IMG/VR virus record: IMGVR_UViG_3300033463_000088
Location: 1-64,000 of that record
Length of the DNA stretch: 64,000 bases
Reading direction: 5' to 3' (one strand)
From: a virus
Lineage: Duplodnaviria; Caudoviricetes
The notes below the pieces were generated by a model. That model searched no databases and had not been told where the DNA came from. It worked only from the letters and a program-made list of their open reading frames with translations. Below are positions 1 to 64,000 of this stretch, in pieces. The translations under genes and the position numbers were made by a program. Numbering within the stretch: position 1 is the first letter of the stretch; the number at the start of each line of letters is the position of its first letter.

Positions 1-286
1 TCTGAACCATTTTTTCTCCCTCAAGCTTGTAATAATCGAGGATGCAGGTGTTATACCTGTCATATTCACCGACGGCAGCAACAATAGATGTTAGTTTAAG
101 ATTTCTAACATTTTCAATAGTTGCGTCCTCCGTTAACAAAAAATAATCACGTAAGTATCTGAGATAGTTGATGAAATATTCTAAGTTATTATCATGAGCT
201 TTAATACTATTTTCGTGACATTTTTTTAATTGTTTATTATAGTATGATGTAAGTTTTTTGATATCTCTATCTACTGCTTTTTTCAT
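1..286 (-). CDS. hypothetical protein (runs off window start)
   Basis: Not in the ORF track; ATG at 284-286 reads MKKAVDRDIKKLTSYYNKQLKK... open to position 1, downstream of an ATTGTATAATA motif at 297-307. Confidence 0.6.
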   Translation of the reverse strand, partial: MKKAVDRDIKKLTSYYNKQLKKCHENSIKAHDNNLEYFINYLRYLRDYFLLTEDATIENVRNLKLTSIVAAVGEYDRYNTCILDYYKLEGEKMVQ

Positions 287-333
287 CTTGATGTAATATT
301 ATACAATATTATGTGATAAAATTGTATTTTACG

Positions 334-1374
334 CTACTTGAGAATTTCAGCTAATTCTTGTTCTAAAATCTCCGAATTTTCTAAACAAGCCCTGCAACAT
401 TCAGCAAATTTAACATGTTGATCAACTGTTAAATCTGAAATGTCTACTGCTGTTTCTTCATTAGCAGCTTCGTGAATTATAATCAACCTGGACTCAATAA
501 TAGCTCCAGATTTATTTTCCGCAATAATTTGTCTTACTTGTTCTGCAAATCTTGCTAAGCATCTAACTTGGATAACTGCATTATTTTTTAGCTTAGTCAA
601 CTTAACCAAGTCGGCTTCTGAAACAATATCAATTTTATAGAAGTTAAATGCGTGAGGATTTTCAACAAATTCAACTGTTTGTTTATCAGTATCAACAATA
701 GCAATTCTATGAGGATATCTATATGCATCCTCACCAAAATCTTTACCTGTTAAGTTTCCTAAGTTTAATACTTTATCTTTAATAACCCATTGTCCATTAT
801 GTAAATGTCCGTTAAAGCAAATAGAGCAATATTCTGCTAGCTCTTCTGGCTTAAAACCAATACTTGATACTGCTGGTCCCATTTGGATACCGAACAAATC
901 ATTATGAGAACAGAGAATTCTAAATGAGCCTTCACTCATCGGTTTGAAGTATTCACTTACAGGTCTTCTATTACTTTCAACAATATAAGGTAAAAAGGCT
1001 AATTCAAAACCTGGCTCCTCAAAGAGTTTTGGTTCAGAAATAACAAATCTATTTCTACCTTCTAATGCTTTAGTAGAACTATAATGTAAATCAGCTTCTT
1101 CACTTTCATGATTACCAACTAAAAAATAATGCGCGCAGCCAGAAGCCCATTTAAGGTCTCTTAAAGCTGTAAGCTCATCTTGTGTTAAACTTGGTTTGTC
1201 AAAAAAATCACCTAAACAGATGACATATTGACATCCGCGTTCTTCAGCTAAATTTTCAGCCCAGTTAATAGATTTGATTTGGTTTTCTAATCTAACAGTA
1301 TAGTCAGTTCCAAATCTACTAATAATTGAGCTTCTTTCACAAAAGTGATTATCTGCGTATATTAATATTTTCAT
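334..1374 (-). CDS. SbcD/Mre11-like metallophosphoesterase DNA nuclease
   Basis: Calcineurin-like motifs ADNH, GDFFD, GNHE, SHND, GHLH; located in the recombination block. Confidence 0.85.
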   Translation of the reverse strand: MKILIYADNHFCERSSIISRFGTDYTVRLENQIKSINWAENLAEERGCQYVICLGDFFDKPSLTQDELTALRDLKWASGCAHYFLVGNHESEEADLHYSSTKALEGRNRFVISEPKLFEEPGFELAFLPYIVESNRRPVSEYFKPMSEGSFRILCSHNDLFGIQMGPAVSSIGFKPEELAEYCSICFNGHLHNGQWVIKDKVLNLGNLTGKDFGEDAYRYPHRIAIVDTDKQTVEFVENPHAFNFYKIDIVSEADLVKLTKLKNNAVIQVRCLARFAEQVRQIIAENKSGAIIESRLIIIHEAANEETAVDISDLTVDQHVKFAECCRACLENSEILEQELAEILK

Positions 1375-1400
1375 TATCTAACCTCTATTTATTATACAAT

Positions 1401-1440
1401 AAATAAAATACGGGGCAATTGTCTCGCAAAACCCCAGTAT
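1401..1440 (-). terminator. putative intrinsic terminator
   Basis: Imperfect GC hairpin (atactgggg...ccccgtat on minus strand) followed by a T-rich tract, just after the stop of 1452..2030. Confidence 0.55.
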
Positions 1441-1451
1441 TTTTATTGTTT

Positions 1452-2030
1452 TTATAAATCTTGCTCTAAGTAGTTAGCAACAAGATCAGCCATCTTTGTA
1501 AGGGTTGCAAGTGGATAGCTTCTAAGAATATCATGAATATCCCCTGCGTAGCAATCCTTAGTTCCAGATTGAGTGATTGCCTCAATTTGTTCGTCATTGA
1601 AATCGACGAAACGTTTAGCGATCATGTATGAACTAAATCCTAAATCACCAAATGTTGGACGGCTTTCTTTATAGCGATAAGCAACAACTGAGTTCCAGGT
1701 TCCTGTCGCATCGTCCTTGACATTCTTATTATAGGACTCATAGAGTTCAGCTCTATAAATATCTTTGAATAATGCAACTTTGATAATGTCTTCTTGGGTA
1801 TATTTACCTGGGAAGTAAGCATTACATAAAGTTCCTAATTCATAACACAAGTCAAGAGCGTATTTACATAAGCCACCCTTATAAGGTCTGAAGAATTGTG
1901 TAGAAGCAGGTTTATTGAAATAATCGACCGCTTCTAAATATCTTGTAATATCTGTCAAGTCAATATTGAGCTTGAGAAGTAAGTCAAGATACTTCATCTT
2001 ATTCTTATAAATTTCTTCATCTGTTAACAT
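1452..2030 (-). CDS. HD-domain-like protein, metal-binding His residues apparently lost
   Basis: KPASTQFF..YKGGLCKYAL..V and ALFKDIYR resemble the phage HD pattern APAS..YH...GGL..HSL.V / ALLHD.CK, with His replaced. Confidence 0.6.
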   Translation of the reverse strand: MLTDEEIYKNKMKYLDLLLKLNIDLTDITRYLEAVDYFNKPASTQFFRPYKGGLCKYALDLCYELGTLCNAYFPGKYTQEDIIKVALFKDIYRAELYESYNKNVKDDATGTWNSVVAYRYKESRPTFGDLGFSSYMIAKRFVDFNDEQIEAITQSGTKDCYAGDIHDILRSYPLATLTKMADLVANYLEQDL

Positions 2031-2041
2031 AGTATGTCCTC

Positions 2042-2848
2042 CTATTTACGTTTTTCAAGAATCTTATTTCCGACGGTATGAATACTTTGTTTTGTATTCT
2101 TTCTCACACAGGCGCCAATAGCGTAAATTCCTGGTGTTTTAACTAATTCGTTATATTCTTTAACAACAGCGTATCCTTCCTCGTCGATATCAACCATCTT
2201 TTTAGATAAGCCAGATACATCTGGAGCGCGTCCTAAAGCTAATAATAAAGCAGCGCAACGAATAGTATCATAAGTATCTAATGTAATTTCATTCAAATTA
2301 CCAGCTTTGTCTGTTTTAATTCCAGTGATATTACAACTTGGTAAATGTAAGATGTTAGCAGTATTGTCTAATTTTTTGAGTAATTTTTGGCTGCTGGTTA
2401 AATCAAAGGTATTGCTACATAAATAAATATATTTAAACTTTTTAGCAATATCTAAGGCGTATTTAACAGCGTCCTCATTATTACCATAAACTACTGCTTG
2501 TTTTGTCTTCATAGCTTCTTTAATTTCAATAGGTTTATAATAAATATTATTTCCCTTGAATTGAGATTTTGCTGGCTTTGATCCTGTTGCTATAACAGCA
2601 GTTAAACCAAAGACAGAAGTTCTATCTCTTAAAGTAATGCCAATGAGACTATGGTTATATGAAGAGCAAACTGCTTCACCCCTATATAAATCAACACCTG
2701 TTAAATCTAATTTGCCGACATTATCAAAATTCTTGCTAATAAAAGCAATCTTTAAATCTGATGCCTTTGCTCGAAGATAACTACAAAGTTCGACACCTTC
2801 GACAGAAGCGCCAATGATAATGACGTCATACATTTTATTTTGTGTCAT
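2042..2848 (-). CDS. thioredoxin-reductase-like pyridine nucleotide-disulfide oxidoreductase fold, degenerate
   Basis: YDVIIIGA N-terminus, VIATGS, second Rossmann-like segment AVVYGNNEDA, GIYAIGAC; no CxxC. Confidence 0.65.
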   Translation of the reverse strand: MTQNKMYDVIIIGASVEGVELCSYLRAKASDLKIAFISKNFDNVGKLDLTGVDLYRGEAVCSSYNHSLIGITLRDRTSVFGLTAVIATGSKPAKSQFKGNNIYYKPIEIKEAMKTKQAVVYGNNEDAVKYALDIAKKFKYIYLCSNTFDLTSSQKLLKKLDNTANILHLPSCNITGIKTDKAGNLNEITLDTYDTIRCAALLLALGRAPDVSGLSKKMVDIDEEGYAVVKEYNELVKTPGIYAIGACVRKNTKQSIHTVGNKILEKRK

Positions 2849-2868
2849 AGGTATACTCCTACAATATA

Positions 2869-3801
2869 TTATACAGCTTTTGGTGAGAGTTTTCTGATAT
2901 AATTTTCCATCAATTTATCGTGATTTTCTTCACCTTGCCACTCATTAGCAACCTCATAACTTGCTTTTTCTTTTGTCCAAAGTGAGTAGTAAGGACATCT
3001 GTTTTTAGCAGCAGTTGGTTGATTTTTGCTATTTGGACAATAAGGACACCAATAGCAGAGTGGAGATGGGTTTGGTTCCCAATCTTTCTTATCGATTTTT
3101 TCTAATAATTTGTTGAGCTTTTCAACACCTCTTGTCATATAACCTTTTGTTCCAGCTTCTTGAATAGTATCAATAAATGGAAGGTCATAAGAGCAACTAA
3201 CTTGTTCATTAATTAAACCATAGAGTTCTTTCATAGCAAGAGTGTAAACTACAAATTGAAGTGGAGTTGTCAACTCTTTGTGTTCTTTTTCTTTTGGCCA
3301 AGTTTTAATATCTTGACAAATATAGCAACCTGTTTCCTTATTTTTGAGAATACGGTCAATTTTTCCTGTAAATGTATAATCGCCGAAAGTAAACTTAAAG
3401 CTTTGTTCAGCAGCGATGATTTCAAGCTCTGGGTGAGCTTTCATATAGTTTTCAAGTCTATAAATATTCTTGTCTAAATATTCGTTAATTTTATCTTTGT
3501 AATATGTTCCTGCTTTATCTGGTTCATAGAATTCGACTGGGAAGGTATGTTCAATTTCATATGTCTTTAAAATAATCTTGTTTTTAAGAGCGACGTAATC
3601 AATTGGTGTTCCAGCTTTAATGCAGTTAGCGATAGTTTCTTCACAGTCATGAATCATAGAGCCAACTTGGACAGCAACGTTTGTAGCAAAAACTTTGTCA
3701 TCTTCAAAATAATGGAGCTTGTACTTAAAGCCGCATTGGTCATAGCATTCAATTTTTGAATAAGAGAATGAATATTGGTCTTTTCTTAATACTCGTTTCA
3801 T
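2869..3801 (-). CDS. PD-(D/E)XK nuclease, Cas4/AddB/RecB-like with Fe-S cysteines
   Basis: FSYSKIECYDQC, GKIDRI, QDIKT, QFVVY, C-terminal CYWCPYC...C. Confidence 0.8.
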   Translation of the reverse strand: MKRVLRKDQYSFSYSKIECYDQCGFKYKLHYFEDDKVFATNVAVQVGSMIHDCEETIANCIKAGTPIDYVALKNKIILKTYEIEHTFPVEFYEPDKAGTYYKDKINEYLDKNIYRLENYMKAHPELEIIAAEQSFKFTFGDYTFTGKIDRILKNKETGCYICQDIKTWPKEKEHKELTTPLQFVVYTLAMKELYGLINEQVSCSYDLPFIDTIQEAGTKGYMTRGVEKLNKLLEKIDKKDWEPNPSPLCYWCPYCPNSKNQPTAAKNRCPYYSLWTKEKASYEVANEWQGEENHDKLMENYIRKLSPKAV

Positions 3802-3809
3802 AGCATCTC

Positions 3810-4727
3810 CTAGTTAATTGTGTTTAAAATAATATATTCTAATTGTTTATCTTTTGACATATCTAATAAGCCGTTTTTTAATTTATAATCAATACTTGAT
3901 AAAAACTTAATTAAATATTGAAGCCTCTTTAAGTTATAGCTTGATCTGTATCTCTCATATCTTTTTGTATTAGAAATACCAAATTCACTTGGAGTATGTT
4001 TACCAAGTTCTTGTGTTGAGAATAAGATATTTTTAATATTATAACGGAGTAAACCTGTCAAGCTCAAAGCTTCAATGTTTACGTAAGTATCGTGTGATAA
4101 GAAATCAAATAAATATTGTTTATTATTATCTAAAATCGCGTCAGTTAAACCATAGATATCCGCTGTATATAAATAGGAGTCTGGCTCATATCTTAACTTT
4201 GTTAAAACTTCTTTTTGTTCTGGAATAGAGAAAAGAGCTAGTTTATCTAGTTCAGTAGTAATACCATAAATATTTTTTTCTTTAACGGCGTATAACCAGT
4301 CAATATCTTCCTTAGTTAAACCTGGACAAATAACTTTCATATAGTCCTTAACTTGCCAGTCAACTAACTTTGGAATTTCAATAACATAGTCAGATAAAAC
4401 TGCTTTTAATTTCTTATCAATTTTATTGCAAATAATGATAACATTTTCAAACATAGAATAATCTTCAAAGCTTTCTTCAAAAACATCAGTTTTAAGGACG
4501 TTTGTATAAGAAGAATATCCAATAACTAGTGATAAGGCGGAATCAAGCTCTGAGAGACTTTGAATGCTATTTGGAGTATGATTTCTTAACTCACAAATTG
4601 CTGCTGTATATTGGTCAGCTAAAAATGTATTTTCTGGACATACAAAAACAATAAGGTCAGAAGGAACTGACTCTTTTTGAATCATGTCTTTTAATTCCAT
4701 CAATTTCATTAATGAGCTAACCTCCAA
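3810..4727 (-). CDS. DNA polymerase III delta (HolA)-like clamp loader subunit
   Basis: Size, ELDKLALF helix, C-terminal IDYKLKNG.LD pattern typical of delta; adjacent to delta' and gamma/tau-like genes. Confidence 0.6.
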   Translation of the reverse strand: MEVSSLMKLMELKDMIQKESVPSDLIVFVCPENTFLADQYTAAICELRNHTPNSIQSLSELDSALSLVIGYSSYTNVLKTDVFEESFEDYSMFENVIIICNKIDKKLKAVLSDYVIEIPKLVDWQVKDYMKVICPGLTKEDIDWLYAVKEKNIYGITTELDKLALFSIPEQKEVLTKLRYEPDSYLYTADIYGLTDAILDNNKQYLFDFLSHDTYVNIEALSLTGLLRYNIKNILFSTQELGKHTPSEFGISNTKRYERYRSSYNLKRLQYLIKFLSSIDYKLKNGLLDMSKDKQLEYIILNTIN

Positions 4728-5524
4728 AGATTATCTAAAAAGTTTAACATAAAACTTTCTTTAATTATTGTTCTATTATTCATTTCAGCTTTTTGTTGAA
4801 TAACAAACATATAAGTATCAAAACTAAACTTATTATTTGTTTCAACATAGTCCTTGAAAGCAACATATTCTAACATATTTAAGAACATGTCAATCTCAAA
4901 CTTATTATAGTCTGTTTTACAGTTAATTTTACTAATTGGTGTCATTGCGTTTGCATAAGAAGCAGTAGGAACAAACTTAATAATTTTACTACAAAGAGTA
5001 TGTAGGTCTTTTAAGTTAGTTTCAGTAAAATTCTGTAATTGTCCTGGAGTTTTACAAAGCGCGTATATTAATTCATCACTGCAATCAAACGACCAGTCAA
5101 ACTTTTTAAGGTCTTCTAAAGTATAAGGTTCAAAGTTGTATTTAATACATCTATTTAAGATAGTTGGTAAAATACCAATTTCGGATTCAGCCATTAAAAT
5201 AAAATAAGTATTTCTAGTTGGCTCTTCAATATACTTTAATAAGACATCTTGCTTTTTATTTGATGAGCCTCTTAGGTCAAGTAAATAAAACTTTTCAACA
5301 GGACAAATATAAGCGTCTGCTAACTTTGCTCTTAGTTCCTCTGGAGTTAACTTATCTAAATCGATAATAACAGTATCAATATCTAAATGCTCTGCTAAAG
5401 CAGCAGCAATCCAACTTTTACCGCATCCAGAAGGTCCTAAAAATAACATAGTTTTAGGAATGCTTTGAAGAGTATAACTAAATAATGTATTGACTAACTT
5501 TTCTTGGCCAATAATAGGTCTCAT
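4709..5524 (-). CDS. DNA polymerase III delta' (HolB)-like AAA+ clamp loader subunit
   Basis: IIGQEK, Walker A GPSGCGKS, LLKYIEEP, ILPTILNRC. Confidence 0.75.
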   Translation of the reverse strand: MRPIIGQEKLVNTLFSYTLQSIPKTMLFLGPSGCGKSWIAAALAEHLDIDTVIIDLDKLTPEELRAKLADAYICPVEKFYLLDLRGSSNKKQDVLLKYIEEPTRNTYFILMAESEIGILPTILNRCIKYNFEPYTLEDLKKFDWSFDCSDELIYALCKTPGQLQNFTETNLKDLHTLCSKIIKFVPTASYANAMTPISKINCKTDYNKFEIDMFLNMLEYVAFKDYVETNNKFSFDTYMFVIQQKAEMNNRTIIKESFMLNFLDNLWRLAH

Positions 5525-6561
5525 TATTTACTCTCCTGTCTAGCAAATCTTAATAAGTAAGCCTCAATAGTAGACTTATAAGAATTATCATATCTAATAA
5601 TTGGTTTTAATTCTAATAAAGCATCAGCTAAATGATTGAACCATTTAACACCTGCTTCAATAGCAACTGTATTTTGAACAACAGGATTTTCCTTTGTTGC
5701 TAAATATTCTGGGATATTTGTTATTTGAATACTTTTGAATAAAATATACTTAGATAAATCTAATGTAAATTCAAGATAAATATCAATAAAGTTCTTTAAG
5801 TCTGTTCCTGAAGAATAGAGCTTATCAATAGTATTAAAGATAACATCTTCTTTTTTGTCTTGTAAAGCCCAAGTTAAATTAAACATAGCTTCATAAGAAA
5901 TATCATTTAAGACTTTCTTGACATTATCAAGGGACAAATTGGTTGAATAATCAGCGCATTGATCAAGTCTCATAATAGCATCTCTCATACAACCGTGAGA
6001 ATTCTTACTAATTAAATCACAAGCAGCTTCATAGTTTGTGAAACCTTCTGCTTGACAAATATGAGCTAATCTGGCTTTAATTAAATTACTATCAATCTTA
6101 GTAATATTATATCTTTGCATTCTATTTAAAATCATTGCAGGAAGCTTATTTGGGTCTGTAGTACAGAACATAAAAATAGTATATTCTGGGGGTTCTTCAA
6201 TACCCTTTAAAAATGCTTTCCAACCGTCAGGAGTTACAGCGTGACATTCATCAATAATAAAGATTTTATATTCGCTAACTAAGTCTCTTTGACCTGCAGC
6301 TTCAACAATAGCTCTAACATTATCAACACCACCATTAGAAGCAGCATCGATTTCGATAGGTTCACCTACACCTTGATTAATTGCATTAGCAAAAATTCTC
6401 GCTAAAGTGGTTTTACCGCAGCCAGAATCGCCTGCAAAAAGGTATACGTGTTTAAACTTTCTATTTTCAACAACTTTCTTTAAGATGTCTACTGTAATTG
6501 ATTGCCCGCAAACTTCTTCAAAAGTTGATGGTCTATATTTTACCGCTAATGTCTCAGTCAT
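5524..6561 (-). CDS. dnaX: DNA polymerase III gamma/tau (DnaX)-like clamp loader ATPase
   Basis: LAVKYRP, GDSGCGKTT, EIDAASN, IFIIDECH, EEPP, GCMRDA; start reassigned to ATG 6559-6561 after RBS aaggag. Confidence 0.9.
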   Translation of the reverse strand: MTETLAVKYRPSTFEEVCGQSITVDILKKVVENRKFKHVYLFAGDSGCGKTTLARIFANAINQGVGEPIEIDAASNGGVDNVRAIVEAAGQRDLVSEYKIFIIDECHAVTPDGWKAFLKGIEEPPEYTIFMFCTTDPNKLPAMILNRMQRYNITKIDSNLIKARLAHICQAEGFTNYEAACDLISKNSHGCMRDAIMRLDQCADYSTNLSLDNVKKVLNDISYEAMFNLTWALQDKKEDVIFNTIDKLYSSGTDLKNFIDIYLEFTLDLSKYILFKSIQITNIPEYLATKENPVVQNTVAIEAGVKWFNHLADALLELKPIIRYDNSYKSTIEAYLLRFARQESK

Positions 6562-6571
6562 ATTATTCTCC

Positions 6572-6934
6572 TTATAGTGTTGCAATTTGAGTGATTTCAT
6601 CTGTTGGAAGCCAACCAGACCAGGTTTGAGCAGTTTCTTTTTCTTGCTCTGGGTCATAAGCAACACTTTCAACATAAATCATTTTACCCATTGTCTTAGA
6701 AATATAGATTTTAAGATATTGGGATATCGGAGCATTGCCATTGTTCCAATTAGATGCTAAAACAGACTCTTTATTGTTTACAATAGAGCCAGGAAGCATT
6801 ACCAAATACATTTTGTTTAATTCATACTTAGGTTTGCTATATTTAGGTATAACAAAAGTCTGAGTTGCCTCATCAAAATAGTTTAAATTTGCGTAATTTA
6901 CTTGTTTTAGTTGATCTTTAATTAAATCTCTCAT
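6572..6934 (-). CDS. hypothetical protein
   Basis: 120-aa ORF directly downstream of the promoter motif at 6941-6951. Confidence 0.7.
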   Translation of the reverse strand: MRDLIKDQLKQVNYANLNYFDEATQTFVIPKYSKPKYELNKMYLVMLPGSIVNNKESVLASNWNNGNAPISQYLKIYISKTMGKMIYVESVAYDPEQEKETAQTWSGWLPTDEITQIATL

Positions 6935-6951
6935 CTTTATTATTATACAAT

Positions 6952-6980
6952 AAAAGGGCCTGTGTTTTGGCCCATTTTTT
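6952..6980 (-). terminator. intrinsic terminator
   Basis: gggcc-aaaacaca-ggccc hairpin followed by tttt on the minus strand, after the stop at 6984. Confidence 0.65.
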
Positions 6981-6983
6981 AGA

Positions 6984-7364
6984 TTATTTATCGTTAGTTT
7001 TATCTTTTAAATACTCTAATAACTCTAAGAAAAGATACTCATCAATAATATAATGATTTTCTTCTCCTGGGCCGAAGTTGAATACAAGGGCTGAATGAGG
7101 TTTTCCCATGAATACAGCTTCTTGTTTATTTTTCTCAAACCATTCCTTTTTAATTGAAATGGATTTGGAATGTTCCATTTTAGTCTTAGCTTCAAGGAGG
7201 AATTGTTCTGTTAATACATCACCTTTTGACCAATCTGTTGCTCCACTATTAGCGGTTCGTTTACCACCAGTAGCTTTAGCAATATCAGTTTCCTGGGCTT
7301 TTGACCTTGTTCTTGTTGGGGTCTTTTGACCTTCTTTTTCTCTAGTTAGAATCTGAATGGCCAC
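6984..7364 (-). CDS. PD-(D/E)XK endonuclease / Holliday-junction-resolvase-like protein
   Basis: ANSGAT..SKGDV....FLLEAKT pattern; likely GTG start at 7362-7364 after gagagg. Confidence 0.65.
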   Translation of the reverse strand: MAIQILTREKEGQKTPTRTRSKAQETDIAKATGGKRTANSGATDWSKGDVLTEQFLLEAKTKMEHSKSISIKKEWFEKNKQEAVFMGKPHSALVFNFGPGEENHYIIDEYLFLELLEYLKDKTNDK

Positions 7365-8526
7365 TGTATTTCTTCCTCTCAATTTCATTAGCTTCTTCAA
7401 CTGAACGTTCTTCAGCATCAATTGCAGCAGCATCTTCTTTGCTTAATAATGAACCATAAGATTTACTAGAGGATGAAATATGATTTTGAAGCATTGCAAC
7501 ATACTCATCTCTAAAAGCTGGGTGTTCATTAATATATTTTGTAAGGTCAGCCATATAACCTTTTAATGGTTTACCTTCTTCATCTGTATAAACTTCACCA
7601 GTTTCACAGTTAACTAATGTTCTATAAGCGCCGCTCTTTTGAATAAAGTCAAAACCTTCAGCAATTTCAATTAAATCATGGAGCCAATCTAAGCCGGTAG
7701 CGTAACGATAGGTAATAAAACCGCCGCCTCTTGTTGGATTAGCTGTACTATTCTTTGTAATCTTGAATTGGAGTCTAAAACCATCAGATCCTTCACCATT
7801 AGTAGAGCCGCAAGCTTTCATATTATCAGCTAGAGTAAATGTTCGTTTACCGAATCTAACCATAACAGATGACATGAATTGAAGAGCAAATCCGCAAGGT
7901 TCTTTATAAATTTGAATACCATTAACCATACCGCCATCACGAACTTGGTTAATAATAATTAAGATATTATCACGTTCTGCAAGCATTGTTTGCATTTCAT
8001 TTAAGAATGGATATAACTTTTTAGCAATAGTTGCTCTCATACCAGGGTCTTCAGTCATATCTGCTTTTAAGACAGCAGCTGGAATTAAGGCTGGGATTGA
8101 GTCTAAAATGATTAAACCAATATCTTCTGATTTTTCAAGCTCGATAATGACATCTAAAACTTGTTCACCAGACATACCTGCTGGAATATTAACGATTTGG
8201 ACAGCAGACCAATCAATACCATTCATAGCAGCTTGGAATTCAGTATTTAATCTGTGTTCAGCATCAACATAGACACAAGTTCTTTCTGGATGAGCTTTTT
8301 GATAGGCTGCTAATTCACAGCAAGCCGCAGTTGTTTTGCCAGAATGAGGTAAACCTGAATAAACACAAATGTTCTTATAAGGTAAACCACCAAATAAAGG
8401 ATAATCCATTCCTAACGCCATTGTTGGGAGTTTCTTAACCTTTGGTAATAAATCACCTTTAATGATTAAGTTATTATTCTTAAATTCTTTGTTTAATCTT
8501 TTAACTGTTTCTAAAATACTTGCCAT
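7342..8526 (-). CDS. recA: RecA/UvsX-like recombinase
   Basis: Walker A GLPHSGKTT, YVDAEH, IILDSIPAL, IINQVR. Confidence 0.9.
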   Translation of the reverse strand: MASILETVKRLNKEFKNNNLIIKGDLLPKVKKLPTMALGMDYPLFGGLPYKNICVYSGLPHSGKTTAACCELAAYQKAHPERTCVYVDAEHRLNTEFQAAMNGIDWSAVQIVNIPAGMSGEQVLDVIIELEKSEDIGLIILDSIPALIPAAVLKADMTEDPGMRATIAKKLYPFLNEMQTMLAERDNILIIINQVRDGGMVNGIQIYKEPCGFALQFMSSVMVRFGKRTFTLADNMKACGSTNGEGSDGFRLQFKITKNSTANPTRGGGFITYRYATGLDWLHDLIEIAEGFDFIQKSGAYRTLVNCETGEVYTDEEGKPLKGYMADLTKYINEHPAFRDEYVAMLQNHISSSSKSYGSLLSKEDAAAIDAEERSVEEANEIERKKYSGHSDSN

Positions 8527-8528
8527 TA

Positions 8529-9017
8529 TTATTCTCCTGCAAAATTACTTAATAATTTTTGTTCTGCCATTCTACTCATTAAGACACTCTTGAGAGCATC
8601 AACACATCTATGAATTTCATCAAGTTTTGTTTTGAATAGGCTGGAAATTAATGTATATAAAGCTTCAGCAACAACTTGGGAAGAAATGTTGGTTGTAGCG
8701 GCTGTTTTCTTAGCTTCTACACTGCCATCACTGCCCGCAAATTCTTTTGCGTAAGCTTCATTTTTTAATGTTTCGGCGCATTTAGCTTTTAATGCTGCTT
8801 TTTCTTTGACATCACCGAATTTAAAGGATTTAAGAGATAAGTCTAAGATTAAATTTCTAATCTGTTCAATAGACAAGCTTTCAATATTGTCTGATGTGTA
8901 ATCAATTAAAGCATTAACTTCTTTTGTAATAGGTCTCATGATATCGTTAGCGATTTCAATGAGTTCTTTATAAGTTATTTCAATATTAGTTAATGCAGTT
9001 TCTAACTTTTCTGTCAT
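8529..9017 (-). CDS. helical coiled-coil protein, possible UvsY-like recombination mediator
   Basis: Helical sequence immediately upstream of RecA; function inferred from position only. Confidence 0.4.
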   Translation of the reverse strand: MTEKLETALTNIEITYKELIEIANDIMRPITKEVNALIDYTSDNIESLSIEQIRNLILDLSLKSFKFGDVKEKAALKAKCAETLKNEAYAKEFAGSDGSVEAKKTAATTNISSQVVAEALYTLISSLFKTKLDEIHRCVDALKSVLMSRMAEQKLLSNFAGE

Positions 9018-9028
9018 AGTTTATCTCC

Positions 9029-9841
9029 TTATCTTAATAATCCATATTCAGCGAGCTTTTCAAATCCGCCGATGTAATGTATATAATCCTTCGCAACCTC
9101 AACAATTTGGTCGTAAGGTTTATTATCAATAGTATCATCTCCAATAGCGTATGAGATTTCTACTGGAGCATTTAAATCCTGGGCTTTTAACCAGGCGTAA
9201 ATTTGAACTGAAACATCTGCTTTGCTAAAATCTTTACCGTGTAAGCCTCCGCCTGTAGCAGAATCGCCCAAATCAGAGCCGATTTTTCTATTTGTAGCTC
9301 CGCAGTCTACATCAGTTCCGCCAGACCAATCACCTAAAGGATTAATAATGTTTGTAAGAGTTGGTCGGCTATATCTTTTAATATAACGTTTTAAGGAAGT
9401 AGTCTTAGCATTACTTTGACAAACAATAAGTTTGTTATGAACTTCATCTAAGAGATACTTACCGTCAGAAGGATACTTTTTATCTAATACACGCGCAAGA
9501 GAAGTTAAATGTTTCTCTTCGCTGGTTGCTGGAACACATTTAGCTATACCATTATCGCCGCATCTAAGCTTTTTGGCTTGGTTATTAGCTAAATGTATAT
9601 CCTGAGGAACCTCTACATAGTCAACTGTAAGAGGTCCAGCTATTCTTTTGACAATACTGAGAATGTCTTGTATAGGAAGTTTAACAGAGGTTTCATTAAT
9701 AATATGGCAGTTACCATGTCCGATTAATACTTCGACTGCAACACGAGGGTCAGCATCAACAGAGTAAGCTAAATCAACGATTGCGCCAGCAATACGGTCA
9801 GCTACTTTATCTGGATGATACATTGAGACCTTCTCAAACAT
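9029..9841 (-). CDS. metK: S-adenosylmethionine synthetase, short (270 aa) form
   Basis: HPDKVADRI, GDNG, GATNRKI, GGGLHGKDFSKAD match the MetK signatures GHPDK, GDQG, G.TGRKI, GGGAFSGKD..KVD. Confidence 0.85.
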   Translation of the reverse strand: MFEKVSMYHPDKVADRIAGAIVDLAYSVDADPRVAVEVLIGHGNCHIINETSVKLPIQDILSIVKRIAGPLTVDYVEVPQDIHLANNQAKKLRCGDNGIAKCVPATSEEKHLTSLARVLDKKYPSDGKYLLDEVHNKLIVCQSNAKTTSLKRYIKRYSRPTLTNIINPLGDWSGGTDVDCGATNRKIGSDLGDSATGGGLHGKDFSKADVSVQIYAWLKAQDLNAPVEISYAIGDDTIDNKPYDQIVEVAKDYIHYIGGFEKLAEYGLLR

Positions 9842-10317
9842 TATTTTTTAACCTCGTCTACTAAACATCTGTAGTCAGATTCCATAAATGTCCTGAGTTT
9901 TTTGGACGGAATCTCTACTATATTATACAATTTATTGTCAAGCATTTTAAGACTAATTGACTTGTTCCCGTCGTCCCTAATTTTAAGGGCTTCGGAGGCA
10001 GAACAAGCAATAACTCTATCATGTTTACTATACCAAACAATAATATATTGGGCTGTGTCCTCAAGACCGATATAATCTTTTAATCTGTCAAGTTGAGGTA
10101 TCTTAGCAAAGTTAATTGTTCCTTCTGTTGTTTCTTTACATTCAAGCATTCATAAAATATGATTATTAAATGCTAAGAAATCACAAGGGTTTTGACTTGT
10201 GTCCTTATATCCTGTGATTTGGTCAGGTAAACGATAGATAAAAGTTCCTGGGAAGCAAGCTTTCCAGTCTAACTTAAATCTTTCTTCAAACTTTTTACCT
10301 AGCTTTGTATTACTCAT
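9841..10317 (-). CDS. recU: RecU-like Holliday junction resolvase with in-frame TGA (Trp)
   Basis: ATG at 10315-10317 overlaps the upstream stop (TAATG); MSNTKLGKKFEERF...IYRLPDQ...NPCDF..FNNHIL[TGA 10150-10152]MLECK; 158 aa. Confidence 0.8.
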
Positions 10318-11453
10318 TAGTCTTTCTTCTCTGGAATTAAGTTGCTAACTGCTCCTCTAATGATAACGATTGAACGATGATTACCGCAGTTGACTGTAAT
10401 ATGATCAATTTTACAGGAGTCTAATACTGATTTAATATCAGCTAAGTTAACTTCAAAGTTATAAGTTGTATCAATTAAGCTACCATTTTCAACAGTGACA
10501 GTCTCGACATTACCAAACTTATCAGAAATGGTGAATTCGTCAGCATTAACAGATACTTTAACAGGAACAAGACCTAAGTTTGGCTTTTCACCGCCCTTAT
10601 TATATCTTGTATAGGTTAATAATCTTGTAATAGCAGCAGATAAAGCTGTTGTTGAGAGAACGACTTTATAGCTATAATTTTCATTGACATATCTCTTTGT
10701 AGCCATACAAGGACCTTGGACTTTACTAATTAATAAGTCATCATTAGTAATAATCGCTGCTAAATAGACTGTTGGAGTTTGTAAACAAATCTTTGTTCTA
10801 ACAGTTCCATTTGGAAGTGGGTCTTGACCTAAGCTAAAATAGACATCATCACTGAATAACTTGAATAATTTAACAATTCGTTCATTTAATAGGAGTTTTA
10901 CAGGCTTTTCGAGCGTAAATGCGTTCAAACAAGCGCCTGTTGTGAAGGTAAAACAACCAGTTTCATCGATGTAATAGAGTTTTTGAAGCTCATTAACATT
11001 TTCCATGTTTCTAGTTTTTTGAATTTCTTTACTATTAACGTTGATAATACTAGCAAGAATATCATTACTAATATTCATTTCAACTGTTTTATTCTTAATA
11101 GCGATGACTGGGAGCTCCATTAAATTGCTATTTTCATAAATCATAGCAACTTTATAGCTGCTCTTACCTGTTGAAATGACAACATTATTACCATCAACCT
11201 TTAATTCAAAGGTTTCTGTTGTTAAACCAGAGATAAGTGATAAGAATAAAGCGCCATCGACGACAGCCCTGAACTCTTCGTCAGTATCAACTGGGAATTT
11301 AATAGAAACATAATACTCTTTGTTGGTAACATTTAAGTATAATGCTGTTGGTTTAACCGAAATTTCAACATTTGCAGCGTTCTTATCATTTGGGTCAGAC
11401 GCTAATAAAATCTTATTTACGGCTTCTTGGAAATCTTTTGTTTTTAAAATCAT
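10317..11453 (-). CDS. dnaN: DNA sliding clamp, beta subunit (DnaN)-like
   Basis: 378 aa, three-domain alternating beta/alpha pattern, LYLNVTNKEYYV resembles the clamp 'L.ATD.E' strand; lies next to the polymerase. Confidence 0.65.
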   Translation of the reverse strand: MILKTKDFQEAVNKILLASDPNDKNAANVEISVKPTALYLNVTNKEYYVSIKFPVDTDEEFRAVVDGALFLSLISGLTTETFELKVDGNNVVISTGKSSYKVAMIYENSNLMELPVIAIKNKTVEMNISNDILASIINVNSKEIQKTRNMENVNELQKLYYIDETGCFTFTTGACLNAFTLEKPVKLLLNERIVKLFKLFSDDVYFSLGQDPLPNGTVRTKICLQTPTVYLAAIITNDDLLISKVQGPCMATKRYVNENYSYKVVLSTTALSAAITRLLTYTRYNKGGEKPNLGLVPVKVSVNADEFTISDKFGNVETVTVENGSLIDTTYNFEVNLADIKSVLDSCKIDHITVNCGNHRSIVIIRGAVSNLIPEKKD

Positions 11454-11463
11454 ATCTTTCTCC

Positions 11464-14400
11464 TTAGAATGTTAAATCAGCTTCTTGCGTGATTACATTA
11501 TATAATACAGTTTTATCGTGTTCTGGGTGGTTATCATAAATGATGCCCAAAGCAGTTTCTCTGTCAACAGGGTGAATTCCTTTCTCAGGATTTCCCTTTT
11601 CAAGTTTCTTAAACTCTTCTCTGATGGCAACTGCTGCTTCATCTTCATACCAGTGAGATACGTTATAAGGGTCACATTTCATAGGAACGTTAATGTAAGG
11701 TTTAGCAGTGTCAATCATAACTTGAGGAAGTCTCTTTTCAACAATGTCGGCGTATAAGGCTGGACATTCAACTAAAACTTCATCATGAACGGTGATAACT
11801 AAGTGAGCATCAAGTTCATTTAAGAGAGGATCTCTATCAATATTAATCATTGCTAACTTTGTTAATGACGCAGCTCCGCCTTGAATACGAGCATTGAAGC
11901 ATTGTCTTTCAGCTTGGGCGCGTTTACCTGTATTAGCAATAAGTAAGATACCGTCAGCGAGAGCTTCTTTAGCAAGTTTTTCGTATTGAACATTACTTAC
12001 TTCATCATTTTCTTCCCAAACTCTGCCATCTTCAGCAGCTCTAGATCTTTGTTTTTCTTGAGAAGCTCTAATTTCACGCTTAATTCTTTCTTCCCACTTC
12101 TTAATTCTTGGGTCATCATTACTTTCTTTGTTAACACAATTTAAGAATGGATTAAAGTTAGCTTCAATATTATCATCTTTTAGCTTAACTGTATAAGATG
12201 GTAAGTTAATTTCTGGTAAGTGTCTTCTACGGCCAGCCCAGTCTTCAACATAACCAACCTTTTTAAGCTGAGCCTTAGATGCTTCAATTTCTTCTTTAAC
12301 TCTAGTAAATTTACCAAAGAAGTTATCTAATAGTTGTTGACCTTGTTTTCTAGCATCATCACCATTATAACCTAATCTAATACCAGCGGTTTTACCTGAC
12401 ATACCATAAGTAGCAGCTAATAACATAGTTTTAGCAGAGGCTCTTCTTTCTTTGCCTGCTTTATGTAAGTGTGTTTTCTTACCGCAAACAATTTTCTTAC
12501 CGTCTAGCTCAATTTCAGTTCCTTCTGGGTAGAACTCTAAGTTTTCCCAGTATTCATTATGATACATAGATTGAGCAATAACTGCGTATAAGTCTTGTCC
12601 TTGTTCATAAGCTTGAATCATTTTTTGGTCTTGACTAATAAAAGCAGTTAATCTTGGTTCTTGAGCTGAGTAGTCCGAACCGACTAATTTATATCTTGTT
12701 CTACTATTAACTTCACAATCCGCATCTGTGTAAATTACGGCAGACTTATCAGCTTGATTATAACTAATATGTGAGATATTAATAATTTCACCTGAAGTTG
12801 AGAACAATTTATCTGTTTCAGTCAACTCTTTAACAAAGACATAGCCATTTGGTGTTTCTAGTTCGACGATTTCTTTAACAGTTTCGCCGACGCCTTCTAA
12901 GAAGTTAACAACACCCTTATCTTCCTTTGCTCGGAATAACATACGGATTTCTTTGTTATGAGATGGAATATTTTGAATGTTGATACCTGAGATTTCAACT
13001 GGCTTATCACCATCTAAGAATTTCCATTTACCGCCAGAACTATAACGTCCTGTGTCAGTTCCCATTGAATTAAGTTTAAATCTAATACGATGGTCTGGCC
13101 AATGCTTTGCTAATTCAGGAATAACATCGATATATGTAGAAATTAATTTAACGATACCTCTTCTTTGGACGATTAATTTACAAATAGAATAATCAGTTTG
13201 TTCTGCTAATGCAACTAATTCGTCTTCACCAGTAGCTCTTGGTTTAGCTTTATTAACTACTGGACATTTTAAGACATCATAGAAAAGAATAGCTAATTGA
13301 GTTGGAGAAGCCATATTAATAACATCTGGAAGTTGCGCTGTCTTAGGTTTTGTTTCCTTATAACGTCTGCCTTCTTCGTCGACAAGGTTATAAGTATCTT
13401 CTTGTTTTTCCAAAGACATCTTAGACTTCTTAGGACAATACATTCTTGTCTTTTCATTAGCTTCTGGAGTTAATCTCCAAGCTTCAATTCTATCTTTAAG
13501 AGTATCTAACTCTTGATTAATTTTTTCGTCTAATTCTTGTAATTGTTTATTATATTTTTCTTTTAATCTTTCGCCGAACTCAAGGTCAACGGCGACACCT
13601 CTAAGCTCCATCTTAGCTGTAACTTCAACAATTGGGTTCTCAATGTTTTGGAAAAGTTTTAAAACTTTCTCATTACCTGCTTGTTGGAAGTAAGGAAGTT
13701 CCCAAAGATAAACCTTATCGGTCATCATTGAGTCAGTTGCAGCGTATAAAGCAAAGATTTCTGGGTCTACATAAATATAAGGAATATTTTCGAAGAGGCT
13801 TTCGATGTCATACTTAGCTTGTGTTGGATCAATTTCTGTTGTATAAATCCACTTTAAGCTTGTAGACTTTTCACTATATTTATTTTCATCAATTAATCTT
13901 GCGCCAATAATTGTGTCCCAGTCAGGTGGGATAGCAATTCCGCAAGTTTCAAGAAGAACTTCAAAGTCAAACTTGCCGTTGTGCATTATAATAAAAATAT
14001 CACTATCTAAAATCCTTTGAAGTTGTTCTTTACAGTCTTCCTCAGTCATTTGCCAAGGTAATCTGATGCCTGTATCAACATCAACATGATTTACTGGAAT
14101 ATAGGCTTGCTTTTCACCTGGAACATATAAACAAAGACCAACAATCTTACAAGTTGCTGGGTCAGTGGAGTTATTAGTTTCAGTATCGATGTCTATTCGT
14201 CCAGCTTTAATTGCTTTATCAATATAAGCAGAAAAGTCCTCTTTTGTTTTAATAACGACAGTGTTTTCCTTCTGTCTTCCTAAAATCTTGAGGACTTTTT
14301 CTGTAATAATAGCAAGACGTTCTTTAATGGAAAGCTCTTTGGAGGCCAAAAGTTTTTCAGTATTGACTTCAGCAGTTTTAACTGATTCAACTTTCTTTAC

Positions 14401-14466
14401 TAACTTTTTAACTGCTGACTTAGCGGTTAAATCGATATTAAATTCTTCTCCAAAAAGTCCTTCCAT
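11464..14466 (-). CDS. polA: DNA polymerase family A with 3'-5' exonuclease
   Basis: Exo motifs DIDTET, HNGKFD, YAATD; polymerase motifs TGRYSS, NIQNIP, DYSAQEPR, R..AKTMLLAATYG, NARIQGGAA, VHDEV. Confidence 0.95.
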   Translation of the reverse strand: MEGLFGEEFNIDLTAKSAVKKLVKKVESVKTAEVNTEKLLASKELSIKERLAIITEKVLKILGRQKENTVVIKTKEDFSAYIDKAIKAGRIDIDTETNNSTDPATCKIVGLCLYVPGEKQAYIPVNHVDVDTGIRLPWQMTEEDCKEQLQRILDSDIFIIMHNGKFDFEVLLETCGIAIPPDWDTIIGARLIDENKYSEKSTSLKWIYTTEIDPTQAKYDIESLFENIPYIYVDPEIFALYAATDSMMTDKVYLWELPYFQQAGNEKVLKLFQNIENPIVEVTAKMELRGVAVDLEFGERLKEKYNKQLQELDEKINQELDTLKDRIEAWRLTPEANEKTRMYCPKKSKMSLEKQEDTYNLVDEEGRRYKETKPKTAQLPDVINMASPTQLAILFYDVLKCPVVNKAKPRATGEDELVALAEQTDYSICKLIVQRRGIVKLISTYIDVIPELAKHWPDHRIRFKLNSMGTDTGRYSSGGKWKFLDGDKPVEISGINIQNIPSHNKEIRMLFRAKEDKGVVNFLEGVGETVKEIVELETPNGYVFVKELTETDKLFSTSGEIINISHISYNQADKSAVIYTDADCEVNSRTRYKLVGSDYSAQEPRLTAFISQDQKMIQAYEQGQDLYAVIAQSMYHNEYWENLEFYPEGTEIELDGKKIVCGKKTHLHKAGKERRASAKTMLLAATYGMSGKTAGIRLGYNGDDARKQGQQLLDNFFGKFTRVKEEIEASKAQLKKVGYVEDWAGRRRHLPEINLPSYTVKLKDDNIEANFNPFLNCVNKESNDDPRIKKWEERIKREIRASQEKQRSRAAEDGRVWEENDEVSNVQYEKLAKEALADGILLIANTGKRAQAERQCFNARIQGGAASLTKLAMINIDRDPLLNELDAHLVITVHDEVLVECPALYADIVEKRLPQVMIDTAKPYINVPMKCDPYNVSHWYEDEAAVAIREEFKKLEKGNPEKGIHPVDRETALGIIYDNHPEHDKTVLYNVITQEADLTF

Positions 14467-14497
14467 TGACGTCTCCTTTACTTTATATATTGATTAA

Positions 14498-15433
14498 TTA
14501 AAATGAAAATCCGGCAAAGTTTCTAGCTGGTTTTTCTTCAGCTGGTTTTTCTTCAGTGGTTGTAGCAGTTGCTTTAGCAGGTTCTGCAGTACCAATAGCT
14601 GTATGAGCTTCGACATTGTTTGTACCAATAGCTGTATGACCAACTGCTGGAGCTGGTTTTGGATCTAATGCAGCGTCCATCTCTGCTTCTTCTTTAGCGC
14701 TAGCAAAGACTGGATCACCACCAACTTTGATACCATTATCTAATGTTCTCATACCATCATCAGCTTTTTCAGCTTGAGGGAAGGAACCGTTAGCTAAGTA
14801 GTATTCTAAATCTTCTGCTGGTTTTTCCCAGTAGGAATGTTTATTGATATTGAAATTATCAAAAGCGCTGAAATCTGTAGAAACTAATTCTGGCTTATCA
14901 TAAAGTGGAATGAAGTCTAAGGAATACTTAGTATCTTTACCAGAACCTTGACGTGTAACTTTGAAAACATGTTCTTTTAAGCTACCATAATCTTTTAACT
15001 TTGTTGCTAATTCTCTTGAGAAACCAGCAGGACGTTCCCAAACGACTGGTTGAGCAACACTCCAACTACCTGTTGCAGCGTCTTTATAAGCAACTAACAT
15101 TTCAACATAAACTGTTTTAGCAGCTTTACCGACGACATCATGACCTTCAGCTGCAGCGCGGCAGAATGGGCAAGTATCGGAATAGGAACCAACTTCATTT
15201 AAGCAGCTAACTGGTGTAAAGCCTGTTCCGAGGCCTTCAAACTTTTTACCAAAAGCTGGTTTATGAACTGTTGCGAATTTTAAATCTTCAATTGTAGCAG
15301 CATTAATTCTGACGAGCGCTTCATCACCATTGCCTTTTAACTTGAAGAAACCGACTTTAACGGCGTTTGTAGATGGACCACTTTGGGCTTTTTCTACGAC
15401 TTTTTGATAATCATTGTAATTAAATTGACTCAC
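14498..15433 (-). CDS. single-stranded DNA-binding protein (phage type)
   Basis: FFKLK, VWERP, FKVTRQGSGKDTKYSL; acidic/low-complexity tail ending in F; sits between primase and polymerase. Confidence 0.7.
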   Translation of the reverse strand: MSQFNYNDYQKVVEKAQSGPSTNAVKVGFFKLKGNGDEALVRINAATIEDLKFATVHKPAFGKKFEGLGTGFTPVSCLNEVGSYSDTCPFCRAAAEGHDVVGKAAKTVYVEMLVAYKDAATGSWSVAQPVVWERPAGFSRELATKLKDYGSLKEHVFKVTRQGSGKDTKYSLDFIPLYDKPELVSTDFSAFDNFNINKHSYWEKPAEDLEYYLANGSFPQAEKADDGMRTLDNGIKVGGDPVFASAKEEAEMDAALDPKPAPAVGHTAIGTNNVEAHTAIGTAEPAKATATTTEEKPAEEKPARNFAGFSF

Positions 15434-15496
15434 TGTAATCTTTCTCCTTTATCATTTAATCGAGTATCTTTATAATATATTATACGACCTACGCGG

Positions 15497-16438
15497 CTAT
15501 GAATTTCTAGCCTCTTGAATAATTTTATCAAATTCTGGCTTTGTCAAGTCGTTAATATCCTTTTTTCCGTCTGGAAACTTAGTTTCAACAATAATAATTC
15601 GCTTTGTAAGCTTTCTTTTTAATGTTTCTGTGAAACGTCTTCCAGCCTCGTCATTATCAAACATAGCGTATAAAACCCTAATACAAGATTTATTTAGCTG
15701 TTCTATTTGATAATCAGAGATTTTACCGAATGTTGCTACTGTTGGATAACCATATTCCCAGCCAGTTAAGCAATCAAATGGTCCTTCTGTAATAACTGCT
15801 GTCTTAAAATTGTTTTTCATAACATAATCTAAGCAGTATACAGGCTTTTCGACATCTTTATCGAGATAAAATGTCTTAGTATCTATTGATCGTTTGGTCA
15901 TCATCACTAGTCTACCATTAATATCATAGGCTGGGAAGATGATTTGACGATATTTTGGGTCATATTTTACCTTAAAAAGCTCGCAAATCTCTCTTGAAAG
16001 CTTCCTTTTTGCTAAATATGGACACCAAGATTGGTAGTTTTCGAGGATTTTTGGGTCCAAAAATTGCTTCTTTTGGGTCCTTTTTCCTATTTGTATTGGC
16101 TCATCCATTGCTACTGCGCTTGATACAATCTCGCCTCCAAAGGTCTTTAATAGCCAATCTTTAGCGTATTCTAAAGAGGAATCAAAGCATCCAGCAACAA
16201 ACTTTAAGAATGAGCCTTTCATATCGCAGCCGAAGCAATGAAACACGCCATCTTTCTTTCTAATAAAGCAAGAGCCATGTTCTTCTTGACCACCGCTATG
16301 AAATGGGCAGCTTACGACGATATCGGTTGACTTATCTTGAATATCTTTTAACTTACCATTAGTTAAAACAATACGAAGTCTATCTAAGACTGTACTGATA
16401 TCCGCATTAAGTATGAAATCGTTTGTAATTTTAACCAT
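15497..16438 (-). CDS. dnaG: DNA primase (CHC2 zinc finger + TOPRIM)
   Basis: CPFH...CFGC, ITEGPFD, FDNDEAG, KDIND. Confidence 0.92.
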   Translation of the reverse strand: MVKITNDFILNADISTVLDRLRIVLTNGKLKDIQDKSTDIVVSCPFHSGGQEEHGSCFIRKKDGVFHCFGCDMKGSFLKFVAGCFDSSLEYAKDWLLKTFGGEIVSSAVAMDEPIQIGKRTQKKQFLDPKILENYQSWCPYLAKRKLSREICELFKVKYDPKYRQIIFPAYDINGRLVMMTKRSIDTKTFYLDKDVEKPVYCLDYVMKNNFKTAVITEGPFDCLTGWEYGYPTVATFGKISDYQIEQLNKSCIRVLYAMFDNDEAGRRFTETLKRKLTKRIIIVETKFPDGKKDINDLTKPEFDKIIQEARNS

Positions 16439-17751
16439 TATAATCCTGAATCGTCGTCGTCCTTAAATCCATCATTATCACAAACTTCTTCTGAATAATA
16501 GTTAGGATCGATTTTTTCATCTGGATTAAGAGGAATAAATCTACCTTCGTCGAAGTTTGCTTTATAAATAATCTTACCACTGCCGCCGTCTCTTGACTTG
16601 ACAACATTTAAGATTAATTTATCATCTTTAACTTTTGTTTTGGCTTCATCTTCATAAGTTAAGTTTCTACTTAACATGATAATGCTTGTCGCATCTTGGC
16701 CAATTCTATCTGATAAACCAATTTGAGTGGTATCTTGTTCACCATTATCTGTCTTATCTCTGTTTAATTGAGAAACAGAAACAATTGGAATACCTTTCAT
16801 AACTTGAAGATTTTTAATATCTTTTGAAATATTTGCAACCTTTTCTGGAACCGTCTTGCCGCCGCGTTCATCTTCCAATAAAGAATATTGGTCGATAAGC
16901 AACATATCAAGATGATATTTCTCAATAAAGGTTCTTAGAGCTGAAACAGTCGCTGGACCATTAATATCTTTTGGTGTTAAGATTTTAATATCGCCTGGGA
17001 CGTAAGAATTAATATTATCTAAGTAATTCTTATAAGGAATTTGCATTGATGTATCAGTTCCTCTTGTAATAACTCTATTACTGATGTGTCCGATTAAGCT
17101 ATCTAAACGATACGCAACCTTATCAAAGATCATTTCACCTGAATAAAGACCAACATTATAACCTAATTGAGCGCCACTTGCTGCAACTTTCAATAAGGTC
17201 CAAGATTTACCTATACCTGTTCTAGCAGCAATAACCATATTTTCATTTTCGGTATCAATGCCGCCAATTAATGCATCAAGTTCTGGAAAACCTGTTGGAA
17301 TATAATATTTGTTGTGATTAACAACTCTGTCTAAATACTTATCATAACGGCTTGTATCTTCTTTAATACTTACACATGTCATAGCAGTATTAGGACGAGT
17401 AGTTGATACTCTTTCTTCGAGCATCTTGAATGCTTCTTTAGACTTACCACTTTCAACAAGCTTTTTAACTTCATTGAAGGTTGTTGCTAAGAAACTTTCT
17501 TCATAATCATTGAATAATTGTTCTAAGAGATATGAGTCTGGCTCATTAATGTCCATGATGTCAAAATCTGGGAAGACGTCAGCAAAAGTTAATCTATCTG
17601 GGACAGTTCCATATTTCTTATAGTGATTAACTATATAATTAAATTCATTTGGATATGTGAAGAAGAATTTATCTGACAAGTTATTAAGCTCGACGATTGA
17701 GAAATCCTTCGTTTGTAATAATTTATTAATTAGTTGAAATTGTGCTGTCAT
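16438..17751 (-). CDS. dnaB: replicative DNA helicase, DnaB/SF4 family
   Basis: AARTGIGKS, LIDQYSL, VSQLNR, SDRIGQDA, KSRDG; start reassigned to MTAQFQL at 17751. Confidence 0.9.
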   Translation of the reverse strand: MTAQFQLINKLLQTKDFSIVELNNLSDKFFFTYPNEFNYIVNHYKKYGTVPDRLTFADVFPDFDIMDINEPDSYLLEQLFNDYEESFLATTFNEVKKLVESGKSKEAFKMLEERVSTTRPNTAMTCVSIKEDTSRYDKYLDRVVNHNKYYIPTGFPELDALIGGIDTENENMVIAARTGIGKSWTLLKVAASGAQLGYNVGLYSGEMIFDKVAYRLDSLIGHISNRVITRGTDTSMQIPYKNYLDNINSYVPGDIKILTPKDINGPATVSALRTFIEKYHLDMLLIDQYSLLEDERGGKTVPEKVANISKDIKNLQVMKGIPIVSVSQLNRDKTDNGEQDTTQIGLSDRIGQDATSIIMLSRNLTYEDEAKTKVKDDKLILNVVKSRDGGSGKIIYKANFDEGRFIPLNPDEKIDPNYYSEEVCDNDGFKDDDDSGL

Positions 17752-17752
17752 A

Positions 17753-18451
17753 TTAGTCTCTTCCCTCACTGGTTGCAATTAAATTTAAGTGTCTCTTATC
17801 GATACCATGTAATTCGATATCGACTGAACGGTTAACAATTCTACTTGCTAGTCGTTCACCCATTGTTTTTTCTAAATCTCTTGCTCCGAGATTTGATGTA
17901 AAGACATTGGTTTTACCTTTTTCTATTCTCATGTTGATTAAGTTTAATAACTGATTAAGTTCAAACTCTGTACCAACTTTTGTAGCAATGTCATCCCAAA
18001 CAACAATATCTGCTGTTAAGACACGAGCTTTGATAAACTCGACGTATTCACTTCTACCTGAGATACTATTTTTTAATTCAATTAAGAACCTTGGAACGCT
18101 GATAAATAAACCTTGACAACCAAAGTTTGACTCATACCAAATAGCATTAAAATAAGCTTGAATCATTCTGATCGCCCAGGAAGTTTTACCATTGCCGCAA
18201 GTATATGAGTGAATATATAAGTTTTGTCCTGTTTGAACAAAGTTCTTAATGTTCTTCTCAATATTTGCTAGCTGTAAAAACTCATTGTAGTCAGTTCCGT
18301 CTGCATCAGTATTTAATGTTCGTCTGACACGTTGGAGTTCTTCCAAGTTTGAGTTATCATAGAGACAGTCTAATCTGTATCTTCTCATACAGAAATCTTT
18401 ATCACAGTCTCTACCATTACATTTATGTTTATATGGACAATTCTCGACCAT
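17753..18451 (-). CDS. DnaC/IstB-like helicase loader ATPase
   Basis: CGNGKTSW, VVWDDIA, VFTSN, RLASRI. Confidence 0.85.
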   Translation of the reverse strand: MVENCPYKHKCNGRDCDKDFCMRRYRLDCLYDNSNLEELQRVRRTLNTDADGTDYNEFLQLANIEKNIKNFVQTGQNLYIHSYTCGNGKTSWAIRMIQAYFNAIWYESNFGCQGLFISVPRFLIELKNSISGRSEYVEFIKARVLTADIVVWDDIATKVGTEFELNQLLNLINMRIEKGKTNVFTSNLGARDLEKTMGERLASRIVNRSVDIELHGIDKRHLNLIATSEGRD

Positions 18452-18470
18452 TAACTGCCTCCTTCTTTAA

Positions 18471-19022
18471 TTATTTGGTTCCTGTAGAACCTGCCCAACC
18501 TTCTCCTCTGGTTGTTTTTTCTTTATAAAATTCTAATGGTGTTTTATCTACAATTTCAAGTGGCTCTGTTGAGATTAAATGAGGAATAAATTGAATAACT
18601 TTTTGTCCGCATTCTATCTCTTGCCAGTCATCAGAAGTATTAATTAAATGGAAATGCCATTCACCTTGATAGGAGCAATCAATAACTGATGCGCCGAAAA
18701 TTAATTTCTTCTTTGTAGCAATACCAGATTTATTATTTGCAATCAAAGCTAACTCAGGACCAAACTTACTTCTAATACCACTTGGGATAATAACATCTCT
18801 GTGAGGTCTAATGTGAATTTTTCCTGTATCAACTTCATAAACAACTGGGTTTGCGCAACCTTTGATTACTGCATCAGAAGTTGTAAACCAAGTAGCTGGG
18901 TTTTTATCTTTCATGTCTCTTTGAAATTCTTCAGTATTTTCTGGAATAAATAAATCAATTCCAGCATTTTCTTCGACAACCCTTATAGGGTCTTTAACAT
19001 TTCTTGTTTTAATAAATTGCAT
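18471..19022 (-). CDS. dut: trimeric dUTPase
   Basis: AGIDL, KSGIA, VIDCSYQGE, QFIP, RGEGWAGSTG. Confidence 0.92.
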   Translation of the reverse strand: MQFIKTRNVKDPIRVVEENAGIDLFIPENTEEFQRDMKDKNPATWFTTSDAVIKGCANPVVYEVDTGKIHIRPHRDVIIPSGIRSKFGPELALIANNKSGIATKKKLIFGASVIDCSYQGEWHFHLINTSDDWQEIECGQKVIQFIPHLISTEPLEIVDKTPLEFYKEKTTRGEGWAGSTGTK

Positions 19023-19068
19023 TATCTACACCTCATAATATTATACAATAGCGATGCGCGTAAAATGA

Positions 19069-19109
19069 GTATAAAAATAAAATATCGTCCAATTTTTTCG
19101 GACGATATT
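19069..19109 (-). terminator. intrinsic terminator (part of an alternative-structure element)
   Basis: 10-bp stem aatatcgtcc/ggacgatatt (19081-19090 / 19100-19109) followed by a U-rich tract on the minus strand. Confidence 0.7.
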
Positions 19110-19229
19110 CAACTTAAATATAGAAAATGTAAGGGTATTTTTTAGGTATCATTTACAGTATCTTTTAAGTTAAATATCGTTGATATTTTATCTTATAGAA
19201 CGCTCAACGCGCTCACTTAATTTAGCCAA

Positions 19230-19589
19230 TTATTCTTGCGGTAAATTAGCAAAATCTTGACATAATTGTTGATATTTTGGGCTTGCCCTTGTCTCATCAA
19301 TTTTGTCTTTATAAACAGTAGGCATGTTTAGAACCCAGTCTTTACAATCTGCTAAGGAGGCAAATCTTAAGAGAGCTCCTTTGATAGGACAAGCAATCAT
19401 TGGAATTGCTGTACCAGATTTGATATCAACAATTTTCCAACGAAGTTCTGGATATAAAGCTCTACCTTGCTCTTTATAAGCAAAGAGTTCATAACCAATT
19501 GCTGTTCCTGAAACTTTGACTGCTGCGTAGTGATGATCTTTTGCTTCTTCATCTCAAACACGAGTATAAATTCTAAATTCTTTTGCCAT
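19230..19589 (-). CDS. hypothetical protein with in-frame TGA
   Basis: Absent from the ORF track; MAKEFRIYTRV[TGA 19554-19556]DEEAKDHH...FANLPQE-TAA, 119 aa, fills the gap after folD exactly. Confidence 0.7.
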
Positions 19590-19591
19590 AC

Positions 19592-20377
19592 TTAATTTAG
19601 CTTTCCTAATTCAATTAAATTATCTAAAACAGCAATTCGGGTCATAAGACCGACACCGCCAGGGACTGGACTTTGGAACTTAACATGTAAGTCTTTATCA
19701 CAGTCTCCAGTAAGCTTTCCATCTTCACCAACATTGATGCCGACATCAAACACTATTGCGCGAGCTTTTAGTTTATATTTAGAAGTTAATGTATGTTGAT
19801 GACCAGTAGCAACAACTATCAAGTCAGCGTGTTTCAAATAAAATGCTTTATCTGATTCACTTGTCTTTGAATGCAACACTGTGACATTCATACTTTCTTT
19901 GAGTAATAGTTGAGCCATTGGTTTACCAACAATATTTGAACGTCCAATAACTACAGCATTTTTTCCTTGGAAGTCATATTTCATATCTTTTAGATAATTG
20001 TAAATGCCAAGAGGAGTTGCTGGAACAGTTTTTGATAAAGGATGGAATCCATCAATATCTTTTTCAGGAGCAATAGCAAGTTTAACTTTTTCTTCAGAGA
20101 TATGTTTTGGAAGAGGTAGCTGAACTAAATAACCTGTCAAATCTGGGTCAGCATTTAAGCCTTCCATTAAGTTTAATAATTCAACTTCAGTAGTTTCTTC
20201 CGGGAGATTAATAATTTCGCAATCAATGTTCACCTCAGCAGCATCCTTAGCTTTATTTCGAACATATCTGTCTGAGGCAGGAACATGTCCAATTTGAACA
20301 ATAACCATCTTCAAATCAGGATGTGAATTTTTTAATTTTTCTTTCTTTTCTGCTACATATTCTTTAATTATTTGCAT
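19592..20377 (-). CDS. folD: bifunctional 5,10-methylene-THF dehydrogenase/cyclohydrolase
   Basis: YVRNK, LVQLPLP, KDIDGFH, PATPLG, GRSNIVGKP, DVGIN, PVPGGVGLMT. Confidence 0.95.
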   Translation of the reverse strand: MQIIKEYVAEKKEKLKNSHPDLKMVIVQIGHVPASDRYVRNKAKDAAEVNIDCEIINLPEETTEVELLNLMEGLNADPDLTGYLVQLPLPKHISEEKVKLAIAPEKDIDGFHPLSKTVPATPLGIYNYLKDMKYDFQGKNAVVIGRSNIVGKPMAQLLLKESMNVTVLHSKTSESDKAFYLKHADLIVVATGHQHTLTSKYKLKARAIVFDVGINVGEDGKLTGDCDKDLHVKFQSPVPGGVGLMTRIAVLDNLIELGKLN

Positions 20378-20387
20378 ACTAATCTCC

Positions 20388-20636
20388 TTACCAACTAACT
20401 ATAAAATTTGGATAATCTGGCCAGGCAACATTAACATTAAAGCCTTCAGAACTAATATAATCGCTAACGTCCCAAATAAGATATCTATTTCCATATTTAT
20501 CTGGGATTCTAAAAATCATTTCTCTATTTCCGCGCTCCGCTTCCATTTTTATATAATGATGGAGCTCATCAATAAATTGTTCTCTTGTAGTTCTTGGGTC
20601 AACCCCAGCTAGTTGTCTTGCTTCTTTTGCTGTCAT
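20388..20636 (-). CDS. hypothetical protein
   Basis: 82-aa ORF in the operon, with RBS. Confidence 0.65.
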   Translation of the reverse strand: MTAKEARQLAGVDPRTTREQFIDELHHYIKMEAERGNREMIFRIPDKYGNRYLIWDVSDYISSEGFNVNVAWPDYPNFIVSW

Positions 20637-20637
20637 A

Positions 20638-20781
20638 TTATTTCCTCTTTTTTTGATTATTTAGCCATTGATAAAACTCATTTGTTGCATCTCTGCAATA
20701 AAATGAGTCTGGCTTTGCAGTACAACCACTTGCGGTTTTATATCTGCAAAAATCACATTTAGTATATCTTTTACTAACCAT
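20638..20781 (-). CDS. small Cys-rich hypothetical protein
   Basis: Not in the track; MVSKRYTKCDFCRYKTASGCTAKPDSFYCRD...KRK, 47 aa, fills the gap between fhs and the next ORF. Confidence 0.55.
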   Translation of the reverse strand: MVSKRYTKCDFCRYKTASGCTAKPDSFYCRDATNEFYQWLNNQKKRK

Positions 20782-20782
20782 A

Positions 20783-22534
20783 CTAATTAAATTTATCTAA
20801 GCAGCGAGGTTCTTTTGGTAAACCTGGCATTAATAATAATTTGCCAGATAATGGAACAATTAAACCTGCGCCACTATATAATCGGATTTCTCTAATATGA
20901 ATTGTAAATCCAGTTGGAGCTCCAAGAACTTTTGGATCATCTGTTAATGAGTTTGGAGTCTTACTGATACAAACAGGAAGATGACTATAACCCATATCAG
21001 TATATTTTCTCATTTGTTCTCTAGCTAAATCGGAATATTCAATTCGATCAGCACCATAAATATTATGACAGATAGTTCCAATCTTATCATCAATAGAGTA
21101 ATTTCTGTAATCACCTTGAGGATAAAGTGGATATAATGGTTCAAAGTGGTCAGCTAATTCTGGGAAGACACTAACTGCTTCGCTATCTTGAACATTTAAG
21201 ATGCCTTGGACAGTTCTTGCTAAACTGACAGCGCCATCGCCACCATCAAGAGCAGCAGTATTAATTGCCCAATTAATTTTATTTTCTTTACACCAAGCTC
21301 CAATAGCTTCTAATTCAGCATCAGTATCACTTGGGAAACGGTTAATAGCAACAACAACTGGGACACCATATCTTGTCATATTTTCATAATGCTTTTGTAA
21401 ATTACAAATACCAGCTTTAACTGCTTCAACATTTTCTTTTTCTAAATCTTCAAATGCAACACCACCATGAAGCTTTAATGCTCTAGCAGTGGCAACTAAG
21501 ACAATAACATTTGGATGAATTCCTGCTAATTGACATTTAATATCTAAGAACTTTTCAGCTCCGAGGTCTCCACCGAATCCGGCTTCTGTGACAACAACGT
21601 CAGATAATTTAAGCGCTAACTTTGTTGCATTGATAGAATTAACACCGATAGAGATATTAGCGAATGGTCCGCAATGCACTAAAACTGGATTTTCTTCAAG
21701 TGTTTGAACAACATTTGGATTCATTGCATTTCTCATCATTTTAAGAATTGCTTTACTACAATTGAATTGTCCAAAGTAAACTGGATTTCCATCATAGTCA
21801 TAAGCAGCAATAATCTTATTAACTCTATCAATAAACTCTTCTTCGCTTTGAGAAATTGTTAAAATTGTCATAAGTTCAGAAGCAACTGTAATAACAAATT
21901 CTGAGTTATGATTTGATTTCTTGTCTCTTAATTTTTTAAGGTCTTCTTTAGTGCCGCCATTAAGAGATAATTTATCTAATTCAATATCTAAATTTCTGCC
22001 ATCTAAATCAAAACCAGCGGTGCCATCAGCATTGACGCCGACACTTCTCAATGAACGGTCATTAACGTCAAGCGCACGTTTCCATTCAATTCTTCTTGGA
22101 TCAATTCTTAATTCATTGCCTTGCCAAATATGGTTTTCGATAATGGCAGACATTAAATTAATAGTAGAAGTTAACGCATGAAAATCGCCTGTGAAATGTA
22201 AATTAATATCATCACTTGGAACAATAGTTGATTTTAAGGCACCAACTGCTCCACCCTTAATGCCCCAAACAGGGCCTAAAGATGGTTCTCTTAAACAAGC
22301 AAGAGAATTAACACCAATTCTACGTAAGCCATCGTGTAGGCCAATTGTAGTTGTAGTTTTGCCTTCACCGGCTTTTGTTGGAGTAATAGCTGTTACTAAT
22401 ACTAATTTACCGTCAGGTCTGTCTTTCAAAACCTCACGGTATTTATAGTCAATCTTAGCTTTATCCCAACCATAAGGTTGGACATATTCATTAGGTATAC
22501 CTAATTCTTTAGTTAAATCTAAAATATTTTTCAT
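20783..22534 (-). CDS. fhs: formate--tetrahydrofolate ligase
   Basis: TAITPTKAGEGKTTT, LREPSLGP, INLHFTGDFHA, VHCGPFANI, TEAGFGGDLGAEKF, MPGLPKEP. Confidence 0.97.
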   Translation of the reverse strand: MKNILDLTKELGIPNEYVQPYGWDKAKIDYKYREVLKDRPDGKLVLVTAITPTKAGEGKTTTTIGLHDGLRRIGVNSLACLREPSLGPVWGIKGGAVGALKSTIVPSDDINLHFTGDFHALTSTINLMSAIIENHIWQGNELRIDPRRIEWKRALDVNDRSLRSVGVNADGTAGFDLDGRNLDIELDKLSLNGGTKEDLKKLRDKKSNHNSEFVITVASELMTILTISQSEEEFIDRVNKIIAAYDYDGNPVYFGQFNCSKAILKMMRNAMNPNVVQTLEENPVLVHCGPFANISIGVNSINATKLALKLSDVVVTEAGFGGDLGAEKFLDIKCQLAGIHPNVIVLVATARALKLHGGVAFEDLEKENVEAVKAGICNLQKHYENMTRYGVPVVVAINRFPSDTDAELEAIGAWCKENKINWAINTAALDGGDGAVSLARTVQGILNVQDSEAVSVFPELADHFEPLYPLYPQGDYRNYSIDDKIGTICHNIYGADRIEYSDLAREQMRKYTDMGYSHLPVCISKTPNSLTDDPKVLGAPTGFTIHIREIRLYSGAGLIVPLSGKLLLMPGLPKEPRCLDKFN

Positions 22535-23112
22535 TAATAATTTTTCTCCAGTTTATCTTTATTAACATTATACCAAGAAACAAAATCATCGAGAGAGTCA
22601 GAGCCATCTAATTGAGTTAATAATTTAACTAATAACTTTTCTGAGTCAACATGCATTGCTCTTTGACCTTCACACTTAGCTTTCCAATAATCTAATGGTG
22701 TATGAACTGTCCAAGCTTCTTTTGAATAAGCTTTACCAGCACCAACAAAGTCACAGAACATTTCAATAACTCTTTCATAAGGCATTTTAACGCACTTACA
22801 AATAATTGTAAAAGTTCCGTCGCCATTTGGCTTGGCTTCGTTGAAATCAGTCCAATATTCCCAGTGATGTAAATTACGTGCTTTGTGGTGAATCCAGCTT
22901 GGGCTATAGCCTAACTTAGCTCTTGCAATATCATGCGGGCTTTTTGTGCCATCAGCGTATTTATAAATTTCAAACTCATCTGGACTAAACTTACTTAAAT
23001 CATGTTGCTCACCAAGTTCTGGAATTCCCATTTGATAACATAAATCTCTAACAACTTTAATATGATTATTTATAGTTTGAGTATGTAAGTCTCTTTTTTC
23101 TTTATCTGTCAT
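22534..23112 (-). CDS. DUF5662-like HD-related protein
   Basis: HDLSK, WIHHK..N.HHWEYW, EMFCD. Confidence 0.65.
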   Translation of the reverse strand: MTDKEKRDLHTQTINNHIKVVRDLCYQMGIPELGEQHDLSKFSPDEFEIYKYADGTKSPHDIARAKLGYSPSWIHHKARNLHHWEYWTDFNEAKPNGDGTFTIICKCVKMPYERVIEMFCDFVGAGKAYSKEAWTVHTPLDYWKAKCEGQRAMHVDSEKLLVKLLTQLDGSDSLDDFVSWYNVNKDKLEKNY

Positions 23113-23375
23113 TATTTAGTCTCCTGTTTAACTGTAGTAGCTGTCACCATATTTTTACCTTCTTGGGTAGGCGCGATAATAATATCATTTAAACCCTGCT
23201 CATAACAAATTTCTTTAAGTCTTTTGCACAAATTATAAACATCTTCTTTTGGCATTTTACCAACTTCAACATTTAAAATTACTACTTCACCAGGAGTATA
23301 AGTTTTAACTACTTTTTGAATAGTCATCTTTTGAACTTCTTCTTTAATAAATTCTTTAATTTGTTTATCTGTCAT
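23112..23375 (-). CDS. hypothetical protein
   Basis: Translationally coupled 87-aa ORF. Confidence 0.65.
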   Translation of the reverse strand: MTDKQIKEFIKEEVQKMTIQKVVKTYTPGEVVILNVEVGKMPKEDVYNLCKRLKEICYEQGLNDIIIAPTQEGKNMVTATTVKQETK

Positions 23376-23871
23376 TATTAAGCTCCTTTACAACAGCATT
23401 AATTTCTTCTCTTAAATCTGTATACCAAGATTTTTTAAGTCTTTGTAATCTTAATTTAATATACTCAGTTTTTTCTGCCCAATCAGGCATTCCAACAATA
23501 ATTCTATTAATTCTGTCTGGCCATAAATAAGAACCAAGCTCTATATTAGTAGTAAAAGCTGGATTATCTTTATCTCTTGGAATCCAGAATACTATTCTAT
23601 CTGCTACATACATAGCATTGAGCTCCCAGTCAGTTTGGTGTTTTAACTCATCTTTAGCTTCTCTATCAAAGAGTGCATTTGTTGGGCTAAATACAATACC
23701 AATATAACCGGCTTCTTCTAAATACTTAAAAGCTTCATTTCGCCAGTCATTTTCATAATTTTTTCTTGGACATGGGCCTGCTAAAAAAATTGTAGGCAGC
23801 TCAGCAAAATTATAAGCTTCTTTTAATGGGTCAGTAAAACCGTTTTTATCTTTTGGAAAAATTTTAATCAT
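23365..23871 (-). CDS. nucleoside 2-deoxyribosyltransferase-like protein
   Basis: IFLAGP..R..W, Q..WE, ADRIVFWIPR, TTNIELG; start reassigned to MIKIFPKD. Confidence 0.7.
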   Translation of the reverse strand: MIKIFPKDKNGFTDPLKEAYNFAELPTIFLAGPCPRKNYENDWRNEAFKYLEEAGYIGIVFSPTNALFDREAKDELKHQTDWELNAMYVADRIVFWIPRDKDNPAFTTNIELGSYLWPDRINRIIVGMPDWAEKTEYIKLRLQRLKKSWYTDLREEINAVVKELNNDR

Positions 23872-24016
23872 TTGGGCTTTCAACTCTATCACCAAGTTCA
23901 AGCTCTTCCATTAAACGTTTTTCTTCAGCTTTTTCAACTGGATCGAGCTCTCTTGTTTCAGAAATACAAGCTAATTCCATTAAACGTCTGTGAACGTATT
24001 GTTTTCTGTTTGACAT
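23864..24016 (-). CDS. small hypothetical protein
   Basis: Not in the track; MSNRKQYVHRRLMELACISETRELDPVEK..., 50 aa. Confidence 0.55.
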   Translation of the reverse strand: MSNRKQYVHRRLMELACISETRELDPVEKAEEKRLMEELELGDRVESPND

Positions 24017-24017
24017 A

Positions 24018-24191
24018 TTAGACCCTCGCAATAACATCTTGTAAAGCTTTAATTAAATTTGTTGAATCAACATCGAGACCATCAACTTCACTATCGGCAA
24101 TAGCTTTTGCTAATGCGCCTAAAATTTGGCCTGCTTTTGTTAAAGCTTCCACTTCTTCCTTTGAAAATTCTGCAATTTTTTTGACTTCCAT
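24018..24191 (-). CDS. small hypothetical protein
   Basis: Not in the track; MEVKKIAEFSKEEVEALTKAGQILGALAK..., 57 aa, RBS aaagga. Confidence 0.6.
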   Translation of the reverse strand: MEVKKIAEFSKEEVEALTKAGQILGALAKAIADSEVDGLDVDSTNLIKALQDVIARV

Positions 24192-24206
24192 TTTATTTTA
24201 TCCTTT

Positions 24207-24467
24207 CTATATAAATTGTAATAATACACCAATTAAAGCTGCTGCTATACAAAACATACAGGTAGTAGCAGCATTGCTTCTCATTTTAAGAGCAAGATTC
24301 AGCAATGTATCTTCGTCTTGTTCTAGTCCTTTTTCAACACAAGCATCATAAAATTCTTTAAAAGCTTTAGTAGATTTAGTAATGCTATAAGCGGAAAACC
24401 AAAAATACCCACTAACAAAGAATAAAATTACGCTTATAACAATAAGGATTACACCAATTAAATGCAT
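24207..24467 (-). CDS. small membrane protein (2 TM)
   Basis: Hydrophobic N- and C-terminal segments. Confidence 0.55.
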   Translation of the reverse strand: MHLIGVILIVISVILFFVSGYFWFSAYSITKSTKAFKEFYDACVEKGLEQDEDTLLNLALKMRSNAATTCMFCIAAALIGVLLQFI

Positions 24468-24964
24468 TCTGCGTCCTCTCTAGTCCACTCTTGTAATATT
24501 ATACCATTTTTTCTGAATAATTCTATTAAAGGTCCTCGTTCAGAACATGGATTATCGGGTTTTTCATGAACCAATAGGACTATTTTTGGTTCACCCTTAT
24601 AGTGAGTTATCTTCCTAACATCTTCAGCAATGCGTTCAAACTCAGGAATTAGATAACCATTGAAGTCTATTTTATCTAAATGTCGCCTATATGCACTTAA
24701 AAATGCACACGCAGGCCATTTATTTTGGTACTCACAAGGCCTTCCAGAACACATTTCTTCTGGAGTTTCTTCCTCTGAGAGTAAAAAACTCTCTTCTTTT
24801 ATACCAATAAGTAGGTTATTTTCATTAATATACTGACGCTTTCCATTGGCTGTATTAAGCCATTTTGGAGACCAAAATGAGGTATCTATCAAAATTAAGC
24901 TGTCATCAGTCATGAAACGGATATTTTGAAAGTAGGTTATATAATATTTATTTATCATTTCCAA
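24458..24964 (-). CDS. hypothetical protein (weak DUF488-like C-terminus)
   Basis: IVLLVHEKPDNPCSER motif. Confidence 0.5.
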   Translation of the reverse strand: MEMINKYYITYFQNIRFMTDDSLILIDTSFWSPKWLNTANGKRQYINENNLLIGIKEESFLLSEEETPEEMCSGRPCEYQNKWPACAFLSAYRRHLDKIDFNGYLIPEFERIAEDVRKITHYKGEPKIVLLVHEKPDNPCSERGPLIELFRKNGIILQEWTREDAECI

Positions 24965-25847
24965 ATAAACTAAAAGTCACTTCGTCTGTTTCTAAATTTA
25001 TAGAGTCAATATGAAGAAATACTCTGCCTGCTTCACGCAATCTTCGACTAAATACCTCTAATAATTCATTAAATTTATCGTTATTAATAAGATCTGCTAC
25101 TTGTTCATTAACTATAAAGCTACCTGTTTTACCAGAATGCCAGTCAGAACCAATAAGTAAACTAGCATCATGAGCTTTTTGATTTTTTAACTCTTCTAAA
25201 TCTTTAACTAGCTTTACATCTATACGAATAGTTTTACCATTAATGATAATATCATAGTCTGCTAATTTACCCGGGTCTCCATTATAACAATAGGCATCAA
25301 ATGGGTCGAGACCAATACAAGAAATTCCTAACTCATTACAACTATCTTCAAAGATTGTTTGTTGAATATGACTATTAAGCTTTTTTTGTAATTTACTTTC
25401 ATAAGACCCTTCCCAAATAGGTGATCCCATTGTCTGTAATAATTTTCCATGACCAACAGGAAGCTTACTATATTCTTCAATAGAGCTAATTATATTATCA
25501 CAAAGAGGGCTTCTTTCATCAATCTGCCTAACACAAGTAATTTCGCCACCTATCTTTTCTGGAAGATATATGTCGAATTTAAATACAGTACCTCTAGCCT
25601 TAAAAATAATCCAAACCAAAAAAGTTTTTTGGCCATTTTCATTATAAAAAGTTCCAGCTATTATTGCTTTTTGTGATACAGCAGCATTGCCACTCATAAA
25701 AATATCTTTAGCTGCTTGCCAACCTTCTTCAGATAGTTCTTTTCTAGTATCTAATTTAGGGCATTTTGCCTTAGCTATATGATTTTGTAGCTTCTCTATT
25801 GGCCAATTAATTTGAGCCCACTGGGGTCGTAATGTTTCTATATTCAT
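24948..25847 (-). CDS. hypothetical protein, possible nuclease-like C-terminus
   Basis: 299 aa; ADYDIII...RIDVK resembles a PD-(D/E)XK core. Confidence 0.5.
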   Translation of the reverse strand: MNIETLRPQWAQINWPIEKLQNHIAKAKCPKLDTRKELSEEGWQAAKDIFMSGNAAVSQKAIIAGTFYNENGQKTFLVWIIFKARGTVFKFDIYLPEKIGGEITCVRQIDERSPLCDNIISSIEEYSKLPVGHGKLLQTMGSPIWEGSYESKLQKKLNSHIQQTIFEDSCNELGISCIGLDPFDAYCYNGDPGKLADYDIIINGKTIRIDVKLVKDLEELKNQKAHDASLLIGSDWHSGKTGSFIVNEQVADLINNDKFNELLEVFSRRLREAGRVFLHIDSINLETDEVTFSLFGNDK

Positions 25848-25858
25848 ATTATATTATA

Positions 25859-26389
25859 CTATTTTCTATTCCAAATTTGCTGGCTAATTGAATAACCATT
25901 TGTATACGCCATTCGGCAATCTAAGCCGTCATTCTTAAAATAAGGACTTGCGGCCATACATTGCCATTCTGGCATCTCACTGATATTAGGGAAGAAGGCA
26001 GTAGCTTCTGGGTCAATAGCGTCAACAAATGTAATATCTATTACTTGTGTGTAAGGGAGCATGCTAGCGTATAAACTCGCACCTCCGCAAATATATACAT
26101 CTTCACTAGTAGCTAGCTTTTGAATAAAATCAAGCATTTGATCAAACTTACTAAAGGTAATTGCGCCTTCTAAACAATCAATTGAAGGAGCATCTGCCCA
26201 TAAAACAACATTAACTCTATCTTTTAATGGTCTGTGTTTAAGCGACAAATATGTATTGTAACCAAATACACAGACTTTTCCAATAGTTTCACTTTTAAAA
26301 TGTGCCATATCGGCGGGAATATTAAATAAAAGACCATTGGCTTTTCCAATACCAAAGTCTTTTGCACAACAAACAATAGCTTTAATCAT
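25859..26389 (-). CDS. folA: dihydrofolate reductase
   Basis: IKAIVC, GIGK.NGLLFNIPADMAHFK, PLKDRVNVVL, YICGGASLY; start likely MIKAIV at 26389. Confidence 0.92.
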   Translation of the reverse strand: MIKAIVCCAKDFGIGKANGLLFNIPADMAHFKSETIGKVCVFGYNTYLSLKHRPLKDRVNVVLWADAPSIDCLEGAITFSKFDQMLDFIQKLATSEDVYICGGASLYASMLPYTQVIDITFVDAIDPEATAFFPNISEMPEWQCMAASPYFKNDGLDCRMAYTNGYSISQQIWNRK

Positions 26390-26768
26390 CTTTTGGGTCC
26401 TCAAAACTTAAACTTTGACTGCAAATTTTTGACCAGGGAGTTTGTCTTTTTTCAGCTGCTTCAAAAGCTTTTTGTTCAGCTTCCATCTCAATTTTCATTT
26501 GTTCATCATCTAACTCAGCTTTCGACTTATCACCCGAGCTATAACCACCTGCAAAACCACAATGCGGGCATTTCCTACCAAGTCTAATATACTTTAAAGT
26601 AGAAGTATCAGCTGGGTTTGCTTGACTATAAGCAGCTTCACTTTCTAAAGCATAAAAAGTCTTACTGCAGCAAGGACATTGAATAGTAACAATTTTTTCA
26701 CCTGTTTCTATTGCTAAGTTAGTAACTTCATCTAAGTTTCTTTCTAATTCTGTCATATTATTTTCCAA
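26382..26768 (-). CDS. zinc-ribbon hypothetical protein
   Basis: CPCC and CPHCG pairs. Confidence 0.6.
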   Translation of the reverse strand: MENNMTELERNLDEVTNLAIETGEKIVTIQCPCCSKTFYALESEAAYSQANPADTSTLKYIRLGRKCPHCGFAGGYSSGDKSKAELDDEQMKIEMEAEQKAFEAAEKRQTPWSKICSQSLSFEDPKDD

Positions 26769-27357
26769 TTAATTTTCTTAATTTTTCAGCACAGTCTTCA
26801 CAAATGTGTCTTGGACTTTCATGTAAACCATTATGAATACTTGTATAAATAAGCGGAATCTCAAAAATTTCTCCGCAAATTTCACATTTAGAATAAGCTT
26901 TTACTTCTGGGTCTGCAATTTTAAGTGGTTCAGCTAAGGCGCCTTCTATTGAAATATGACCATTGTTATCCATAGTATAAGTAGCAGCACCTTCTTCAGT
27001 AATGCCTTCTTCATTAATAGAAATTGTTTCTTGTGTCCATTTAATTGGTGGTTCATATAAATCTTTATCTTCCTGACTTGGTGTTACCTGTTCATATGTG
27101 CCATCATACAGCTCATAAGTGAACATAGAGCTGCCAGTATTACAATATTTACAGTGCCAGCCATATTGTGGCGGGTAAGAAGTTAAAATTACTCCTGTAT
27201 CAACAAGAGCCACTTTACCGCATTTTGGGCACTTAATATAAACTTTATTATTCACCCAAACATAATTATTAAAAGTATGATTTTTAATATCAACTGGTTT
27301 TACTTTTAATGTAGTTTTACCATCACCGGCATCAAATATATATTCTTTATCTGTCAT
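26758..27357 (-). CDS. zinc-ribbon hypothetical protein
   Basis: CPKCG/CKYC and CEICG/CEDC pairs. Confidence 0.6.
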   Translation of the reverse strand: MTDKEYIFDAGDGKTTLKVKPVDIKNHTFNNYVWVNNKVYIKCPKCGKVALVDTGVILTSYPPQYGWHCKYCNTGSSMFTYELYDGTYEQVTPSQEDKDLYEPPIKWTQETISINEEGITEEGAATYTMDNNGHISIEGALAEPLKIADPEVKAYSKCEICGEIFEIPLIYTSIHNGLHESPRHICEDCAEKLRKLIGK

Positions 27358-28202
27358 TATTCAGCTACCTCAAACTTTTCTTCAAGCTTAGTTGCTTGAT
27401 AATTTTCTAATTCAAAGTCTTCTTCTTTGAAATCATAGAAGTCTTTGACATTTGGATTTAATTTTAATGTTGGAGCATCATACTCTGGGTTTTCTAAGAG
27501 CTTTCTAACTACTTCAACATGTCTATCATAAATGTGTAAATTATGTACGATATGAACTAATGTTCCAACTTGATAACCACAAACTTGGGCTAACATATGC
27601 GTTAAAATTGCATATTCCATAGTATCCCAACCGCCTGAACTTGCAGCAGCAAGTAAGTCGCCAGAACGTTGAATAAGGGTGCAGTTTAATTTACCGTCAG
27701 TTACATCCCAAAGACTTTCATAAACACATGGAGGTAAAGCCATATCATGTAAATCTTCTGGGCACCACATGGTGACGATCATACGTCTATCCATAGGCTT
27801 ATTCTTTAATAAATAAATTAAGTTATCAACTTGATCAAAATCGCCGTAAGAATAATGAGAAACCTTACCTAATTGATAACCATAGGTCTTACCAATAGTT
27901 CCATCAGGTCTTTCCCAAGCTCTCCAAATCGCGGCGCTAGGGCCTAATTCATTAACAACGTTGGATTTCTTCTGCCACATCCATAAAAGCTCTCTTACGA
28001 CGCCTTTAAATGCTTGTTTTCTAAGTGTTAAAGCTGGAAACTCTTTTGATAAATCATATCTACGAACAACACAATGTGTTTTAATAGTATGAGCTGGTGT
28101 ACCATCTTCCCAATGTGGTCTGACTTCATAGTCCTTATCATTAAAACCATTTGTTAATAATTCAATTGCTTCTGAAATAAAATATTTATCTGCTTGACTC
28201 AT
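27357..28202 (-). CDS. thyA: thymidylate synthase
   Basis: RELLWMW, YGYQ, DRRMIV, MALPPC, QRSGD, HNLHIYDRH. Confidence 0.95.
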   Translation of the reverse strand: MSQADKYFISEAIELLTNGFNDKDYEVRPHWEDGTPAHTIKTHCVVRRYDLSKEFPALTLRKQAFKGVVRELLWMWQKKSNVVNELGPSAAIWRAWERPDGTIGKTYGYQLGKVSHYSYGDFDQVDNLIYLLKNKPMDRRMIVTMWCPEDLHDMALPPCVYESLWDVTDGKLNCTLIQRSGDLLAAASSGGWDTMEYAILTHMLAQVCGYQVGTLVHIVHNLHIYDRHVEVVRKLLENPEYDAPTLKLNPNVKDFYDFKEEDFELENYQATKLEEKFEVAE

Positions 28203-28419
28203 CAGTCTCTTCCTCCTGTATATAACGTCCTGACCATTTCCTTATCATTTCACAAAGAGTCTTAAGCTCTCCCTGTCTTTCTTTTGGCCAATCATATTTA
28301 GTAATCTTAGTAATAAGTCTATCTGCTGTGATAGATGCATAAGTATTAATATAAATTGGAAAGGGCAATTCAAACTCTTTTTGTTCAGACTCGAAAACAA
28401 TTCTACTTATTTTCATCAT
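28186..28419 (-). CDS. hypothetical protein
   Basis: 77-aa ORF overlapping neighbouring genes within the operon. Confidence 0.55.
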   Translation of the reverse strand: MMKISRIVFESEQKEFELPFPIYINTYASITADRLITKITKYDWPKERQGELKTLCEMIRKWSGRYIQEEETDESSR

Positions 28420-28885
28420 CTAAAGCTTTCTTCATCTTATCTAAGATGCCTTCAACTAATTTTCTTGTGTTTTCATGAAGAACCATATCTTTATGCTTTG
28501 CATACCAGTCAAAGATTTCTCTTAAATTGCCTGTCTTATGAGAAAAACTCCACCAGTCAGCAATCATTTCATAGACATATTGTTCTGGCATTTCAAGAGC
28601 TTCTTCTGGTTCATCATCGTGTTTTAATACCCAGTATTGCCAATGATGAGGATTTGCATGAATATGATGAAGCCAAGCATAATTAAAGGCTTTTTCTACT
28701 TCTTTTGTTCTTTTACCATAGAAATAATCATCATAAGCTTTGTATTCCTCAGCTGTATATTTAGAAACATCGTGTAAACCAAATGAAATCTTTTCTGGAA
28801 TAATTTGATGTTCATATAACCAGTCTGCTGCTTTTTGAACATTAGCAACATGAGTTGTAATATAACTTGTGTATTCTTGACTCAT
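28403..28885 (-). CDS. DUF5662-like HD-related protein (second copy)
   Basis: HDVSKY, AWLHH..ANPHHWQYW, EMIADW. Confidence 0.7.
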   Translation of the reverse strand: MSQEYTSYITTHVANVQKAADWLYEHQIIPEKISFGLHDVSKYTAEEYKAYDDYFYGKRTKEVEKAFNYAWLHHIHANPHHWQYWVLKHDDEPEEALEMPEQYVYEMIADWWSFSHKTGNLREIFDWYAKHKDMVLHENTRKLVEGILDKMKKALDDENK

Positions 28886-28890
28886 TATTT

Positions 28891-29214
28891 TTAACCTCTC
28901 TTATCAAACATATCATCATCTTCTAATAATGCTCTAAGTAACAAAAGATAATTAATATTATCTTGGATCTTTTCTTCCCAAAGTTCTTTAGAATATTTAT
29001 GCTCACTTGCCACCATATCAGCTAAACTTTTAATATGCTTATACATAAACATATATAAAGTTCTTTCTGGAGATAGTTGAGTTAAATCATTACCTTGCTT
29101 AAAGAAAGATAATCTATCTTTATCTAAATTATACTCAGTTTGTTTAACACCTAAAGTGGCTTTACACTTTTCGAGCATTTCTTCAACAATTTTATTAAAT
29201 TTTTCATGTGTCAT
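28891..29214 (-). CDS. nucleotide-modification-associated (Nmad1/DUF1599-like) helical protein
   Basis: K..EY..D.D.L..F, KH...L.D, EKIQDNINYLLLL pattern. Confidence 0.5.
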   Translation of the reverse strand: MTHEKFNKIVEEMLEKCKATLGVKQTEYNLDKDRLSFFKQGNDLTQLSPERTLYMFMYKHIKSLADMVASEHKYSKELWEEKIQDNINYLLLLRALLEDDDMFDKRG

Positions 29215-29230
29215 AAAATATACCTCAATA

Positions 29231-29241
29231 TATTATACAAT
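29231..29241 (-). promoter_or_regulatory. conserved ATTGTATAATA (-10-like) promoter motif heading the replication block
   Basis: Exact copies at 297, 1390, 6941, 9921, 19039, 29231 and 37565; variants at 2867, 15478, 25852, 29281 and 39591; all on the minus strand upstream of gene starts. Confidence 0.7.
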
Positions 29242-29304
29242 ATAAATTCTTGCCAGATTTTACTAATTTTCTTTCTAGATTATTATACGGCGAAGGACAT
29301 TACA

Positions 29305-29324
29305 ATTTGCTAAATTATACGAGA
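29305..29324 (+). promoter_or_regulatory. candidate late promoter ATTTGCTAAATTATACGAGA
   Basis: Identical 20-mer on the minus strand at 49158-49177; core GCTAAATTA also at 36597-36605, 52632-52640 and 19218-19226. Confidence 0.6.
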
Positions 29325-29347
29325 ATTATTCAAAAGGAGTAATAGGT

Positions 29348-29815
29348 ATGGCGCTTCCTCAAAAACATATTAAAACAATAAACCTTCCAAAAACTGTTGA
29401 GGGACAAACAGTTGAAGACCAATATGAAGTCGTCCCAGAGATGTTAACAAAGAATGGCTACGCTGCTGAGCTTCCTACTTTAACAGGAAACTCTACTTTA
29501 GTCATTACTTCTGACCTTGTTAATATCGAAAAAACTCCTTTAATTAGCGGAACTGCCTCCTCCAATGTTTCTTTAGACTCTCATAAAGTCTATGACTTTG
29601 GAACACTTAATCAAGCCATGACTATTACATTAACAGCAGGTCCTGCTGGTTATTGCGCGGAATATTATTTTAGATTTACTGCAGGCGCAAACGCAGCCAT
29701 TACCCTTCCAAATGCCTGTGTTTATGGAGCAGGACAAGCTCCAACTCTTACTACAGGTCATACTTACGAATATAGCATTGTTGATAATTTAGTCGTAGTC
29801 GGCGAATTCTTCTAA
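29348..29815 (+). CDS. hypothetical virion-associated protein
   Basis: 155 aa, RBS aaggag, beta-rich, first gene of the plus-strand cassette. Confidence 0.7.
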   Translation: MALPQKHIKTINLPKTVEGQTVEDQYEVVPEMLTKNGYAAELPTLTGNSTLVITSDLVNIEKTPLISGTASSNVSLDSHKVYDFGTLNQAMTITLTAGPAGYCAEYYFRFTAGANAAITLPNACVYGAGQAPTLTTGHTYEYSIVDNLVVVGEFF

Positions 29816-29816
29816 T

Positions 29817-32800
29817 ATGAATCTAATCAGACGTCAATTATTAAAATTAATGCCAGTGGGTCATACCCTTGAAATCATTGCTGACAGTAGTTATGTTGGC
29901 AAGGTTTTTTATTGCACTTGTAAATATGATGGTCGAGTAGTTTCTGGTTCATGGATTATTTCATATGGCGACCAATTCGCGTCTATTAATGAAAATGGTA
30001 AAGTTACTATTTATGAAGACGTTCTTGGTGAAGATATTGAAATCACCTGTACTTATGAAGATTCTATTGCCGTTGTTGAAATTAATATTTCTTATGATAA
30101 CCAATTAACTATTGAATGTGCCGACACAATTACAGGCACTTCTGGTAATGCTTTTGCAAGATATAATTCTACTGTTGTTACTCCTACTTGGTCTATTACT
30201 TCTGGTGGTGCTTATGCTTCTATTGATGCTACAGGCGCTATCACAATTACTGATTCAGGCCAAATAACTTTACAGGCTGTGTATACAACATATACTACTA
30301 CTAAAACTATTAATGTTGTATACGACGCCGGAACTACTACTGAAACAACACTTGGTGATGATGGCTCAGTTACTACAGAAACAACTACTACAACAACTGA
30401 TCCTGAAACCGGAGCTGTTACAGAAACAACTACTTCCCAAACAACAAATGAAGATGGCTCTACAAGTTCTACTTCTATTGAAACAACTACTAATGAAGAT
30501 GGTTCGAGTTCAACTACTTCTACTACTACAAATTCTGATGGTTCAAGTAGTGAAACAACTTCTACTACCTCTGCTCCAGACCCAGAAACAGGTGCTGTCA
30601 CAACCGAAACTAGCACTTCTACAACAAATGCTGACGGAACAAGTAGTGAAACAACTGCAACCATAGTTGAAAATGAAGATGGTTCAAGTGAGTCAAGTTC
30701 CGAAACTATTCACTATGATGAGAACGGCGACGTCGCAGGTTCCACCGAAAATACAACTACTGTTAATACAGATGGTTCCAGCACAAGTCAAACAAACAAC
30801 TACGATGAAAACGGCGATCCGACATCAACAACAAATAATGATGTTGACGCATCTGGTAATAGTTCAACACAAGAAATTGAATATGATGATAATGGTGATC
30901 CTGTTGTCACCGAATATACTATCGATACTTCAGGCGGCAGCGGTGATGGTAAAGAGATTGAAGATGGTATCAATACTGAATACTATGCCTTCGACACAAC
31001 TAGAGGCTTTATTTTAGACATTGACTTTGTTATTGACTTTGCTCATCAACCAGCAAACCAAAACGAAAATCACCATAATATTTTAACTGCAAAAAGAGCA
31101 AGCCCATCTCCTTGGTATGGCTTCCAAATTAGACAATCTGGCACCAATAAATACGTCCAATTAGGTACACAATTTGCAACAGGTAACAATACTAATACTA
31201 CAATTAGCCCAATTGGTATGACTAATAATATTGCTGAATATATTTTACAAATTACTTATGATCCAACTCTTGCTTCAAATAATTTTATTTGTCGAGATTT
31301 AAAATCAGGCAATATTGTTTTTAGCGCAAGTAATAAATTCCCGGACATTGAAGCTCTTAAATACTTAAAAGTCTGCTTAGGCTACGCGATGGATGAAAAT
31401 GGTGATCCGTATAGATATTCTAATATCGCTGTTAAAAACTTCTCCCTTGTTAAGTTATCTAATGTTCTCTCACCAAGTATTAGTAGTAATGGTCGTTATA
31501 TTATTATTACTACAAATGAAACAGGTGCTACAACATATTATAGATTAAATCAATCTGGCAGTTTCCAAGAATATACTGGACAAATTGCTATGGTTAATGA
31601 TACTACTGTTGAAGCTTATTCTATGTTAGATGGCTTCACAAGTGTAACTGTCTCAGAATATTGCACTTATACTGGTCTTAAAAAACCAACTATTTCTTGT
31701 GATGGCCAGCTAGTCACTATTACTTGTGATACAGTTGGCGCATCTATTCATTATAGACTAAATCAAACTGGTGAATATATTGTTTATAATGCTCCAATTA
31801 CTATCTTTGAAGATACTATTGTTCAAGCTTATTCTGAATTAGGCGGCGACACAAGTGAAACAGTTAGAGTAGTTTGTGTTTATGATGATGCTCATAACTA
31901 CGCGGAAGATTATTTAACATTTAAGATTACTTCTAACGGAACTGTTGTCTGGAAGTCTATTGGCTCAGGTATGGCTAAAACTATTCAATATAGTTTAAAT
32001 GATGGCGCTTGAACCGATTTAGCTGCAACTGGTGGTGGTGCAACTATTACAGTTTATACAGGTGATGAAATTAGATTTAAGGGCTCAAATACTGCTTATG
32101 CGAAAGATAAGTCTAACTATTCTGGTTTTACTGGTGGCACTGCTACTTTTGACATTGAAGGTAATATCATGAGTTTAATTCATGGTGATAATTTCAGTGG
32201 CGAAACAGCTTTAACTGCTACCTATGCATTCTGCTCTATATTTAAACAAGCGGCAGTTGTTAATGCTGAAAACTTAATTTTACCTGCAACTACATTGACT
32301 AATTACTGCTACAGAGCTATGTTTAGTAAATGTCCTAACTTAGTAGTTGCTCCGGCTCTTCCAGCTACTACATTAACAACAGGTGTTTATTGGTATATGT
32401 TTGAAGAATGCCCAATTACAACTGCCCCTGTTCTTAATGCAACTACATTAACAACTGAATGTTATGGTCATATGTTTACTGGTTGCGGAAGCTTAAATTA
32501 TATTAAATGTTTAGCAACAAGTATTAGTGCAAGTAAAGCTTTAGAAGGTTGGGTTACTAGTGTTGCCGGTGTCGGTACATTTGTCAAAGCTGATGGTATT
32601 GCTTGGTCTACTGGTGTTGCAGGCATTCCTTCTGGATGGACCACTTATGTTAATGGTCAAGAGCCAGAGCCAGAAGAGCAAGATGACGTCTGGAGAATTG
32701 GGGGTCAATCAGTTACATTACCTTATTCATTAAATGCTATTGACGGCCACTCATCTGGCTATGCTAAGGGAACTTATAACTTTGTTGTAACTACTACCTT

Positions 32801-34604
32801 AGATGCTGTTCAACCAACTTATTTACAATTTGAACATGCTGACCAATCTGCTGAAATCTATGTTAATAACTCCTTAGTTACTACACACTGGGGCGGTTAT
32901 AACTCATTCACAGTAGATATTACTAATTATATTCATTTAGGGTCAAATAAAATTCAAGTTTCTATTTGTAATACAACAAGAAATACTCTCGCCCCTTGCG
33001 CTGGTGACTTTAACTTTAACGCAACTCTCGGCGATGTCTATTTAGTCTCAGGTGCTATTTTACCTGATACTATTTACGGCTATGATGGCTTCTGGATTAG
33101 CTCAGTTGTTTCTGATGCTGCCGCAGCTGTTACTGTTAAAACTACTGTTGCAAGTGAAGCCACTGTTGTATTGACTGTCTCAGACGGAACTTATACATAT
33201 ACTGATAGTCAAACAGATACTGGAGATATTACATTTAACTTTACTGTTAATAACCCGCATCTCTGGAACGGAAAATCTGACCCATATTTATATGATTTCA
33301 CCTTAGAAATTTATGATGGCCAAGATTTATGTTTCACTTCTACAAGACCTTATGGCTTCAGATATTATAGTTATGTATTTAATAATACTTCTGTTATTCC
33401 AGGAGAAACATATACTGGCTTCTTACTTAACGGCGCGCCATATTTATTAAGGGGCGTTTGCATGCACCAAGACTTGGAATATAAAGCAAATGCTCTTACT
33501 TCTGCTGATATTGCCCATGACTTTGAAATTATTCAAGATTTAGGCTGTAATTTTATCCGAACTGCCCACTATCCGCATCCAAGAGAATTCTATGACTGAT
33601 GTGATGAATTAGGCATTGTCGTTCAAACAGAAACTCCTTGGGTCAATAAAGCTCAATCTACTTACCCAACTGATTATTATGACCACTTAGGTAGTCAAGT
33701 TAGAGACATGGTTACTCAACATTATAACCACCCATCTATTATTTTCTGGGGTTTAGCAAACGAAATTACAACTGATGATAAAACCTTCGCAAAAACAAAA
33801 ATTGAAGGATATAAAGCTATTATTAATACTTATGACACTTCAAGATATGTCGGCTATGTCGTCAGCCATAGCTATCCAAACGGCTTAGGCACATTCAATG
33901 ACCCAGATGTTGACTATATTGGTCAAAACTTATATGTTGGTTGGTATATTGATACAAATACTAATAACCCATCTTCAAGAATTAATACTTGTTTAGGTTA
34001 TGCTAATAATCATAATAAACCAATGGCTTTATCTGAATACGGCTGCGGTGGAACTCAACGTTGCCACTCTGTAGACTTTATGACAACTACTACAAGGGGC
34101 AACAATCCAAGACACGATATTGAATATAATATGTGATTACATGAAGGTCATATCGCGGCTATTAAGAATTATCCGCAACTTATCTATACATCACAATGGG
34201 TTTTATTTGATTTCGCGGTCACAAGTAGACAAGAAGGTTATACAATTTGTTTAGATGGTGAAAATACTTCTACAAATGAGGACTTAAAGAGACTAAATAA
34301 TAAAGGTCTTGTTGAAAGAGATCACGTCACTAAGAAAGATACATATTATTTATATAAAGCTTGGTGAAACCCAACAAGTAAGTTCGTTCATATCTGTGGC
34401 AAAGAGTTTACACTTATTACTAGTAGACAAGTTAAATGTTATACTAATGATGGTGATACATTAGACCTCTATATTAATAACACTTTAACTGAGACCGCTG
34501 CTGTCTCTGATAACATTGCAATATTTACAGCAAGAACATTCTCGTCTGGCGACGTTATTAAGGTCCAAGGCGCGACGGTTTACGACACTTGAACAATTGC
34601 TTAG
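29817..34604 (+). CDS. 1595-aa modular protein: Ig-like, T/S/D-rich linker, lectin-like, Fn3/CHB-like, LRR-like and C-terminal GH2 glycoside hydrolase
   Basis: Track fragments 29817-32012, 32169-33599 and 33708-34136 are one frame joined by TGA at 32010, 33597, 34134, 34365 and 34590; stop TAG 34602-34604; GH2 motifs GVCMHQD, RTAHYPH, FYD[W]CDELG, NHPSIIFWGLANE, SEYG. Confidence 0.85.
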
Positions 34605-34611
34605 ATAAAAT

Positions 34612-34639
34612 AAAAAGAGCTCAAATCGAGCTCTTTTTT
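34612..34639. terminator. bidirectional intrinsic terminator
   Basis: aaaaagagctc-aaatc-gagctcttttt between convergent genes. Confidence 0.85.
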
Positions 34640-34656
34640 AATACTTTTTATTTTAA

Positions 34657-35589
34657 TTAGGAAACAGTAACTGTTTCAGTTTTTTCTGTCTTTGTGAGTG
34701 TGACATCACCAGATGCAGAACCAGTTGAACTAATTGTAGCTTCAGTTCCTGAGAAGGTTGGTTGTGTAGAAGAAGCACTTGTAATTCCTGTAACAACTGT
34801 TGTGCTATCATATGTTGGAAGAGTAACAGAAGTTGGAGTATTAGCTTGGAAAGTATCAGCACCATGTGTAGCAGCTGTGAAACTATCAGAACCTTGTGTA
34901 AAGGAACCTTGTGTAAAGCTAATTGTTAAGACTTCACCGCTAACACTTGTTGTTAATGTTGGGGCAACAAATTGGTCTGTACCTTGTGTAAATGAACCGC
35001 CACTAAATGTTCCGCTTGTAAATGATGCGGCAGAACCAGCACTAACAGAACCATCAGTTAATTTAGTTGGAATAGAGCTTGTTGCTGGAGTAACTGTAAT
35101 TGTTGGAGTAGAAACTGTGCCAGCAGGAGTATAAGTAGCAGAAGCAGAAACAGAACCATTTGAGAATGATGCACTATCAGCAGTTGTAAATGAAACTGAA
35201 CCCGAAGCACTACTCTTATATGCTAATGAACCAAGTCCTTCAAAACTAACCTCAGTATCACCTAATTTTTCCCAAACATAACTTGGAGTAGAAGTATCAC
35301 TAACATCAACTGTAACATATTCAGCATAAATTGTTTTATTATTAACTGTATGAGGAACTAAATAAATTTTACCTTGTGTACCTGACGCAGCAACTAATGA
35401 ACCAACAATATCACTTGTGCCATCATTCCAAGTAACACCATAAGGCGTTTTATTTGCAGCAGTTGATTTAACAAAAGCCAATGTTCCAGCAGATAATTGG
35501 CTAATTAAACCTCTGGCTTCTAAGTCTTTTAAATCATAAGTATTACCATCTGGTAAAGTAATTTGTGAAATATAAACTTTGTCTGACAT
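34657..35589 (-). CDS. virion fibre/decoration-like protein
   Basis: ISQITLPDGNTYDLKD N-terminus; S/T/G-rich TPAGTVS and QPTFSG repeats typical of phage fibre proteins. Confidence 0.6.
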   Translation of the reverse strand: MSDKVYISQITLPDGNTYDLKDLEARGLISQLSAGTLAFVKSTAANKTPYGVTWNDGTSDIVGSLVAASGTQGKIYLVPHTVNNKTIYAEYVTVDVSDTSTPSYVWEKLGDTEVSFEGLGSLAYKSSASGSVSFTTADSASFSNGSVSASATYTPAGTVSTPTITVTPATSSIPTKLTDGSVSAGSAASFTSGTFSGGSFTQGTDQFVAPTLTTSVSGEVLTISFTQGSFTQGSDSFTAATHGADTFQANTPTSVTLPTYDSTTVVTGITSASSTQPTFSGTEATISSTGSASGDVTLTKTEKTETVTVS

Positions 35590-35603
35590 AATTTTTTCCT
35601 CTT

Positions 35604-36092
35604 CTACTTAGTTAGTTTTAAGTTATAAGTTCCATCTGGAAGAACTTCAACTTCCGCAGAAACTTTATTGTTCCATTTTGTTCTATCAGATGAACTGACA
35701 TGAGCAGAAGTATCTGTTATATGATTTTGTAGTTCATCTTCTAAATATTGAACTGAAGAACCTTGGAATAAAATTTGTTTTGTTGTAAATTCTCCAGTAT
35801 TTTTATTTATATTTAACTCTGTCATATTACAACTTTGGCCTGCGCCAGTAGTTGTTGAGTTAATATACTTATAATTATCGCCTTCAATTCTTGCTAATCT
35901 ATAGAATTTTCCATCTAAATATACAACAGAATTATTAGTGGCGAATAGTTTTTCTAGGTCTTCCTCTGGAATTTGACCAGAGACATCCTCAATGTCAATA
36001 ACAACATCTTTTGGCTTGCCCCCTTCAGAAGAAGCAATCTTGCCATCAGCATAGCCGCGGGCTAAGATATAAGTGGTCATATCTATTGCCAT
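35604..36092 (-). CDS. hypothetical structural-region protein
   Basis: 162-aa ORF with RBS. Confidence 0.6.
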   Translation of the reverse strand: MAIDMTTYILARGYADGKIASSEGGKPKDVVIDIEDVSGQIPEEDLEKLFATNNSVVYLDGKFYRLARIEGDNYKYINSTTTGAGQSCNMTELNINKNTGEFTTKQILFQGSSVQYLEDELQNHITDTSAHVSSSDRTKWNNKVSAEVEVLPDGTYNLKLTK

Positions 36093-36108
36093 ACTATATC
36101 CTCCCTAA

Positions 36109-36303
36109 CTACATGATTCCAAGTTGAATTTTTGTGATGTTTAACCATCTATCATTTTCTTCATCGTACATCCAGAGCATTGCAGTATCCATCTCTAAGA
36201 AGGTTGAGCCATTACCAAGTAATCTGTAATCTTTCTTTAATGGCTTTTTGTCAGTGCTAAGGCCACGGAGTTCGATGCAGCGTTCATTTACAGGACTAAT
36301 CAT
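36109..36303 (-). CDS. small hypothetical phage protein
   Basis: ELRGLSTDKKP...GNGSTFLEMDT...YDEEN..W pattern. Confidence 0.6.
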   Translation of the reverse strand: MISPVNERCIELRGLSTDKKPLKKDYRLLGNGSTFLEMDTAMLWMYDEENDRWLNITKIQLGIM

Positions 36304-36318
36304 ATCTGCTCGCCCTCC

Positions 36319-36576
36319 TTACCTTGCCGCCTGAGCATTCCAAGCTCTTATCTCTGCTTGGAGGTCAGGGTCTTCTAGAGATCTACCAGAGGCAACAGCC
36401 ATATACATTTTGTTATAGAAAAGAACAGCGGCATTTGATGGGTTATTATAAATCTGATTCCAGAGTTTAGTTAACTCATCTGCATGCTTTGCTGCATTAC
36501 TATACATTTGATTTCATTCTTCTTGTGTATAGTTCTTTGCTATTTGATCACGTCTAAATTCTTGACCTTCTGCCAT
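36319..36576 (-). CDS. hypothetical protein with in-frame TGA
   Basis: MAEGQEFRRDQIAKNYTQEE[TGA]NQMYSNAA...; extends the track ORF to an ATG about 20 nt downstream of the GCTAAATTA motif. Confidence 0.65.
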
Positions 36577-36620
36577 CTGATTACAACTTTCTCAAATAAT
36601 TTAGCAAATATTTATCTGTC

Positions 36621-37559
36621 TTATATATTACATTTAACTATGTTAAAGTCTTTTAATTGGTCTTTAATTTGGTCTTCATAGTCTGAATTTATAAGTAAAA
36701 ACTTTGCTCCCTTAAGACCTGAGCCAACAAGCTTCTCACCATAAACGCCATCTATTTCACAAATATGATATTCTTCTTCAAAAATATTTACTTTTAAATT
36801 AAGCATACTTTGGGTTAAGCATGCGCCCATATAAGTCTCAGTTAGACCATCTTCATTTGCCCATCAGCTTGCACAATCTACAATACACTCTTCAAAGTGA
36901 ATAAACTGACTAATTAAAGTATTTGGCTTTGCTTCTTTAATTCTTGTAACATTATCTAAAAACTTTCTGTCAGCTGAGTGATTATGTTGTTCATTATAAA
37001 TTAATAAACCAGAATAATGTTTATCATCTAATTTAATATCAGCACCTAAATCACAAGTGCTTGTATCAATTTTCCAGATACCTGGTTCATGTAAAATAGC
37101 TTTAAAATCCATTCTGCCGCAAGGAATTTGTAAATAATTATGTTCTACCCAATAGCCAAATTTTACTATTAAATTATCACTTAACTCTAAATTATTCCAA
37201 TAACAAATAGTTTTTAAAATGGAGATAATAAAAGCAGCTGATGATGAAACACCTAAGCCACTTGGTAAATCATTAGAAATAGTAATATCACAGCCAGTAT
37301 TTAATTTTAAGTTATTTCTTGCAAAGACATTAATACAGCCATCAACATAATCAGTCCAAGTATAACTTCTTTTTGACTGCGGTTGAAGGTTTACTTCATA
37401 ATATGAAAATTCTTTGGAAGTAATAGAAAGTTTTTTATCTTCTCTTTTATTACTTTCAGCTATAATATATTTATCTATTGTAGAAGTAAGAACTGGTTCA
37501 TTAATACAATCAAGGTAAGCACCAGCTCAATTAATACGATATGGAACTTTAATTTGCAT
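36621..37559 (-). CDS. galactokinase-like GHMP kinase (312 aa, two in-frame TGA)
   Basis: VPYRIN[TGA 37527]AGAYLD, WTDYVDG, DLPSGLGVSSSAA, EHNYLQIPCGRMD, GVYGEKLVGSG; second TGA at 36864. Confidence 0.8.
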
Positions 37560-37580
37560 ATATTTATTATACAATAAATA

Positions 37581-37610
37581 AAGAAAAACTCCAAATTAGG
37601 AGTTATTCTT
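37581..37610 (-). terminator. intrinsic terminator
   Basis: aagaataactcc/ggagtttttctt hairpin plus T tract, immediately upstream of the promoter motif at 37565-37575. Confidence 0.6.
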
Positions 37611-38040
37611 TAAGACTGCCATCAGCATTTATTATATCTGAGACATACTGTCCAGATTCTAAATAAATTTTTTGACAATCTACTTGATTAAGAGCTTCCA
37701 TTTCAGTATCAAAAATTTGACTATACTCAGTAGCTCAGGTGCTATTTTGGTCTCGTTCAGAGAGTCTATTAATAATCTCATCTTTTATTTCTGGTTTTGG
37801 CATAATAATGCAATCTACAGGAATCTTAAATCTAACTAAAGCATTTGTAGCTCTGAAATTATTAATCATAATATTATAACCATGCGCCTTATAATACAAA
37901 ACTATTCGACTAAAGATGGTTTCAGCAAAAGGTCCTGGAAAATATTCAGCTAATGCCCAGTCCAAATCTACTCAATTTAAATGTGTTTTACAGAAATCTG
38001 TTTTACCTGTACCAGATGTTGCGACATAAATTTTTGACAT
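37603..38040 (-). CDS. small P-loop kinase-like protein (two in-frame TGA)
   Basis: MSKIYVATSGTGKT...N[TGA 37972]VDLD; second TGA at 37735; 145 aa. Confidence 0.7.
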
Positions 38041-38044
38041 AATA

Positions 38045-39574
38045 TTATTCTCCTACTTTGCTTTCTAAAACAGCTAATCTTGTTTCAAGATCTTCAATTT
38101 TTTTCTTTTGGTCTTTTAATGCAAGAAGAGCAACATAAGCTAACTTAGCATCTCAAACACCTAATTTATGCTCTACTTCTCCAGTTTCTTGGTTTGGTAT
38201 TTCAGCATCTCTAATTAATGCATTACGATATCTTTCTGGTAAAGCTGCTTCTAAATCTTGTGCAATAACACCAATACCTATATTATGGTCTTCATCTGCC
38301 TTAAAACTAAACTCTACAATCTCTAACTTATCTAATAGACTATTAGTATCTAAAGTTGTAGGAGCAATATTTTCTTTAAGGCTTCTATCAGATGACATAG
38401 CATAGTATGAATTTCAGTTATTACTGTTAAACCAGGCTTCAGAGTGCGGACCACTTGCATTCTGATAAAGCGTTCCAGTAACAAATACATCACCTCTAAT
38501 AACTACACCTGTATCATCAAAAGCATCTATAAATCTAGAGGCAACACAGCCATTTGGATAGAAGCATCAACCATAATAGTTTGCGGTATCTGCAGGATGT
38601 ACTGAAGTTTGGGTACCAGGAATAAGAAGAATTGGAGCAGTCATACAAACTGGATTGCCATTTTTTGGCTGAATACCTAAGTCATTTGCAGACTCTCATA
38701 ATGAACTTCCACTACTAGAAGAACCTGTAGCATCATCACGTCATGCTGGATTACCATCAGCATCAGTTTTTCAAACTTTATATGCAGCAGATGCACCTGG
38801 CGCAGAGACATAGCCAGCTTGTGTGACTGTATTTGCATTTCAGGTATTATTGTCTGTAGAACTAATTGTTATTTCACCATCAGCAGATTTTGTTACAGTT
38901 GTGCTACCTCCACCCTTAATACTTAAAGTAGAATTACCACTTTGATTAGCTGTAAATGAAACAGCGTCAGTAGTGCCAGCTTGAATTTTAAATGTACCAT
39001 TATTAACTGTATAAGTAGAATTTTCCCATGGAACACTAACATATGCTTTACTATTTGAGTCTAATTGAACAGCATATTTTTTCGATTCACCTTCTGGTAA
39101 TGTATAACCGAGTTTAATACCACCAAGTGCACTGTCGGTAGCAGCTGATAAAGAATAAGCATTTGCACTTTCTGCAATTCCGTCTAATTTTGTTTTATCA
39201 GCAGCAGACATTAGACCCGCAGCAGACTGTGTAGCATTGTTATAAGTGGTATCACTATCAGAAGGAAGAGTAATAGTTTTTGTAGAAGCAGCTGTTACAC
39301 GTCCTTTAGCATCAACTGTAATATAAGGGACACTAAATGTTCCTTCATGACCTGGGCTAGCATCAGATGATGGACCATAACTATCAGCGCCAACGCCAGA
39401 ATCAGCTAATCTACTAGCATTTAAAGTTCCAGATGAAATATTACTAGCATTTAAGCCTGTTAAACCAGAGCCATTACCTAAAAGTGTTCCGCCAACAGTT
39501 AAATTACCAGATATATTTTCATCATCTGTTACTCTTAATTTACCACGAACTATTGTACTATTTAAATCAGCCAT
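38045..39574 (-). CDS. tail fibre/spike protein with C-terminal Peptidase_S74-type intramolecular chaperone
   Basis: Track fragments 38840-39574 and 38153-38398 join through TGA; SDRSLKENI chaperone start, IGVIAQDLE, C-terminal coiled coil; 509 aa. Confidence 0.8.
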
Positions 39575-39615
39575 AAAAGTTCTCCTAACATATTATACAT
39601 TTTTTAATTTTTTTC

Positions 39616-42315
39616 TTAATTTTCTATTAACTTATTAATGCATACTGCACCAATTTTACTTAATTTTGCAGTTGATTGCCCTTCAATAACCTCATAAGTT
39701 GACACAAAATTACTCTTATCTATTGAGGTTTTTCCATAATTATAAGTGCTATCAACTTCTTCTATTCCAAGGCCAGTAAACCAAACTGTTGCATTACCAG
39801 AGGTATCAGTTCTATTAACCTGAACCCAGAAACCATAACTATCATTTTGTGCTGCGTACCTTGTATAAATATCAAAATGATGCCATTTACCATCCTTTAA
39901 TACTTCTTCACTTGTTGTTGTTGCAGCAGGTGCCCCACCTCAACTAGTATCTCCTTTTTTACCATCTAAATATCAAGTAACTGGAGATCAGTTATTGCTG
40001 TGCCCTAAAATATTAATTAAAGTTCCAGAATGAAGCTGTGCATCAAATGAAATATGATAGTATTTTCCATATGTAAATAAGCTGTTTGCAAATTGGAATC
40101 CAGCTCAATGTCCACTAATTTGTATTATATTATTATCAATAAAAGATGCACCTGGAAAATTAGTGCTATTTAGGTCTAAAAATTTAAAAGTATTAGATGC
40201 CTCAATAGTATTTCCAGTAAATAAATTTGCACTTCTATCAATAGCAGCTTTTCTATTATATTCAGCCACTATATCAGCGCTAGATAAGGTAGTATTATAT
40301 ATTTTAATATCTCCAATTATTCCATGGAATGTATAACTTCCAGCACCACTTCCACCATAATAACAAATATTTAAATTACCGGGCCATGTCGATAAATTAA
40401 CCCCAGTAAAAGCATAACAATGCCATGCATCATCAAGTAATGGATAATTATTGACTTCTCCATCTCTATATGCTGTGATACTTCCAGCACTATTATGATA
40501 CCAGCCACCCCCAGAATTAACTGCAGCAAAATAATATGTTGTGCTTGTATCTTCTGCCAATAACATTTTAGGATATGCACTTGAACTTGGATATTTAGCT
40601 CAAATAATAACAGTCCCCGTAGTTAAAAAACTAAAGTTAGATGTTTTTATATATTGATTTGTTTCTAATAAACTTAAACCTAATTTACCTGGACCACCAC
40701 TAGAGCTAACAGAAAGAGCATTGTTATAGAGATTGCCATTATAGCCATAACCACTGTTGTCTATTATCCTAGGCAGCTCAAAAACTTTTATATTAGTTAT
40801 ATAAATATTTCTTGATCTTACACCACTTGTAAAACCAGAGTCATCAAGAATCATTTTAGTTGCATCTGTTCATTGAGATGACTTATACTCAAATATTGCA
40901 TAACAAAACCCATTTCTTAACCTTAATGTATCAGCATAACTTTGTGCACAAATTGGAAAATCTCAATAATCTGTGTAGCTAGAAAAACCACTTACGTCGC
41001 AGGTAATAACATAATATTTACCAAATGTCATTTCTTTATTAAAATGAACATAAAAATAAGTATCACCATCACTACCGCTTGTATGTAAAGAACTAGCATT
41101 ATCTCGTACAACCCGGCCACCGACTGAAATGTCACTTACAAGATTGTCTGTTGGTTGATTAAAAATATCAGAGCAAACTGTTCTATTATTTTCTAAGTAA
41201 CAACAAGTTACATAAACTTCATTGCCAGCAGTAACATAAATACCAACTAAATGATCATTTGTGCTACTCGGACTTGTTTTTTGTTTGATACCCTCAACTT
41301 TACAAAGGTAGAAACCATCTCCTAAAGATTCAATAGATGTTCAATGGCTATTTGGAACACTTCCATCAACTTGTCCATTTCAAGCTGGAAAACAAATACT
41401 GTCTGTAATTGGCTCACTATTTTTTGATTTAATAATTGCTTGGAATGAACGGTATCCCCCATCAAAGATGTTTTCATGATATAATAAATATGGATTGGTT
41501 GCTCCAGCACTATTACCAAACTTATGAGAATAATTACTAAAACCAGGGTAGATATATTTTTTATCGGTATTTTGAGCATAATACCCTTGATTACCAGTTG
41601 AACCCCACTGACCTCAGCCACCGCTTGAAGAAGATGTATCAAATGTTGGATATGGTTCTACATTCGCAAGTATATTTATATTTTGCTCAAAATTATAATG
41701 TAAAACTAAACCCTTTGAAATTTCTTTTACTTCTTTTTGGGATAATGCATGGTCATAAATACGAGCATCATTTAAATAACCCGCAATAAATTTTTCACCG
41801 CCAGCATTACCACCAATATAAATATATGCACTTGATAGTGCTGGAACATATGAAGTTGTACCGGTTTTAACTAAAGCACCATCAACATATAACTTTAAAT
41901 TTGTTCCATCATATGTGCCACAAATATGATGTCAAATACCATCTTTAATTGCTGCACCTGAGTTAATATTTGTATTTGATGACCCATTAGAAACATTAAA
42001 ATATGGAATACCAGAGCTATTTATATCAATACCTACTCTAATATTATTCCAACTTGTCCCAGAAGTTCCTAAAACAAATATTTGTGATCAAGTTGAATGA
42101 CTTGTTGGAATTTTAGCTCAAATAGCAAGTGAGCAGCCATTAGAGCAAGATGATAAATCTAAAGCACTGCTATTTAAAATAGTAGAATTAAAATAATAAC
42201 AGCTTCCAAGTTTTCCAGAACTATTAACAGTTGCACCATTATTAGTTAAAGATATAGCTGAAGTGCCTTGATCATTTAAATTACCGTTAAGAGGCCACCA
42301 ATGTATTAAACTCAT
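39616..42315 (-). CDS. LamG/concanavalin-A-like lectin-domain virion protein (899 aa)
   Basis: LIHWWPLNG, GI[TGA]HHICGTYDG...LYVDG, YLNDARIYDHALS, second LamG IGDIKIYNTTLS; more than ten in-frame TGA and no TAA/TAG in the segments I translated. Confidence 0.8.
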
Positions 42316-42335
42316 ATATTCCTTTCTAATTTATA

Positions 42336-45300
42336 TTATGAAAAGATAAAATCTAAGCAAGCTTCTGCAGAATTATATTGCATTGTGCAATTTTTAATTT
42401 GAACAGAAGCATCAGCATAAACTTGACCGCTACTATTTGCAGCAAATGCACTGCCGCTACTTCCAACTTCTAATCTATTATCACTTCTTATTAATGAACT
42501 TCCTGTATAAATACCAGAACTAAATCCACTATTTTCATTAATTCTTAGCCAACTATCACTGATATTAAATGCTCGTTTGCTATTCATATAGATATAAGAA
42601 TTAGTACAGAGATTAATAATATCATTCGCATCATTTTGTTGACTAATACATAATTCTGTACCACCTGCAGCGCCACTTGTTTTTAAAGTGATAGAAGCAG
42701 CATCAGAACTATCAGAGGAGGATTCTACATATGGATTTCAATAGATACCACCAGAAGTAGATAAGTTCTTAATGTTAGTAGCAGTAACATCACTAGCAGT
42801 AATATTACCATTTGATAAGTCTAATTTAATTCTTGCTGTTCCAGAGCCAATAAATGAAATAGTATTAGGACCTTGATCATGTCTAATACCCCAAGGATTA
42901 CTTGTTCCACCAAGAGTATCATAATAAATTCAGGTATCTCCAGCAGGTGAAGCATCGCCTCTGCCAGCTCCACTTTGTAATAAAGCATATCCAGGGCTAG
43001 CAGCATTATCATCACCAATTACATAACGAGCATTTGTTGCAGAACCAACACTTACATAAGCAGAATTATATGTTCTTAGATAAGAATCATTACCATTAGT
43101 TCCTCAAATTCTTGCAGGAGATGATGAGTTATTTTCATCGCCAGAAGATGAATTAATATATCCAGTTAAAAGATAACCATTACTATCTGTTCTAACAATC
43201 TTATCTGCTTCATTATTTCTTCCAGAATGTACATGAAGACCATCTACTTGATCAGCATTATCAGCATAAGCTACTCTACAGCCAGCATGAGCAGTATCAC
43301 CATTATAACCATATAATACCCAGTATGTTCCATCATGGTAAGTTTGAACATTATAAGCACTATCATGGTCATTTCTATATAATTTTGTTACGCCAGGTCT
43401 ATTAGCACTTGCTCTGTCTGCTTTTTCATCATAATTTGCAATACGAACTCATGATTGTCATGTACCACTATTTTTGCCACGAACAAATAAGCGACCATTT
43501 CGATAATCTTGTGCAATCTGTCCTACTCAACTATCACTATAAGATTGTACATATAATGCGCCATCACCAGTAGAAGCACCTAAGTCAGTAGATGGTCCGC
43601 CAGAGCTATAATAATAATGTCCATTTTTAACCGCATTATTAGCATTATGTTCAGCATTACTTTCATTTCCAGAATAGAAAGTAGTTCCATCAAAGTTATA
43701 AGTATGGTCTTCCCAAGGAACATTTACATATAATTTACCACTGCTAAGTCCTACCGCATAATTTCTATTAGTATTGTTGGTAGAAAAACCTAAGTGGTGT
43801 GTGCCTAAAAGTTCTGCACTTTCAGCCCAGGTTTCTCTTGCAGCAGCACTTCTCATAATATAAGCGCCAAGAGATTGTCTATTAACACCAATAGCAACAC
43901 CACCACCAACATCACTACCACTATAGCAGTCCATAAATAATCAATCTTTATATTGACTATTACTGTTGACAGTAGTATTCATCATTAAGGCACCAACTTT
44001 ATTTGTGCCAAAATAATTTGGATTTTGTTGACCGCCATTAGAGGTATAAGAACCAACAATAGTTGTATGGGTATGGTTACCAGCAGCAGCATCTGTCGCA
44101 CCAGTACCTAGTGGTCTCCATGTATCAGTATCAGTATCATCTCGCCATCCTGGATTACCATTAGCATCACACTTCCAAACTTGATTAGCATTATTTGCTT
44201 TTGTTGGTGCTGCAACATAACCGGCAACACCGACAGCATTAGCAGTCCAAGTATTTGTTGAGCTAATTGTAATTTCACCAGCAGCAGTTTTAGTAACAGT
44301 TGTTGCACCACCAGCAGCTAATTTAAGAGAAGCATTTGCATTTTGAGCGAAAGATACTGCCTCAGTACCTGCGTTATCTGTAACTTTAAAAGTATAAGTA
44401 TAATGATCATTATTATCTGTCCAAGGGACATTAACATAAGCTTTATTATTGCTATCTAAGACAACTGGATAATTTTTACCATTAGCACTATAGCCAAGTT
44501 TAATGCCACCTAAAGTGCCATCACCTGCAACTTTTAAATAATATTTAGTAATAGTTTCACTAATGCCACCTGTACCATAGCCACTACCAGTAGTAAGTGC
44601 TAAGCCATCACCAGCTTCATGGCTATGTGCTGTATTAGTATCTGTATAAGAAGAACTAATTGTAATTTCTCCAGAAGCTGCAGAAACAGTGACATTTGAG
44701 CCTGGTTTAATATTTAATGATTTATCTGAATCTTGGGTAAATTTAACAGCTTCTGTTCCATTACCTTTAATTTGGAAATACTTAGTATAATGAGTATCTT
44801 CATCATTATCAACCCAAGGAACATAAACACCTAATTTATCATTTTTATCTAACTGAACAGCATAGAATTTAGTGCTGCCACCAGCAGTGTATGTTGCAGC
44901 ATTAGTTGACTTAGTTTCATCTACTAATGCAACTTTATAGTCATAAGTTCCACTGCCAGTTCCAGCTGAACCAGACCCAATTAAACCAACACCTGCACTA
45001 TGTGAGTGTGAGGTATTTGTATTATCAGAAGCTGGTAACGTATAAGCAGTAACACCAGTAATATGTCCAGCAGCGTCAGCAGTAATTCCAGTTAAAACAA
45101 CTGTAGAATTACGAGTAGCTGTGCCAGAAGATGTTACTGTTATTGCACTACCACCGCTTGGTGTATAGTGATTTCCAACAGCAGTAACACTTGTATCAGT
45201 ATTATTATCTGTCCAAGGGACATTAACATAGGCGCTACCATCAGAGTTAGTTCTAACCCCATAATTTTTATTACTGCCAATTGTTACATTGTCAGTTGAA

Positions 45301-46067
45301 GCATTAACAGTGCTAACTTTAATACCGCCAATTTCATTAGTAGCTGCTTGCTTTAGTTCATAAGTAACTTTATCAGAGGAATTTATACCGCCAGTAGCAG
45401 AACCACTTGCAAATTTTAAACCAGTACCAACATCATGACTATGAGCAGTATTTTGTTCATCTGATGCTGGAATTTTAACTGTATGTTCAGAAATTTCAGT
45501 AACAATACCTTGAGCATTAACTCGGACATATGGAACTTTAAATGTAGAACCATAGCCTGGAGTTTGAGCAGAAGAATCACCATAAGCATTTGCTGTAACA
45601 CCAGAAGCTCCTAATGTAACAGAATGTAAACCTGATGTAGTTTGGCTACTTGAAGCAGTAATATCAGTTGAACCATCAGCTTTTTTACCAGAAACAACAG
45701 TAACACCATGAGAATTGTGTGTATTAGCCCAATAACTACCTTGCATTACCCAGCCTGTTCCATTATAAACTAATGTAACATACATATTTGCAGCAATATG
45801 AGTTGTGCAATATTCACCCGTACGATAATAGATACGTTTTGCATCTAAGCTATTGACTTTTAAAGTACAGCCGTCAGCTGTTGCAGCATTAAATTTAACA
45901 TTAATAGCAAGACCAGTGTAAAGAGCATCTACATCTGGAATAGATACAGTAAAAGCATTTGCTGTAGCAGAGGCAGTGTCATAAAACATTGTATCTTTAC
46001 TATCAGCAGGTAATGCTATATCATAACTTGTTGAACCTATAGTAAGTTGATCTATTCTATCAGCCAT
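42336..46067 (-). CDS. long tail fibre protein (1243 aa)
   Basis: Track fragments 43941-46067, 43527-43934 and 42336-42587 are one frame via TGA; repeated GGIKLGY...YAVQLD...YV.VPW modules; SGT[W]QS[W]VRI motif. Confidence 0.8.
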
Positions 46068-46082
46068 AGTTTAAAGTCCTTT

Positions 46083-49000
46083 CTAATTCTTATCTAATCC
46101 TGTAACTATTGCATCACCTGTTGAAACATTGTCTAAGCCAAGTGAAACAGTTCCTGTTGGAACAACTTCATGAGAGTGTCCTTGAGAAGCAACAGTTTCA
46201 GTACCAACAGCAGAACCAGTAGAAGCAGTTAAATATTTAACTGTGTCTGTTCCGCTAGAAACACCTGTAATAACGCCAATTTTACCTGTTGCGGTATTTT
46301 CAGCAAGAGATAATGCAACGGTGCCAGCAGGAGTAACTGTATGAGTGTGTTCAGCAGTTGCAACTAAAGTACCACTATCACTTGGACTGCCAATAGATGG
46401 AGCAGCAATAAAGTATTGTGGAGTATGTGTAATGCTAGAGATAACTGAAACATTACCACCTGCATTATCATAGAGCGTAATATTACCTGTTGCAGTAACA
46501 TTATGAGTATGAGAAGCTGGAGCAACATCTACACGAGATGCAGTTGCTTGTGTAGATAAGCCAGAACTACCTGTAAATGAGGCAGTCATTCATTTATTTG
46601 TAATATCAAAAGTACCACTTGTTAAGCTGCCAACAACTGTTGTTGTGCTACCACTACCAGTAGCAACAGTATTTGCAGTTCCACCTGTAAACTTTGGATG
46701 TAAGTATTTTGTTGTAACATCTCCATTACCAATAGCAGTAACTGCAGTAACTGTACCAGTATTAGCAGTTGATTTGCCATCAGATAAGGTAGAAGTATGA
46801 TTTGGCGCTGCTTTTAATCTTGTAGTAACAGCAGACCATGAGCCACCAGAAACTTCATATTCTTGTAAATATTTAATACCATTAGCAGCTGTTTCATTAG
46901 AAATTAAACTTGGAGCGGTTCCAGCATTTAATGTAACACCAGTTGTTTTCTTATAACTATGTGTATGAGAATGAGAAGCAACAGTAGCAGATGCAGATTC
47001 ATTACTAGCACCTTTATATGGAGCACCAGTATATTCAGTGCTTGGAGATAACGCTAAGCTACTATCATTCATAGCTGCAACATATGGGAAGTCAGATGAA
47101 TTATTAGTATTGAAATTCATAGATGGAGCAGTACCATTATTTAAAGTAACACTAGAAGTCTTACTATATGTATGTGTATGAGTTGAAGAGCTTGTGCTTT
47201 CAATATAGTTCATATTTAATGCAGCAGCAGTATCAGAAGCTTGTGAACCTTTAATACTTAATGTTCTTCTTGCAGAAGTACCTGAGCCACTTGTAGATCT
47301 CTTCATTGTAAGATATTTTGTTTCACTACCAGTTAAAGTAGTAGCAGTTCCAGTAGCTGCAGTGTCATCATAGTTTACTGTTGCACTAGCTTTTGGAGTT
47401 GTGCCAGCGTTAAACTTCATATACTTAGGAGTATGTGTAGTATTTGAGCCAGTTAAACTATAAGTAGTATAACTATGTCTATGAGCAGTTGATGCAACAG
47501 CTTGTCCATTACCACTATCATTTTCTGTGTCTGTATCAGTATATGTTGGAGTTGCGCTACTTGCAGGAGTAGTTCCAGCACTCCAATGTAAATATTTAGT
47601 TGTTGGATCACCAGATGCCGCAGAGCCTGTAATATCTTTTGCAATAACAACCCCACCACTTTCGTTATCAATAGTTAAAGTAACGCTGGTAGTTTTATCA
47701 TAAGTATGAGTATGACCACTTATAGCAGCAGTGCCAGTAGCAGTAGCTACGGGTAAAGTAACTGATTCAACAAATTCTACTGGATTATTAACATCAGAAG
47801 TATCTTTTGTGCTAGAAGATGTCGGGTCTAAATTAATAGAACCACTTGGAGTATAACTATGAACATGGTCTGCTTTTGCAACAGATGGAGTAGTAGCAGC
47901 AGTAGGTGCTTCATAATCAATACTATAAATATATTGAGGACCTGCGCCTTGAGTTGAAACACCCTCTAAAGAAACAGAACCTGCTGGGGTATAAGTATGT
48001 GTATGTGCACCTGTTGGAACTTCAACACCTGTATAGTTTTCTGGGTAATTTGGAGTAGTTGTAATAGCACTTGTACCACTAAATGTTCCAGATAAATTTT
48101 TAGAAGTTACTGTAATGTCTTCTAAATATTTAACACTTGCTGGAATTGATGTTGAATCACTAGCAGTAGCAGTGGCTAATGCGGCTTCTGCAGCTGCTTG
48201 TGTTGCACCAGTTTCAAAGCCAACAGAAATTGTATGAATGTGAGTACTACTAGCAACAGAAGTTGTTCCACCGCTATTTGGTGCAGTAACAGAAGTATTT
48301 GCACTATCACCTGTAAAAGCGGCACCAGCATATTGAGTTGTTCCAGATGCTCCACCAGAAGCTTCGATATAAGCAATACTTCCTTGAACATTACTATTAT
48401 TTGAAGTAAGAGAAATACCATGAGTATGAGTAGATGAAGCAACAGTAGCTGTGCCACCAGAATGCTCATTTGCATCAGTAGTAGTATTTGTATTACCTGT
48501 AAAACTTGGGTGGGCATATTGAACTGTTCCACCTGTAACAACATCTCCTAAATTAACAACACCACCGGATTGACTCTTTGTATTACTATTCATTGTAATA
48601 CTAGTAACGGTGCCTTCATTTGTTGTATAACCGCGAGTTGTTACATATTCCTCAGTAGCTAATTTCTTTCTTGTTGAATCACCTGGGTCACCAGAACCAA
48701 CATAAACAGAACTAGCATATAAATTACCTGATTGTTCAAAAACATTCGTATTTGTATATGTAGTAACACCATTTGCATTTTGTGAACCAGCACCAACTAA
48801 TAAAAGTTTAGCGTCACTGTTTGCAGAACCAGCAGTATTTCTTGTATCAGAATTACTATCTAAAGATAATGCTGTATATAAGCCTCTATCTGCACAAATT
48901 TGATAAATACGACCTGTTGTAGTATGTAAACCTAAACCGTAAACTGTATTACTAGAAGTTGGTACAACTTTCCAAAGAACAGCATAAGAGCTGCCATCGA

Positions 49001-49133
49001 TAGTAACAGTAGAAATATTTGTATCAGTGCCATCAGTTGGTTTAGTAGTAGCGTCTGCAGCAATTCAACTTCTAAGTTTACTTAGCGCATTATCAACTTC
49101 TTGACCAGTAAATATACTTTGATACTCTGCCAT
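46083..49133 (-). CDS. tail fibre protein with many HxH motifs (1016 aa)
   Basis: ATG 49131-49133 after aaggag; TGA at 49065 and 46590 join the fragments; S/T/G/A-rich with repeated HTH/HSH motifs. Confidence 0.8.
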
Positions 49134-49157
49134 ATGCTGTCTCCTTCTTAAAATTAA

Positions 49158-49177
49158 TCTCGTATAATTTAGCAAAT
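49158..49177 (-). promoter_or_regulatory. candidate late promoter (copy 2 of the 20-mer)
   Basis: Exact reverse complement of 29305-29324, about 25 nt upstream of the tail fibre ATG. Confidence 0.6.
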
Positions 49178-49180
49178 AAT

Positions 49181-49212
49181 AAAAAGAAGAGCCCCTTAAA
49201 ACTCTTCTTTTT
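49181..49212 (-). terminator. intrinsic terminator
   Basis: aaaaagaagag / ctcttcttttt 11-bp inverted repeat. Confidence 0.7.
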
Positions 49213-49231
49213 AATTCTATTTATTTAGCTA

Positions 49232-49759
49232 TTATTCACTAGCAATTTCAGCTGAACTGTGAACCTCATAGCCGTCTGAACTAACAGGCTTATAAACAGT
49301 TCTTGGACCAACAACCATAAATAGCTGAGTAAAGTCTCATGAATGGTCTATACTACTCTGTGCCATTAAGCAAACTCTATAAGTATTAGTAGAGCTTCCA
49401 ATAAAAACTTCTGGAGTAATCGAGATGCTAAAATTAGTTAAAGTATTTGCAGAAATACCCTGAGTAAAATAAGCAAGATTTCCAATTCCTGGCCCATAGT
49501 CATCTGAATAACCTGTTGCTGGACTCATTGGAGTAACTCTAATTTCAAAACGATTTAATTCCATATTTGAACTAAATCTACCTGTAATTGAATTAAATGG
49601 GCTATTATATGAAGCTCTATAGGCAGTAATACTATCAGTTGTACCACCATTAAAAGCAACGGTAATATCTTCATCTTGATAAGTTATACTACCATTAAAA
49701 AATCCACCGTCTATAGTATGTTTAACATTAAAATAGGTAATTGTTGGAAAAATTGCCAT
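49232..49759 (-). CDS. hypothetical structural-region protein (175 aa, TGA read-through)
   Basis: Track ORF ends at TGA 49337 but the frame continues DFTQLFMVVG...IASE-TAA. Confidence 0.65.
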
Positions 49760-49833
49760 TTTTATCTCCTTATAATAGAAGTAGCTGAAAGTATTATATT
49801 ACCTCCAGCTATTCTCCATATTAAATTCTTAAA

Positions 49834-52596
49834 TTATTCAGCGTCAAATTTTGTGCCAGCGACGGACCAAAGACCAGCATTATTTTTGCCAAAGACTAAT
49901 ACATAATGTGTTCCATCAACATTAACTTGGTCACTTCCGCCTAAAGCTGCACGATAATCTTTACCATCAATAATAACAGTGATAGGAAGTGTAATTGGAT
50001 TACCTGTTGCATTATAGTTAGCACCATTAGAACCTTGACCAGCGACTAGAGCTGCAGTAGTAATTTGTGCACCTGTTGTAGTAGCAGTTGGGAAGTCTTC
50101 ATCAGCATAAGCTGCAACCTTGATTTCAACAAGATTTTGGTCTGAATTAACTGTAAATGACATTAAATCAGCATAAGTAGTTAAATCAGAAACTGTTCCC
50201 TCATTGACTGTTTTTCTAAGAACATGAACACAACTGATTCTTTCATTTGAAACATTACTAATAGTAATTTCAGCAGTATTTGGGTTATAAATGAATGAGC
50301 TAGAAGTTAATGAAGTTACGTTACCAGCATCATCTTTTAATTTACCATAAATAGTTTTTGTTTCACCGTTAGCATTTGAACCGCTATTCGCAGTGCAATA
50401 TAATGTATCAGTAGTAATTGAAGCTGCAGTTAAGGTTGTTCAAACAGCATTTGATTCAGTAACTTGAGTGCCACCATCTGTTAAGGCAAAGTCACCTCAA
50501 ATTTTATATTGAACATGACTGTAAACGTCTGTTGCATCTTCATTATAAGTAATAATAACTTTAAATTCTTTATCAGCAGTTGGAGAGATTTTAGCTGTAG
50601 TACCATCAGTTTCTCTTAATACAAGAGTTCCAAGAGGTGGAGTATCGTCATATTCTCATGTTAATGTTTGAGTTGCGATATTACCAGCTTTATCTTTAAC
50701 TTCTACAATAGCACCATATGTACCACTGCCTAATTGGGAGTCAAGCTCTAGGGTATAAGTACCATTAGCTCAAGCAATCCAACCATTAGTAGCGCCACTT
50801 GCAAATGTTGTTCCAGAAGCAGCAGTAATTCTCATTTTATCAACACCGTCATTAAAGTTATCTGAAATATTTGAGACAGAAATATTTATTGATGGGCTAT
50901 TTGTTGGAACACTAGTTACAATAGATGCATTAAATTCTGGAGCAGTATGGTCAACAGTAAATTGAATATGTTTATAAGCAACATTACCAACCTGGCTAAT
51001 TGCTTTAACATGTAAGAAGTTTGTAGCAGAATCTGCAACAAAAGCTTTTACAATACTAGATGATGCAACTTCTTGAGAAGCATTTGTCCAAGCAATTAAG
51101 TTAGCACCATTTGCTGGAGTTGTATCATTAGCAGTTGTATTTGTCCAAACTTGTAAATTTGCACGTCCTGAACCTGGAGCTGTTGAGTTGTTAACTGTAA
51201 CAGTAATAGCATTTTCAGTAGCGGCACGATAATAGTATTGATAAGCTTCATATCCACCCAAAGCTAATGAATCGATTTCAAATGACTCTTCTATATTTAC
51301 AATAACAGAATCTGATGTTGTATTTCCAGAATTATCTGTTGCAACAATTCTAATAGTATAAGCTCCTGCAGCGCTTGGTGTTTTATCAGCTTGTGCAATT
51401 TGTGCAACGCCAAAACTAAAACTTCCACCAGAAATTTCAGTTAAGGTTCTCCATTCACCTTCAGAGCCCTTCTTATAACTAAATGCTGGACTACCAGAAG
51501 CTAGACCAGAAGTAGCATCAGAACAAGTATAAGAAATAGTAGCACTATTGATTGTACCATAGCCAGCAGCAATCCATTCATTACTTCTTGAAATAGATAC
51601 AGCTGGAATAGTTGCATCATAAACCCTTGTAACAGGATTTGCAGTAGAAATATTGCCAGCAGCGTCTTTTAATTTAACATTAACAGTTTTAGTACCATCA
51701 GTAGTAGTAAAAGCTAAGCTAGAAATAGTAATAGAAGTTGTTGCTGGTGTTGTTTGAGGTCATGTATGCCAAACAGCAGTTTCATTATTTTGAATATCAC
51801 CATATAATTGATATTCAATAATATCAGTATCATTAGTATTGATAATGGCAACAAAGCCGTTATTACTTGCGTTTAAATATTGAATTAAATCATTTTGATC
51901 ACTAGCATTTGCTTTTAATGTTGTAGTAACTGTTGCAATACTTGTATCTAAATAAATAGTGCATTGACTTGTTGCAGAGTTGCCAGATCTATCATAAGCA
52001 GTAATAGTAAGAGTTTTATTACCATCTAAGGTTCCTTGCGGAAAACTTAAAGTGCCTTCATAAACATGAGTAGTAGAATTAAAGCTTGATTCATTAATAG
52101 TAACAGTGCTTGTAAAGTCAGCACAGGCAATAGTAACTTCTCTTAAACCAGATTGAATTGTGCCGGAATCAGCTGCTTCAATATGAATACCAAAGGTTAA
52201 ATCATTTGTATAACTATGGTTAGAAGTATTATCTAAGTCATAAGCATATAATGTTGCACCAATAGTTGGAGCGACAGTATCAGATCTAACTGGACCGGAA
52301 TGTTTAATAGCAGATGTATTACCAACATCATCCATAAAGATTGCATGTAAATAATAGTTTCCATCTGCATTAAAAACAACATTATAACTAGAAGCAGCAG
52401 GAACCCAGTTTAATCCACTTGGAACAGATGCAGTACTATTACTATCATCTGCCCAAACTTTCATATACGAGGCACCATCTGTATTAAACTCAGCAGTAAT
52501 ATTATTTTTAACCAACGCTTGCGTTGTAGGTGAAGTAAAAGCAGCGGCATTTGGCGCTACAGTGTCTAAAGTTAACTTAAAATTATTTGCAGACAT
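49834..52596 (-). CDS. Ig-like repeat virion protein (920 aa)
   Basis: Fragments 51760-52596, 50770-51261 and 49834-50163 are in one frame; repeated D..GN / DT.AP Ig-like motifs (DGTKTVNVKLKDAAGN). Confidence 0.75.
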
Positions 52597-52738
52597 TGGT
52601 TTTTCTCCTTTAAATAATTTGAATTATCAATTAATTTAGCTAATTTTTAGCAATTTAGCTATTTTTTACTTTGTAAAAAACATCAGAGACAACATTAGCA
52701 TTAATATAACCCTCTATACCATTATTAGTTCTAATGTG

Positions 52739-55700
52739 TCACATTGGCTGTAATCTACCTCTCAAAGTTAGATTCATATCTATACCATCTAATGCTTCTA
52801 GTATCTCAACAGTAGAATTTTCTTTTGCTTGACCTTGACTATAATGTAATACAGCATTGCCAGATTTAACATAATGAGTTTCATTATCAATAACTACTTT
52901 ATTATAGATATCAGCATCATTATATCTAACAAAACCATAAGTAGTACAACCTGGGAACCAATTTGTATAGCCATTAAATTCACTAATTCGCTCGCCACCA
53001 GTTTCAAGATCAAGTCTAAAATAAGTTTTAAATGTTTGATCTCTTAGTCTATATAAAATTTGTTCTGCATTTTGAGCAGAAATATTATTTCCTAAGATAG
53101 TTCTAATATTACCTGCCCCAAAAATATGAACACGTTTTAATAAATAACCATTAGGTCTTTTAACACACATATAAGGACCTGGTCTACTAGGTATTGGATC
53201 TGGTAAAGGTTCAACAAAGCTATTACTTTGTCCCTCGAAAATTGAATTAAGAGACCAGAATCTTGCAGTTAACCAGTCAACTAAAAAATCTTTTGCGTCT
53301 ACTTCAGTTGCCATACTCCAATGAATACTTCTAATATTAGTTATTGGGTGAACTCCAGTAACATAAGCAATACCCATAATAATTAATGGTTTAGGTTCTA
53401 AATTTCAAGTTTTATTAGCATTCCAAGCCCAACCAATATCTCATTCTCTAAAATTAAATTCAAAGTCATATAATAAGTCATTAGAATATTTTTCTAGCAT
53501 ATTAATGCATTTTCTACAGAAAGCGCTTTCTCATAATGCCTGTCATTTTTGTTTAACGAGATTTCTAAATCATTCTGCATTAGGTAACATATTGACCCAA
53601 GGATTTAAAGTACAGTCTTGAATATAAGATGGACTATTTACTGGGTCTTCAACAAAGAATGGGACAGTTCCCATTGCTAAGTCAAAATCTCATGGAGCTG
53701 TTAAAGTAAGCTTCTTATCACCAGTTTCTGACATATCTAAAGAAAAGTGAAATGAGCTATGTCCAACGTCAGGGTTACAAACAATCTCTTGTAGTATAAA
53801 AGTTTCTACAAAAGAATCAATATTAATAATTTTACCCAAAACTTCTATTGGATTTGTAGAGGTACTAAAAGATAGATTATTATTATCATCAAGTTCATAA
53901 TAACGTTGATTATGAACCGCTTCATACATAATTCTATAAATCTTTTTCATACGTTCTTTAAGAAATGAAACTTGCATAGGTGAAGTAATAGTGCTTTTTA
54001 TAGTATAGCCGTCTCCATCTAATCTTGTTCCACCATCTTGTCTTGACCAAGTATTTGGTTTAGTACTGATGTATCCTGGACGTTGAGGTAAGTATTCATT
54101 TTCTTGAATAAAGAAAGTTGGGTCAGTCTCGGTTCTAAAATAGTCATCTCTTTCAAAGAAATAACCAATGTCTGTTCCTGCATAGCCATCTTCTGGCTCA
54201 AATACATTAACACGTTCTGGATTTTGCTCTTTATTATCACAGAGTAAATATAAACCTTGATAGTAACTTTTACCTCCAGCTTCAATATATAAATGAACAA
54301 ATTTAAAAGTTGGAACTCATTGATGATCACAAATCTGCTTAGCCATAAAAAAGCTTAATGCATTTCTTAGCATAGAATTATCACAATATTCTGCTAATAA
54401 TACCCATTTTTTATTCTTTTGACCATTATTTAATCCAAATAAATTTTGTTTTTTATTAAATCTAATTTGAAAAGCCTTCTTAGAATAGAAAGCAGTATAA
54501 TTACCACGAATTTTAACATCAGCTTTAACATCATGTAGTATAAATTTACTATCACAATTACTTGTACTTAATTTTCCGTCAGCTCTTGGATGCGGAGTAT
54601 CTTTTTCAGTCAAACTATACCAGTCTTCAAAGTTATCATAAAGATTATCTTCACAAGTAAATGGCTCATTAAAAGTAAAGGTTAATATTGGAGCGGTTAA
54701 ATGCTCCTCAAGTTTAAATCCATTAAGTGTTAGCTTAATTGCATTAAATCTAGTACTTACTCAGCTTTTCAAAAGCTGCTTAGCTTCAGCTTCTGTTGTA
54801 ATCGAATCATAGAAACTAGTTCTAATACTACCTATATTAACTGGGTTAACTTCTGTTAAATCAAATGCCCATCTAATATTTCATCTACTAAAGTTTAAGG
54901 CGAAGTCATCTACATAGGTGTCAGAATAATCATCTAACATATTAAGACACTTGTTAAAAATATCTGCTTGTTCTAATTGTTGATATCTTGCTTTTAATAA
55001 AGTAATAAATCAATCTGCCTGAGGTAACACAGATACTCATGGGTTATAATGGCAATCTTTACACCATAAAGTAGTTTGTCCAGCATTTTTTAAACCATTA
55101 CATAAACCAAAAGTTCTATCATGGTCTCATGGACATGTCAGAGCCAATTTTTTGTTTCCAGTTGGAGACATGTCTAATGAAAAATAAAATGATGAGTGAG
55201 CTAAGTCAGGATCACCGACAGCTTCACAAATTAAAATCATATCAATAAATGAATCTAAGTCAATAACTTTGCTGACTACTTCTACTGGATTATTTGAACT
55301 ACTAGGTACTAAAGTTCAAGATTGCCAGTCTGCTATATTTGAAGAGCTAATTTCATAATAAGCTTGATTTACACACGCTTCATATAAAATAGTATAAGTT
55401 AATTGAAAATACTTTTTAGCAAAGTCCTTTTGATCTTGGCTATAAACTTTATTATGAATAGTATAGCCATCAAGTTCTGGTGCATCAACACCATGTGAGC
55501 TATCTGTTTCATGACCAATTACTGGTAAAACATCTGGATAATACTCAGTTGGATATTTAATAACAAAGTTATTTGGTTCTTGATTATAGTAGTCATCACG
55601 TTCAATATAATAACCAATATCAACGCCTGTATAACCTGCTTCTGGCTCAGGTAGATTAATACGATGCTCGTCTATTTCCTTCTCATCACAAAGTAAATAT

Positions 55701-56161
55701 AAGCCTTGATATTCATTATCAATATAAATTTGAACAAAAGTAAAAGTAGCGGCCCAATGGCCTCTTAAAATTTGTTGTCCCATATATAATGCTAAGGCAT
55801 TTCTTAGCATTGAGTTGTCACCATAATCAGCTAATAAAATCCAATTTGTAGCAGCATGTCCATGATTTAAACCAAAAAGATTTTGAGGAGTGCTCAATGT
55901 AAGTCTAAATGGCTTTTTATTATACATAGAAGTATAATTACCACGAACCCTTATAGTTGCAGAAATATTCTGTAAAATAAAGTTGCTATCACAATTACTA
56001 GTTGAGACAGTTCCAGGAACCTCAGAACGAGGCTCACGTAGACGTTGTGCATTATACCAAGATTGTCATGAATTAAAAGAACTGCTACTCTCAATAAATG
56101 GAGTTCGGCAAGTAAAATCTAATCTAGGAGCTGAATTAAAAATAATATAATCTTTGGACAT
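52739..56161 (-). CDS. tandem CotH-family kinase protein (1140 aa)
   Basis: ATG 56159-56161; two copies of VRGNYT..KK.F...LFGL....W.LLA.Y.DNSMLRNAL...QGLYLLCD...CP[TGA]DHD / AP[TGA]DFD; all track fragments fall in one frame. Confidence 0.8.
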
Positions 56162-56164
56162 AAA

Positions 56165-56809
56165 TTAGTTATTTGGATTATCTGAAATAAAATAAATTGT
56201 TCCTTCATTTAATTTTCCAGCATTAATGACATCACTTTGGTATTCTGCAAAAGTGCCATACCAGAATTTAGAGCCATATAAAGCTGCAGTTTGTTCAACC
56301 ATAGCTGCAGTATTAGCTTCATTAGTTGCAGCAGCGGTTGCAGCACCTCTAGCATTAGTAGCTTCTTGAGCTGCTCTATCTGCTTGTGCTTGTGCTGTAG
56401 ATATTGCATTATTTAATGCAGTTTGGTCAAGTGTTCTTTGCCAGCTTAAACCACCATTATTAGCCATTGGGAATAAACCGTTTTGACTTGCTTCGCCTGT
56501 AAAGCCTGCAATTCTAAGACCATCTTCACCATATTCAATACTTTGACCATCAGCAAGAGCTTTGGCTTCCCATTGGTCTGTAGTTTCATTATAAATTAAA
56601 ATTTGTCCGTCGAGAGCGTCTTCAATTTCAATGCCACCACCAGCAACATAATCTAAATCTTCATAATTATGAATACCATCGCCAATCTTTAGCTTTTTAG
56701 TATCCATTTCAAAGATTGGTTCGCCCTCTTTTGGTTTATTATCACCACTGAGGAAGGTAATTAAAGCACTACGATTACCGCGTTTTATTTGAATAACTTC
56801 AATTTTCAT
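56165..56809 (-). CDS. Mtd_N (major tropism determinant N-terminal)-like tail protein
   Basis: IQIKRG...P.EGEPIFEMDT.KLKIGDG..NY.DL.Y. Confidence 0.7.
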   Translation of the reverse strand: MKIEVIQIKRGNRSALITFLSGDNKPKEGEPIFEMDTKKLKIGDGIHNYEDLDYVAGGGIEIEDALDGQILIYNETTDQWEAKALADGQSIEYGEDGLRIAGFTGEASQNGLFPMANNGGLSWQRTLDQTALNNAISTAQAQADRAAQEATNARGAATAAATNEANTAAMVEQTAALYGSKFWYGTFAEYQSDVINAGKLNEGTIYFISDNPNN

Positions 56810-57435
56810 TACTCTATTCTACCTCCATCAATTGTAATTTCTAAATTAGCTACTGCAGAAGCTAAATCTGCTTTAGTAGCTGCTTCAGTTTTTGTATATA
56901 CTTCTGACTTCTTTGCATAAGTTATAGCAGCATTAATTTTTGTCTCAGCTTCTGCTTTTGATGCTGCACCAATATCTTCTGGTGTTAAATTTACAACGCC
57001 AGTTTTACCATTAATAGACTCAACACCAACATCAGCGCTAATAATACCATTTTGAATTCTAATATGGTCACCAGCAACTAAACTAGAAGATTCTGCTAAT
57101 TCTTGAAGTCTATTTCTAACCTCTTCGCTTAAGTCTTCTCAGCGAATTTCTTTTCTAAGAACTGTTGTAGCAACAATTTTTGTTGGCTTTCCATTATCAT
57201 CAATATATAAATAAGCTTCATTTGATAAATTATCAATAGTAATATCTTCAACAGATTCAGAATCTTTTAATGCAAAAGGAACATAAAGCTTAGCAATATT
57301 TTCTGATAATGTTTTAAGCTTTAAGTCAGAATAATCAGTTTGTTGACGAGTGGCAGACTGACACTCCTTTACAGAGGCAGTCGTGCTATTATCAACTACT
57401 GTAGGTTTAACAGGTTTTGGGATTTCTCTTGGCAT
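56809..57435 (-). CDS. tail/fibre-associated protein (208 aa, TGA read-through)
   Basis: Track ORF ends at TGA 57139; the frame continues through VESINGKTGVVNLTPEDIGA to a TAA overlapping the next ATG. Confidence 0.7.
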
Positions 57436-57446
57436 AAGTTATCTCC

Positions 57447-57650
57447 CTATAAATCAATTTCAATATAATCTTTTACTTGGCCCTTATTACCAAGATTTAC
57501 AGATTTAGTAAAAACTTTTCCAGTAACAGTATTTTTTAAAGCTTTTCCTTCTGCAGGATACAAAACATAAGCTTCTGTAAGTGCTGTTCTAAGAATTTTA
57601 CGATTTTCATCAAGAATATTTGTAATAGTTTGAATAATATTAATTGTCAT
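57447..57650 (-). CDS. small hypothetical protein
   Basis: 67-aa ORF with RBS. Confidence 0.6.
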   Translation of the reverse strand: MTINIIQTITNILDENRKILRTALTEAYVLYPAEGKALKNTVTGKVFTKSVNLGNKGQVKDYIEIDL

Positions 57651-57661
57651 AAAATTTACCT

Positions 57662-60600
57662 CTATAAGTCATTAGTATAAGGAATTAAGTTATAGAAACC
57701 AATACCACTACTATGGCAGTTCCAATATGGACCATAGACACTGGCGGTCATTTCAGGAGTAATAATTGCTGGAATATGAATATCAAGATTTTGGTTTGTT
57801 TGTGAGAACCAACCATCAGAAGGATCAACAACCTTGAAATCACTACTTGTTAAGTATAAGTTAGCTCTACGTAAACCAGTACAAGATTCAAATGCATTAT
57901 CACCAATAGAAATAACTGACATTGGAACAGTGATACTAGATAATGAAATACAATAGAAGAATGCTAGGTTTCCAATTACCTCTAAGCCTGATGGTAAAGT
58001 AATATTTACTAAGCTATCGCAAAGAGAGAAGGCACGTTCACCAATTTCTTTAATTGTAGCAGGTAATGTAATATTTCTTAATGCTAAAACACCAAAATTA
58101 TCTGCACTAAATACTCTATCTGGAATCTTCTCAGTCCAAGCAAATTTAATTGCATAATCACCACTAATTGGACCAGCAGTGGTTAATAATGGACAACCTT
58201 GTAAGCAGAGAGAGCCAAAGCTCATTTCAGCAGCTTCAAAAGTAATACTTTCTAAGCTAGTACAATTTTGGAAAACTGCGTCACCTAAATTAACAACAGA
58301 TGTGCCTAATGTAATTTCTTCAATAGCCGTGCAGTTTGCAAAAGCACGTTCACCTAAGGTTGTTATACTATTAGAGAAGCTAATATCAGTAAGAGCTGAG
58401 CAGTTATTAAATGCATAACTTGAAATAGTAGTTAATGGACATTGAGGAATAAATGTTACAGACTCTAAACTTGTGCAGCTATCGAAAGCATAACTTCCTA
58501 ATAAAGCTAATTTAGTTGGTAAAACAACAGTAGTTAGGTTATTACAACCATAGAAAGCACGTTCATAAATTTGTTTAATTGAACTTGGAATTTCATTTGT
58601 AATAACAGTAATATCTTCACCATGTTCTCTTCCTGAGACTTTGAATGTTGTTGCACCAGTGCATCCTTCGAATGTTGACGCAGAAATTCTTGTCATAAAT
58701 TTAGTCAAATGAATAGCAACTAAATTTGTAGCATTTCTAAATGCGCCAGCTCTTGTATATGGAACATCATAAGAGAAGCTAACATCAGAAACTGTGTTAA
58801 TTGGGACAATTGCTGGGTTATCATAGTTATATCCTAATAAGTAAGTACCAACTTTTCTTGATAATTCAATAGTTTGAGGACCACTTGAAGCATAAGTATG
58901 TTGAATAGAAATTTGTCCATAACTATTTATACGTTCTGGAGAAGAACCATCACCCCAGTCAATCTCAACACCATTATATTCTGTTTGAGAATAATTTAGT
59001 GTGATAGTAAAATCATTTTCTGGAATTGATAATGAAATATAAGTTGGAATAGTAACAGCATCCCATCTAGCATTTAACTGAATATTTTCAACAACTTCAT
59101 CAGTCATAAATTGCCAGATTTGATTATCATTTGTTAACCAAGCAGTTAAAGCATCACCTTGATATAATTGAGGATCTGGTTCATTAATCAGATGTCTATA
59201 TAAAACAGGTTGGTCTGCTAATGGTTCACCTTTTTGGTTCATATTAAAGCTTACTCAATAAGTTTTAGGTTGAACAGAGCCATTAATAACTGCTGGACCA
59301 TCAATAATAATTTCATCACCTTGTTCTAAGAATGTATTATTATAAGATAATGTTAAATTTTCATAATGACTATCACAAGTTGCTCTAACAACAACTGTTG
59401 TGCCAAGTAAAGCAAAGTTTGTCATTGTGACACCATCTTCAGTTAATTGTAATTGAATTTGATCAACAAAAGTATCTCTTTCATTATGAATATTTGGATT
59501 TAATGTAATTGTATCTGCATGTAATTTTGCCCAAGAAACATTGCCTTGGTCATCTTTAACATGAAAGTAATAGTCACCAGGACCACTAATTGTATATTCG
59601 CCTTCAAATAATGTTACAGGAGTAATATCTGTCCAATTTGGGTCAGCTAAATCAACTTCTTCACTGTCTGTAACAATCCAGCCAGTAACACCCATGTTAT
59701 CAGTTGCTCTAAATGCAAACTTATTGAAAGCAATTCTTGTTAAAGTAACAACTGGGACGTTTTCATCTTGCCATCTTGCAGCAAGAACAACGTTCATTGT
59801 AGTTGGGAAGTTGAGAATATCACCAGAGATAGTCTTTGTTGCAAAGTCAACAATATCATTATTTGCTGTATATCAACCTAAGAAACGAACACCTGAAGGA
59901 ATTGTGCTCTCATCAATTGTTGGTTCTGGAATTAAACTACCATAAAGTAAATCATTATATTCTGGTTCGACATTAATAACATCAGAACGTGTATCATAAA
60001 TAATATGGTAAGTTTGAGTATGGTCATCATAAATAGCATGAATATCTAGGTCAGTTAAAACTTCTGAATAAGATGTATCCCATCTATTAAATGTGTAATA
60101 AAGTTGAGGAATTGGTGCTCTTGTTGGAATACTTGGAGTAATAGCATAAGTTCCGCGTTCAATAAATTGAACATCATGTTCAGTTTCGTCATTCCAGAAG
60201 GTAACAGTGCAAAGAACCTTAGCATTAATAGTAACTTCTGGATACATATCTAATAATTCTTTCCATTCAGCATAAGAAACTGGGTTTGTTTCAGAGCCAG
60301 GAATATGAATTATACCAGTAATTTGTGCTTTATCAGTTGTATCACCTTTGGCATCTTTACCTTTCATGCTATTAAGTTTTACATAAAGTTGTCTAATATC
60401 ATCAATAGTATCAACAGTTTCATTGATATTAATTAAACGAACATTAGAACCTTCTGGCATATTATGAATAATACCAAAAGTATCCATAACAGCTGCTGGA
60501 ATATCTTCTAACCAAACAGATGTTAATTTATTTGTGCCTGCTAAAACTAATTCTTCTAAGTTTGGGTGATTTCTAATTGTTAAGTCTGTAATTGAAGCTG

Positions 60601-63600
60601 GTAAATGAATTCTCTTTAAGTTACCACCAATAGGGAAGTTAATACCTTGAATATTAGTATTATCAAAATAAACATCTTCAATACTTGTACAGTTAGATAA
60701 GTCAATAACTTTTGTTTCACCTGTTCCTAAAGCTGAACAGTTTCTAGCATCAATATATGTAAGTAAGTGGTTATTACCAACGTTAAGTGTAGTTAATTTA
60801 TTATTTGAATAACCATCAGCATTAGAACCAATTTGTAATCTTTGAAGCTTTGTAGCGGCAGAGAAATCAGCATAGCCTGGTTTTAATGCAGAAATATCGC
60901 CAACGTCTCTTAATAAGTCAGCAGAATAGATGATGACAACAGAGTCAGATCCTGCTGGATCCCAATGTAATGGAGGAACAATAGTATAAGCGGTATCTTT
61001 TTGGGCATCAACTGTAACCATTAAGTCATCGACTGCTTGGTCAAAGACGCCTGTAATATAGCAGTTAATGTATGGAGTAACAGTTAAATTAGCTCTTTGG
61101 TAAGCACGGAGCATAATATTTTCACCCTTAGCATCACCAGTTCTATATTTACTGTCTAAGTATCTAAATCTATTCCATAACCACCATTTTCTTTGTTCTT
61201 CTTTAGAACCTTGCGCCATACCTAAGTAAGTAGCATCATTATTTTTAATTAATGGTTCTAAATATTTTGTATAAGAGTCTTCATTAAAGATAGATGCAGA
61301 CCAATAAGCTTGGTGGTCTTCAAATAATTTTTCAATAATATCATAAGACCAAGCCATATCACCACCAGCATTGCCAGAACGTAAATCAGCATATAAAGCT
61401 TTTAATTCATTAGGGAATGCATCTCTTAAGTTATTCCAGAAAGTTGAGTCTTGTCCATTATAAACGTTCATACCGCCAACAATATCTGTATCTTCAGCGT
61501 CATAGTTGAAGACTAAAAGACCTTCGTTGTTAGTACCAATCGCAGTATCCATGTCGTATGGGAGCCAGAATCATCTGTTTCCACCATCGCCTGGTTTATG
61601 GCTCTTTAAGTAAGCCATCATTGCGTTTTTAGCACGAGAGTCAACCATTAAGAATAACTCAGTATATAAGTAATAGAATAATGAAGATTGTAAATCGAAA
61701 TGTAATGTTAATTCATTTCTGAATTTTTGCAATTTGGCTTGTTTTTGTTCTTCTGTGTCTGTTGATAAACGTCTTGTAGATGCAATCCAAGTGCAAATTG
61801 CTTGTAGTTTATCTAATTCGCCTGGTTGAGTTCCATATGGATGTTCATCATCACCATAATCTTCTGGATATCTTGACTCAAATGAAGAGTCCCAGTTAGA
61901 CAAGTCATCATTTTGGAATAAAACAAGTGGTGTAGTATTGTTAATAAATTCTCAACATTCATCACCATCAGAGAAACCAAAGGTATCTTTGTTATCTTTA
62001 TCATTATTAAAGTTCATTTTACCGTAGAAATAAGTTTCTGCAGTATTATCATGGAACATAATAATTGGGAAACCATCAATACCAGTTCTAACACGGTCTT
62101 TTGTGATATAACCATCAGCTGTATCATCAGCATCTTGATCTAATTCAGATGGCATATAGAAGTTTTTAGTTAATTCAAAGTATCTAACAAGTTCAACGTT
62201 ATTTGCGCCTTCTGAAGAAGCAACGTCAGCTTTAAAAGTAAACTTCTTTTCTTTCTTAGAAAGTGGTGGTATAAGCTTATATTTATTGCTATGGTTGCCA
62301 TCTATATCATCAAAACCTTCTTTAAAGTTAATCTTGAAGTTCTTTCTATAATAGTATTGAGAAGATGTACCTTGAACGTCGACACTTGCATCTTTAGCAG
62401 TAAAATATCTGTCATCACTACCTGGATAAACAAATTCAACATCCATTAATTTCTTATCTTTTTTATAGTTTGGTAAAACTTCACCAGTTAAAACCATATA
62501 AGGAGTTCTACTTGGAATTTTTTCAATAATAACTTTACCTGTTTCATCAAAGTTATCATTATCTTGGAAGTAAATAGCTTTTGTAATTGGGTCCCTCATG
62601 TCAGCGATCCAGTTATTAACTACTTGCTTTCTTGTTAATGAGTTATCATAAATACGAATAGTATAAATATCTAATGTAGCATCATTGCTACCTAAAATAA
62701 TATTAGCAGCAGGTGCTTGTTCAAAAGTATCACCGACAGGGTATCTAGCAACACCAGACATAATGCCGTTGATATACATATAGATTAATCTATTTTCAGT
62801 ACGTTTTTCAATAACGAATGCTAATCTAACTCTTTCGTTTTCTTTATATTGGGTAGAAAGAGAAGATAATTGAGATTGGAACTTTGCTAATTGAGGAGTA
62901 ATGTAAATACCTCTACCAACAACTTCATAAGCAACAGTAATTCTGTCACCATTAATGAAGTATTCACTTGGTGTTCCATCACGCTCTTCTAACTTGATAT
63001 TAATACCATAAATATTATCTTCACCTAAATCAACAACTTCACCATCTAAAATCCAGTTTGTGCCATTATGTAAGAATAGATATGTTTTATGGTCTCCTCT
63101 AACTGCTTCAACGAATTTATTATTGTCAACATCGAGAATAGTAAAATATTTAGCACGGTCATCTTCACCTGCTAATGTTTGACTATATGTTAAGGAATCG
63201 CCACCAGTTAAACATTCGAAGATACGAGACTCATATTTCTTAACGTCTGTAGTAGCAAATTCAATTTCAATTGTTTTACCTGTTTGTTGTAAGTCTTTAT
63301 AGAATGGTTGATATGGAATTTCAACACGAGCATCACCAGAAAGTCTTAAAACAGTTGCACCTTCGTCATCTTGGACCCAACCATTTGAGCTCCAGTTAAA
63401 ACCTGTTAAGGTACAGTGAATATCTCTATCAAAGTCATCCCATTTTCTTCTAACTTCTGGAGTTTCAGCATTACTTCTTCCAAATGTGCTTAAATATAAA
63501 ACCTGGTTCTCAGTAACTGGGTCAACTTGAATAGTGCTTTCATAAATATGAACGTTAAACATTCTAATAATATCGCCAGTTTGAACTGTATAAATATGAT

Positions 63601-64000
63601 TACCAGTGACAGTTGGTCTAATTTCTCAGTTTTGCCAAGCCATATCAACTGATAATGGGTCTCCAATTGTTTCACCATCAATATATTGAATAACAGTAGA
63701 ATTATTTAATCCTGGTGTATATACACGGTATCTAATATTAAATGCAACATATTGTTCTTGTTCTGACTCACTAGGGAATGTAGAAGCAATAATTGGTGTT
63801 TGATTACCTGCAACATAGCAGATTAAGTCATAGTTTAAGACATTAGATGTAACTAAGTCTTCACCTAAAACTGCAGTAAAATAAACACTTAAAGTATGAG
63901 CACCATGAGCTTGTGCTGGAATAATCTTTGTGCATTGTTCACCAGTTGTTTTAATAACATCTTGTCCAATTTCTCTTCCATCAACAATAAAGTGAACTGT
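57662..64000 (-). CDS. giant (>2100 aa, 5'-truncated) virion protein: Ig/LamG-like, CotH-like kinase, LRR, InlB-B-like repeats, BspA LRR
   Basis: Fragments 61952-63562, 61571-61903, 59873-61552, 59255-59797 and 57662-59242 are one frame joined by TGA (e.g. FLG[W]Y, NR[W]FWLPYDMDT); QGTSS.YY.RKNFK, K.D.ASSEGANN, VDSRAKN; IG..AF..C..L repeats at the C-terminus. Confidence 0.8.

Follow-up and report, generated by a model that had tools for sequence, protein, structure and literature searches.

Phages of the gut and rumen in which TGA is reassigned to tryptophan, including the Jade and Agate clades, have been described in terms of a code-switch model (Borges et al., bioRxiv 10.1101/2021.08.26.457843). 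The same study presents an early gene that harbors an intron homing endonuclease with recoded stops, and these in-frame stops were argued to bar production of the endonuclease until late (10.1101/2021.08.26.457843); the terms 'resolvase' and 'recombination' are absent from its text (0 occurrences). A second precedent is found in T4, where late nucleases encoded on early polycistronic mRNAs are translated only late (PMC2988022), and where endonuclease VII serves mainly at the packaging stage, can cleave blocked forks and is not required for recombination-dependent replication (PMC3016281). The locus described here has in common with the phages of Borges et al. the standard-code replication genes, the TGA-rich structural genes and a tRNA(UCA) (here in relatives), and the complete genomes of its relatives are likewise of ~200–230 kb. 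Unlike their endonuclease, the recoded gene is a conserved host-type enzyme under selection and not a selfish element, and the pattern is quantified here over ~50 lineages, under both TGA=Trp and TAG=Gln, which goes beyond that study. The T4 genes (I-TevI-III, segB and others) offer an analogy in the form of a DNA cutter that lies among early genes and is translated late, a timing that we infer for our case. However, in T4 this is achieved through hairpins masking the ribosome-binding site and through late promoters, as opposed to an in-frame stop that would be relieved by a change in decoding, and T4 endonuclease VII is no homologue of RecU.

The stretch that was analyzed (the window) makes up the initial 64 kb of a viral contig of 75,080 bp, and its GC content is 34%. 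CheckV estimates a 76-kb relative to be 34% complete and complete relatives range from 130 to 237 kb, suggesting that the contig represents about one third of a jumbo phage of the bovine gut or rumen. The window displays the trait of code-switch phages, with TGA dense in structural and late genes and scarce in replication genes. Coverage by ORFs of at least 100 aa increases from 0.77 under code 11 to 0.94 under code 4, with the entire gain lying past 29 kb, and the TGA-rich genes between 29.8 and 63.6 kb contain 66 TGA versus 118 TGG codons (36%). The 35 ORFs between 0.3 and 29.2 kb contain two real in-frame TGAs versus ~108 TGGs. A first-pass annotation had counted about 45 early genes, a figure that we lower to the 35 ORFs of at least 60 aa in the minus-strand block 334–29214; its observation that in-frame TGAs occur in only two early genes, namely RecU and the hypothetical gene at 19230–19589, is borne out. 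A third apparent early TGA (6679–6681) was discarded, as it falls inside an over-extended clamp-loader N-terminus, the orthologues of which begin at residue 53–61. The TGA of the hypothetical gene seems to be real, given that there is no alternative start and that its ATG lies 2 nt past the FolD stop. Its homologues (in loci L001, L005 and L006) are parts of ~300-aa ORFs and cover residues 25–114 only, so that codon 12 and its assignment to Trp lie outside the aligned region.

RecU abuts both of its neighbors with no spacer and is part of a minus-strand row of genes, named from PHROG hits, which in the order of transcription comprises dUTPase, a DnaC-like loader, DnaB, primase, SSB, PolA, clamp and RecU, followed by a SAM-synthetase-like gene, orf162, UvsX, three clamp-loader genes and an exonuclease and, at its far end, by orf268, an HD-domain phosphohydrolase and SbcD. 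A GAGG is seen 10 nt 5' of the ATG of the SAM-synthetase-like gene, and thus independent initiation of that gene is also possible. Promoter-like sites are at chance level (28 found versus 30 expected), and the sole convincing signal is a hairpin at 6956–6973, situated in a gene-free 600-bp gap (6742–7341) between UvsX and the clamp-loader genes; it is possibly the end of a transcription unit with PolA, clamp, RecU and UvsX. The features of the window referred to below are as follows.

9841–10317, minus strand: RecU-type Holliday-junction resolvase gene, 158 aa if TGA is Trp
10150–10152, minus strand: in-frame TGA, codon 56, assigned to Trp; aligned with TGG-Trp in L001–L009 and with TGA in L016–L019
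10147–10149, minus strand: ATG (Met57) immediately 3' of the TGA, which opens the 102-aa ORF of table 11
10135–10143, minus strand: codons of E59-C60-K61, the E-x-K of the PD-(D/E)xK active site; E59 and K61 invariant in 49 homologues
10180–10182, minus strand: codon of D46, the catalytic Asp, 5' of the TGA; invariant in the alignment
10264–10266, minus strand: W18 codon, TGG in the window but TGA in relatives (ten unique RecU sequences)
10315–10319, minus strand: TAATG overlap of clamp stop and RecU start, with one base in common; both meet at 10317
9839–9843, minus strand: TAATG overlap that joins the RecU stop to the start codon of the SAM-synthetase-like gene (9029–9841), again with one base in common
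19230–19589, minus strand: hypothetical gene, 119 aa, with TGA at codon 12 (19554–19556); ATG 2 nt after the FolD stop
6956–6973, minus strand: terminator-like GC hairpin with T-run, bidirectional, by consensus match only

The product of 9841–10317 is a divergent RecU-type PD-(D/E)xK resolvase, with cleavage of Holliday junctions as its predicted activity; the identity proposed in the first-pass annotation agrees with the fold, the catalytic residues and PHROG 843. Against the Pfam RecU model (PF03838) the window protein scores 21.7 bits, under the gathering cut-off of 25, while two TAG-recoded homologues (from L045 and L058, see below) score above it with 32.2 and 30.9 bits respectively. PHROG 843 ('Holliday junction resolvase') matches the window protein with E=8.8e-13. 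Sequence-profile searches of the PDB with two alignments recovered no RecU match, only a chance FYV10, and hence a fold search was needed to establish the identity. An AF2 model derived from a 49-homologue alignment (pLDDT 92, pTM 0.87) retrieved in Foldseek searches RecU/PrfA structures as all of the eight best matches (2fco, 1rzn, 1y1o, 1zp7, 5fdk; probability 1.0, TM 0.62–0.68), followed by archaeal Hjc. The alignment of 49 sequences, with homologues from IMG/VR, revealed invariant residues at E11, R29, D32, D46, E59, K61, Q75, S120 and D148, and the catalytic Glu...Asp...Glu-x-Lys set is present in the form of E11, D46, E59 and K61. We take these four to be the equivalents of E36, D88, E101 and K103 of B. 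subtilis RecU, a correspondence mapped by spacing rather than by superposed structures. D46 precedes E59 by 13 residues, as D88 does E101 in B. subtilis RecU, and the title of PDB entry 5fdk mentions D88. The window protein resembles Bacillus RecU/PrfA (1zp7, 2fco, 1rzn, 5fdk) in its fold, the Glu of the N-terminal helix, the D-x12-E-x-K motif and a size of ~155–200 aa, and differs in being only 15–18% identical, phage-encoded, and shorter in the region from the first helix to the catalytic Asp. Close relatives were absent from the phage collection, in which blastn matched only the neighboring SAM-synthetase-like gene and the sole RecU match was from Streptococcus phage MS1 (KY629621.2; 28% identity over 75% of the window protein), a small temperate-type phage with no recoding.

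Translation table 4 yields a single 158-aa ORF on the minus strand at 9841–10317, and table 11 yields two, of 55 and 102 aa. The TGA occurs in the context TTA TGA ATG CTT GAA TGT AAA (L-W-M-L-E-C-K), three codons upstream of the catalytic E59-C-K61. A stop at codon 56 leaves a 55-aa product with E11 and D46 retained and E59 and K61 lost, so the earlier claim that a code-11 stop strikes the active site is correct with respect to its E-x-K part. An assembly or sequencing error as the source of the TGA is refuted and can be set aside as having practically no chance: a contig from an independent bovine-gut sample (X3) shows zero differences over 10082–10319, TGA included, a variant contig that comes from an RNA library and is ~96% identical (X7) has 9 differing sites over 10057–10309 with none at 10150–10152, and the same codon is TGA in L016–L019. 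When TGA-bearing RecU genes were compared, dN/dS was 0.04–0.15 on either side of the TGA column, and it was 0.06–0.075 downstream of it in L016, L017 and L018, all of which have TGA at codon 56. These low values on both sides imply that translation of RecU continues past the TGA and that the gene is maintained by purifying selection, with no decay. Furthermore, all 34 RecU TGAs detected in the loci described below align to a TGG-Trp of a homologue that is less than 90% identical, and judging from these alignments the TGA of RecU is read as Trp.

The adjoining ATG and the two ORFs of table 11 could alternatively point to a broken or two-piece RecU, that is, either a decaying pseudogene or a 55-aa piece complemented by a re-initiated 102-aa piece, and re-initiation at Met57 is in itself possible from the layout of the gene. 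However, D46 and E59/K61 would then be on different chains, the ATG has no Shine-Dalgarno-like run upstream of it upon inspection of the sequence, and TGAs at other columns (W18, W95 and ~W105) are not followed by an ATG. Given also the range of dN/dS seen on both sides and the invariance of all the catalytic residues, we consider a broken or two-piece enzyme to be very improbable. Annotators of such phages should not mistake a 'split' resolvase for a pseudogene.

Two scans of IMG/VR yielded 82 loci with RecU homologues, taken with up to 10 kb of flank per side. In these loci Trp codons were labelled by the aligned window gene, and a TGA was accepted only against a TGG-Trp in a homologue of less than 90% identity. 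Labelling by the window gene replaced single-linkage clustering, because the code-4 reading fuses TGA-ending ORFs and thereby merges RecU with its neighbors, and a 'supported by any HSP' criterion was dropped, as it over-counts read-through tails common to near-identical loci. TGA is apparently the true stop of RecU in L060, L063, L065, L072, L033–L035, L038 and L041, and the clamp gene of L013:8753-10456 apparently also ends with TGA as a true stop; a code-4 reading of these genes adds tails or fuses neighbors. Lineages with such TGA-ended genes either are standard-code or would have their early genes extended after a switch.

Codon 56 is TGG in the nearest relatives, namely L001–L003 (81% identical), L004–L006 (74%), L007, L008 and L009, TGA in L016–L018 and L019, and Phe, Tyr or Leu in more distant homologues. 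L001–L006 have their TGA at codon 18 instead, which is TGG in the window, and TGA at this position was found (leaving duplicates aside) in L001, L004, L019, L025, L037, L044, L048, L050, L076 and L081. A conserved obligatory gate at codon 56 was rejected, given TGG at this position in L001–L006 and the lack of any RecU TGA in L007 and L008. These two loci belong to the same clade as the window (L019, the window, L001, L004, L017, L018, L007, L016 and L008), in which RecU bears a TGA in 7 of the 9 lineages, at codon 18, codon 56 or both. As read from the alignment of these relatives, the recoded stop is a property of the RecU gene and not of codon 56. Across all loci the Trp codons were distributed as follows.

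RecU: 34 TGA, 119 TGG (21 loci with TGA)
PolA: 0 TGA, 551 TGG (0 TGA and 574 TGG in a separate count over 69 loci)
Primase: 0 TGA, 197 TGG
DnaC-like: 0 TGA, 96 TGG
SSB: 0 TGA, 92 TGG
DnaB: 0 TGA, 72 TGG
Clamp: 0 TGA, 16 TGG
Clamp loaders (three genes): 3 TGA, 217 TGG
SbcD: 6 TGA, 107 TGG
UvsX: 1 TGA, 138 TGG

The loci were dereplicated at 90% RecU identity to 46 lineages, with the window excluded against ascertainment bias. In these jumbo-phage lineages the ratio of TGA to TGG was 24/78 in RecU, 3/779 in the nine core replisome genes and 12/213 in the recombination genes, and Fisher tests, which treat codons as independent, gave 5e-21 for RecU against core, 4e-6 for RecU against recombination genes and 3e-6 for recombination genes against core. 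On account of this assumption of independence, changes were also counted on a tree built from PolA, independently of RecU. Five Trp columns together require a minimum of 17 codon-state changes (6+5+1+3+2), and the presence of a TGA in RecU changed 7 times or more; L037 and L044, which lie outside this tree, have TGAs at a sixth column. The share of TGA thus forms a gradient from ~0.4% in the replisome through ~5% in recombination genes and ~24% in RecU to 36% in the late genes of the window. Within the window alone, the chance of RecU being hit (3 of ~110 Trp codons) is ~5% and not significant, and the relatives make a far stronger case for the earlier view of RecU as a special target of recoding in a standard-code replisome block. 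What did not survive from the first-pass annotation is the expected conservation of TGA at codon 56 itself, close relatives having TGG, whereas the enrichment of TGA in RecU over the early genes held, and TGAs are not randomly scattered among the latter.

Ten loci have no RecU ORF under code 4, and in 5 of these, belonging to three lineages (L045/46, L058 and L078/79), the gene has in-frame TAGs. They are found at positions occupied by Gln in homologues, such as those of the motifs D-Q-x-S-G-Y and S-Q-N. The TAG-bearing RecU genes of the three lineages, with TAG read as Gln, are as follows.

L045:9995-10450
L058:9998-10456
L078:9995-10474

In these lineages 7 out of the 20 conserved Gln positions of RecU are encoded by TAG, whereas the core replisome has 3 out of 199 (p=2e-6), and G021, the genome with L058, encodes a tRNA(CUA). 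Going by these aligned positions, the TAG=Gln case is an independent replication, with a different codon, a different amino acid and other lineages. Given that these relatives fall within the same PolA tree, the clade has switched between two stop reassignments. Selection has repeatedly permitted a recoded stop in RecU, and not in the replisome genes, under two codes. Between RecU and UvsX, L078 also encodes a 388-aa ORF with 11 in-frame TAGs that matches Pfam DUF7487 (L078:11824-12987).

Four further stop-rich ORFs in the replication blocks of relatives were recognized as GIY-YIG/NUMOD homing endonucleases.

L016:3760-4365: homing endonuclease between primase and SSB, 8 TGAs
L081:6874-7665: homing endonuclease that splits PolA, GIY-YIG, 5 TGAs
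L019:11142-11948: homing endonuclease
L009:12630-13703: homing endonuclease

Five other TGA-bearing ORFs had either no Pfam match above cut-off or a match to a C-terminal fragment of DnaB helicase, and none matched a nuclease. PolA is distributed over two or three ORFs in L081:5001-8835, L019:5822-8850 and L009:3163-7761, and the insert in that of L081 resembles an intron or else a homing element standing free within the polymerase gene. After RecU, most TGAs of the recombination set are in SbcD. The UvsX of the closest large relative (L016:11197-12396) has 3 in-frame TGAs, none of which stands against a TGG-Trp of a distant homologue, and these may be sense codons at variable positions. Across the clade, recoded stops recur independently in RecU and homing endonucleases, less often in SbcD and UvsX, and almost never in the replisome.

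This distribution could reflect pure tolerance, with AT-biased mutation making TGA wherever it is harmless; RecU would be needed at packaging only, its TGAs would drift in and out, and there would be a consequence for timing with no selected role. Several observations are consistent with this: the position of the TGA varies and flips between sisters (L016 has TGA against TGG in L008 at dS 0.49), RecU carries TGA in just 12 of ~34 apparently recoded lineages, with the other 22 having a validated TGA elsewhere in the locus only, selfish homing endonucleases follow the same pattern, and the genome has 34% GC. Moreover, the RecU share of TGA is no higher than that of the late genes (~24% as against 36%), and hence positive selection over tolerance is not indicated. 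What tolerance alone leaves unexplained is that in the window's clade RecU retains one or more TGAs in 7 of the 9 lineages although the position shifts, and that a 152-aa RecU has four TAG codons, though both are still compatible with drift at a late-gene equilibrium. Tolerance, in the sense that RecU is not needed early, accounts for the data as well as a selected gate does; as the whole explanation we regard it as possible but rather doubtful.

ARAGORN and Rfam detected no tRNAs or RNA families above threshold in the window or in the 64–75 kb region, and no suppressor tRNA, RF1 or TrpRS was found on the 75-kb contig, which covers about one third of the genome. Among the relatives, a tRNA(UCA) is present in the tRNA arrays of G010 and G014, and odd-loop tRNA candidates are present in G008, G009 and G033; G010 has its tRNA(UCA), yet 0 TGAs among 3 RecU Trp codons. 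tRNAs with odd anticodon loops lie in the arrays of relatives at L084:10667-10755 (minus strand), L099:1165-1253 (plus strand) and L085:9230-9305 (minus strand), two with an 8-nt loop (ARAGORN 'tcac') and one with a 6-nt loop ('ca', SeC or Leu), and these tRNAs could be atypical suppressors of UGA. G008 and G033, in which the 'tcac' form occurs, lack a validated TGA in the locus of RecU. Among the relatives with a large contig the closest is G006, which has 38 tRNAs in one array with no plain tRNA(UCA) there, and a tRNA with a 6-nt anticodon loop that ARAGORN labels as 'Asn|Stop' (L083:4046-4119).

Leaky decoding by the host raises a further alternative, in which the host tRNA-Trp reads UGA at a low rate throughout infection, so that a toxic nuclease is kept low rather than delayed. 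A or C directly after a stop weakens termination, and the base that follows the TGA is A. Lovett et al. (1991) reportedly observed low-efficiency decoding of UGA as Trp in B. subtilis, and in a Firmicutes-type host that behaves similarly RecU would be dimmed and not blocked; the presence of only one TGA per RecU in the window's clade would fit such an attenuation of dose. However, relatives with 3–4 TGAs or 3–4 TAGs in RecU cannot depend on leak, and the late structural genes, being full of TGA, imply that efficient decoding must exist late. An effect on dose alone thus appears improbable.

Our main reading, to which we assign a probability of about 0.6, is that a functional RecU is encoded in a standard-code replisome operon and that the whole enzyme needs the code switch, which makes it a late protein in an early operon. 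RecU would be transcribed together with PolA and the clamp in this operon, and before the change in decoding ribosomes would halt at codon 56, giving a 55-aa product that should be inactive as it lacks E59 and K61. This class of phages probably supplies TGA-to-Trp decoding itself, through a suppressor tRNA(UCA) of the kind seen in the arrays of relatives. As the suppressor tRNA accumulates, whole RecU would be completed, and the gene would behave as a late one despite its location among early genes. A possible advantage would be that a cutter of junctions and forks is kept off replicating DNA until packaging. A more far-reaching interpretation is that recoding acts as a gene-by-gene timer for DNA-cutting enzymes in early operons, favored by convergent selection in TGA=Trp and in TAG=Gln lineages, by which RecU, then homing endonucleases and then SbcD would be kept from forks and recombination intermediates until packaging. 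We offer this timer tentatively, at somewhat less than even odds; if true, the genetic code would do for such a phage what RNA hairpins and late promoters do for T4.

RecU in these phages is a statistically solid new instance inside the known code-switch framework and not a new kind of system. The code-switch idea has so far been mostly block-level, with structural genes recoded and replication genes not, and RecU narrows it down to one gene: this conserved enzyme, encoded between the clamp and UvsX genes, repeatedly gains a recoded stop where its neighbors do not, under two reassignments. This suggests that recoded stops in genes of the early block could be a guide to phage functions that must stay off early.

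Follow-up and report, generated by a model that had tools for sequence, protein, structure and literature searches.

Positions 19592–28885 of the window (the whole 64,000-nucleotide stretch analysed here) encode Fhs, FolD, a dihydrofolate reductase (DHFR) and a ThyA-family enzyme, all intact and co-directional, and these four phage-encoded enzymes close a formate-driven folate cycle, as the original prediction had proposed. We read the block, with a probability of about 60%, as a module that modifies DNA at the nucleotide level, provides its own one-carbon units and has 5-methyl-dCMP as its product. Judging from the residues of the ThyA-family enzyme, the pathway most likely yields 5-methylcytosine building blocks rather than the thymidylate that had been predicted.

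Identity and integrity of the folate genes

The source record is a 75,080-bp IMG/VR virus contig with an estimated completeness of 33%, from a TGA-recoded jumbo phage of the bovine gut of ~220 kb (complete relatives measure 220–233 kb) with an AT-rich genome (GC ~33%). The five genes that had been named (FolD, Fhs, DHFR, the ThyA homologue and a dUTPase-like gene) were all found in place as intact minus-strand ORFs (5/5), with Pfam matches and nearest solved structures. The features are:

18471–19022, minus strand: dUTPase-fold pyrophosphatase, divergent, 183 aa (weak Pfam match, 30 bits against a cut-off of 22)
19080–19110, minus strand: terminator-like hairpin, 13-bp stem and T run, ending the ThyA-to-FolD block
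19230–19589, minus strand: 119-aa ORF, open only with one in-frame TGA read as Trp
19592–20377, minus strand: FolD, bifunctional methylene-THF dehydrogenase / methenyl-THF cyclohydrolase, 261 aa (both Pfam domains)
20783–22534, minus strand: Fhs, formate-tetrahydrofolate ligase, 583 aa (Pfam match, E 2.9e-203)
22534–23112, minus strand: DUF5662 copy a, 192 aa, second HD-like paralogue, adjoining Fhs, downstream
23365–23901, minus strand: nucleoside 2-deoxyribosyltransferase-like protein (PF15891; ELG Glu present)
24458–24964, minus strand: 168-aa protein
24948–25847, minus strand: 299-aa protein (weak lead to restriction-endonuclease-like folds)
25859–26404, minus strand: DHFR (Pfam E 7e-31; likely start ATG at 26389)
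26382–27357, minus strand: two small ORFs of 128 and 199 aa with zinc ribbons, separating DHFR from the ThyA homologue
27357–28202, minus strand: ThyA-family enzyme, predicted dCMP C5-methyltransferase, 281 aa (Pfam ThyA match, E 3.3e-75)
28403–28885, minus strand: DUF5662 copy b, directly upstream of the ThyA homologue

The original prediction had treated the five genes as one set. This holds for the block running from the ThyA homologue to FolD; the dUTPase-like gene, in contrast, lies beyond the hairpin (19110–19080) and belongs to the next transcription unit.

Fhs matches PF01268 over its full length (676 bits), exceeds the cut-off of the NCBIfam equivalog NF010030 (670.5 against 652), has 5a4j as its nearest solved structure (E 3e-166) and keeps the ATP P-loop (PTKAGEGKTTTT). 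The Fhs proteins of the phage clade are 45–49% identical to cellular Fhs, with no close copy among 185,579 species genomes, and share a GGAVGALKST segment replacing GGAAGGGY(A/S)Q, shortened termini and a variable loop insertion of ~40 aa. With the GALKST segment and the insertion, the protein is a predicted ligase that is under purifying selection (dN/dS 0.11–0.18). FolD carries its two Pfam domains (E 4e-41 and 4e-31), is closest in structure to 3p2o (E 8e-52) and keeps YxxxK and the DGF Asp. It is a divergent form, with a clade-wide deletion of a loop of ~13 aa after DGFHP and a best score below the NCBIfam FolD equivalog cut-off (239.9 against 445). The clade-specific changes fall in conserved segments of both proteins, and we counted this against the preferred reading of the block.

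DHFR matches PF00186 (107.5 bits), has the equivalent of the catalytic Asp27 (the PAD Asp in PADMAHFK) and is closest to 1zdr (E 2e-15). It lies 950 bp downstream of the ThyA homologue, and the two genes are neighbours in 25 of the 29 clade loci, the other 4 being incomplete stretches or 10-kb searches. The dUTPase-like protein keeps the motif III Asp/Tyr (VIDCSYQGE) and motif V (RGEGWAGSTG), and its nearest solved structure is 8y1q (E 3e-8); it scores below the trimeric-dUTPase model TIGR00576 (54.8 against 102.55), and DHFR also stays under its NCBIfam equivalog cut-off; with the FolD score, these shortfalls likewise weigh against the preferred reading. Against relatives, the pairwise dN/dS of the ThyA homologue, Fhs and FolD is 0.08–0.18; all three are thus being maintained by purifying selection rather than decaying as cargo.

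Substrate and product of the ThyA-family enzyme

The ThyA homologue nests among Bacillota-type ThyA sequences and keeps the catalytic Cys146 (E. coli numbering; PPCVYE). In thymidylate synthase, Asn177 selects dUMP, and engineered N-to-D mutants retain some dUMP activity. Position 177 of the phage enzyme is Asp (GGWD), as it is in 119 of the 120 nearest homologues (78–100% identity) and in 28 of 29 IMG/VR clade loci, the gene having a dN/dS of ~0.1. Leu143 (MALPPC, Leu at C-3) and Asp169 (QRSGD) are kept, and the protein ends in FEVAE, that is with a terminal Glu, whereas AV is the ending in cellular relatives and in the single clade member of the Asn type. The combination typical of Xp12-type enzymes, Asp177 with a non-acidic residue at 143 and Asp169, is thus present. 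The N177D change confers dCMP specificity (PMC8670742), the switch to dCMP by Asp177 recurs in the literature (PMC8670742, PMC13326640, bioRxiv 10.1101/2024.12.05.627091), and the ThyA homologue of Xp12 makes 5mdCMP (10.1101/2024.12.05.627091). Hydroxymethylation is associated with an acidic residue at 143, 5-hydroxylation with D169N, and a retained Asp169 with chemistry based on folate, not flavin (PMC13326640). From three residues and the analogy with Xp12, we infer that the substrate is dCMP and that the product carries a methyl rather than a hydroxymethyl group. The D169N substitution of a 5-hydroxy-dCMP synthase of the RB69 gp48 type is absent, Asp169 being kept in QRSGD.

We asked whether the enzyme could nevertheless be an ordinary thymidylate synthase, the module making dTMP from dUMP with formate-derived methylene-THF. 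The strong Pfam match to PF00303 (253 bits), a score above the general NCBIfam thymidylate-synthase model TIGR03284 (178.5 against a cut-off of 108.35), B. subtilis ThyA as nearest solved structure (1b02, E 1e-70), the AT-rich genome and the nearby dUTPase-like gene are all consistent with this. However, the enzyme fails the equivalog of its nearest subfamily, the B. subtilis type (NF002495, 253.7 against 327 bits), Asp177 is near-universal in the clade under purifying selection, Asp and the terminal Glu are shared with the family of the proven dCMP methylase of Xp12, and sister genomes encode a kinase and a deaminase of the sort typical of phages with modified cytosine. We therefore consider dTMP synthesis quite unlikely: the predicted dTMP end product is not supported, given the clade-conserved Asp177 and the literature on the dCMP switch, and dUMP supplied by the dUTPase is, given Asp177, probably not the substrate. 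The 5-methyl-dC deaminase that any route to dTMP would need is absent from this phage and from the complete relative G001. The exception is clade member L031/L042, which has Asn177, the canonical AV terminus, Fhs and FolD; this also speaks for thymidylate synthesis, and there the formate-to-dTMP pathway would hold literally.

Very unlikely, in our view, is a dCMP hydroxymethylase like T4 gp42, with methylene from Fhs and FolD and DNA containing 5-hydroxymethylcytosine or a derivative. The phage enzyme shares with gp42 the ThyA fold, the Asp at the specificity position and an action on the nucleotide pool before replication, and relative L009 carries DUF1599, a 'nucleotide modification associated domain'. 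However, hydroxymethylases have Asp or Glu at 143 (Asp in gp42), whereas the phage enzyme has Leu, and its TS-like C-terminal region is complete, whereas gp42 lacks the C-terminal tail; both features of a T4-type enzyme are thus missing. The product of gp42 is moreover THF and not DHF, whereas here DHFR is kept next to the sole ThyA-family gene, which fits oxidation of THF to DHF, and no glycosyltransferase was found among the ORFs scanned.

The reading that we prefer, methylation of dCMP, would proceed as follows. Fhs would convert ATP, formate and THF to 10-formyl-THF, which FolD would bring through methenyl-THF to 5,10-methylene-THF using NAD(P)H, assuming that flux runs in this direction. 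The ThyA homologue would then methylate dCMP (not dUMP) at C5, yielding 5-methyl-dCMP and DHF, and DHFR would reduce DHF to THF and close the cycle, the net inputs being formate, ATP and reducing power. 5-methyl-dCMP would presumably be phosphorylated and incorporated into phage DNA replacing cytosine, as in Xp12, and the substituted genome may be shielded against host nucleases. The HD-like DUF5662 and dUTPase-like proteins could serve as nucleotide-pool cleaners.

Distribution of Fhs and FolD in viruses

Co-occurrence of Fhs and FolD had been predicted to be unusual, and our survey of GenBank phages and IMG/VR bears this out. Few viruses encode Fhs: among 2.9 million IMG/VR contigs there are 70 loci. 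Its linkage to FolD, DHFR and ThyA is restricted to this phage clade (11 of the 70 loci): the four genes are clustered in 8 clade loci, and the contigs of the remaining 3 are short and stop before reaching ThyA. The other 59 loci lack the cluster: neither ThyA nor DHFR is close to any of them, and in 56 no FolD lies within 10 kb. Within IMG/VR, Fhs and FolD are adjacent in this clade only. Among 50,697 GenBank phage records, the only clear phage genomes with both genes are the Lak megaphages, in which they are unlinked. The presence of the cluster in deep-branching clade members suggests that the linkage is old.

These distributions bear on whether Fhs and FolD act as auxiliary metabolic genes of a general kind, increasing formyl- and methylene-THF in the host (for purines, fMet-tRNA and host ThyA), and are neighbours of ThyA only through a hot spot. 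The interval that runs from the ThyA homologue to the dUTPase-like gene is indeed an accessory hot spot, exchanged in relatives for an NAD-salvage and pyruvate formate-lyase (PFL) cassette or a Tad5-like anti-defence gene, so that a functional link drawn from co-location alone is weaker evidence. The 59 viral Fhs loci without ThyA or DHFR and the distance between the genes in Lak megaphages point the same way, as does the ruminant gut virome, in which fhs alone was reported as an auxiliary gene and read as related to Wood-Ljungdahl metabolism or acetogenesis, not to nucleotide modification (PMC13669679). However, the four folate enzymes form a single closed cycle in one co-directional block, and the phage type of Fhs represents an old and divergent lineage that has stayed together with FolD, DHFR and ThyA across 61–91% identity. 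Furthermore, neither SHMT nor an Fmt/PurN-type formyltransferase was found in the phage genomes searched, including four complete or near-complete relatives, which leaves the ThyA homologue as the sole phage-encoded folate one-carbon consumer found. We therefore regard a general auxiliary role as unlikely. All 4 of these relatives have a single ThyA-family gene, with no ThyX and no second ThyA.

Sister genomes G002–G004 and L108 encode a dNMP kinase of the T4 gp1 type and a deaminase of the dCMP family, and the gene order in sister genome L013 is DNMK (PF21448), ThyA with Asp, DUF5662, PF00383 deaminase and DHFR. No DNMK-type kinase, Tmk or PF00383 deaminase is present in this phage (75 kb) or in G001; phosphorylation of 5mdCMP and dTTP supply are thus without a phage gene there, which counts against the methylation reading.

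Comparison with known systems and neighbouring genes

Phages of the Xp12 type (including PaMx74, RDJL and the Achromobacter JWX type) have the same Asp at the Asn177 position and, like the phage studied here, an acidic or polar C-terminal residue replacing Val/Ile; the terminal Glu is common to the ThyA homologue (FEVAE), Xp12 (PEVIE), PaMx74 and RDJL Phi 2. The gene order of Xp12 is ThyA homologue, 5mC-selective deaminase and DHFR. DHFR lies in the operon here too, whereas the deaminase, adjacent in Xp12 and in sister genomes, does not occur in this phage. Directly upstream stands a nucleotide hydrolase gene (MazG/HAD) in the Xp12 type and a candidate one (HD-like DUF5662) here. In contrast, the two enzymes are only 24% identical, and position 143 is Asn in Xp12 and Leu here; the present phage adds Fhs and FolD, found in none of the Xp12-type records examined, lacks the DNMK kinase, and differs in setting, with a jumbo TGA-recoded genome in the anaerobic gut. 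The closest relatives in sequence and structure are instead B. subtilis ThyA and ThyP3 of phage phi3T (44% identity, both with PCV, not PCH), which have Asn177, a C-terminal Val and dTMP as product, as opposed to Asp177 and Glu here. The ThyA homologue arose independently, from a ThyA of the B. subtilis/Lachnospiraceae type; it is not an orthologue of the Xp12 enzyme and would resemble it in function, not descent.

The T4 pathway comprises gp42, the gp56 dCTPase, the gp1 dNMP kinase (of a type also found in sister genomes) and frd/td; td is a true ThyA separate from gp42, with no counterpart in this clade. Bacterial formate assimilation (the Wood-Ljungdahl methyl branch and the one-carbon supply of Bacillota) uses the same Fhs and FolD, whose catalytic motifs are kept here, but the former leads to methyl-THF and acetyl-CoA, whereas here the pair would be coupled to a pyrimidine C5-methylase. 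Lak megaphages likewise come from animal-gut anaerobes and carry both genes, at a distance of hundreds of kb; their identity to the present Fhs and FolD is 39% and 37%.

Accounts of phage DNA hypermodification usually start from the modifying enzyme, and the host is taken to provide the one-carbon donor. Widespread uncultured gut and rumen jumbo phages appear to encode the supply line too. A broader proposal, which we hold only tentatively and at somewhat below even odds, is that rumen jumbo phages fund genome-wide cytosine methylation from fermentation formate through a self-contained four-enzyme cycle, independently of host serine-derived one-carbon units, with the sisters that lost Fhs and FolD carrying PFL, dNMP kinase and 5mC deaminase instead. 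If true, this would be the first virus to encode the carbon-source end of a DNA-modification pathway, in a compact four-enzyme cassette leading from formate to 5-methyl-dC nucleotides, and a testable auxiliary gene pair with a known beneficiary enzyme; anti-restriction modification would be tied to one fermentation metabolite. An abundant rumen phage group would then have fully 5mC-substituted DNA, affecting virome sequencing, restriction-based methods and methylation-aware analyses. For annotation, a 'thymidylate synthase' in such phages would then need to be read at the level of residues.

Upstream of the ThyA homologue, DUF5662 copy b is a predicted HD-fold metal phosphohydrolase and a candidate nucleotide (possibly dCTP) hydrolase. 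H12, H38-D39, H74, H80-H81 and D110 are invariant in 24 DUF5662 sequences. The structure model (pLDDT 92.9) gave no Foldseek match at E < 0.001; its best VIA Z was 8.0, to HD-GYP 9rbz (rmsd 3.5, 134 aligned), with 4.5 to DatZ 6zpa. The nucleoside 2-deoxyribosyltransferase-like gene is a variable accessory gene; in L010 and L023, too, it occurs, adjoining the ThyA homologue there. The 168-aa protein has no significant similarity to the DUF488 gene that lies between Fhs and FolD in L009, a genome without the 168-aa protein; L007, L008 and L032, the closest relatives, have it, as does the deep-branching L033, and all four carry Fhs and FolD.

The one-carbon genes and their setting

The original prediction named five genes of a pathway from formate to dTMP (Fhs, FolD, ThyA, DHFR and dUTPase), and all five are present, intact and significant in profile searches. 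Four of them lie in a co-directional minus-strand block that extends from 29214 to 19110-19080, where a strong terminator-like hairpin is located, whereas the dUTPase-like gene belongs to the next transcription unit, after this hairpin.

Genes in order of transcription (all on the minus strand)
orf107
28403-28885 (-), DUF5662b
orf77
27357-28202 (-), ThyA homologue
two zinc-ribbon ORFs
25859-26404 (-), DHFR
24948-25847 (-), orf299
24458-24964 (-), orf168
small membrane ORF
23365-23901 (-), NDT-like gene
orf87
22534-23112 (-), DUF5662a
20783-22534 (-), Fhs
orf82
19592-20377 (-), FolD
19230-19589 (-), orf119
18471-19022 (-), dUTPase-like gene (next unit)

Fhs matched its Pfam family with an E-value of 2.9e-203 and passed the NCBIfam equivalog (670.5 vs 652 bits), FolD gave Pfam matches to both domains, and DHFR and the ThyA homologue matched their families with E-values of 7e-31 and 3e-75, respectively; the Pfam match of the dUTPase-like gene is weak, yet over the cut-off. 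Key motifs are retained in alignments with solved structures. The phage Fhs is divergent, with shortened termini, an inserted variable loop and GGAVGALKST versus the cellular GGAAGGGY(A/S)Q, and the phage FolD is missing a loop of ~13 residues after DGFHP. These peculiarities are common to the phage clade (the phages related through the ThyA homologue described below) at 49-91% identity. The dN/dS values of 0.08-0.18, rough ratios as dS is near saturation in several pairs, indicate that proteins such as Fhs and FolD are maintained and are not decaying cargo.

Elsewhere in the block, orf119 (119 aa) is open only if Trp is assigned to the TGA at 19552-19554. Unlike it, the early genes are readable in the standard code, and this is the sole such TGA codon seen within the block. 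It has no Pfam or NCBIfam match. Weak restriction-endonuclease-like leads were obtained for orf299, and a sequence search of the NDT-like protein against the PDB gave nothing significant.

Predicted product of the ThyA homologue

Alignment to B. subtilis ThyA revealed GGWD in place of the PFN motif that holds the dUMP-selecting Asn (N177 of E. coli ThyA, whose numbering is used here). Of the 120 closest homologues in the database (all ~281 aa; 78-100% identity), 119 have Asp at position 177, as do 28 of 29 related IMG/VR loci, at identities down to 61%, which rules out a sequencing error. The N177D substitution leads to dCMP specificity, and virome contigs with Asp associate with modified cytosine (PMC8670742). 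Xp12-type homologues with Asp177 were demonstrated to produce 5-methyl-dCMP, and an adjoining dCMP-family deaminase converts part of the 5mdCTP to dTTP (10.1101/2024.12.05.627091). An acidic residue at 143 goes with hydroxymethylation and D169N with flavin-dependent 5-hydroxylation (PMC13326640). The window protein has Leu143 (MALPPC), Asp169 (QRSGD) and Asp177, a combination that, at the sequence level, is a methylase signature. A 5-hydroxy-dCMP synthase was also considered and rejected, as Asp169 is retained and that chemistry requires O2. From the methylase signature we infer that dCMP is the substrate and that the product is 5-methylated; this product would be incorporated into DNA. The genes of a formate-driven Fhs/FolD/DHFR cycle are there as originally predicted, but the Asp177 signature argues against dTMP as its end product.

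The Xp12 operon comprises a ThyA homologue, a dCMP deaminase and DHFR. The Xp12 enzyme has PYD at the 177 position and ends in ...PEVIE, the window protein in ...FEVAE; the last residue is Glu in PaMx74 and RDJL Phi 2, Gln in RcRudolph and Ala in JWX. Cellular homologues from Lachnospiraceae (48-50% identity, Asn) have the canonical EVAV terminus. The acidic C-terminal residue and Asp177 are found together in two lineages that are just 24% identical, the Xp12 family and the window clade, which strengthens the Xp12 analogy and, we infer, has a functional meaning. Besides Asp177, dCMP methylases may have the C-terminal Glu as a second signature in their sequence. This Glu (more rarely Gln, Lys or Ala) stands in place of the canonical C-terminal Val/Ile at L120:45326-46195, in L121-L124 and at 27357-27362 of the window. 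In one clade member, L031 (10001-10837; contig shared with L042), the specificity position is Asn and the terminus is the canonical ...IEIAV; its ThyA forms a long branch whose sister is an Asp-type sequence (support 91/97). This enzyme has apparently reverted to a true thymidylate synthase, with Fhs and FolD retained.

SHMT and Fmt/PurN-type formyltransferases were found in none of five genomes (the window phage, G000, and its complete or near-complete relatives G001-G004), leaving the ThyA homologue as the sole phage-encoded user of folate one-carbon units found. Fhs, FolD, DHFR and the ThyA homologue would together form a closed cycle, formate + ATP + 2 NAD(P)H + dCMP -> 5-methyl-dCMP. The FolD reaction is reversible, and in this cycle the enzyme would run reductively. 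The best reading, by analogy, is that the window system would perform Xp12-like dCMP methylation, with an independent origin and with a phage-encoded, formate-assimilating Fhs-FolD supply in addition.

Each of G001-G004 has one ThyA-family gene and zero ThyX, and all through the clade DHFR and DUF5662 genes are found alongside the ThyA homologue. In G002-G004 the neighbourhood consists of a T4-gp1-type dNMP kinase (PF21448, 68 bits), the Asp-type ThyA homologue, DUF5662, a PF00383 deaminase and DHFR, an arrangement that follows Xp12/T4 logic. Kinase and deaminase are both missing from the window phage's subgroup (G000, 75 kb, and G001): T4 gp1, the kinase of L013 (the G002 locus) and Tmk (PF02223) were looked for in both and not found, and a Walker-A scan of all ORFs of the 75-kb record retrieved the clamp loader and the UvsX-like protein only. 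The default source of dTTP in the window phage would be salvage or the ThyA of the host.

The H...HD...H...D residues of DUF5662 are invariant. Its structure model (pLDDT 92.9) best matched HD-domain phosphohydrolases in VIA-align, with moderate Z-scores (8.0 for an HD-GYP domain, 4.5 for the cyanophage dATPase DatZ); these HD-fold matches come from VIA-align only, as Foldseek returned nothing under E 0.001. A sequence search against the PDB gave nothing significant, and a literature search for DUF5662 found nothing. The gene is placed where Xp12-family enzymes have MazG, HAD or 'nucleotide pyrophosphohydrolase' genes upstream; that DUF5662 clears or converts dCTP would be a reasonable guess only. 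The NDT-like gene had prompted a different idea, a free-base pathway resembling MilA/MilB (a ThyA homologue with an N-glycosidase), which was set aside given the variability of this gene across the clade and the replication-module setting.

Distribution of Fhs and FolD

That Fhs and FolD together are unusual in phages, as the original prediction held, was borne out by database surveys. Among 50,697 GenBank phage records, 40 Fhs and 59 FolD matches were obtained, and the only clear phage genomes with both are Lak megaphages, in which the genes are unlinked, hundreds of kb apart. The other matches come from faecal contigs that are unverified or from short sequences named as Listeria, Staphylococcus and Enterococcus phages, the latter looking like host DNA. 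Profile-guided scanning of 2.9 million IMG/VR contigs yielded 70 Fhs loci. Eleven of the 70 are from the clade, each with FolD within ~6 kb (mostly 2 kb); DHFR and the ThyA homologue were seen in 8 of them, the other 3 being short contigs that end before the ThyA position. Outside the clade, FolD lies within 7 kb in 3/59 loci, and ThyA or DHFR is nearby in 0/59. Phage-type Fhs forms >120 database clusters at ≥63% identity, so the phage group is common in gut metagenomes. A single-sequence scan of 185,579 species genomes for Fhs relatives found no close copy, and neither donor nor host is therefore named. A 2026 ruminant virome catalogue reports viral fhs as an AMG tied to the Wood-Ljungdahl pathway (PMC13669679). 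Our literature search found no paper describing phage Fhs with FolD, nor one connecting phage Fhs/FolD with a ThyA-family enzyme. Asp-type dCMP methylation is already known (Xp12); the novelty lies in the link of Fhs/FolD to the ThyA homologue, and in its distribution.

Within the clade, Fhs and FolD are both present in G000 and G001 and both absent from G002 and G004, and G003 has a different FolD elsewhere, beside its kinase. This more bacterial-like FolD (G003:C1:178206-180537; C-domain 234 bits), ~1.3 kb from the kinase and distant from the ThyA homologue, looks like a separate acquisition or rearrangement. Deep-branching members (L030/L108, L031/L042 and L033) have Fhs and FolD which, with the common Fhs peculiarities, suggests one old acquisition and later loss. 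In the corresponding region, Fhs-less genomes have an NAD-salvage cassette together with a complete pyruvate formate-lyase, a swap that marks the stretch as an accessory hot spot with formate as a recurring theme. In G002 (L013:13163-18559), Fhs/FolD are replaced by a Preiss-Handler NAD-salvage set (NadD-like, NadE, NAPRTase, isochorismatase/nicotinamidase-like) followed by full-length pyruvate formate-lyase with its glycyl-radical domain (667 bits). Among only five whole genomes, Fhs/FolD and the pyruvate formate-lyase/kinase/deaminase set may follow an either/or pattern; L108 carries Fhs plus a deaminase. In L009, the G001 locus, a Tad5-like gene (Thoeris inhibitor family; 10846-11328) directly follows the ThyA homologue, a DUF488 gene (13639-14022) lies between Fhs and FolD, and a DUF1599 gene ('nucleotide modification associated domain 1'; 14826-15281) between FolD and DHFR. 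Comparison of orf168 with this DUF488 was not significant (E 0.13), and orf119 has no similarity to this DUF1599.

The phage and other genes of the window

The full IMG/VR record is 75,080 bp (estimated completeness 33%), the window being its first 64 kb; complete or near-complete relatives are 220-233 kb, with direct terminal repeats in one. The record encodes a phage replication module (PolIII-alpha-like polymerase, clamp, clamp loader, DnaB-like helicase, primase and UvsX-like recombinase). Runs containing the window sequence are bovine gut metagenomes in contig form, with no RNA run among those listed, and megablast of 19000-29000 against GenBank phages gave zero matches. The MAGs into which relatives were binned (Lachnospiraceae, Bacteroidales, Bacilli) are mutually inconsistent, and no host is therefore claimed.

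At 2042-2848 (minus strand), a 268-aa, fragment-like protein aligns with only the C-terminal two thirds of pyridine nucleotide-disulphide oxidoreductases and may act as a thioredoxin-reductase-like partner in nucleotide reduction. At 9029-9841 (minus strand), a 270-aa protein ~115 aa short of MetK keeps the S-adenosylmethionine synthetase motifs (N-terminal HPDK, C-terminal GG..DcG.T.RK / GKD.SK.D); this could be a minimal SAM synthetase-like enzyme of the phage, which would make it a second one-carbon-related gene. At 32169-34136 (plus strand), the standard code divides glycosyl hydrolase family 2 domains between two ORFs. The late genes (minus strand) include one for a CotH kinase-like fragment (55316-55927) and one whose product has the N-terminal domain of Mtd, the major tropism determinant (56165-56809), the latter hinting at a diversity-generating retroelement target.

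Follow-up and report, generated by a model that had tools for sequence, protein, structure and literature searches.

TGA read as tryptophan in a fragment of a jumbo tailed phage, with recoding concentrated in late genes

In the locus considered here, one part of a phage genome is legible under the standard genetic code while the part next to it breaks into fragments. The window, i.e., the whole stretch of DNA analyzed (64,000 nucleotides), comprises positions 1-64,000 of the IMG/VR record IMGVR_UViG_3300033463_000088, whose full contig is 75,080 bp long. Judged from its sequence, the contig is approximately one third of a jumbo tailed phage. It is regarded as a genome fragment because capsid, portal, and terminase genes were not found in it, its completeness is estimated by CheckV at ~33%, and its right end continues into a tRNA array, as established by an exact 127-nt overlap and by the same phage in another sample. 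The genome is probably 150-240 kb in size and probably belongs to a rumen or gut community. A replication and nucleotide-metabolism block (1..29214, minus strand) includes PHROGs matches to SbcD, an exonuclease, a clamp loader, a UvsX-like recombinase, a sliding clamp, a family-A DNA polymerase, SSB, a primase, and a DnaB helicase, and can be read under both code 11 and code 4. For the region from 29.8 to 64 kb, the first-pass annotation had proposed that TGA is recoded to Trp.

TGA recoding in the contig is confirmed. Coding density was calculated from greedy ORF models, under code 11 and with TGA as sense. Between 29300 and 64000 it rises from 0.782 (47 fragments) to 0.985 (19 genes), while between 1 and 29300 it is flat (0.957 vs 0.959). 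Control recodings, in which TAG or TAA is treated as sense, give a smaller gain and extra ORFs. Every modelled gene is closed by TAA or TAG, as had been claimed earlier, and TGA never serves as a terminator; in-frame TGA occurs 75 times and in-frame TAA or TAG not once. By simple arithmetic, a random frame at 34% G+C meets TAA or TAG approximately once per 18 codons, so that the chance occurrence of a 1595-codon frame is excluded. The merging of code-11 fragments into long frames therefore stands. The limits originally given to the recoded region hold as regards recoding but not as regards its end, since the block extends beyond the window to ~71.4 kb of the contig.

The comparison set consists of five relatives, G001-G005, with DNA polymerase identities of 49-66%. 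The merged frames of the late block are taken to be real genes because two of them (29817-34604 and 57662-64825) are collinear with single ORFs of these relatives. The former, on the plus strand (29817..34604), encodes a multidomain protein of 1595 aa with a C-terminal GH2 glycosidase, recognized by the Pfam domains GH2 N, middle, and C and by PDB GH2 homologs with E 3e-69. It contains five TGA codons and aligns collinearly with one G003 ORF, at 69% identity across 1604 aa. This gene is part of the sole plus-strand unit, and the GH2 cassette is separated from the minus-strand late genes by a bidirectional terminator-like hairpin at 34612..34638 (11-12 bp stem, T runs on both strands; a consensus match only). 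The minus-strand genes include a tail fibre with an S74 chaperone domain (38045..39574; TGA 7, TGG 2), in which the Peptidase_S74 and phrog_1980 match covers residues 98-507, across TGA sites, and a LamG-domain virion protein (39616..42315; TGA 13, TGG 10; Laminin_G_3 4.9e-35; PHROG virion structural protein). They are followed, also on the minus strand, by a 1243-aa protein (42336..46067; TGA 7, TGG 14), for which Pfam and PHROGs yielded no known family and G001 short matches only, and by a 1030-aa reading frame (46083..49175; TGA 2), whose homologs reach residues 15-171 only. The TGA at 46590-46592 stands directly before an ATG and may mark a gene boundary, which makes this frame a fusion candidate. 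An Ig-like (Big_13, Pfam) protein on the same strand (49834..52596; TGA 5, TGG 9) has orthologs that align across 867-969 aa, with W, Y, F, T, or C in the TGA columns. The tandem CotH-domain protein (52655..56161, minus strand; TGA 15, TGG 16; Pfam CotH 1.2e-58) found no match in a PDB sequence search. Finally, a giant BspA-type LRR/Listeria-Bacteroides-repeat protein of 2387 aa (57662..64000, continuing to 64825 of the contig, minus strand; TGA 5, TGG 34; LRR_5 1.2e-73) corresponds collinearly to one ORF each in G001 and G003 across ~2450 aa, and the relatives have W or TGA at four of its five TGA columns. The window consequently needs annotation with code 4, as code 11 splits the virion genes into 47 fragments and loses the GH2 fusion, the tandem CotH protein, and the LRR protein.

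The identity of the inserted amino acid was addressed by two independent tests, one based on the TGA columns of the relatives and the other on CotH homolog columns, and both support Trp. Opposite the relatives' TGA codons, the phage residue is Trp in 56 of 107 cases and Gly in 2, where W has a background frequency of 0.9%. In the CotH protein, compared with 120 database homologs, Trp occupies 99-118 of the 120 sequences at nine of the 13 tested TGA sites; homologs carry Y, F, or S at the remaining four, and Gly does not occur in any of these columns. The first-pass annotation had argued for Trp from four motifs. Its arguments from CotH and LamG hold, the LamG codon in DGI[TGA]HH aligning to a Trp of PDB 4qvs. 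The GH2 motif FYD[TGA]CDELG was rejected as a conserved Trp site, as Leu stands there in the closest PDB homologs and Met in the ortholog of G003. The broader conclusion of that annotation, that TGA encodes Trp, is supported by both tests, and Gly and Sec are excluded. The opposing reading, in which TGA means Gly (code 25) or selenocysteine, or the interrupted frames are pseudogenes or assembly errors, retains practically no probability. The label 'SeC' that ARAGORN gives to the tRNA(UCA) of the relatives derives solely from the anticodon, and the molecule has an ordinary cloverleaf with Trp-like features. Gly is nearly absent from the aligned columns, unlike in the code 25 phages of Absconditabacteria or Gracilibacteria, and both the one-sided use of TGA among in-frame stops and the repetition of the recoding pattern in six independent assemblies speak against decay or error.

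Reading TGA as Trp reveals a strong asymmetry between gene classes. In-frame TGA and TGG number 3 and 111 in the early block, where one of the three TGA is verified by homologs, and 75 and 166 in the rest; of the ~114 Trp-type codons of the replication block, 1-3 are thus TGA, vs 75 of 241 elsewhere (Fisher p 2e-13 with one early TGA, 2e-11 with three). The early genes hold 731 out-of-frame TGA, so base composition does not account for the scarcity of TGA in frame. The 3' ends of this block are the same under codes 4 and 11, and none of its genes ends in TGA. The two blocks are not strictly divided in this respect: TGA is found in one or two genes of the early block and is missing from several of the late one, including those at 34657-36303 and 56165-56809. 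The earlier statements that the replication block uses TGG almost exclusively and that TGA is concentrated in virion genes are therefore correct as tendencies; complete freedom from TGA in the former and its presence in every late gene are not observed. Some further TGA were discarded as candidates. The TGA at 6679-6681 is not coding, since ortholog starts lie downstream of it, and a coding role is improbable for the two at the beginning of 69508-69975 and for those within 74443-74706.

The same asymmetry is found throughout the clade. All five relatives are TGA-recoded, with density gains from code 11 to TGA as sense of 0.718 to 0.926 in G002 and 0.699 to 0.933 in G003. In G001-G005, the TGA share is 0-8% in replication orthologs and 21-77% in late orthologs, and the DNA polymerase has no TGA in six of six genomes. 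TGA is abundant in the G002 genes for portal, prohead protease, and tail sheath. That five relatives retain the bias in their replication orthologs speaks for selection and against accident. Uniform use of TGA and TGG, together with a host natively using code 4, had been named at the outset as counting against the timing model; usage is instead strongly non-uniform, and this is conserved in six genomes.

The decoding machinery was sought in the contig and its relatives. The two relatives with complete genomes, of 223 and 237 kb, each have genes for a Trp-like tRNA(UCA) and a tryptophanyl-tRNA synthetase (TrpRS), both free of TGA and located beside the TGA-poor block. The tRNA is 75 nt long, has discriminator G73, and carries a CU-UCA-AA loop resembling that of their own tRNA-Trp(CCA), while the TrpRS genes score 304 and 317 bits on TIGR00233 (cut-off 176.75). 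An RF1 gene was not found in the complete relatives. TrpRS is present in many jumbo phages without TGA recoding in an IMG/VR scan, and it is therefore not specific to the code change. No tRNA of any kind was found in the 75-kb contig, which covers ~33% of the genome; a 493-nt 'tRNA-Ser' reported by ARAGORN inside the LamG gene with introns allowed was disregarded as implausible. Rfam searches of the whole contig at the gathering threshold, and of the non-coding right end at E <= 1, returned no tRNA, GOLLD, ROOL, or other credible family. The UCA anticodon is also absent from the 12-tRNA array just past the right end and from the 39 tRNAs of G001, the closest large relative, within 146 kb, i.e., 64% of its genome. 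An exact-pattern IMG/VR scan with the relatives' tRNA(UCA) retrieved three contigs only, none closer to this phage. The search proposed earlier for tRNA-Trp(UCA) and TrpRS thus succeeded in the complete relatives and failed to find the tRNA in the contig and the adjoining array. The missing two thirds of the genome would supply both components.

Taken as a whole, these observations are best explained, with a probability of roughly 75%, by TGA encoding Trp, early genes readable by the host, and late genes awaiting a phage-induced change in decoding. The replication, recombination, and nucleotide-metabolism genes, needed first, avoid TGA as sense and as stop, so that an unmodified host ribosome could read them. 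Virion and surface-binding genes, with TGA at 26-45% of Trp positions, would yield truncated proteins until a Trp-charged tRNA with a UCA anticodon is present. Full-length late proteins would appear only once the phage has altered TGA decoding. That the recoding is phage-driven, as first proposed, has indirect support from the standard-code tRNA(UCA) and TrpRS genes in both complete relatives and from the limited fraction of genes with TGA, 30% in this phage and 24-42% across the clade. A timing role has been hypothesized in the literature and may apply here. A purely passive origin is possible but considerably less probable: A-T mutational pressure would turn TGG to TGA wherever a phage-borne suppressor renders the change harmless, and early genes would be TGA-free only because they are read before the suppressor accumulates, so that the asymmetry reflects constraint and not a timer. 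This would fit the TGA share of Trp codons, which climbs as G+C drops, from 22-24% at 32-34% G+C (G000, G001) to 49% at 29% (G002, G003), and the patchy use of TGA in late genes, exemplified by a holin-like gene (70050-70394 of the contig) that has none. Constraint and timer, however, predict the same sequence pattern, by which they cannot be separated, while a conserved TGA in the early RecU-like gene hints at gene-specific use.

The host is probably a standard-code member of Bacillota. SD-like motifs ahead of 45 of 67 genes hint in this direction, the DNA polymerase is nearest to those of phages of Streptococcus and Clostridium, and the CotH homologs with a named source belong to Ruminococcus, Lachnospiraceae, Clostridia, and Bacilli. 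A host that natively reads TGA as Trp (Mycoplasmatales-like), with the TGA-free early block due to another cause such as recent acquisition, is improbable. It draws on the nearest named cellular TrpRS relatives, which belong to Mollicutes-like lineages (a 'Bacilli bacterium' MAG and Anaeroplasma sp., 59-62% identity), and on the 20-39 tRNAs of the relatives, among which tRNA(UCA) could be a mere part of a full set. The loci of these two cellular relatives, however, contain no in-frame TGA against 21 and 37 TGG and thus use the standard code. TGA-poor replication orthologs are conserved over six diverged genomes, and hosts with genomes of at most 1 Mb would be small for a phage of 150-240 kb. 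The fraction of TGA-carrying genes in the clade also points to a standard-code host. Such genes make up 26-71% in recoded phages of standard-code hosts and ~90% in phages sharing the code of their host (Borges et al., bioRxiv 10.1101/2021.08.26.457843).

Several recoded systems are available for comparison. In Mycoplasma, Spiroplasma, and their phages, UGA is read as Trp by tRNA-Trp(UCA), a sister of tRNA-Trp(CCA), and TGA is used genome-wide in such native code-4 systems, whereas here it is excluded from ~40 early genes. The phage instead joins TGA-recoded gut phages that have already been described; both the phenomenon and the timing hypothesis are published. Borges et al. (2021/2022; bioRxiv 10.1101/2021.08.26.457843) reported the code-4 gut phages Jade (~210 kb) and Agate (~127-154 kb), cattle samples included, in which TGA aligns with Trp and recoding affects the structural and lysis genes but leaves the replication machinery in standard code. 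Their predicted hosts are standard-code Firmicutes, suppressor tRNA(UCA) occurs in some genomes only, and a standard-code TrpRS accompanies it in two Jade genomes. The density gain, the TGA-Trp alignment, the absence of TGA stops, and partial recoding that spares replication genes are all found here as well. Membership in Jade or Agate rests on a terminase tree, and the likeness of this contig, which has no terminase, is by code features. Unlike in those phages, no RF1 was found in the complete relatives and a truncated Lon adjoins TrpRS. The crAss-like and Lak phages with TAG-to-Gln recoding (code 15; Yutin et al. 2021, PMC7886860; metaproteomic proof in PMC9523058) share the reassignment of a stop mainly in late genes and phage-borne suppressor tRNAs. 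They differ in codon, amino acid, and host phylum (Bacteroidota), while the present genome has strong SD-like motifs (upstream of 45 of 67 genes) and Firmicutes-type relatives. A survey of rumen and gut jumbo phages (Anim Microbiome 2026, PMC13037316) describes TGA or TAG recoding in hallmark genes, with suppressor tRNAs in ~61% and no preference of recoding for protein types; the early/late split is, in contrast, sharp here and conserved across relatives. The clade therefore provides a comparison set for the spread of stop-codon capture, with six diverged genomes in which TGA makes up 22-49% of the Trp codons and the replication core is poor in TGA, the complete members having tRNA(UCA) and TrpRS but no RF1.

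The exceptions within the early block deserve separate consideration. A RecU-like resolvase candidate (9841..10317, minus strand), whose Pfam RecU score of 21.7 bits falls short of the cut-off of 25, can be aligned with its orthologs across 153-158 aa and is the sole early-block gene with a homolog-verified TGA, at 10150-10152. At this column G001 and G005 likewise have TGA, G004 has Trp, and both G002 and G003 have Phe. A hypothetical gene (19230..19589, minus strand), for which no homologs were found, has a probable in-frame TGA at 19554-19556. As the RecU-like gene is alone in the replication block in keeping TGA, and does so in four of six genomes, it is conceivable, if doubtful, that the code change also gates DNA processing and that junction resolution and packaging are coupled to the switch. 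Equally speculative is a separate role for the truncated Lon protease, whose place beside TrpRS and tRNA(UCA) is conserved in the relatives and which, in a clade lacking RF1, might reduce competition by RF2; if true, this would be a new way to enforce a code change. As a minor observation on the surroundings of the contig, an ENA contig to its left lists SbcC, peptide deformylase, and topoisomerase.

When TGA is treated as a stop (code 11), the region from 29.3 to 64 kb is split into 47 ORFs that take up 78% of its length, while with TGA as a sense codon 19 ORFs cover 98.5% of it. Over the first 29.3 kb, coding density is the same under both readings (0.957 vs 0.959). The code-11 fragments merge into long frames, as the first-pass annotation had described, and such frames are also seen in related phage contigs: the GH2 fusion is one ORF in G003, matching over 1604 aa, and the LRR giant corresponds to single ORFs in G001 and G003, matching over ~2450 aa. 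All genes, not only those initially checked, end in TAA or TAG, and no early-block gene uses TGA as a stop. The near-exclusive use of TGG proposed for the replication block is reflected in in-frame TGA/TGG counts of 3/111 there vs 75/166 elsewhere. This scarcity is not compositional, because early genes contain 731 out-of-frame TGA triplets. The bias gives a Fisher p of 2e-13 if only the one verified early TGA is counted and of 2e-11 if all three candidates are included. The recoding observation is real. The sole homolog-verified TGA-bearing gene of the replication block is a RecU-like gene (window 9841-10317), whose Pfam RecU match lies under the cut-off. Its orthologs in G001, G002 and G005 carry TGA too, and the column concerned holds TGA or an aromatic residue.

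To avoid bias in residue assignment, TGA was read as X in the alignments. Opposite the TGA codons of five related contigs, the studied phage has Trp at 56 of 107 positions, followed by I, F, T and Y, with Gly at 2 of 107; the background frequency of Trp is 0.9%. Opposite the TGA codons of the studied phage, the relatives carry TGA (11), Trp (9) and Phe/Tyr (8), with no Gly at all, and in ortholog alignments the substitution spectrum of TGA resembles that of TGG. Across 120 CotH-domain homologs from the database, some of them from MAGs named Ruminococcus, Lachnospiraceae, Clostridia and Bacilli, Trp occupies nine TGA sites in 99-118 cases, and the remaining four sites carry Tyr, Phe or Ser. Of the motifs from which Trp had originally been argued, both P-W-D sites belong to these nine, the LamG site DGI[TGA]HH aligns with a Trp of PDB 4qvs, and G001 has Trp at the FLG[TGA]Y site. 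The GH2 motif alone fails: the closest GH2 enzymes of solved structure have Leu at this site, and G003 has Met. The predicted decoding of TGA as Trp stands despite the loss of this argument. TGA as Gly or Sec, as well as pseudogenes, were excluded.

Relatives were found with the DNA polymerase among IMG/VR contigs (49-79% identity), and five were taken whole: G001 (146.5 kb, 64% complete, syntenic with the studied contig), G002 (223.5 kb, complete, with direct terminal repeats), G003 (237.4 kb, complete), and two fragments, G004 and G005. Reading TGA as sense raises coding density in all five, for example from 0.718 to 0.926 in G002 and from 0.699 to 0.933 in G003. In each of them, orthologs of the replication block have 0-8% TGA vs 21-77% in late-block orthologs, and the DNA polymerase has zero TGA in 6/6 genomes. 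In G002, TGA/TGG counts are 4/0 for portal, 3/0 for prohead protease and 5/2 for tail sheath; the studied fragment has no counterparts of these genes.

G002 and G003, with 20-30 tRNAs each, both encode a tRNA of 75 nt that has a UCA anticodon, G73 as discriminator and the anticodon loop CU-NCA-AA of their tRNA-Trp(CCA). Within 1-3 kb of it lie a TrpRS (TIGR00233, 304 and 317 bits; cut-off 176.75 bits) and, directly beside the TrpRS, a conserved, N-terminally truncated Lon protease (L088:2336-3814 (-) and L087:192-1415 (+), from G002 and G003; TIGR00763, 706 and 557 bits). The tRNA(UCA), TrpRS and Lon genes contain no TGA and adjoin the TGA-poor block. TrpRS is also present in many jumbo phages without TGA recoding. 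No tRNA or tmRNA was found in the studied 75,080-bp contig, no RF1 domain in any of the five relatives' records searched, and none of the 39 tRNAs of the incomplete G001 has a UCA anticodon. For a tRNA-like gene of G001 whose anticodon loop is unusual (48045-48118, inside L063), ARAGORN gives 'Asn|Stop' with a 2-base anticodon.

The best reading is the mechanism already published for recoded gut phages; the earlier interpretation was essentially right. Early genes would be translated first by the unmodified host; the phage would next supply a Trp-accepting tRNA(UCA), perhaps assisted by its own TrpRS, and only then could full-length virion proteins be made. A simple constraint without an evolved timer also fits: A-T pressure would spread TGA to all places where, with the suppressor present, it does no harm. 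The TGA share is indeed higher in relatives of lower G+C, but sequence data do not separate this constraint from an evolved timer. A host natively using code 4 (TGA as Trp) is unlikely, because the TGA-poor core is conserved. In-frame TGA occurs in 30% of the genes of the studied phage (24-42% across the clade), which falls within the 26-71% reported for recoded phages of standard-code hosts rather than the ~90% of phages sharing their host's code (Borges et al., bioRxiv 10.1101/2021.08.26.457843).

The signs of the host are indirect: SD-like motifs precede 45 of 67 genes vs a 6% background, and the DNA polymerase is closest to those of phages of Streptococcus and Clostridium. The closest named cellular TrpRS relatives (59-62%) come from a 'Bacilli bacterium' MAG and Anaeroplasma sp. 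Their loci (cellular contigs L114 and L116; low-G+C Bacilli, Anaeroplasma) have no in-frame TGA, 21 and 37 TGG, and TGA stops in 1/24 and 0/18 genes; both are in the standard code, in which they seldom use TGA as a stop. Such hosts would be little harmed by TGA suppression. This kind of recoding is already described, and the studied phage joins the gut phages known to recode TGA to Trp. Nearest in size and content are Jade and Agate of Borges et al.; the contig has no terminase, on whose phylogeny membership in either clade would rest. Differences from these two are the lack of RF1 in the five relatives' records and the Lon-like gene next to TrpRS.

The window covers the first 64 kb of one virus contig, which has no terminal repeat and a CheckV completeness of 33%. 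The replication module (1-29.2 kb, minus strand) encodes SbcD, an exonuclease, two clamp-loader subunits, a UvsX-like recombinase, a sliding clamp, family-A DNA polymerase, SSB, primase and DnaB. A short plus-strand cassette (29348-34604) is limited at its 3' side by a bidirectional terminator-like hairpin (34612-34638), beyond which minus-strand late genes encode large virion and surface-binding proteins (34.6 to ~71.4 kb). These include a tail fibre with an S74 domain, a LamG protein, a Big_13 protein, a tandem CotH protein with two kinase-like domains (52655-56161), a BspA-type LRR protein of 2387 aa, a Cthe_2159-domain protein and a small gene cluster with a holin-like gene. Among the homologs of the CotH protein are MAG proteins from rumen Ruminococcus and Lachnospiraceae, together with a single one from Orpinomyces, an anaerobic fungus. 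Within the 1030-aa fusion at 46083-49175, an in-frame TGA (46590-46592) is immediately followed by ATG; the fusion could instead be two genes, or two products set by read-through.

Left of the contig, SbcC, peptide deformylase and topoisomerase I are intact in the standard code (ENA contig gene calls). The right end shares an exact 127-nt overlap with a JGI contig, which suggests that the contigs are neighbours in the assembly. In another sample the same phage, which matches the left end at 99.9% identity over 11.4 kb, spans the right junction. Past this end come Thg1-like, Band_7 and methyltransferase genes and, ~4.3 kb out, a 12-tRNA array (Ala, Pro, Thr, Ala, Pro, Val, Arg, Thr, Lys x3, Thr; L119 155-1967, L120 5591-7403), all without TGA; none of the 12 has a UCA anticodon. 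From synteny with G001, a second, larger array should lie ~10 kb farther on. The last ~1.1 kb of the contig (73906-75080; L001 16906-18080) is almost without coding potential, has no Rfam match and is strain-variable (~850 nt here vs ~230 nt in L120). It contains a ~30-nt motif (73961-73995; L001 16961-16995), repeated at several places in G001, G002, G003 and G005, which could act in regulation or as a promoter.

Follow-up and report, generated by a model that had tools for sequence, protein, structure and literature searches.

Phages are known to glycosylate their DNA and, in mycobacteriophages, their virion proteins. To our knowledge, they are generally thought to rely for this on the nucleotide sugars of the host or, in the case of arabinose, on APH-like kinases. 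The sugar kinases of this type, RB69 gp52:53, DLP3 gp82 and HY126 AfhE, are presented in the relevant passages of the published account as kinases of a UDP-arabinose pathway for DNA arabinosylation, and the RB69 and DLP3 clusters contain a ThyA homologue, a small nucleotide kinase, a sugar kinase and GT4-like transferases (PMC13326640). The change D169N in the ThyA homologue is given there as the rule for recognising a 5-hydroxycytosine synthase (PMC13326640). The kinase examined here would resemble these enzymes in making a sugar 1-phosphate for phage glycosyltransferases and in the presence of a small P-loop protein in the cluster. However, those described are related to APH and protein kinases, are fused to a nucleotidyltransferase and act on arabinose 5-phosphate (PMC13326640), whereas ours is a stand-alone GHMP kinase, and no nucleotidyltransferase, HAD phosphatase or isomerase was seen nearby. 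The virion glycosylation operons of mycobacteriophages, in which glycosyltransferase genes are found among structural genes and virion proteins are decorated, provide a second parallel, but the cited passages include no sugar kinase (Freeman et al. 2023), and for the phage studied here protein glycosylation is a proposal.

The window, a 64,000 nt stretch of DNA of a large phage from a bovine gut metagenome, includes a single GHMP kinase frame of 312 aa (P0001) at 36621–37559 on the minus strand when TGA is translated as Trp. The open frame extends from 36621 to 37574, with an ATG at 37559 and a TAA stop at 36621–36623. Under translation table 11 the same stretch is split into frames at 36621–36830 (69 aa) and 36864–37112 (82 aa) and an N-terminal piece. 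The two in-frame TGA codons, at 37527–37529 (Trp11, within motif I) and 36864–36866 (Trp232), both on the minus strand, were compared with the corresponding codons of homologous loci. At Trp11, TGG was found in five of the six homologous loci and TGA in the other one (L005). The L005 gene also has a TGA at the invariant Trp68, where all six other loci use TGG. Because both columns carry TGG in relatives, codon comparison demonstrates that TGA is read as Trp within the kinase gene itself. The Trp232 column is variable, with Y, K or E in other loci, and the TGA there is uninformative on the code. Reading TGA as Trp is also required to open many further late genes of the window. The hidden, intact kinase gene that an earlier note had proposed from read-through of TGA was thus recovered. 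The kinase gene has no TGA in five of the seven loci, and late-only expression is therefore not a trait of the whole family. In a single RNA run, contigs were found only over 35501–35807, which lies outside the kinase gene, and such contigs cannot demonstrate transcription. Small shares in the sequencing runs X3 and X4 were left aside in judging the habitat.

P0001 has 28 relatives with 32–79% identity, and related loci were taken from three sequence collections. About eight full-length clusters at 50% identity scored at least 284 bits, while the next full-length protein scored 145 bits. The Pfam model GHMP_kinases_N (PF00288) matched P0001 (E 2.4e-13, 50.5 bits, cut-off 22.3) and all 29 family members, and PF08544 matched three of the 29, P0001 not among them. 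The Pyrococcus galactokinase 1s4e was matched at E 5.9e-15 by the single sequence and at 3e-31 by the family profile over residues 2–307. Over the full length, the profile also matched mevalonate kinase (2.7e-20) and the heptose kinase HddA (5e-17). Matches of this strength are not due to chance. The phage kinase shares with the archaeal-type galactokinases (P. furiosus 1s4e, P. horikoshii 2cz9, NF003006) a fold family, a short length and an alignment over residues 2–307; its N-terminus is GalK-like, but its middle and C-terminal parts have strongly diverged. Matches to ESM Atlas features, 20 of 30 of which were to GalK-like clusters, echo the sequence result; the Atlas had no model for P0001 or its upstream neighbour P0178.

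When curated equivalog models for galactokinase were compared (TIGR00131, NF003006, NF003705 and NF003472), the scores in falling order were 93.2 bits (the archaeal type, NF003006) against a cut-off of 443, 77.5 against 385, 77.2 against 226.65 and 73.7 against 499, all below the cut-off. HddA and WcbL (4n3o, 3k85, 4usk) are also GHMP sugar kinases with the Arg and Asp of motif I, and were matched by the profile at E 5e-17 to 1e-09, but the NCBIfam HddA model gave only 42.6 bits against a cut-off of 600, weaker than the galactokinase models. Scores for the remaining models were 39.8 bits for mevalonate kinase (cut-off 163), 16.9 for homoserine kinase (168), 16.3 for archaeal shikimate kinase (127) and 11.6 for phosphomevalonate kinase (166). 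Classification among GHMP subfamilies, which the earlier note had put forward as a check, thus confirmed the superfamily and gave galactokinase models as the best matches, yet every curated subfamily cut-off was missed.

The motifs by which the kinase was first recognised are all present at the residues given below, each on the minus strand. Motif I (R8–C18, RINWAGAYLDC; 37506–37538) was located by alignment to 1s4e and 2cz9, and the sequence PYRINWAGAYLDC is found at residues 6–18. The phosphate-binding loop of motif II, PSGLGVSSSAAF (residues 99–110; 37230–37265), was identified from the Pfam match and the family alignment. PCGRMD (residues 146–151; 37107–37124) places Asp151 opposite the catalytic Asp151 of Pyrococcus GalK. 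Motif III, KLVGSGLKGA (residues 276–285; 36705–36734), was located by the GalK and family alignments. Its counterparts in the profile alignments, which reach residues 307–317, are the loops TGAGFGG (GalK) and GAGGGG (mevalonate kinase). The kinase also shares with Pyrococcus GalK the catalytic Arg (R8, R11 in Pyrococcus) and the sugar-holding Asp (D17, D20 in Pyrococcus). Arg8, Tyr15, Asp17, the motif II loop, Glu139, Asp151, Phe200 and the glycines of motif III are invariant in the 29 family sequences, among which identity falls as low as 35%. An Arg and Asp pair in motif I is the pattern of sugar kinases; mevalonate kinase has Lys there.

The galactose-binding part of the protein is different. 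The phage kinase reads YRINWAGAYLDC at the position of the GalK signature G-R-x-N-L-I-G-E-H-x-D-Y, and GAYLDC is aligned opposite GEHTDY. Motif I keeps Arg8 and Asp17, while Glu17 and His18 of GalK are replaced by Ala14 and Tyr15, as the earlier note had observed. Profile alignment revealed a further change, with Tyr200 of Pyrococcus GalK, which we take to be the sugar-contact Tyr, replaced by the invariant Phe200. The galactose-binding signature PF10509 had no match in P0001 at E up to 1 and matched none of the 29 family members at E up to 0.01. Judged from its sequence, the phage kinase is not a galactokinase, because it falls below all the curated cut-offs, the signature is missing from all 29 members and three of the sugar contacts of GalK have been exchanged. 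It appears instead to be a phage-specific kinase descended from a galactokinase-like branch of the GHMP superfamily.

In the window, the kinase gene lies within a run of genes on the minus strand. A tail-fibre gene with a Peptidase_S74 intramolecular chaperone domain (38045–39574) is followed by the gene for the P-loop protein P0178 (37603–38040; 145 aa, two in-frame TGA, Walker A GTGKT) and then by the kinase. A weak terminator-like hairpin with six pairs and a T run, found by pattern match only, is in the gap between the last two (37587–37604, minus strand). Downstream of the kinase the run continues on the same strand (34657–36576) with genes for proteins of 85 and 64 aa, P0177 (162 aa), which has weak matches to tail-fibre PHROGs, and P0176 (310 aa), which is Ser/Thr-rich and fibre-like. 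A strong two-way terminator-like hairpin of 11–12 pairs (34612–34638) closes the run.

P0178 matches phrog_4182, which has no assigned function (E 4.8e-09). In L006/L007 a homologue immediately precedes the kinase, and the P-loop neighbour is thus present in two lineages. The protein could be kinase-like, a suggestion based only on the Walker A motif and the two Asp and two Arg among its invariant residues (G10, G12, K13, T14, D25, D27, R92 and R96). Neither Pfam, searched with the single sequence and with all nine family members, nor the PDB, searched with the single sequence and a profile, gave an identification. A single-sequence search of a protein database returned only the query itself, and a tblastn search of phage records found one weak match, in a 635-kb uncultured phage. 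In the ESM Atlas, the protein was associated with viral hypothetical clusters and weak leads to AAA_28, AAA_33 and AAA_18.

The kinase follows a tail-fibre gene in three loci, namely the window, L003 and L005, with homologues of the S74 fibre gene directly upstream in the latter two. The ends of fibre operons are common landing sites for unrelated cargo genes, and adjacency to fibre genes is for that reason weak evidence. Glycosyltransferase genes adjoin the kinase in three other lineages (L004, L001 and L006/L007), one of which is a phage complete at 130 kb. This is the co-occurrence in related phages that the earlier note had suggested looking for. In L004, a GT2 gene begins 1 nt past the kinase stop codon. 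In the 130-kb phage (G001, 100% complete by CheckV), two GT1 genes, five paralogous GT8-like genes and a Stealth sugar-phosphate transferase gene are found 3–10 kb from the kinase, and L006/L007 has one GT1 and two GT8 genes. The GT1 proteins of G001 and L007 share 54–58% identity with a glycosyltransferase of the cyanomyovirus S-CAM7 that is located within the baseplate and tail-fibre block of that phage. Such arrays in large phages have been interpreted, in the literature passages that deal with them, as modifiers of the host surface, DNA or virion. In the 75 kb available for the window phage (G000, about 33% of the genome), no GT1, GT2 or GT8 was found. Nucleotidyltransferases of PF00483 and PF12804 were absent from both G000 and the complete G001, which leaves the conversion of sugar phosphate to nucleotide sugar without an assigned enzyme. 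Searches with PF01704 (UDPGP) and Tet_JBP were uninformative, as the control had no match anywhere.

The reading we favour, tentatively and at a little short of an even chance, is that the protein is an active phage sugar kinase, with a substrate other than galactose, that feeds a phage-directed glycosylation. The enzyme would use ATP to phosphorylate a free monosaccharide, probably on the anomeric hydroxyl by analogy with GalK. Its position at the tail end of a run of tail-fibre genes, and the need for TGA to be decoded as Trp, suggest that it may be made with the late proteins. The sugar phosphate would then enter the glycosylation pathway, with nucleotide activation by host enzymes or an unrecognised phage protein, and our guess for the favoured target would be Ser/Thr-rich fibre proteins of the virion.

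A broader version, which we regard as unlikely, is that large rumen phages have a late-gated glycosylation of their own. Here a phage-only anomeric kinase, sometimes accompanied by the P-loop protein as a kinase-like stand-in for the missing activation step, would feed arrays of GT1, GT2, GT8 and Stealth enzymes that coat Ser/Thr-rich fibres with a sugar not ordinarily activated in the host. If true, this would give bacterial viruses a counterpart to the glycosylation that giant eukaryotic viruses encode for themselves.

Phage-confined GHMP sugar kinases with re-tooled contacts, repeatedly linked to genes for fibres and glycosyltransferases, would open a new route by which sugars reach phage glycan synthesis, and a single soluble enzyme would provide a simple handle on which sugar uncultivated rumen phages use. 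A promiscuous or novel anomeric kinase might also be of use in the chemo-enzymatic synthesis of sugar nucleotides. Should the substrate prove ordinary, the finding shrinks to a modest gain in annotation.

An improbable alternative is that the activated sugar provided through the kinase is for glycosylation of the phage DNA, for example at a hypermodified cytosine. The ThyA homologue in the window has Asp at the Asn177 position, which points to a dCMP-directed enzyme, and the pair of P-loop protein and kinase resembles the arabosylation clusters described for RB69 and DLP3 (PMC13326640). The G001 kinase also borders a DNA-metabolism block with genes for a topoisomerase, a helicase, RNase H and a nucleoside deoxyribosyltransferase. 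However, in G001 the kinase and glycosyltransferases occur in the absence of any ThyA homologue, and at least seven transferases are many for a DNA adduct. The window kinase belongs to a late fibre block; the ThyA gene is about 9 kb away, beyond the GH2 gene, and the sugar kinases in the published passages are not of the GHMP type (PMC13326640). The ThyA homologue of the window retains Asp169 and is not a 5-hydroxycytosine synthase by the D169N rule, which rules out the 5-hydroxycytosine route in the window phage. DNA had been named with virion proteins in the earlier note as a possible acceptor, and the lack of a ThyA homologue in G001 and the retained Asp169 leave a role in DNA glycosylation weak.

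We give the same low probability to an auxiliary metabolic or host-surface gene, the product of which would trap a host or dietary sugar during infection for host catabolism or for changing the glycans of the host envelope. GT8 enzymes are typical of lipopolysaccharide synthesis, and the authors of a cyanophage study, in the passages concerned, take similar glycosyltransferase arrays to modify the host surface. A salvage kinase would be expected to resemble the GalK of the host, but no cellular member of this family turned up among 185,579 species genomes, and the family has lost GalK sugar contacts. The sugar trapped might include that released by the GH2 domain protein encoded 2 kb away in the window, as had been suggested for this locus. 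However, the GH2 gene runs convergently on the far side of the hairpin at 34612–34638, and GH2 is missing from the complete G001, which has the kinase, and from all other loci of the kinase family in the DNA examined. Coupling of the kinase to GH2 was rejected on these grounds.

Still less probable is a GHMP kinase acting on a compound other than a sugar, for which hydroxy acids, amino acids, polyols and nucleotide-like signals would be examples. This would accommodate the scores far below the cut-offs of all curated subfamily models and the loss of three GalK sugar contacts. PF22700 (MVD-like_N) weakly matches five of the 29 members, and mevalonate-kinase models give the best score for three of the ten proteins closest to the family from outside. 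On the other side, galactokinases top every search, the Arg and Asp of motif I that hold the sugar in GalK and heptose kinases are invariant, and the neighbours are glycan genes rather than isoprenoid or amino-acid genes. A very improbable reading is that the protein has lost its activity and that the GHMP fold now serves in the structure or assembly of the fibres. The position of the kinase directly after fibre genes in three loci would fit, but the catalytic elements are all unchanged in the 29 diverged sequences, which is unexpected for a dead enzyme.

No family member was found in 185,579 species genomes, in which the best match had an E value of 3e-14. Among the matches listed by full-text literature searches, none deals with a GHMP kinase encoded by a phage, judged by title and abstract, though supplementary gene tables might hold some, and the word galactokinase was absent among the matches listed for phage-encoded auxiliary metabolic genes. 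The view that sugar kinases of this family are rarely noted in phages therefore seems fair, as far as titles and abstracts go. Full-text search found no paper on AbGHMP (PDB 9ulx), the bioRxiv version of Pyle et al. mentions neither kinase nor GHMP, and the GHMP passage of the Lipocone paper concerns bacterial mevalonate genes. All members found of this small family are in phage or metagenome contigs. The relatives P0005, P0012, P0017, P0021, P0023 and P0026 are encoded on contigs of 32–96 kb.

The stretch at 36621–37574 on the minus strand forms a single open frame when TGA is read as tryptophan, with an ATG at 37559 and a product (P0001) of 312 residues, and is split into short frames under the standard bacterial code. 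The earlier note had described the gene as revealed only by TGA read-through, and this was borne out by codon comparison with homologous loci. P0001 has two in-frame TGA codons, at W11 and W232. The W11 column is TGG in five of six homologous loci and TGA in L005, while the invariant W68 is TGA in L005 and TGG in all six others; W232 lies in a variable column that is uninformative on decoding. These data directly support TGA=Trp decoding within the kinase gene itself. In the right half of the window, long fibre-like genes are also open only under this code, with up to 15 such codons per gene. The window comes from a virus contig of 75,080 bases, approximately 33% complete by CheckV, with two thirds of the genome of this phage absent from it, and most probably derives from a bovine gut metagenome assembly.

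P0001 matched the Pfam GHMP kinase N-terminal domain (E 2.4e-13), as did all 29 family members. When NCBIfam models were used to place it among the GHMP subfamilies, as the earlier note had suggested, four galactokinase (GalK) models ranked first, above heptose kinase, mevalonate kinase and other models, but none came near its cut-off (best 93 bits vs 443). The best match of the family profile to a solved structure was Pyrococcus furiosus GalK (1s4e, residues 2–307, E 3e-31), with further matches to mevalonate kinase (1kkh, 2.7e-20), Lactococcus GalK (1pie, 7e-19) and heptose kinase (4n3o, 5e-17). P0001 shares with GalK (1s4e numbering) the catalytic Arg8 (GalK Arg11) and Asp151 (Asp151), Asp17 (Asp20), Glu139, the ATP-binding phosphate loop (99–110) and, by alignment, the C-terminal KLVGSGLKGA loop, all invariant in the 29-sequence alignment, whereas GalK Glu17, His18 and Tyr200 are replaced by Ala14, Tyr15 and an invariant Phe200. 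From the GalK structural literature, we take these three residues to be galactose contacts. The PF10509 galactose-binding signature was matched by none of the 29 members.

P0001 thus keeps sugar-kinase chemistry but not the galactose pocket, and falls outside the galactokinase equivalog. Conservation of the catalytic set in sequences as diverged as about one-third identity points to an active enzyme, and the Arg/Asp motif I, together with the top rank of galactokinases in every search, to a sugar substrate. That this sugar is not galactose is indicated by the three substitutions at contact positions and the lack of a PF10509 match. This agrees with the earlier note, which described intact kinase motifs and an altered galactose motif suggesting a different sugar.

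A word-indexed search found 28 relatives of 310–344 residues (32–79% identity), all metagenome-derived. A profile search of 1.84 billion representatives recovered eight full-length clusters at 284–469 bits and a few fragments, after which the score fell to 145 bits and then to a long tail of approximately 100-bit proteins. The best model for the ten nearest outside proteins was galactokinase in seven and mevalonate kinase in three, and only two of the ten passed a GalK cut-off. Pattern scans found one family member (L001) in IMG/VR apart from the window's own record, six family-level loci (L003–L008) in JGI/ENA metagenome contigs, and no member in 185,579 bacterial and archaeal species sampled at one genome per species; the closest hit there (E 3e-14) was 30% identical over half the protein. 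GenBank phage records held only distant GHMP genes (six records, all ≤30% identity), and PHROGs a single weakly related family with no assigned function (phrog_34407, 1.3e-07). Within reach of these searches, the family is confined to phage-like DNA. No published description of a phage-encoded GHMP kinase was found in listings, abstracts and term searches. Sugar kinases of the GHMP type, phages with recoded TGA and arrays of phage glycosyltransferases have all been known separately; the new element is a GHMP subfamily that, by these searches, is confined to phages, has a re-tooled sugar pocket and is repeatedly linked to fibre and glycan genes. Such a kinase is not surprising in principle, and is amenable to a simple enzyme assay.

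Seven kinase gene contexts were compared using local BLAST of all open frames and family scans, with L006 and L007 counted as one lineage. In the window, the kinase is preceded on its own strand by giant fibre-like genes, a LamG protein, a fibre of 509 aa that has a Peptidase_S74 chaperone domain, and a 145-aa P-loop protein, and downstream are four small or Ser/Thr-rich proteins, a strong two-way terminator-like hairpin and a convergent 1595-aa GH2 protein. L003 has the order S74 fibre, kinase, metallophosphoesterase, and three window proteins (the 920-aa Big_13 protein and those of 175 and 1030 aa) have homologues in L005, followed by a 1044-aa S74 fibre and then the kinase, at the contig end. 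A fibre gene is immediately upstream of the kinase in three loci. In L004, a GT2 gene (PF13704, 29.3 bits vs cut-off 27.5) starts 1 nt past the kinase stop. L006/L007 carry a P-loop homologue, the kinase, an HExxH protein, a 615-aa protein, a GT1 and two GT8, and in L008 the kinase faces a homologue of a 648-aa protein.

L001 lies in another phage record, G001 (130,018 bases, 100% complete by CheckV). One flank is a DNA-metabolism block (topoisomerase II, nucleoside deoxyribosyltransferase, xanthine/uracil permease, helicase, RNase H), and the other holds a small HExxH membrane protein, the 648-aa protein (15 TGA), two GT1 genes and a set of five GT8-like paralogues, each about 280 aa long. 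The paralogy of all five is from BLAST; of the two scanned, one matched PF01501 and the other did not. At 4 kb upstream there is a Stealth sugar-phosphate transferase (PF11380, 2.5e-33). These glycan genes and the 648-aa protein form an island at L001:1983–20463, together with a possible GT-A protein that has a DDD motif and no Pfam match. Most genes of the island have 6–15 in-frame TGA codons, while the kinase and one GT1 have none. At L001:2761–4615 the permease (PF00860, 1.1e-60) adjoins the nucleoside 2-deoxyribosyltransferase; it is a membrane nucleobase transporter, an uncommon gene for a phage.

The P-loop protein (window 37603–38040, minus strand; L006:401–838; L007:2–310) matches phrog_4182, which has no assigned function, and searches of Pfam and PDB placed it in no family. 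Nine sequences (alignment A3) share an invariant Walker A motif as well as two invariant Asp and two invariant Arg residues. In two lineages its gene immediately precedes that of the kinase, although the P-loop proteins of the two are only 34% identical, and at the search sensitivity applied none was found in the complete G001. The small HExxH (HECGH) membrane protein follows the kinase at L001:11056–11493 and L007:1354–1803, both on the plus strand. This phage has a homologue (44–46% identity) at C1:71008–71442 (minus strand), 34 kb off and beyond the window.

Glycosyltransferases were found within 10 kb of the kinase in three other lineages, a co-occurrence that the earlier note had proposed as a check, and the kinases of these lineages share only 35–52% identity. 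This recurrent association is the best clue to function. Virion fibres are the favoured candidate for the glycan target, because the close clade keeps the kinase tied to an S74 fibre gene, because the kinase gene of this phage needs the late code (TGA=Trp), and because the distant-clade GT1 resembles a transferase that lies between baseplate and tail-fibre genes in cyanomyovirus S-CAM7. That GT1, from the rumen-phage glycan island, shares 54–58% identity with a glycosyltransferase that marine cyanomyoviruses carry (51 records); the homologue in the Synechococcus phage S-CAM7 (NC_031927.1, 17930–18910) is beside a 2OG-Fe(II) oxygenase. Counting against a fibre target, the ends of fibre operons gather unrelated cargo genes. 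Authors working on large phages also interpret such arrays as modifiers of the host surface or DNA. P0176 (310 aa; 34657–35589, minus strand) and the long linker of the GH2 protein (29817–34604, plus strand) are extremely Ser/Thr-rich, a sequence type O-glycosylated in other systems, which may serve as a lead only.

It is unlikely that the kinase supplies a sugar for glycosylating phage DNA, although a 2026 paper (PMC13326640), which lends this reading some weight, describes phage clusters in which a ThyA homologue occurs together with a small nucleotide kinase, a sugar kinase and GT4-like transferases. The sugar kinases of those clusters, as described there, are APH-like fusions, whereas this phage has a GHMP-fold kinase, and G001 has no ThyA homologue. 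In our alignment reading, residues equivalent to E. coli Leu143 and Asp169 are retained in the window ThyA homologue (27357–28202, minus strand), and the Asn177 position is occupied by Asp; the rule given in that paper makes this protein dCMP-directed but not a 5-hydroxycytosine synthase. Capture of a sugar released by GH2, also raised in the earlier note, was rejected on gene order, on the strong two-way terminator-like hairpin (34612–34638; 11–12 pairs, T runs each side) that separates the convergent GH2 gene from the fibre/kinase run, and on the absence of GH2 from G001, which has the kinase.

The main gap in the proposed mechanism is the step from sugar phosphate to nucleotide sugar, for which neither record yielded an enzyme. 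In this phage, the 75 kb available (about 33% of the genome) had no match to GT1, GT2, GT8, NTP_transferase or NTP_transf_3, and the complete G001 none to NTP_transferase, NTP_transf_3, GH2 or ThyA. Host enzymes could perform the conversion, an unrecognised phage protein could do so (the P-loop partner being a candidate by position only), or the sugar phosphate could be used directly. In L003, a close relative, the gene directly after the kinase (L003:1899–2437) encodes a calcineurin-like metallophosphoesterase (PF00149, 7.2e-06), which might act on the kinase product.
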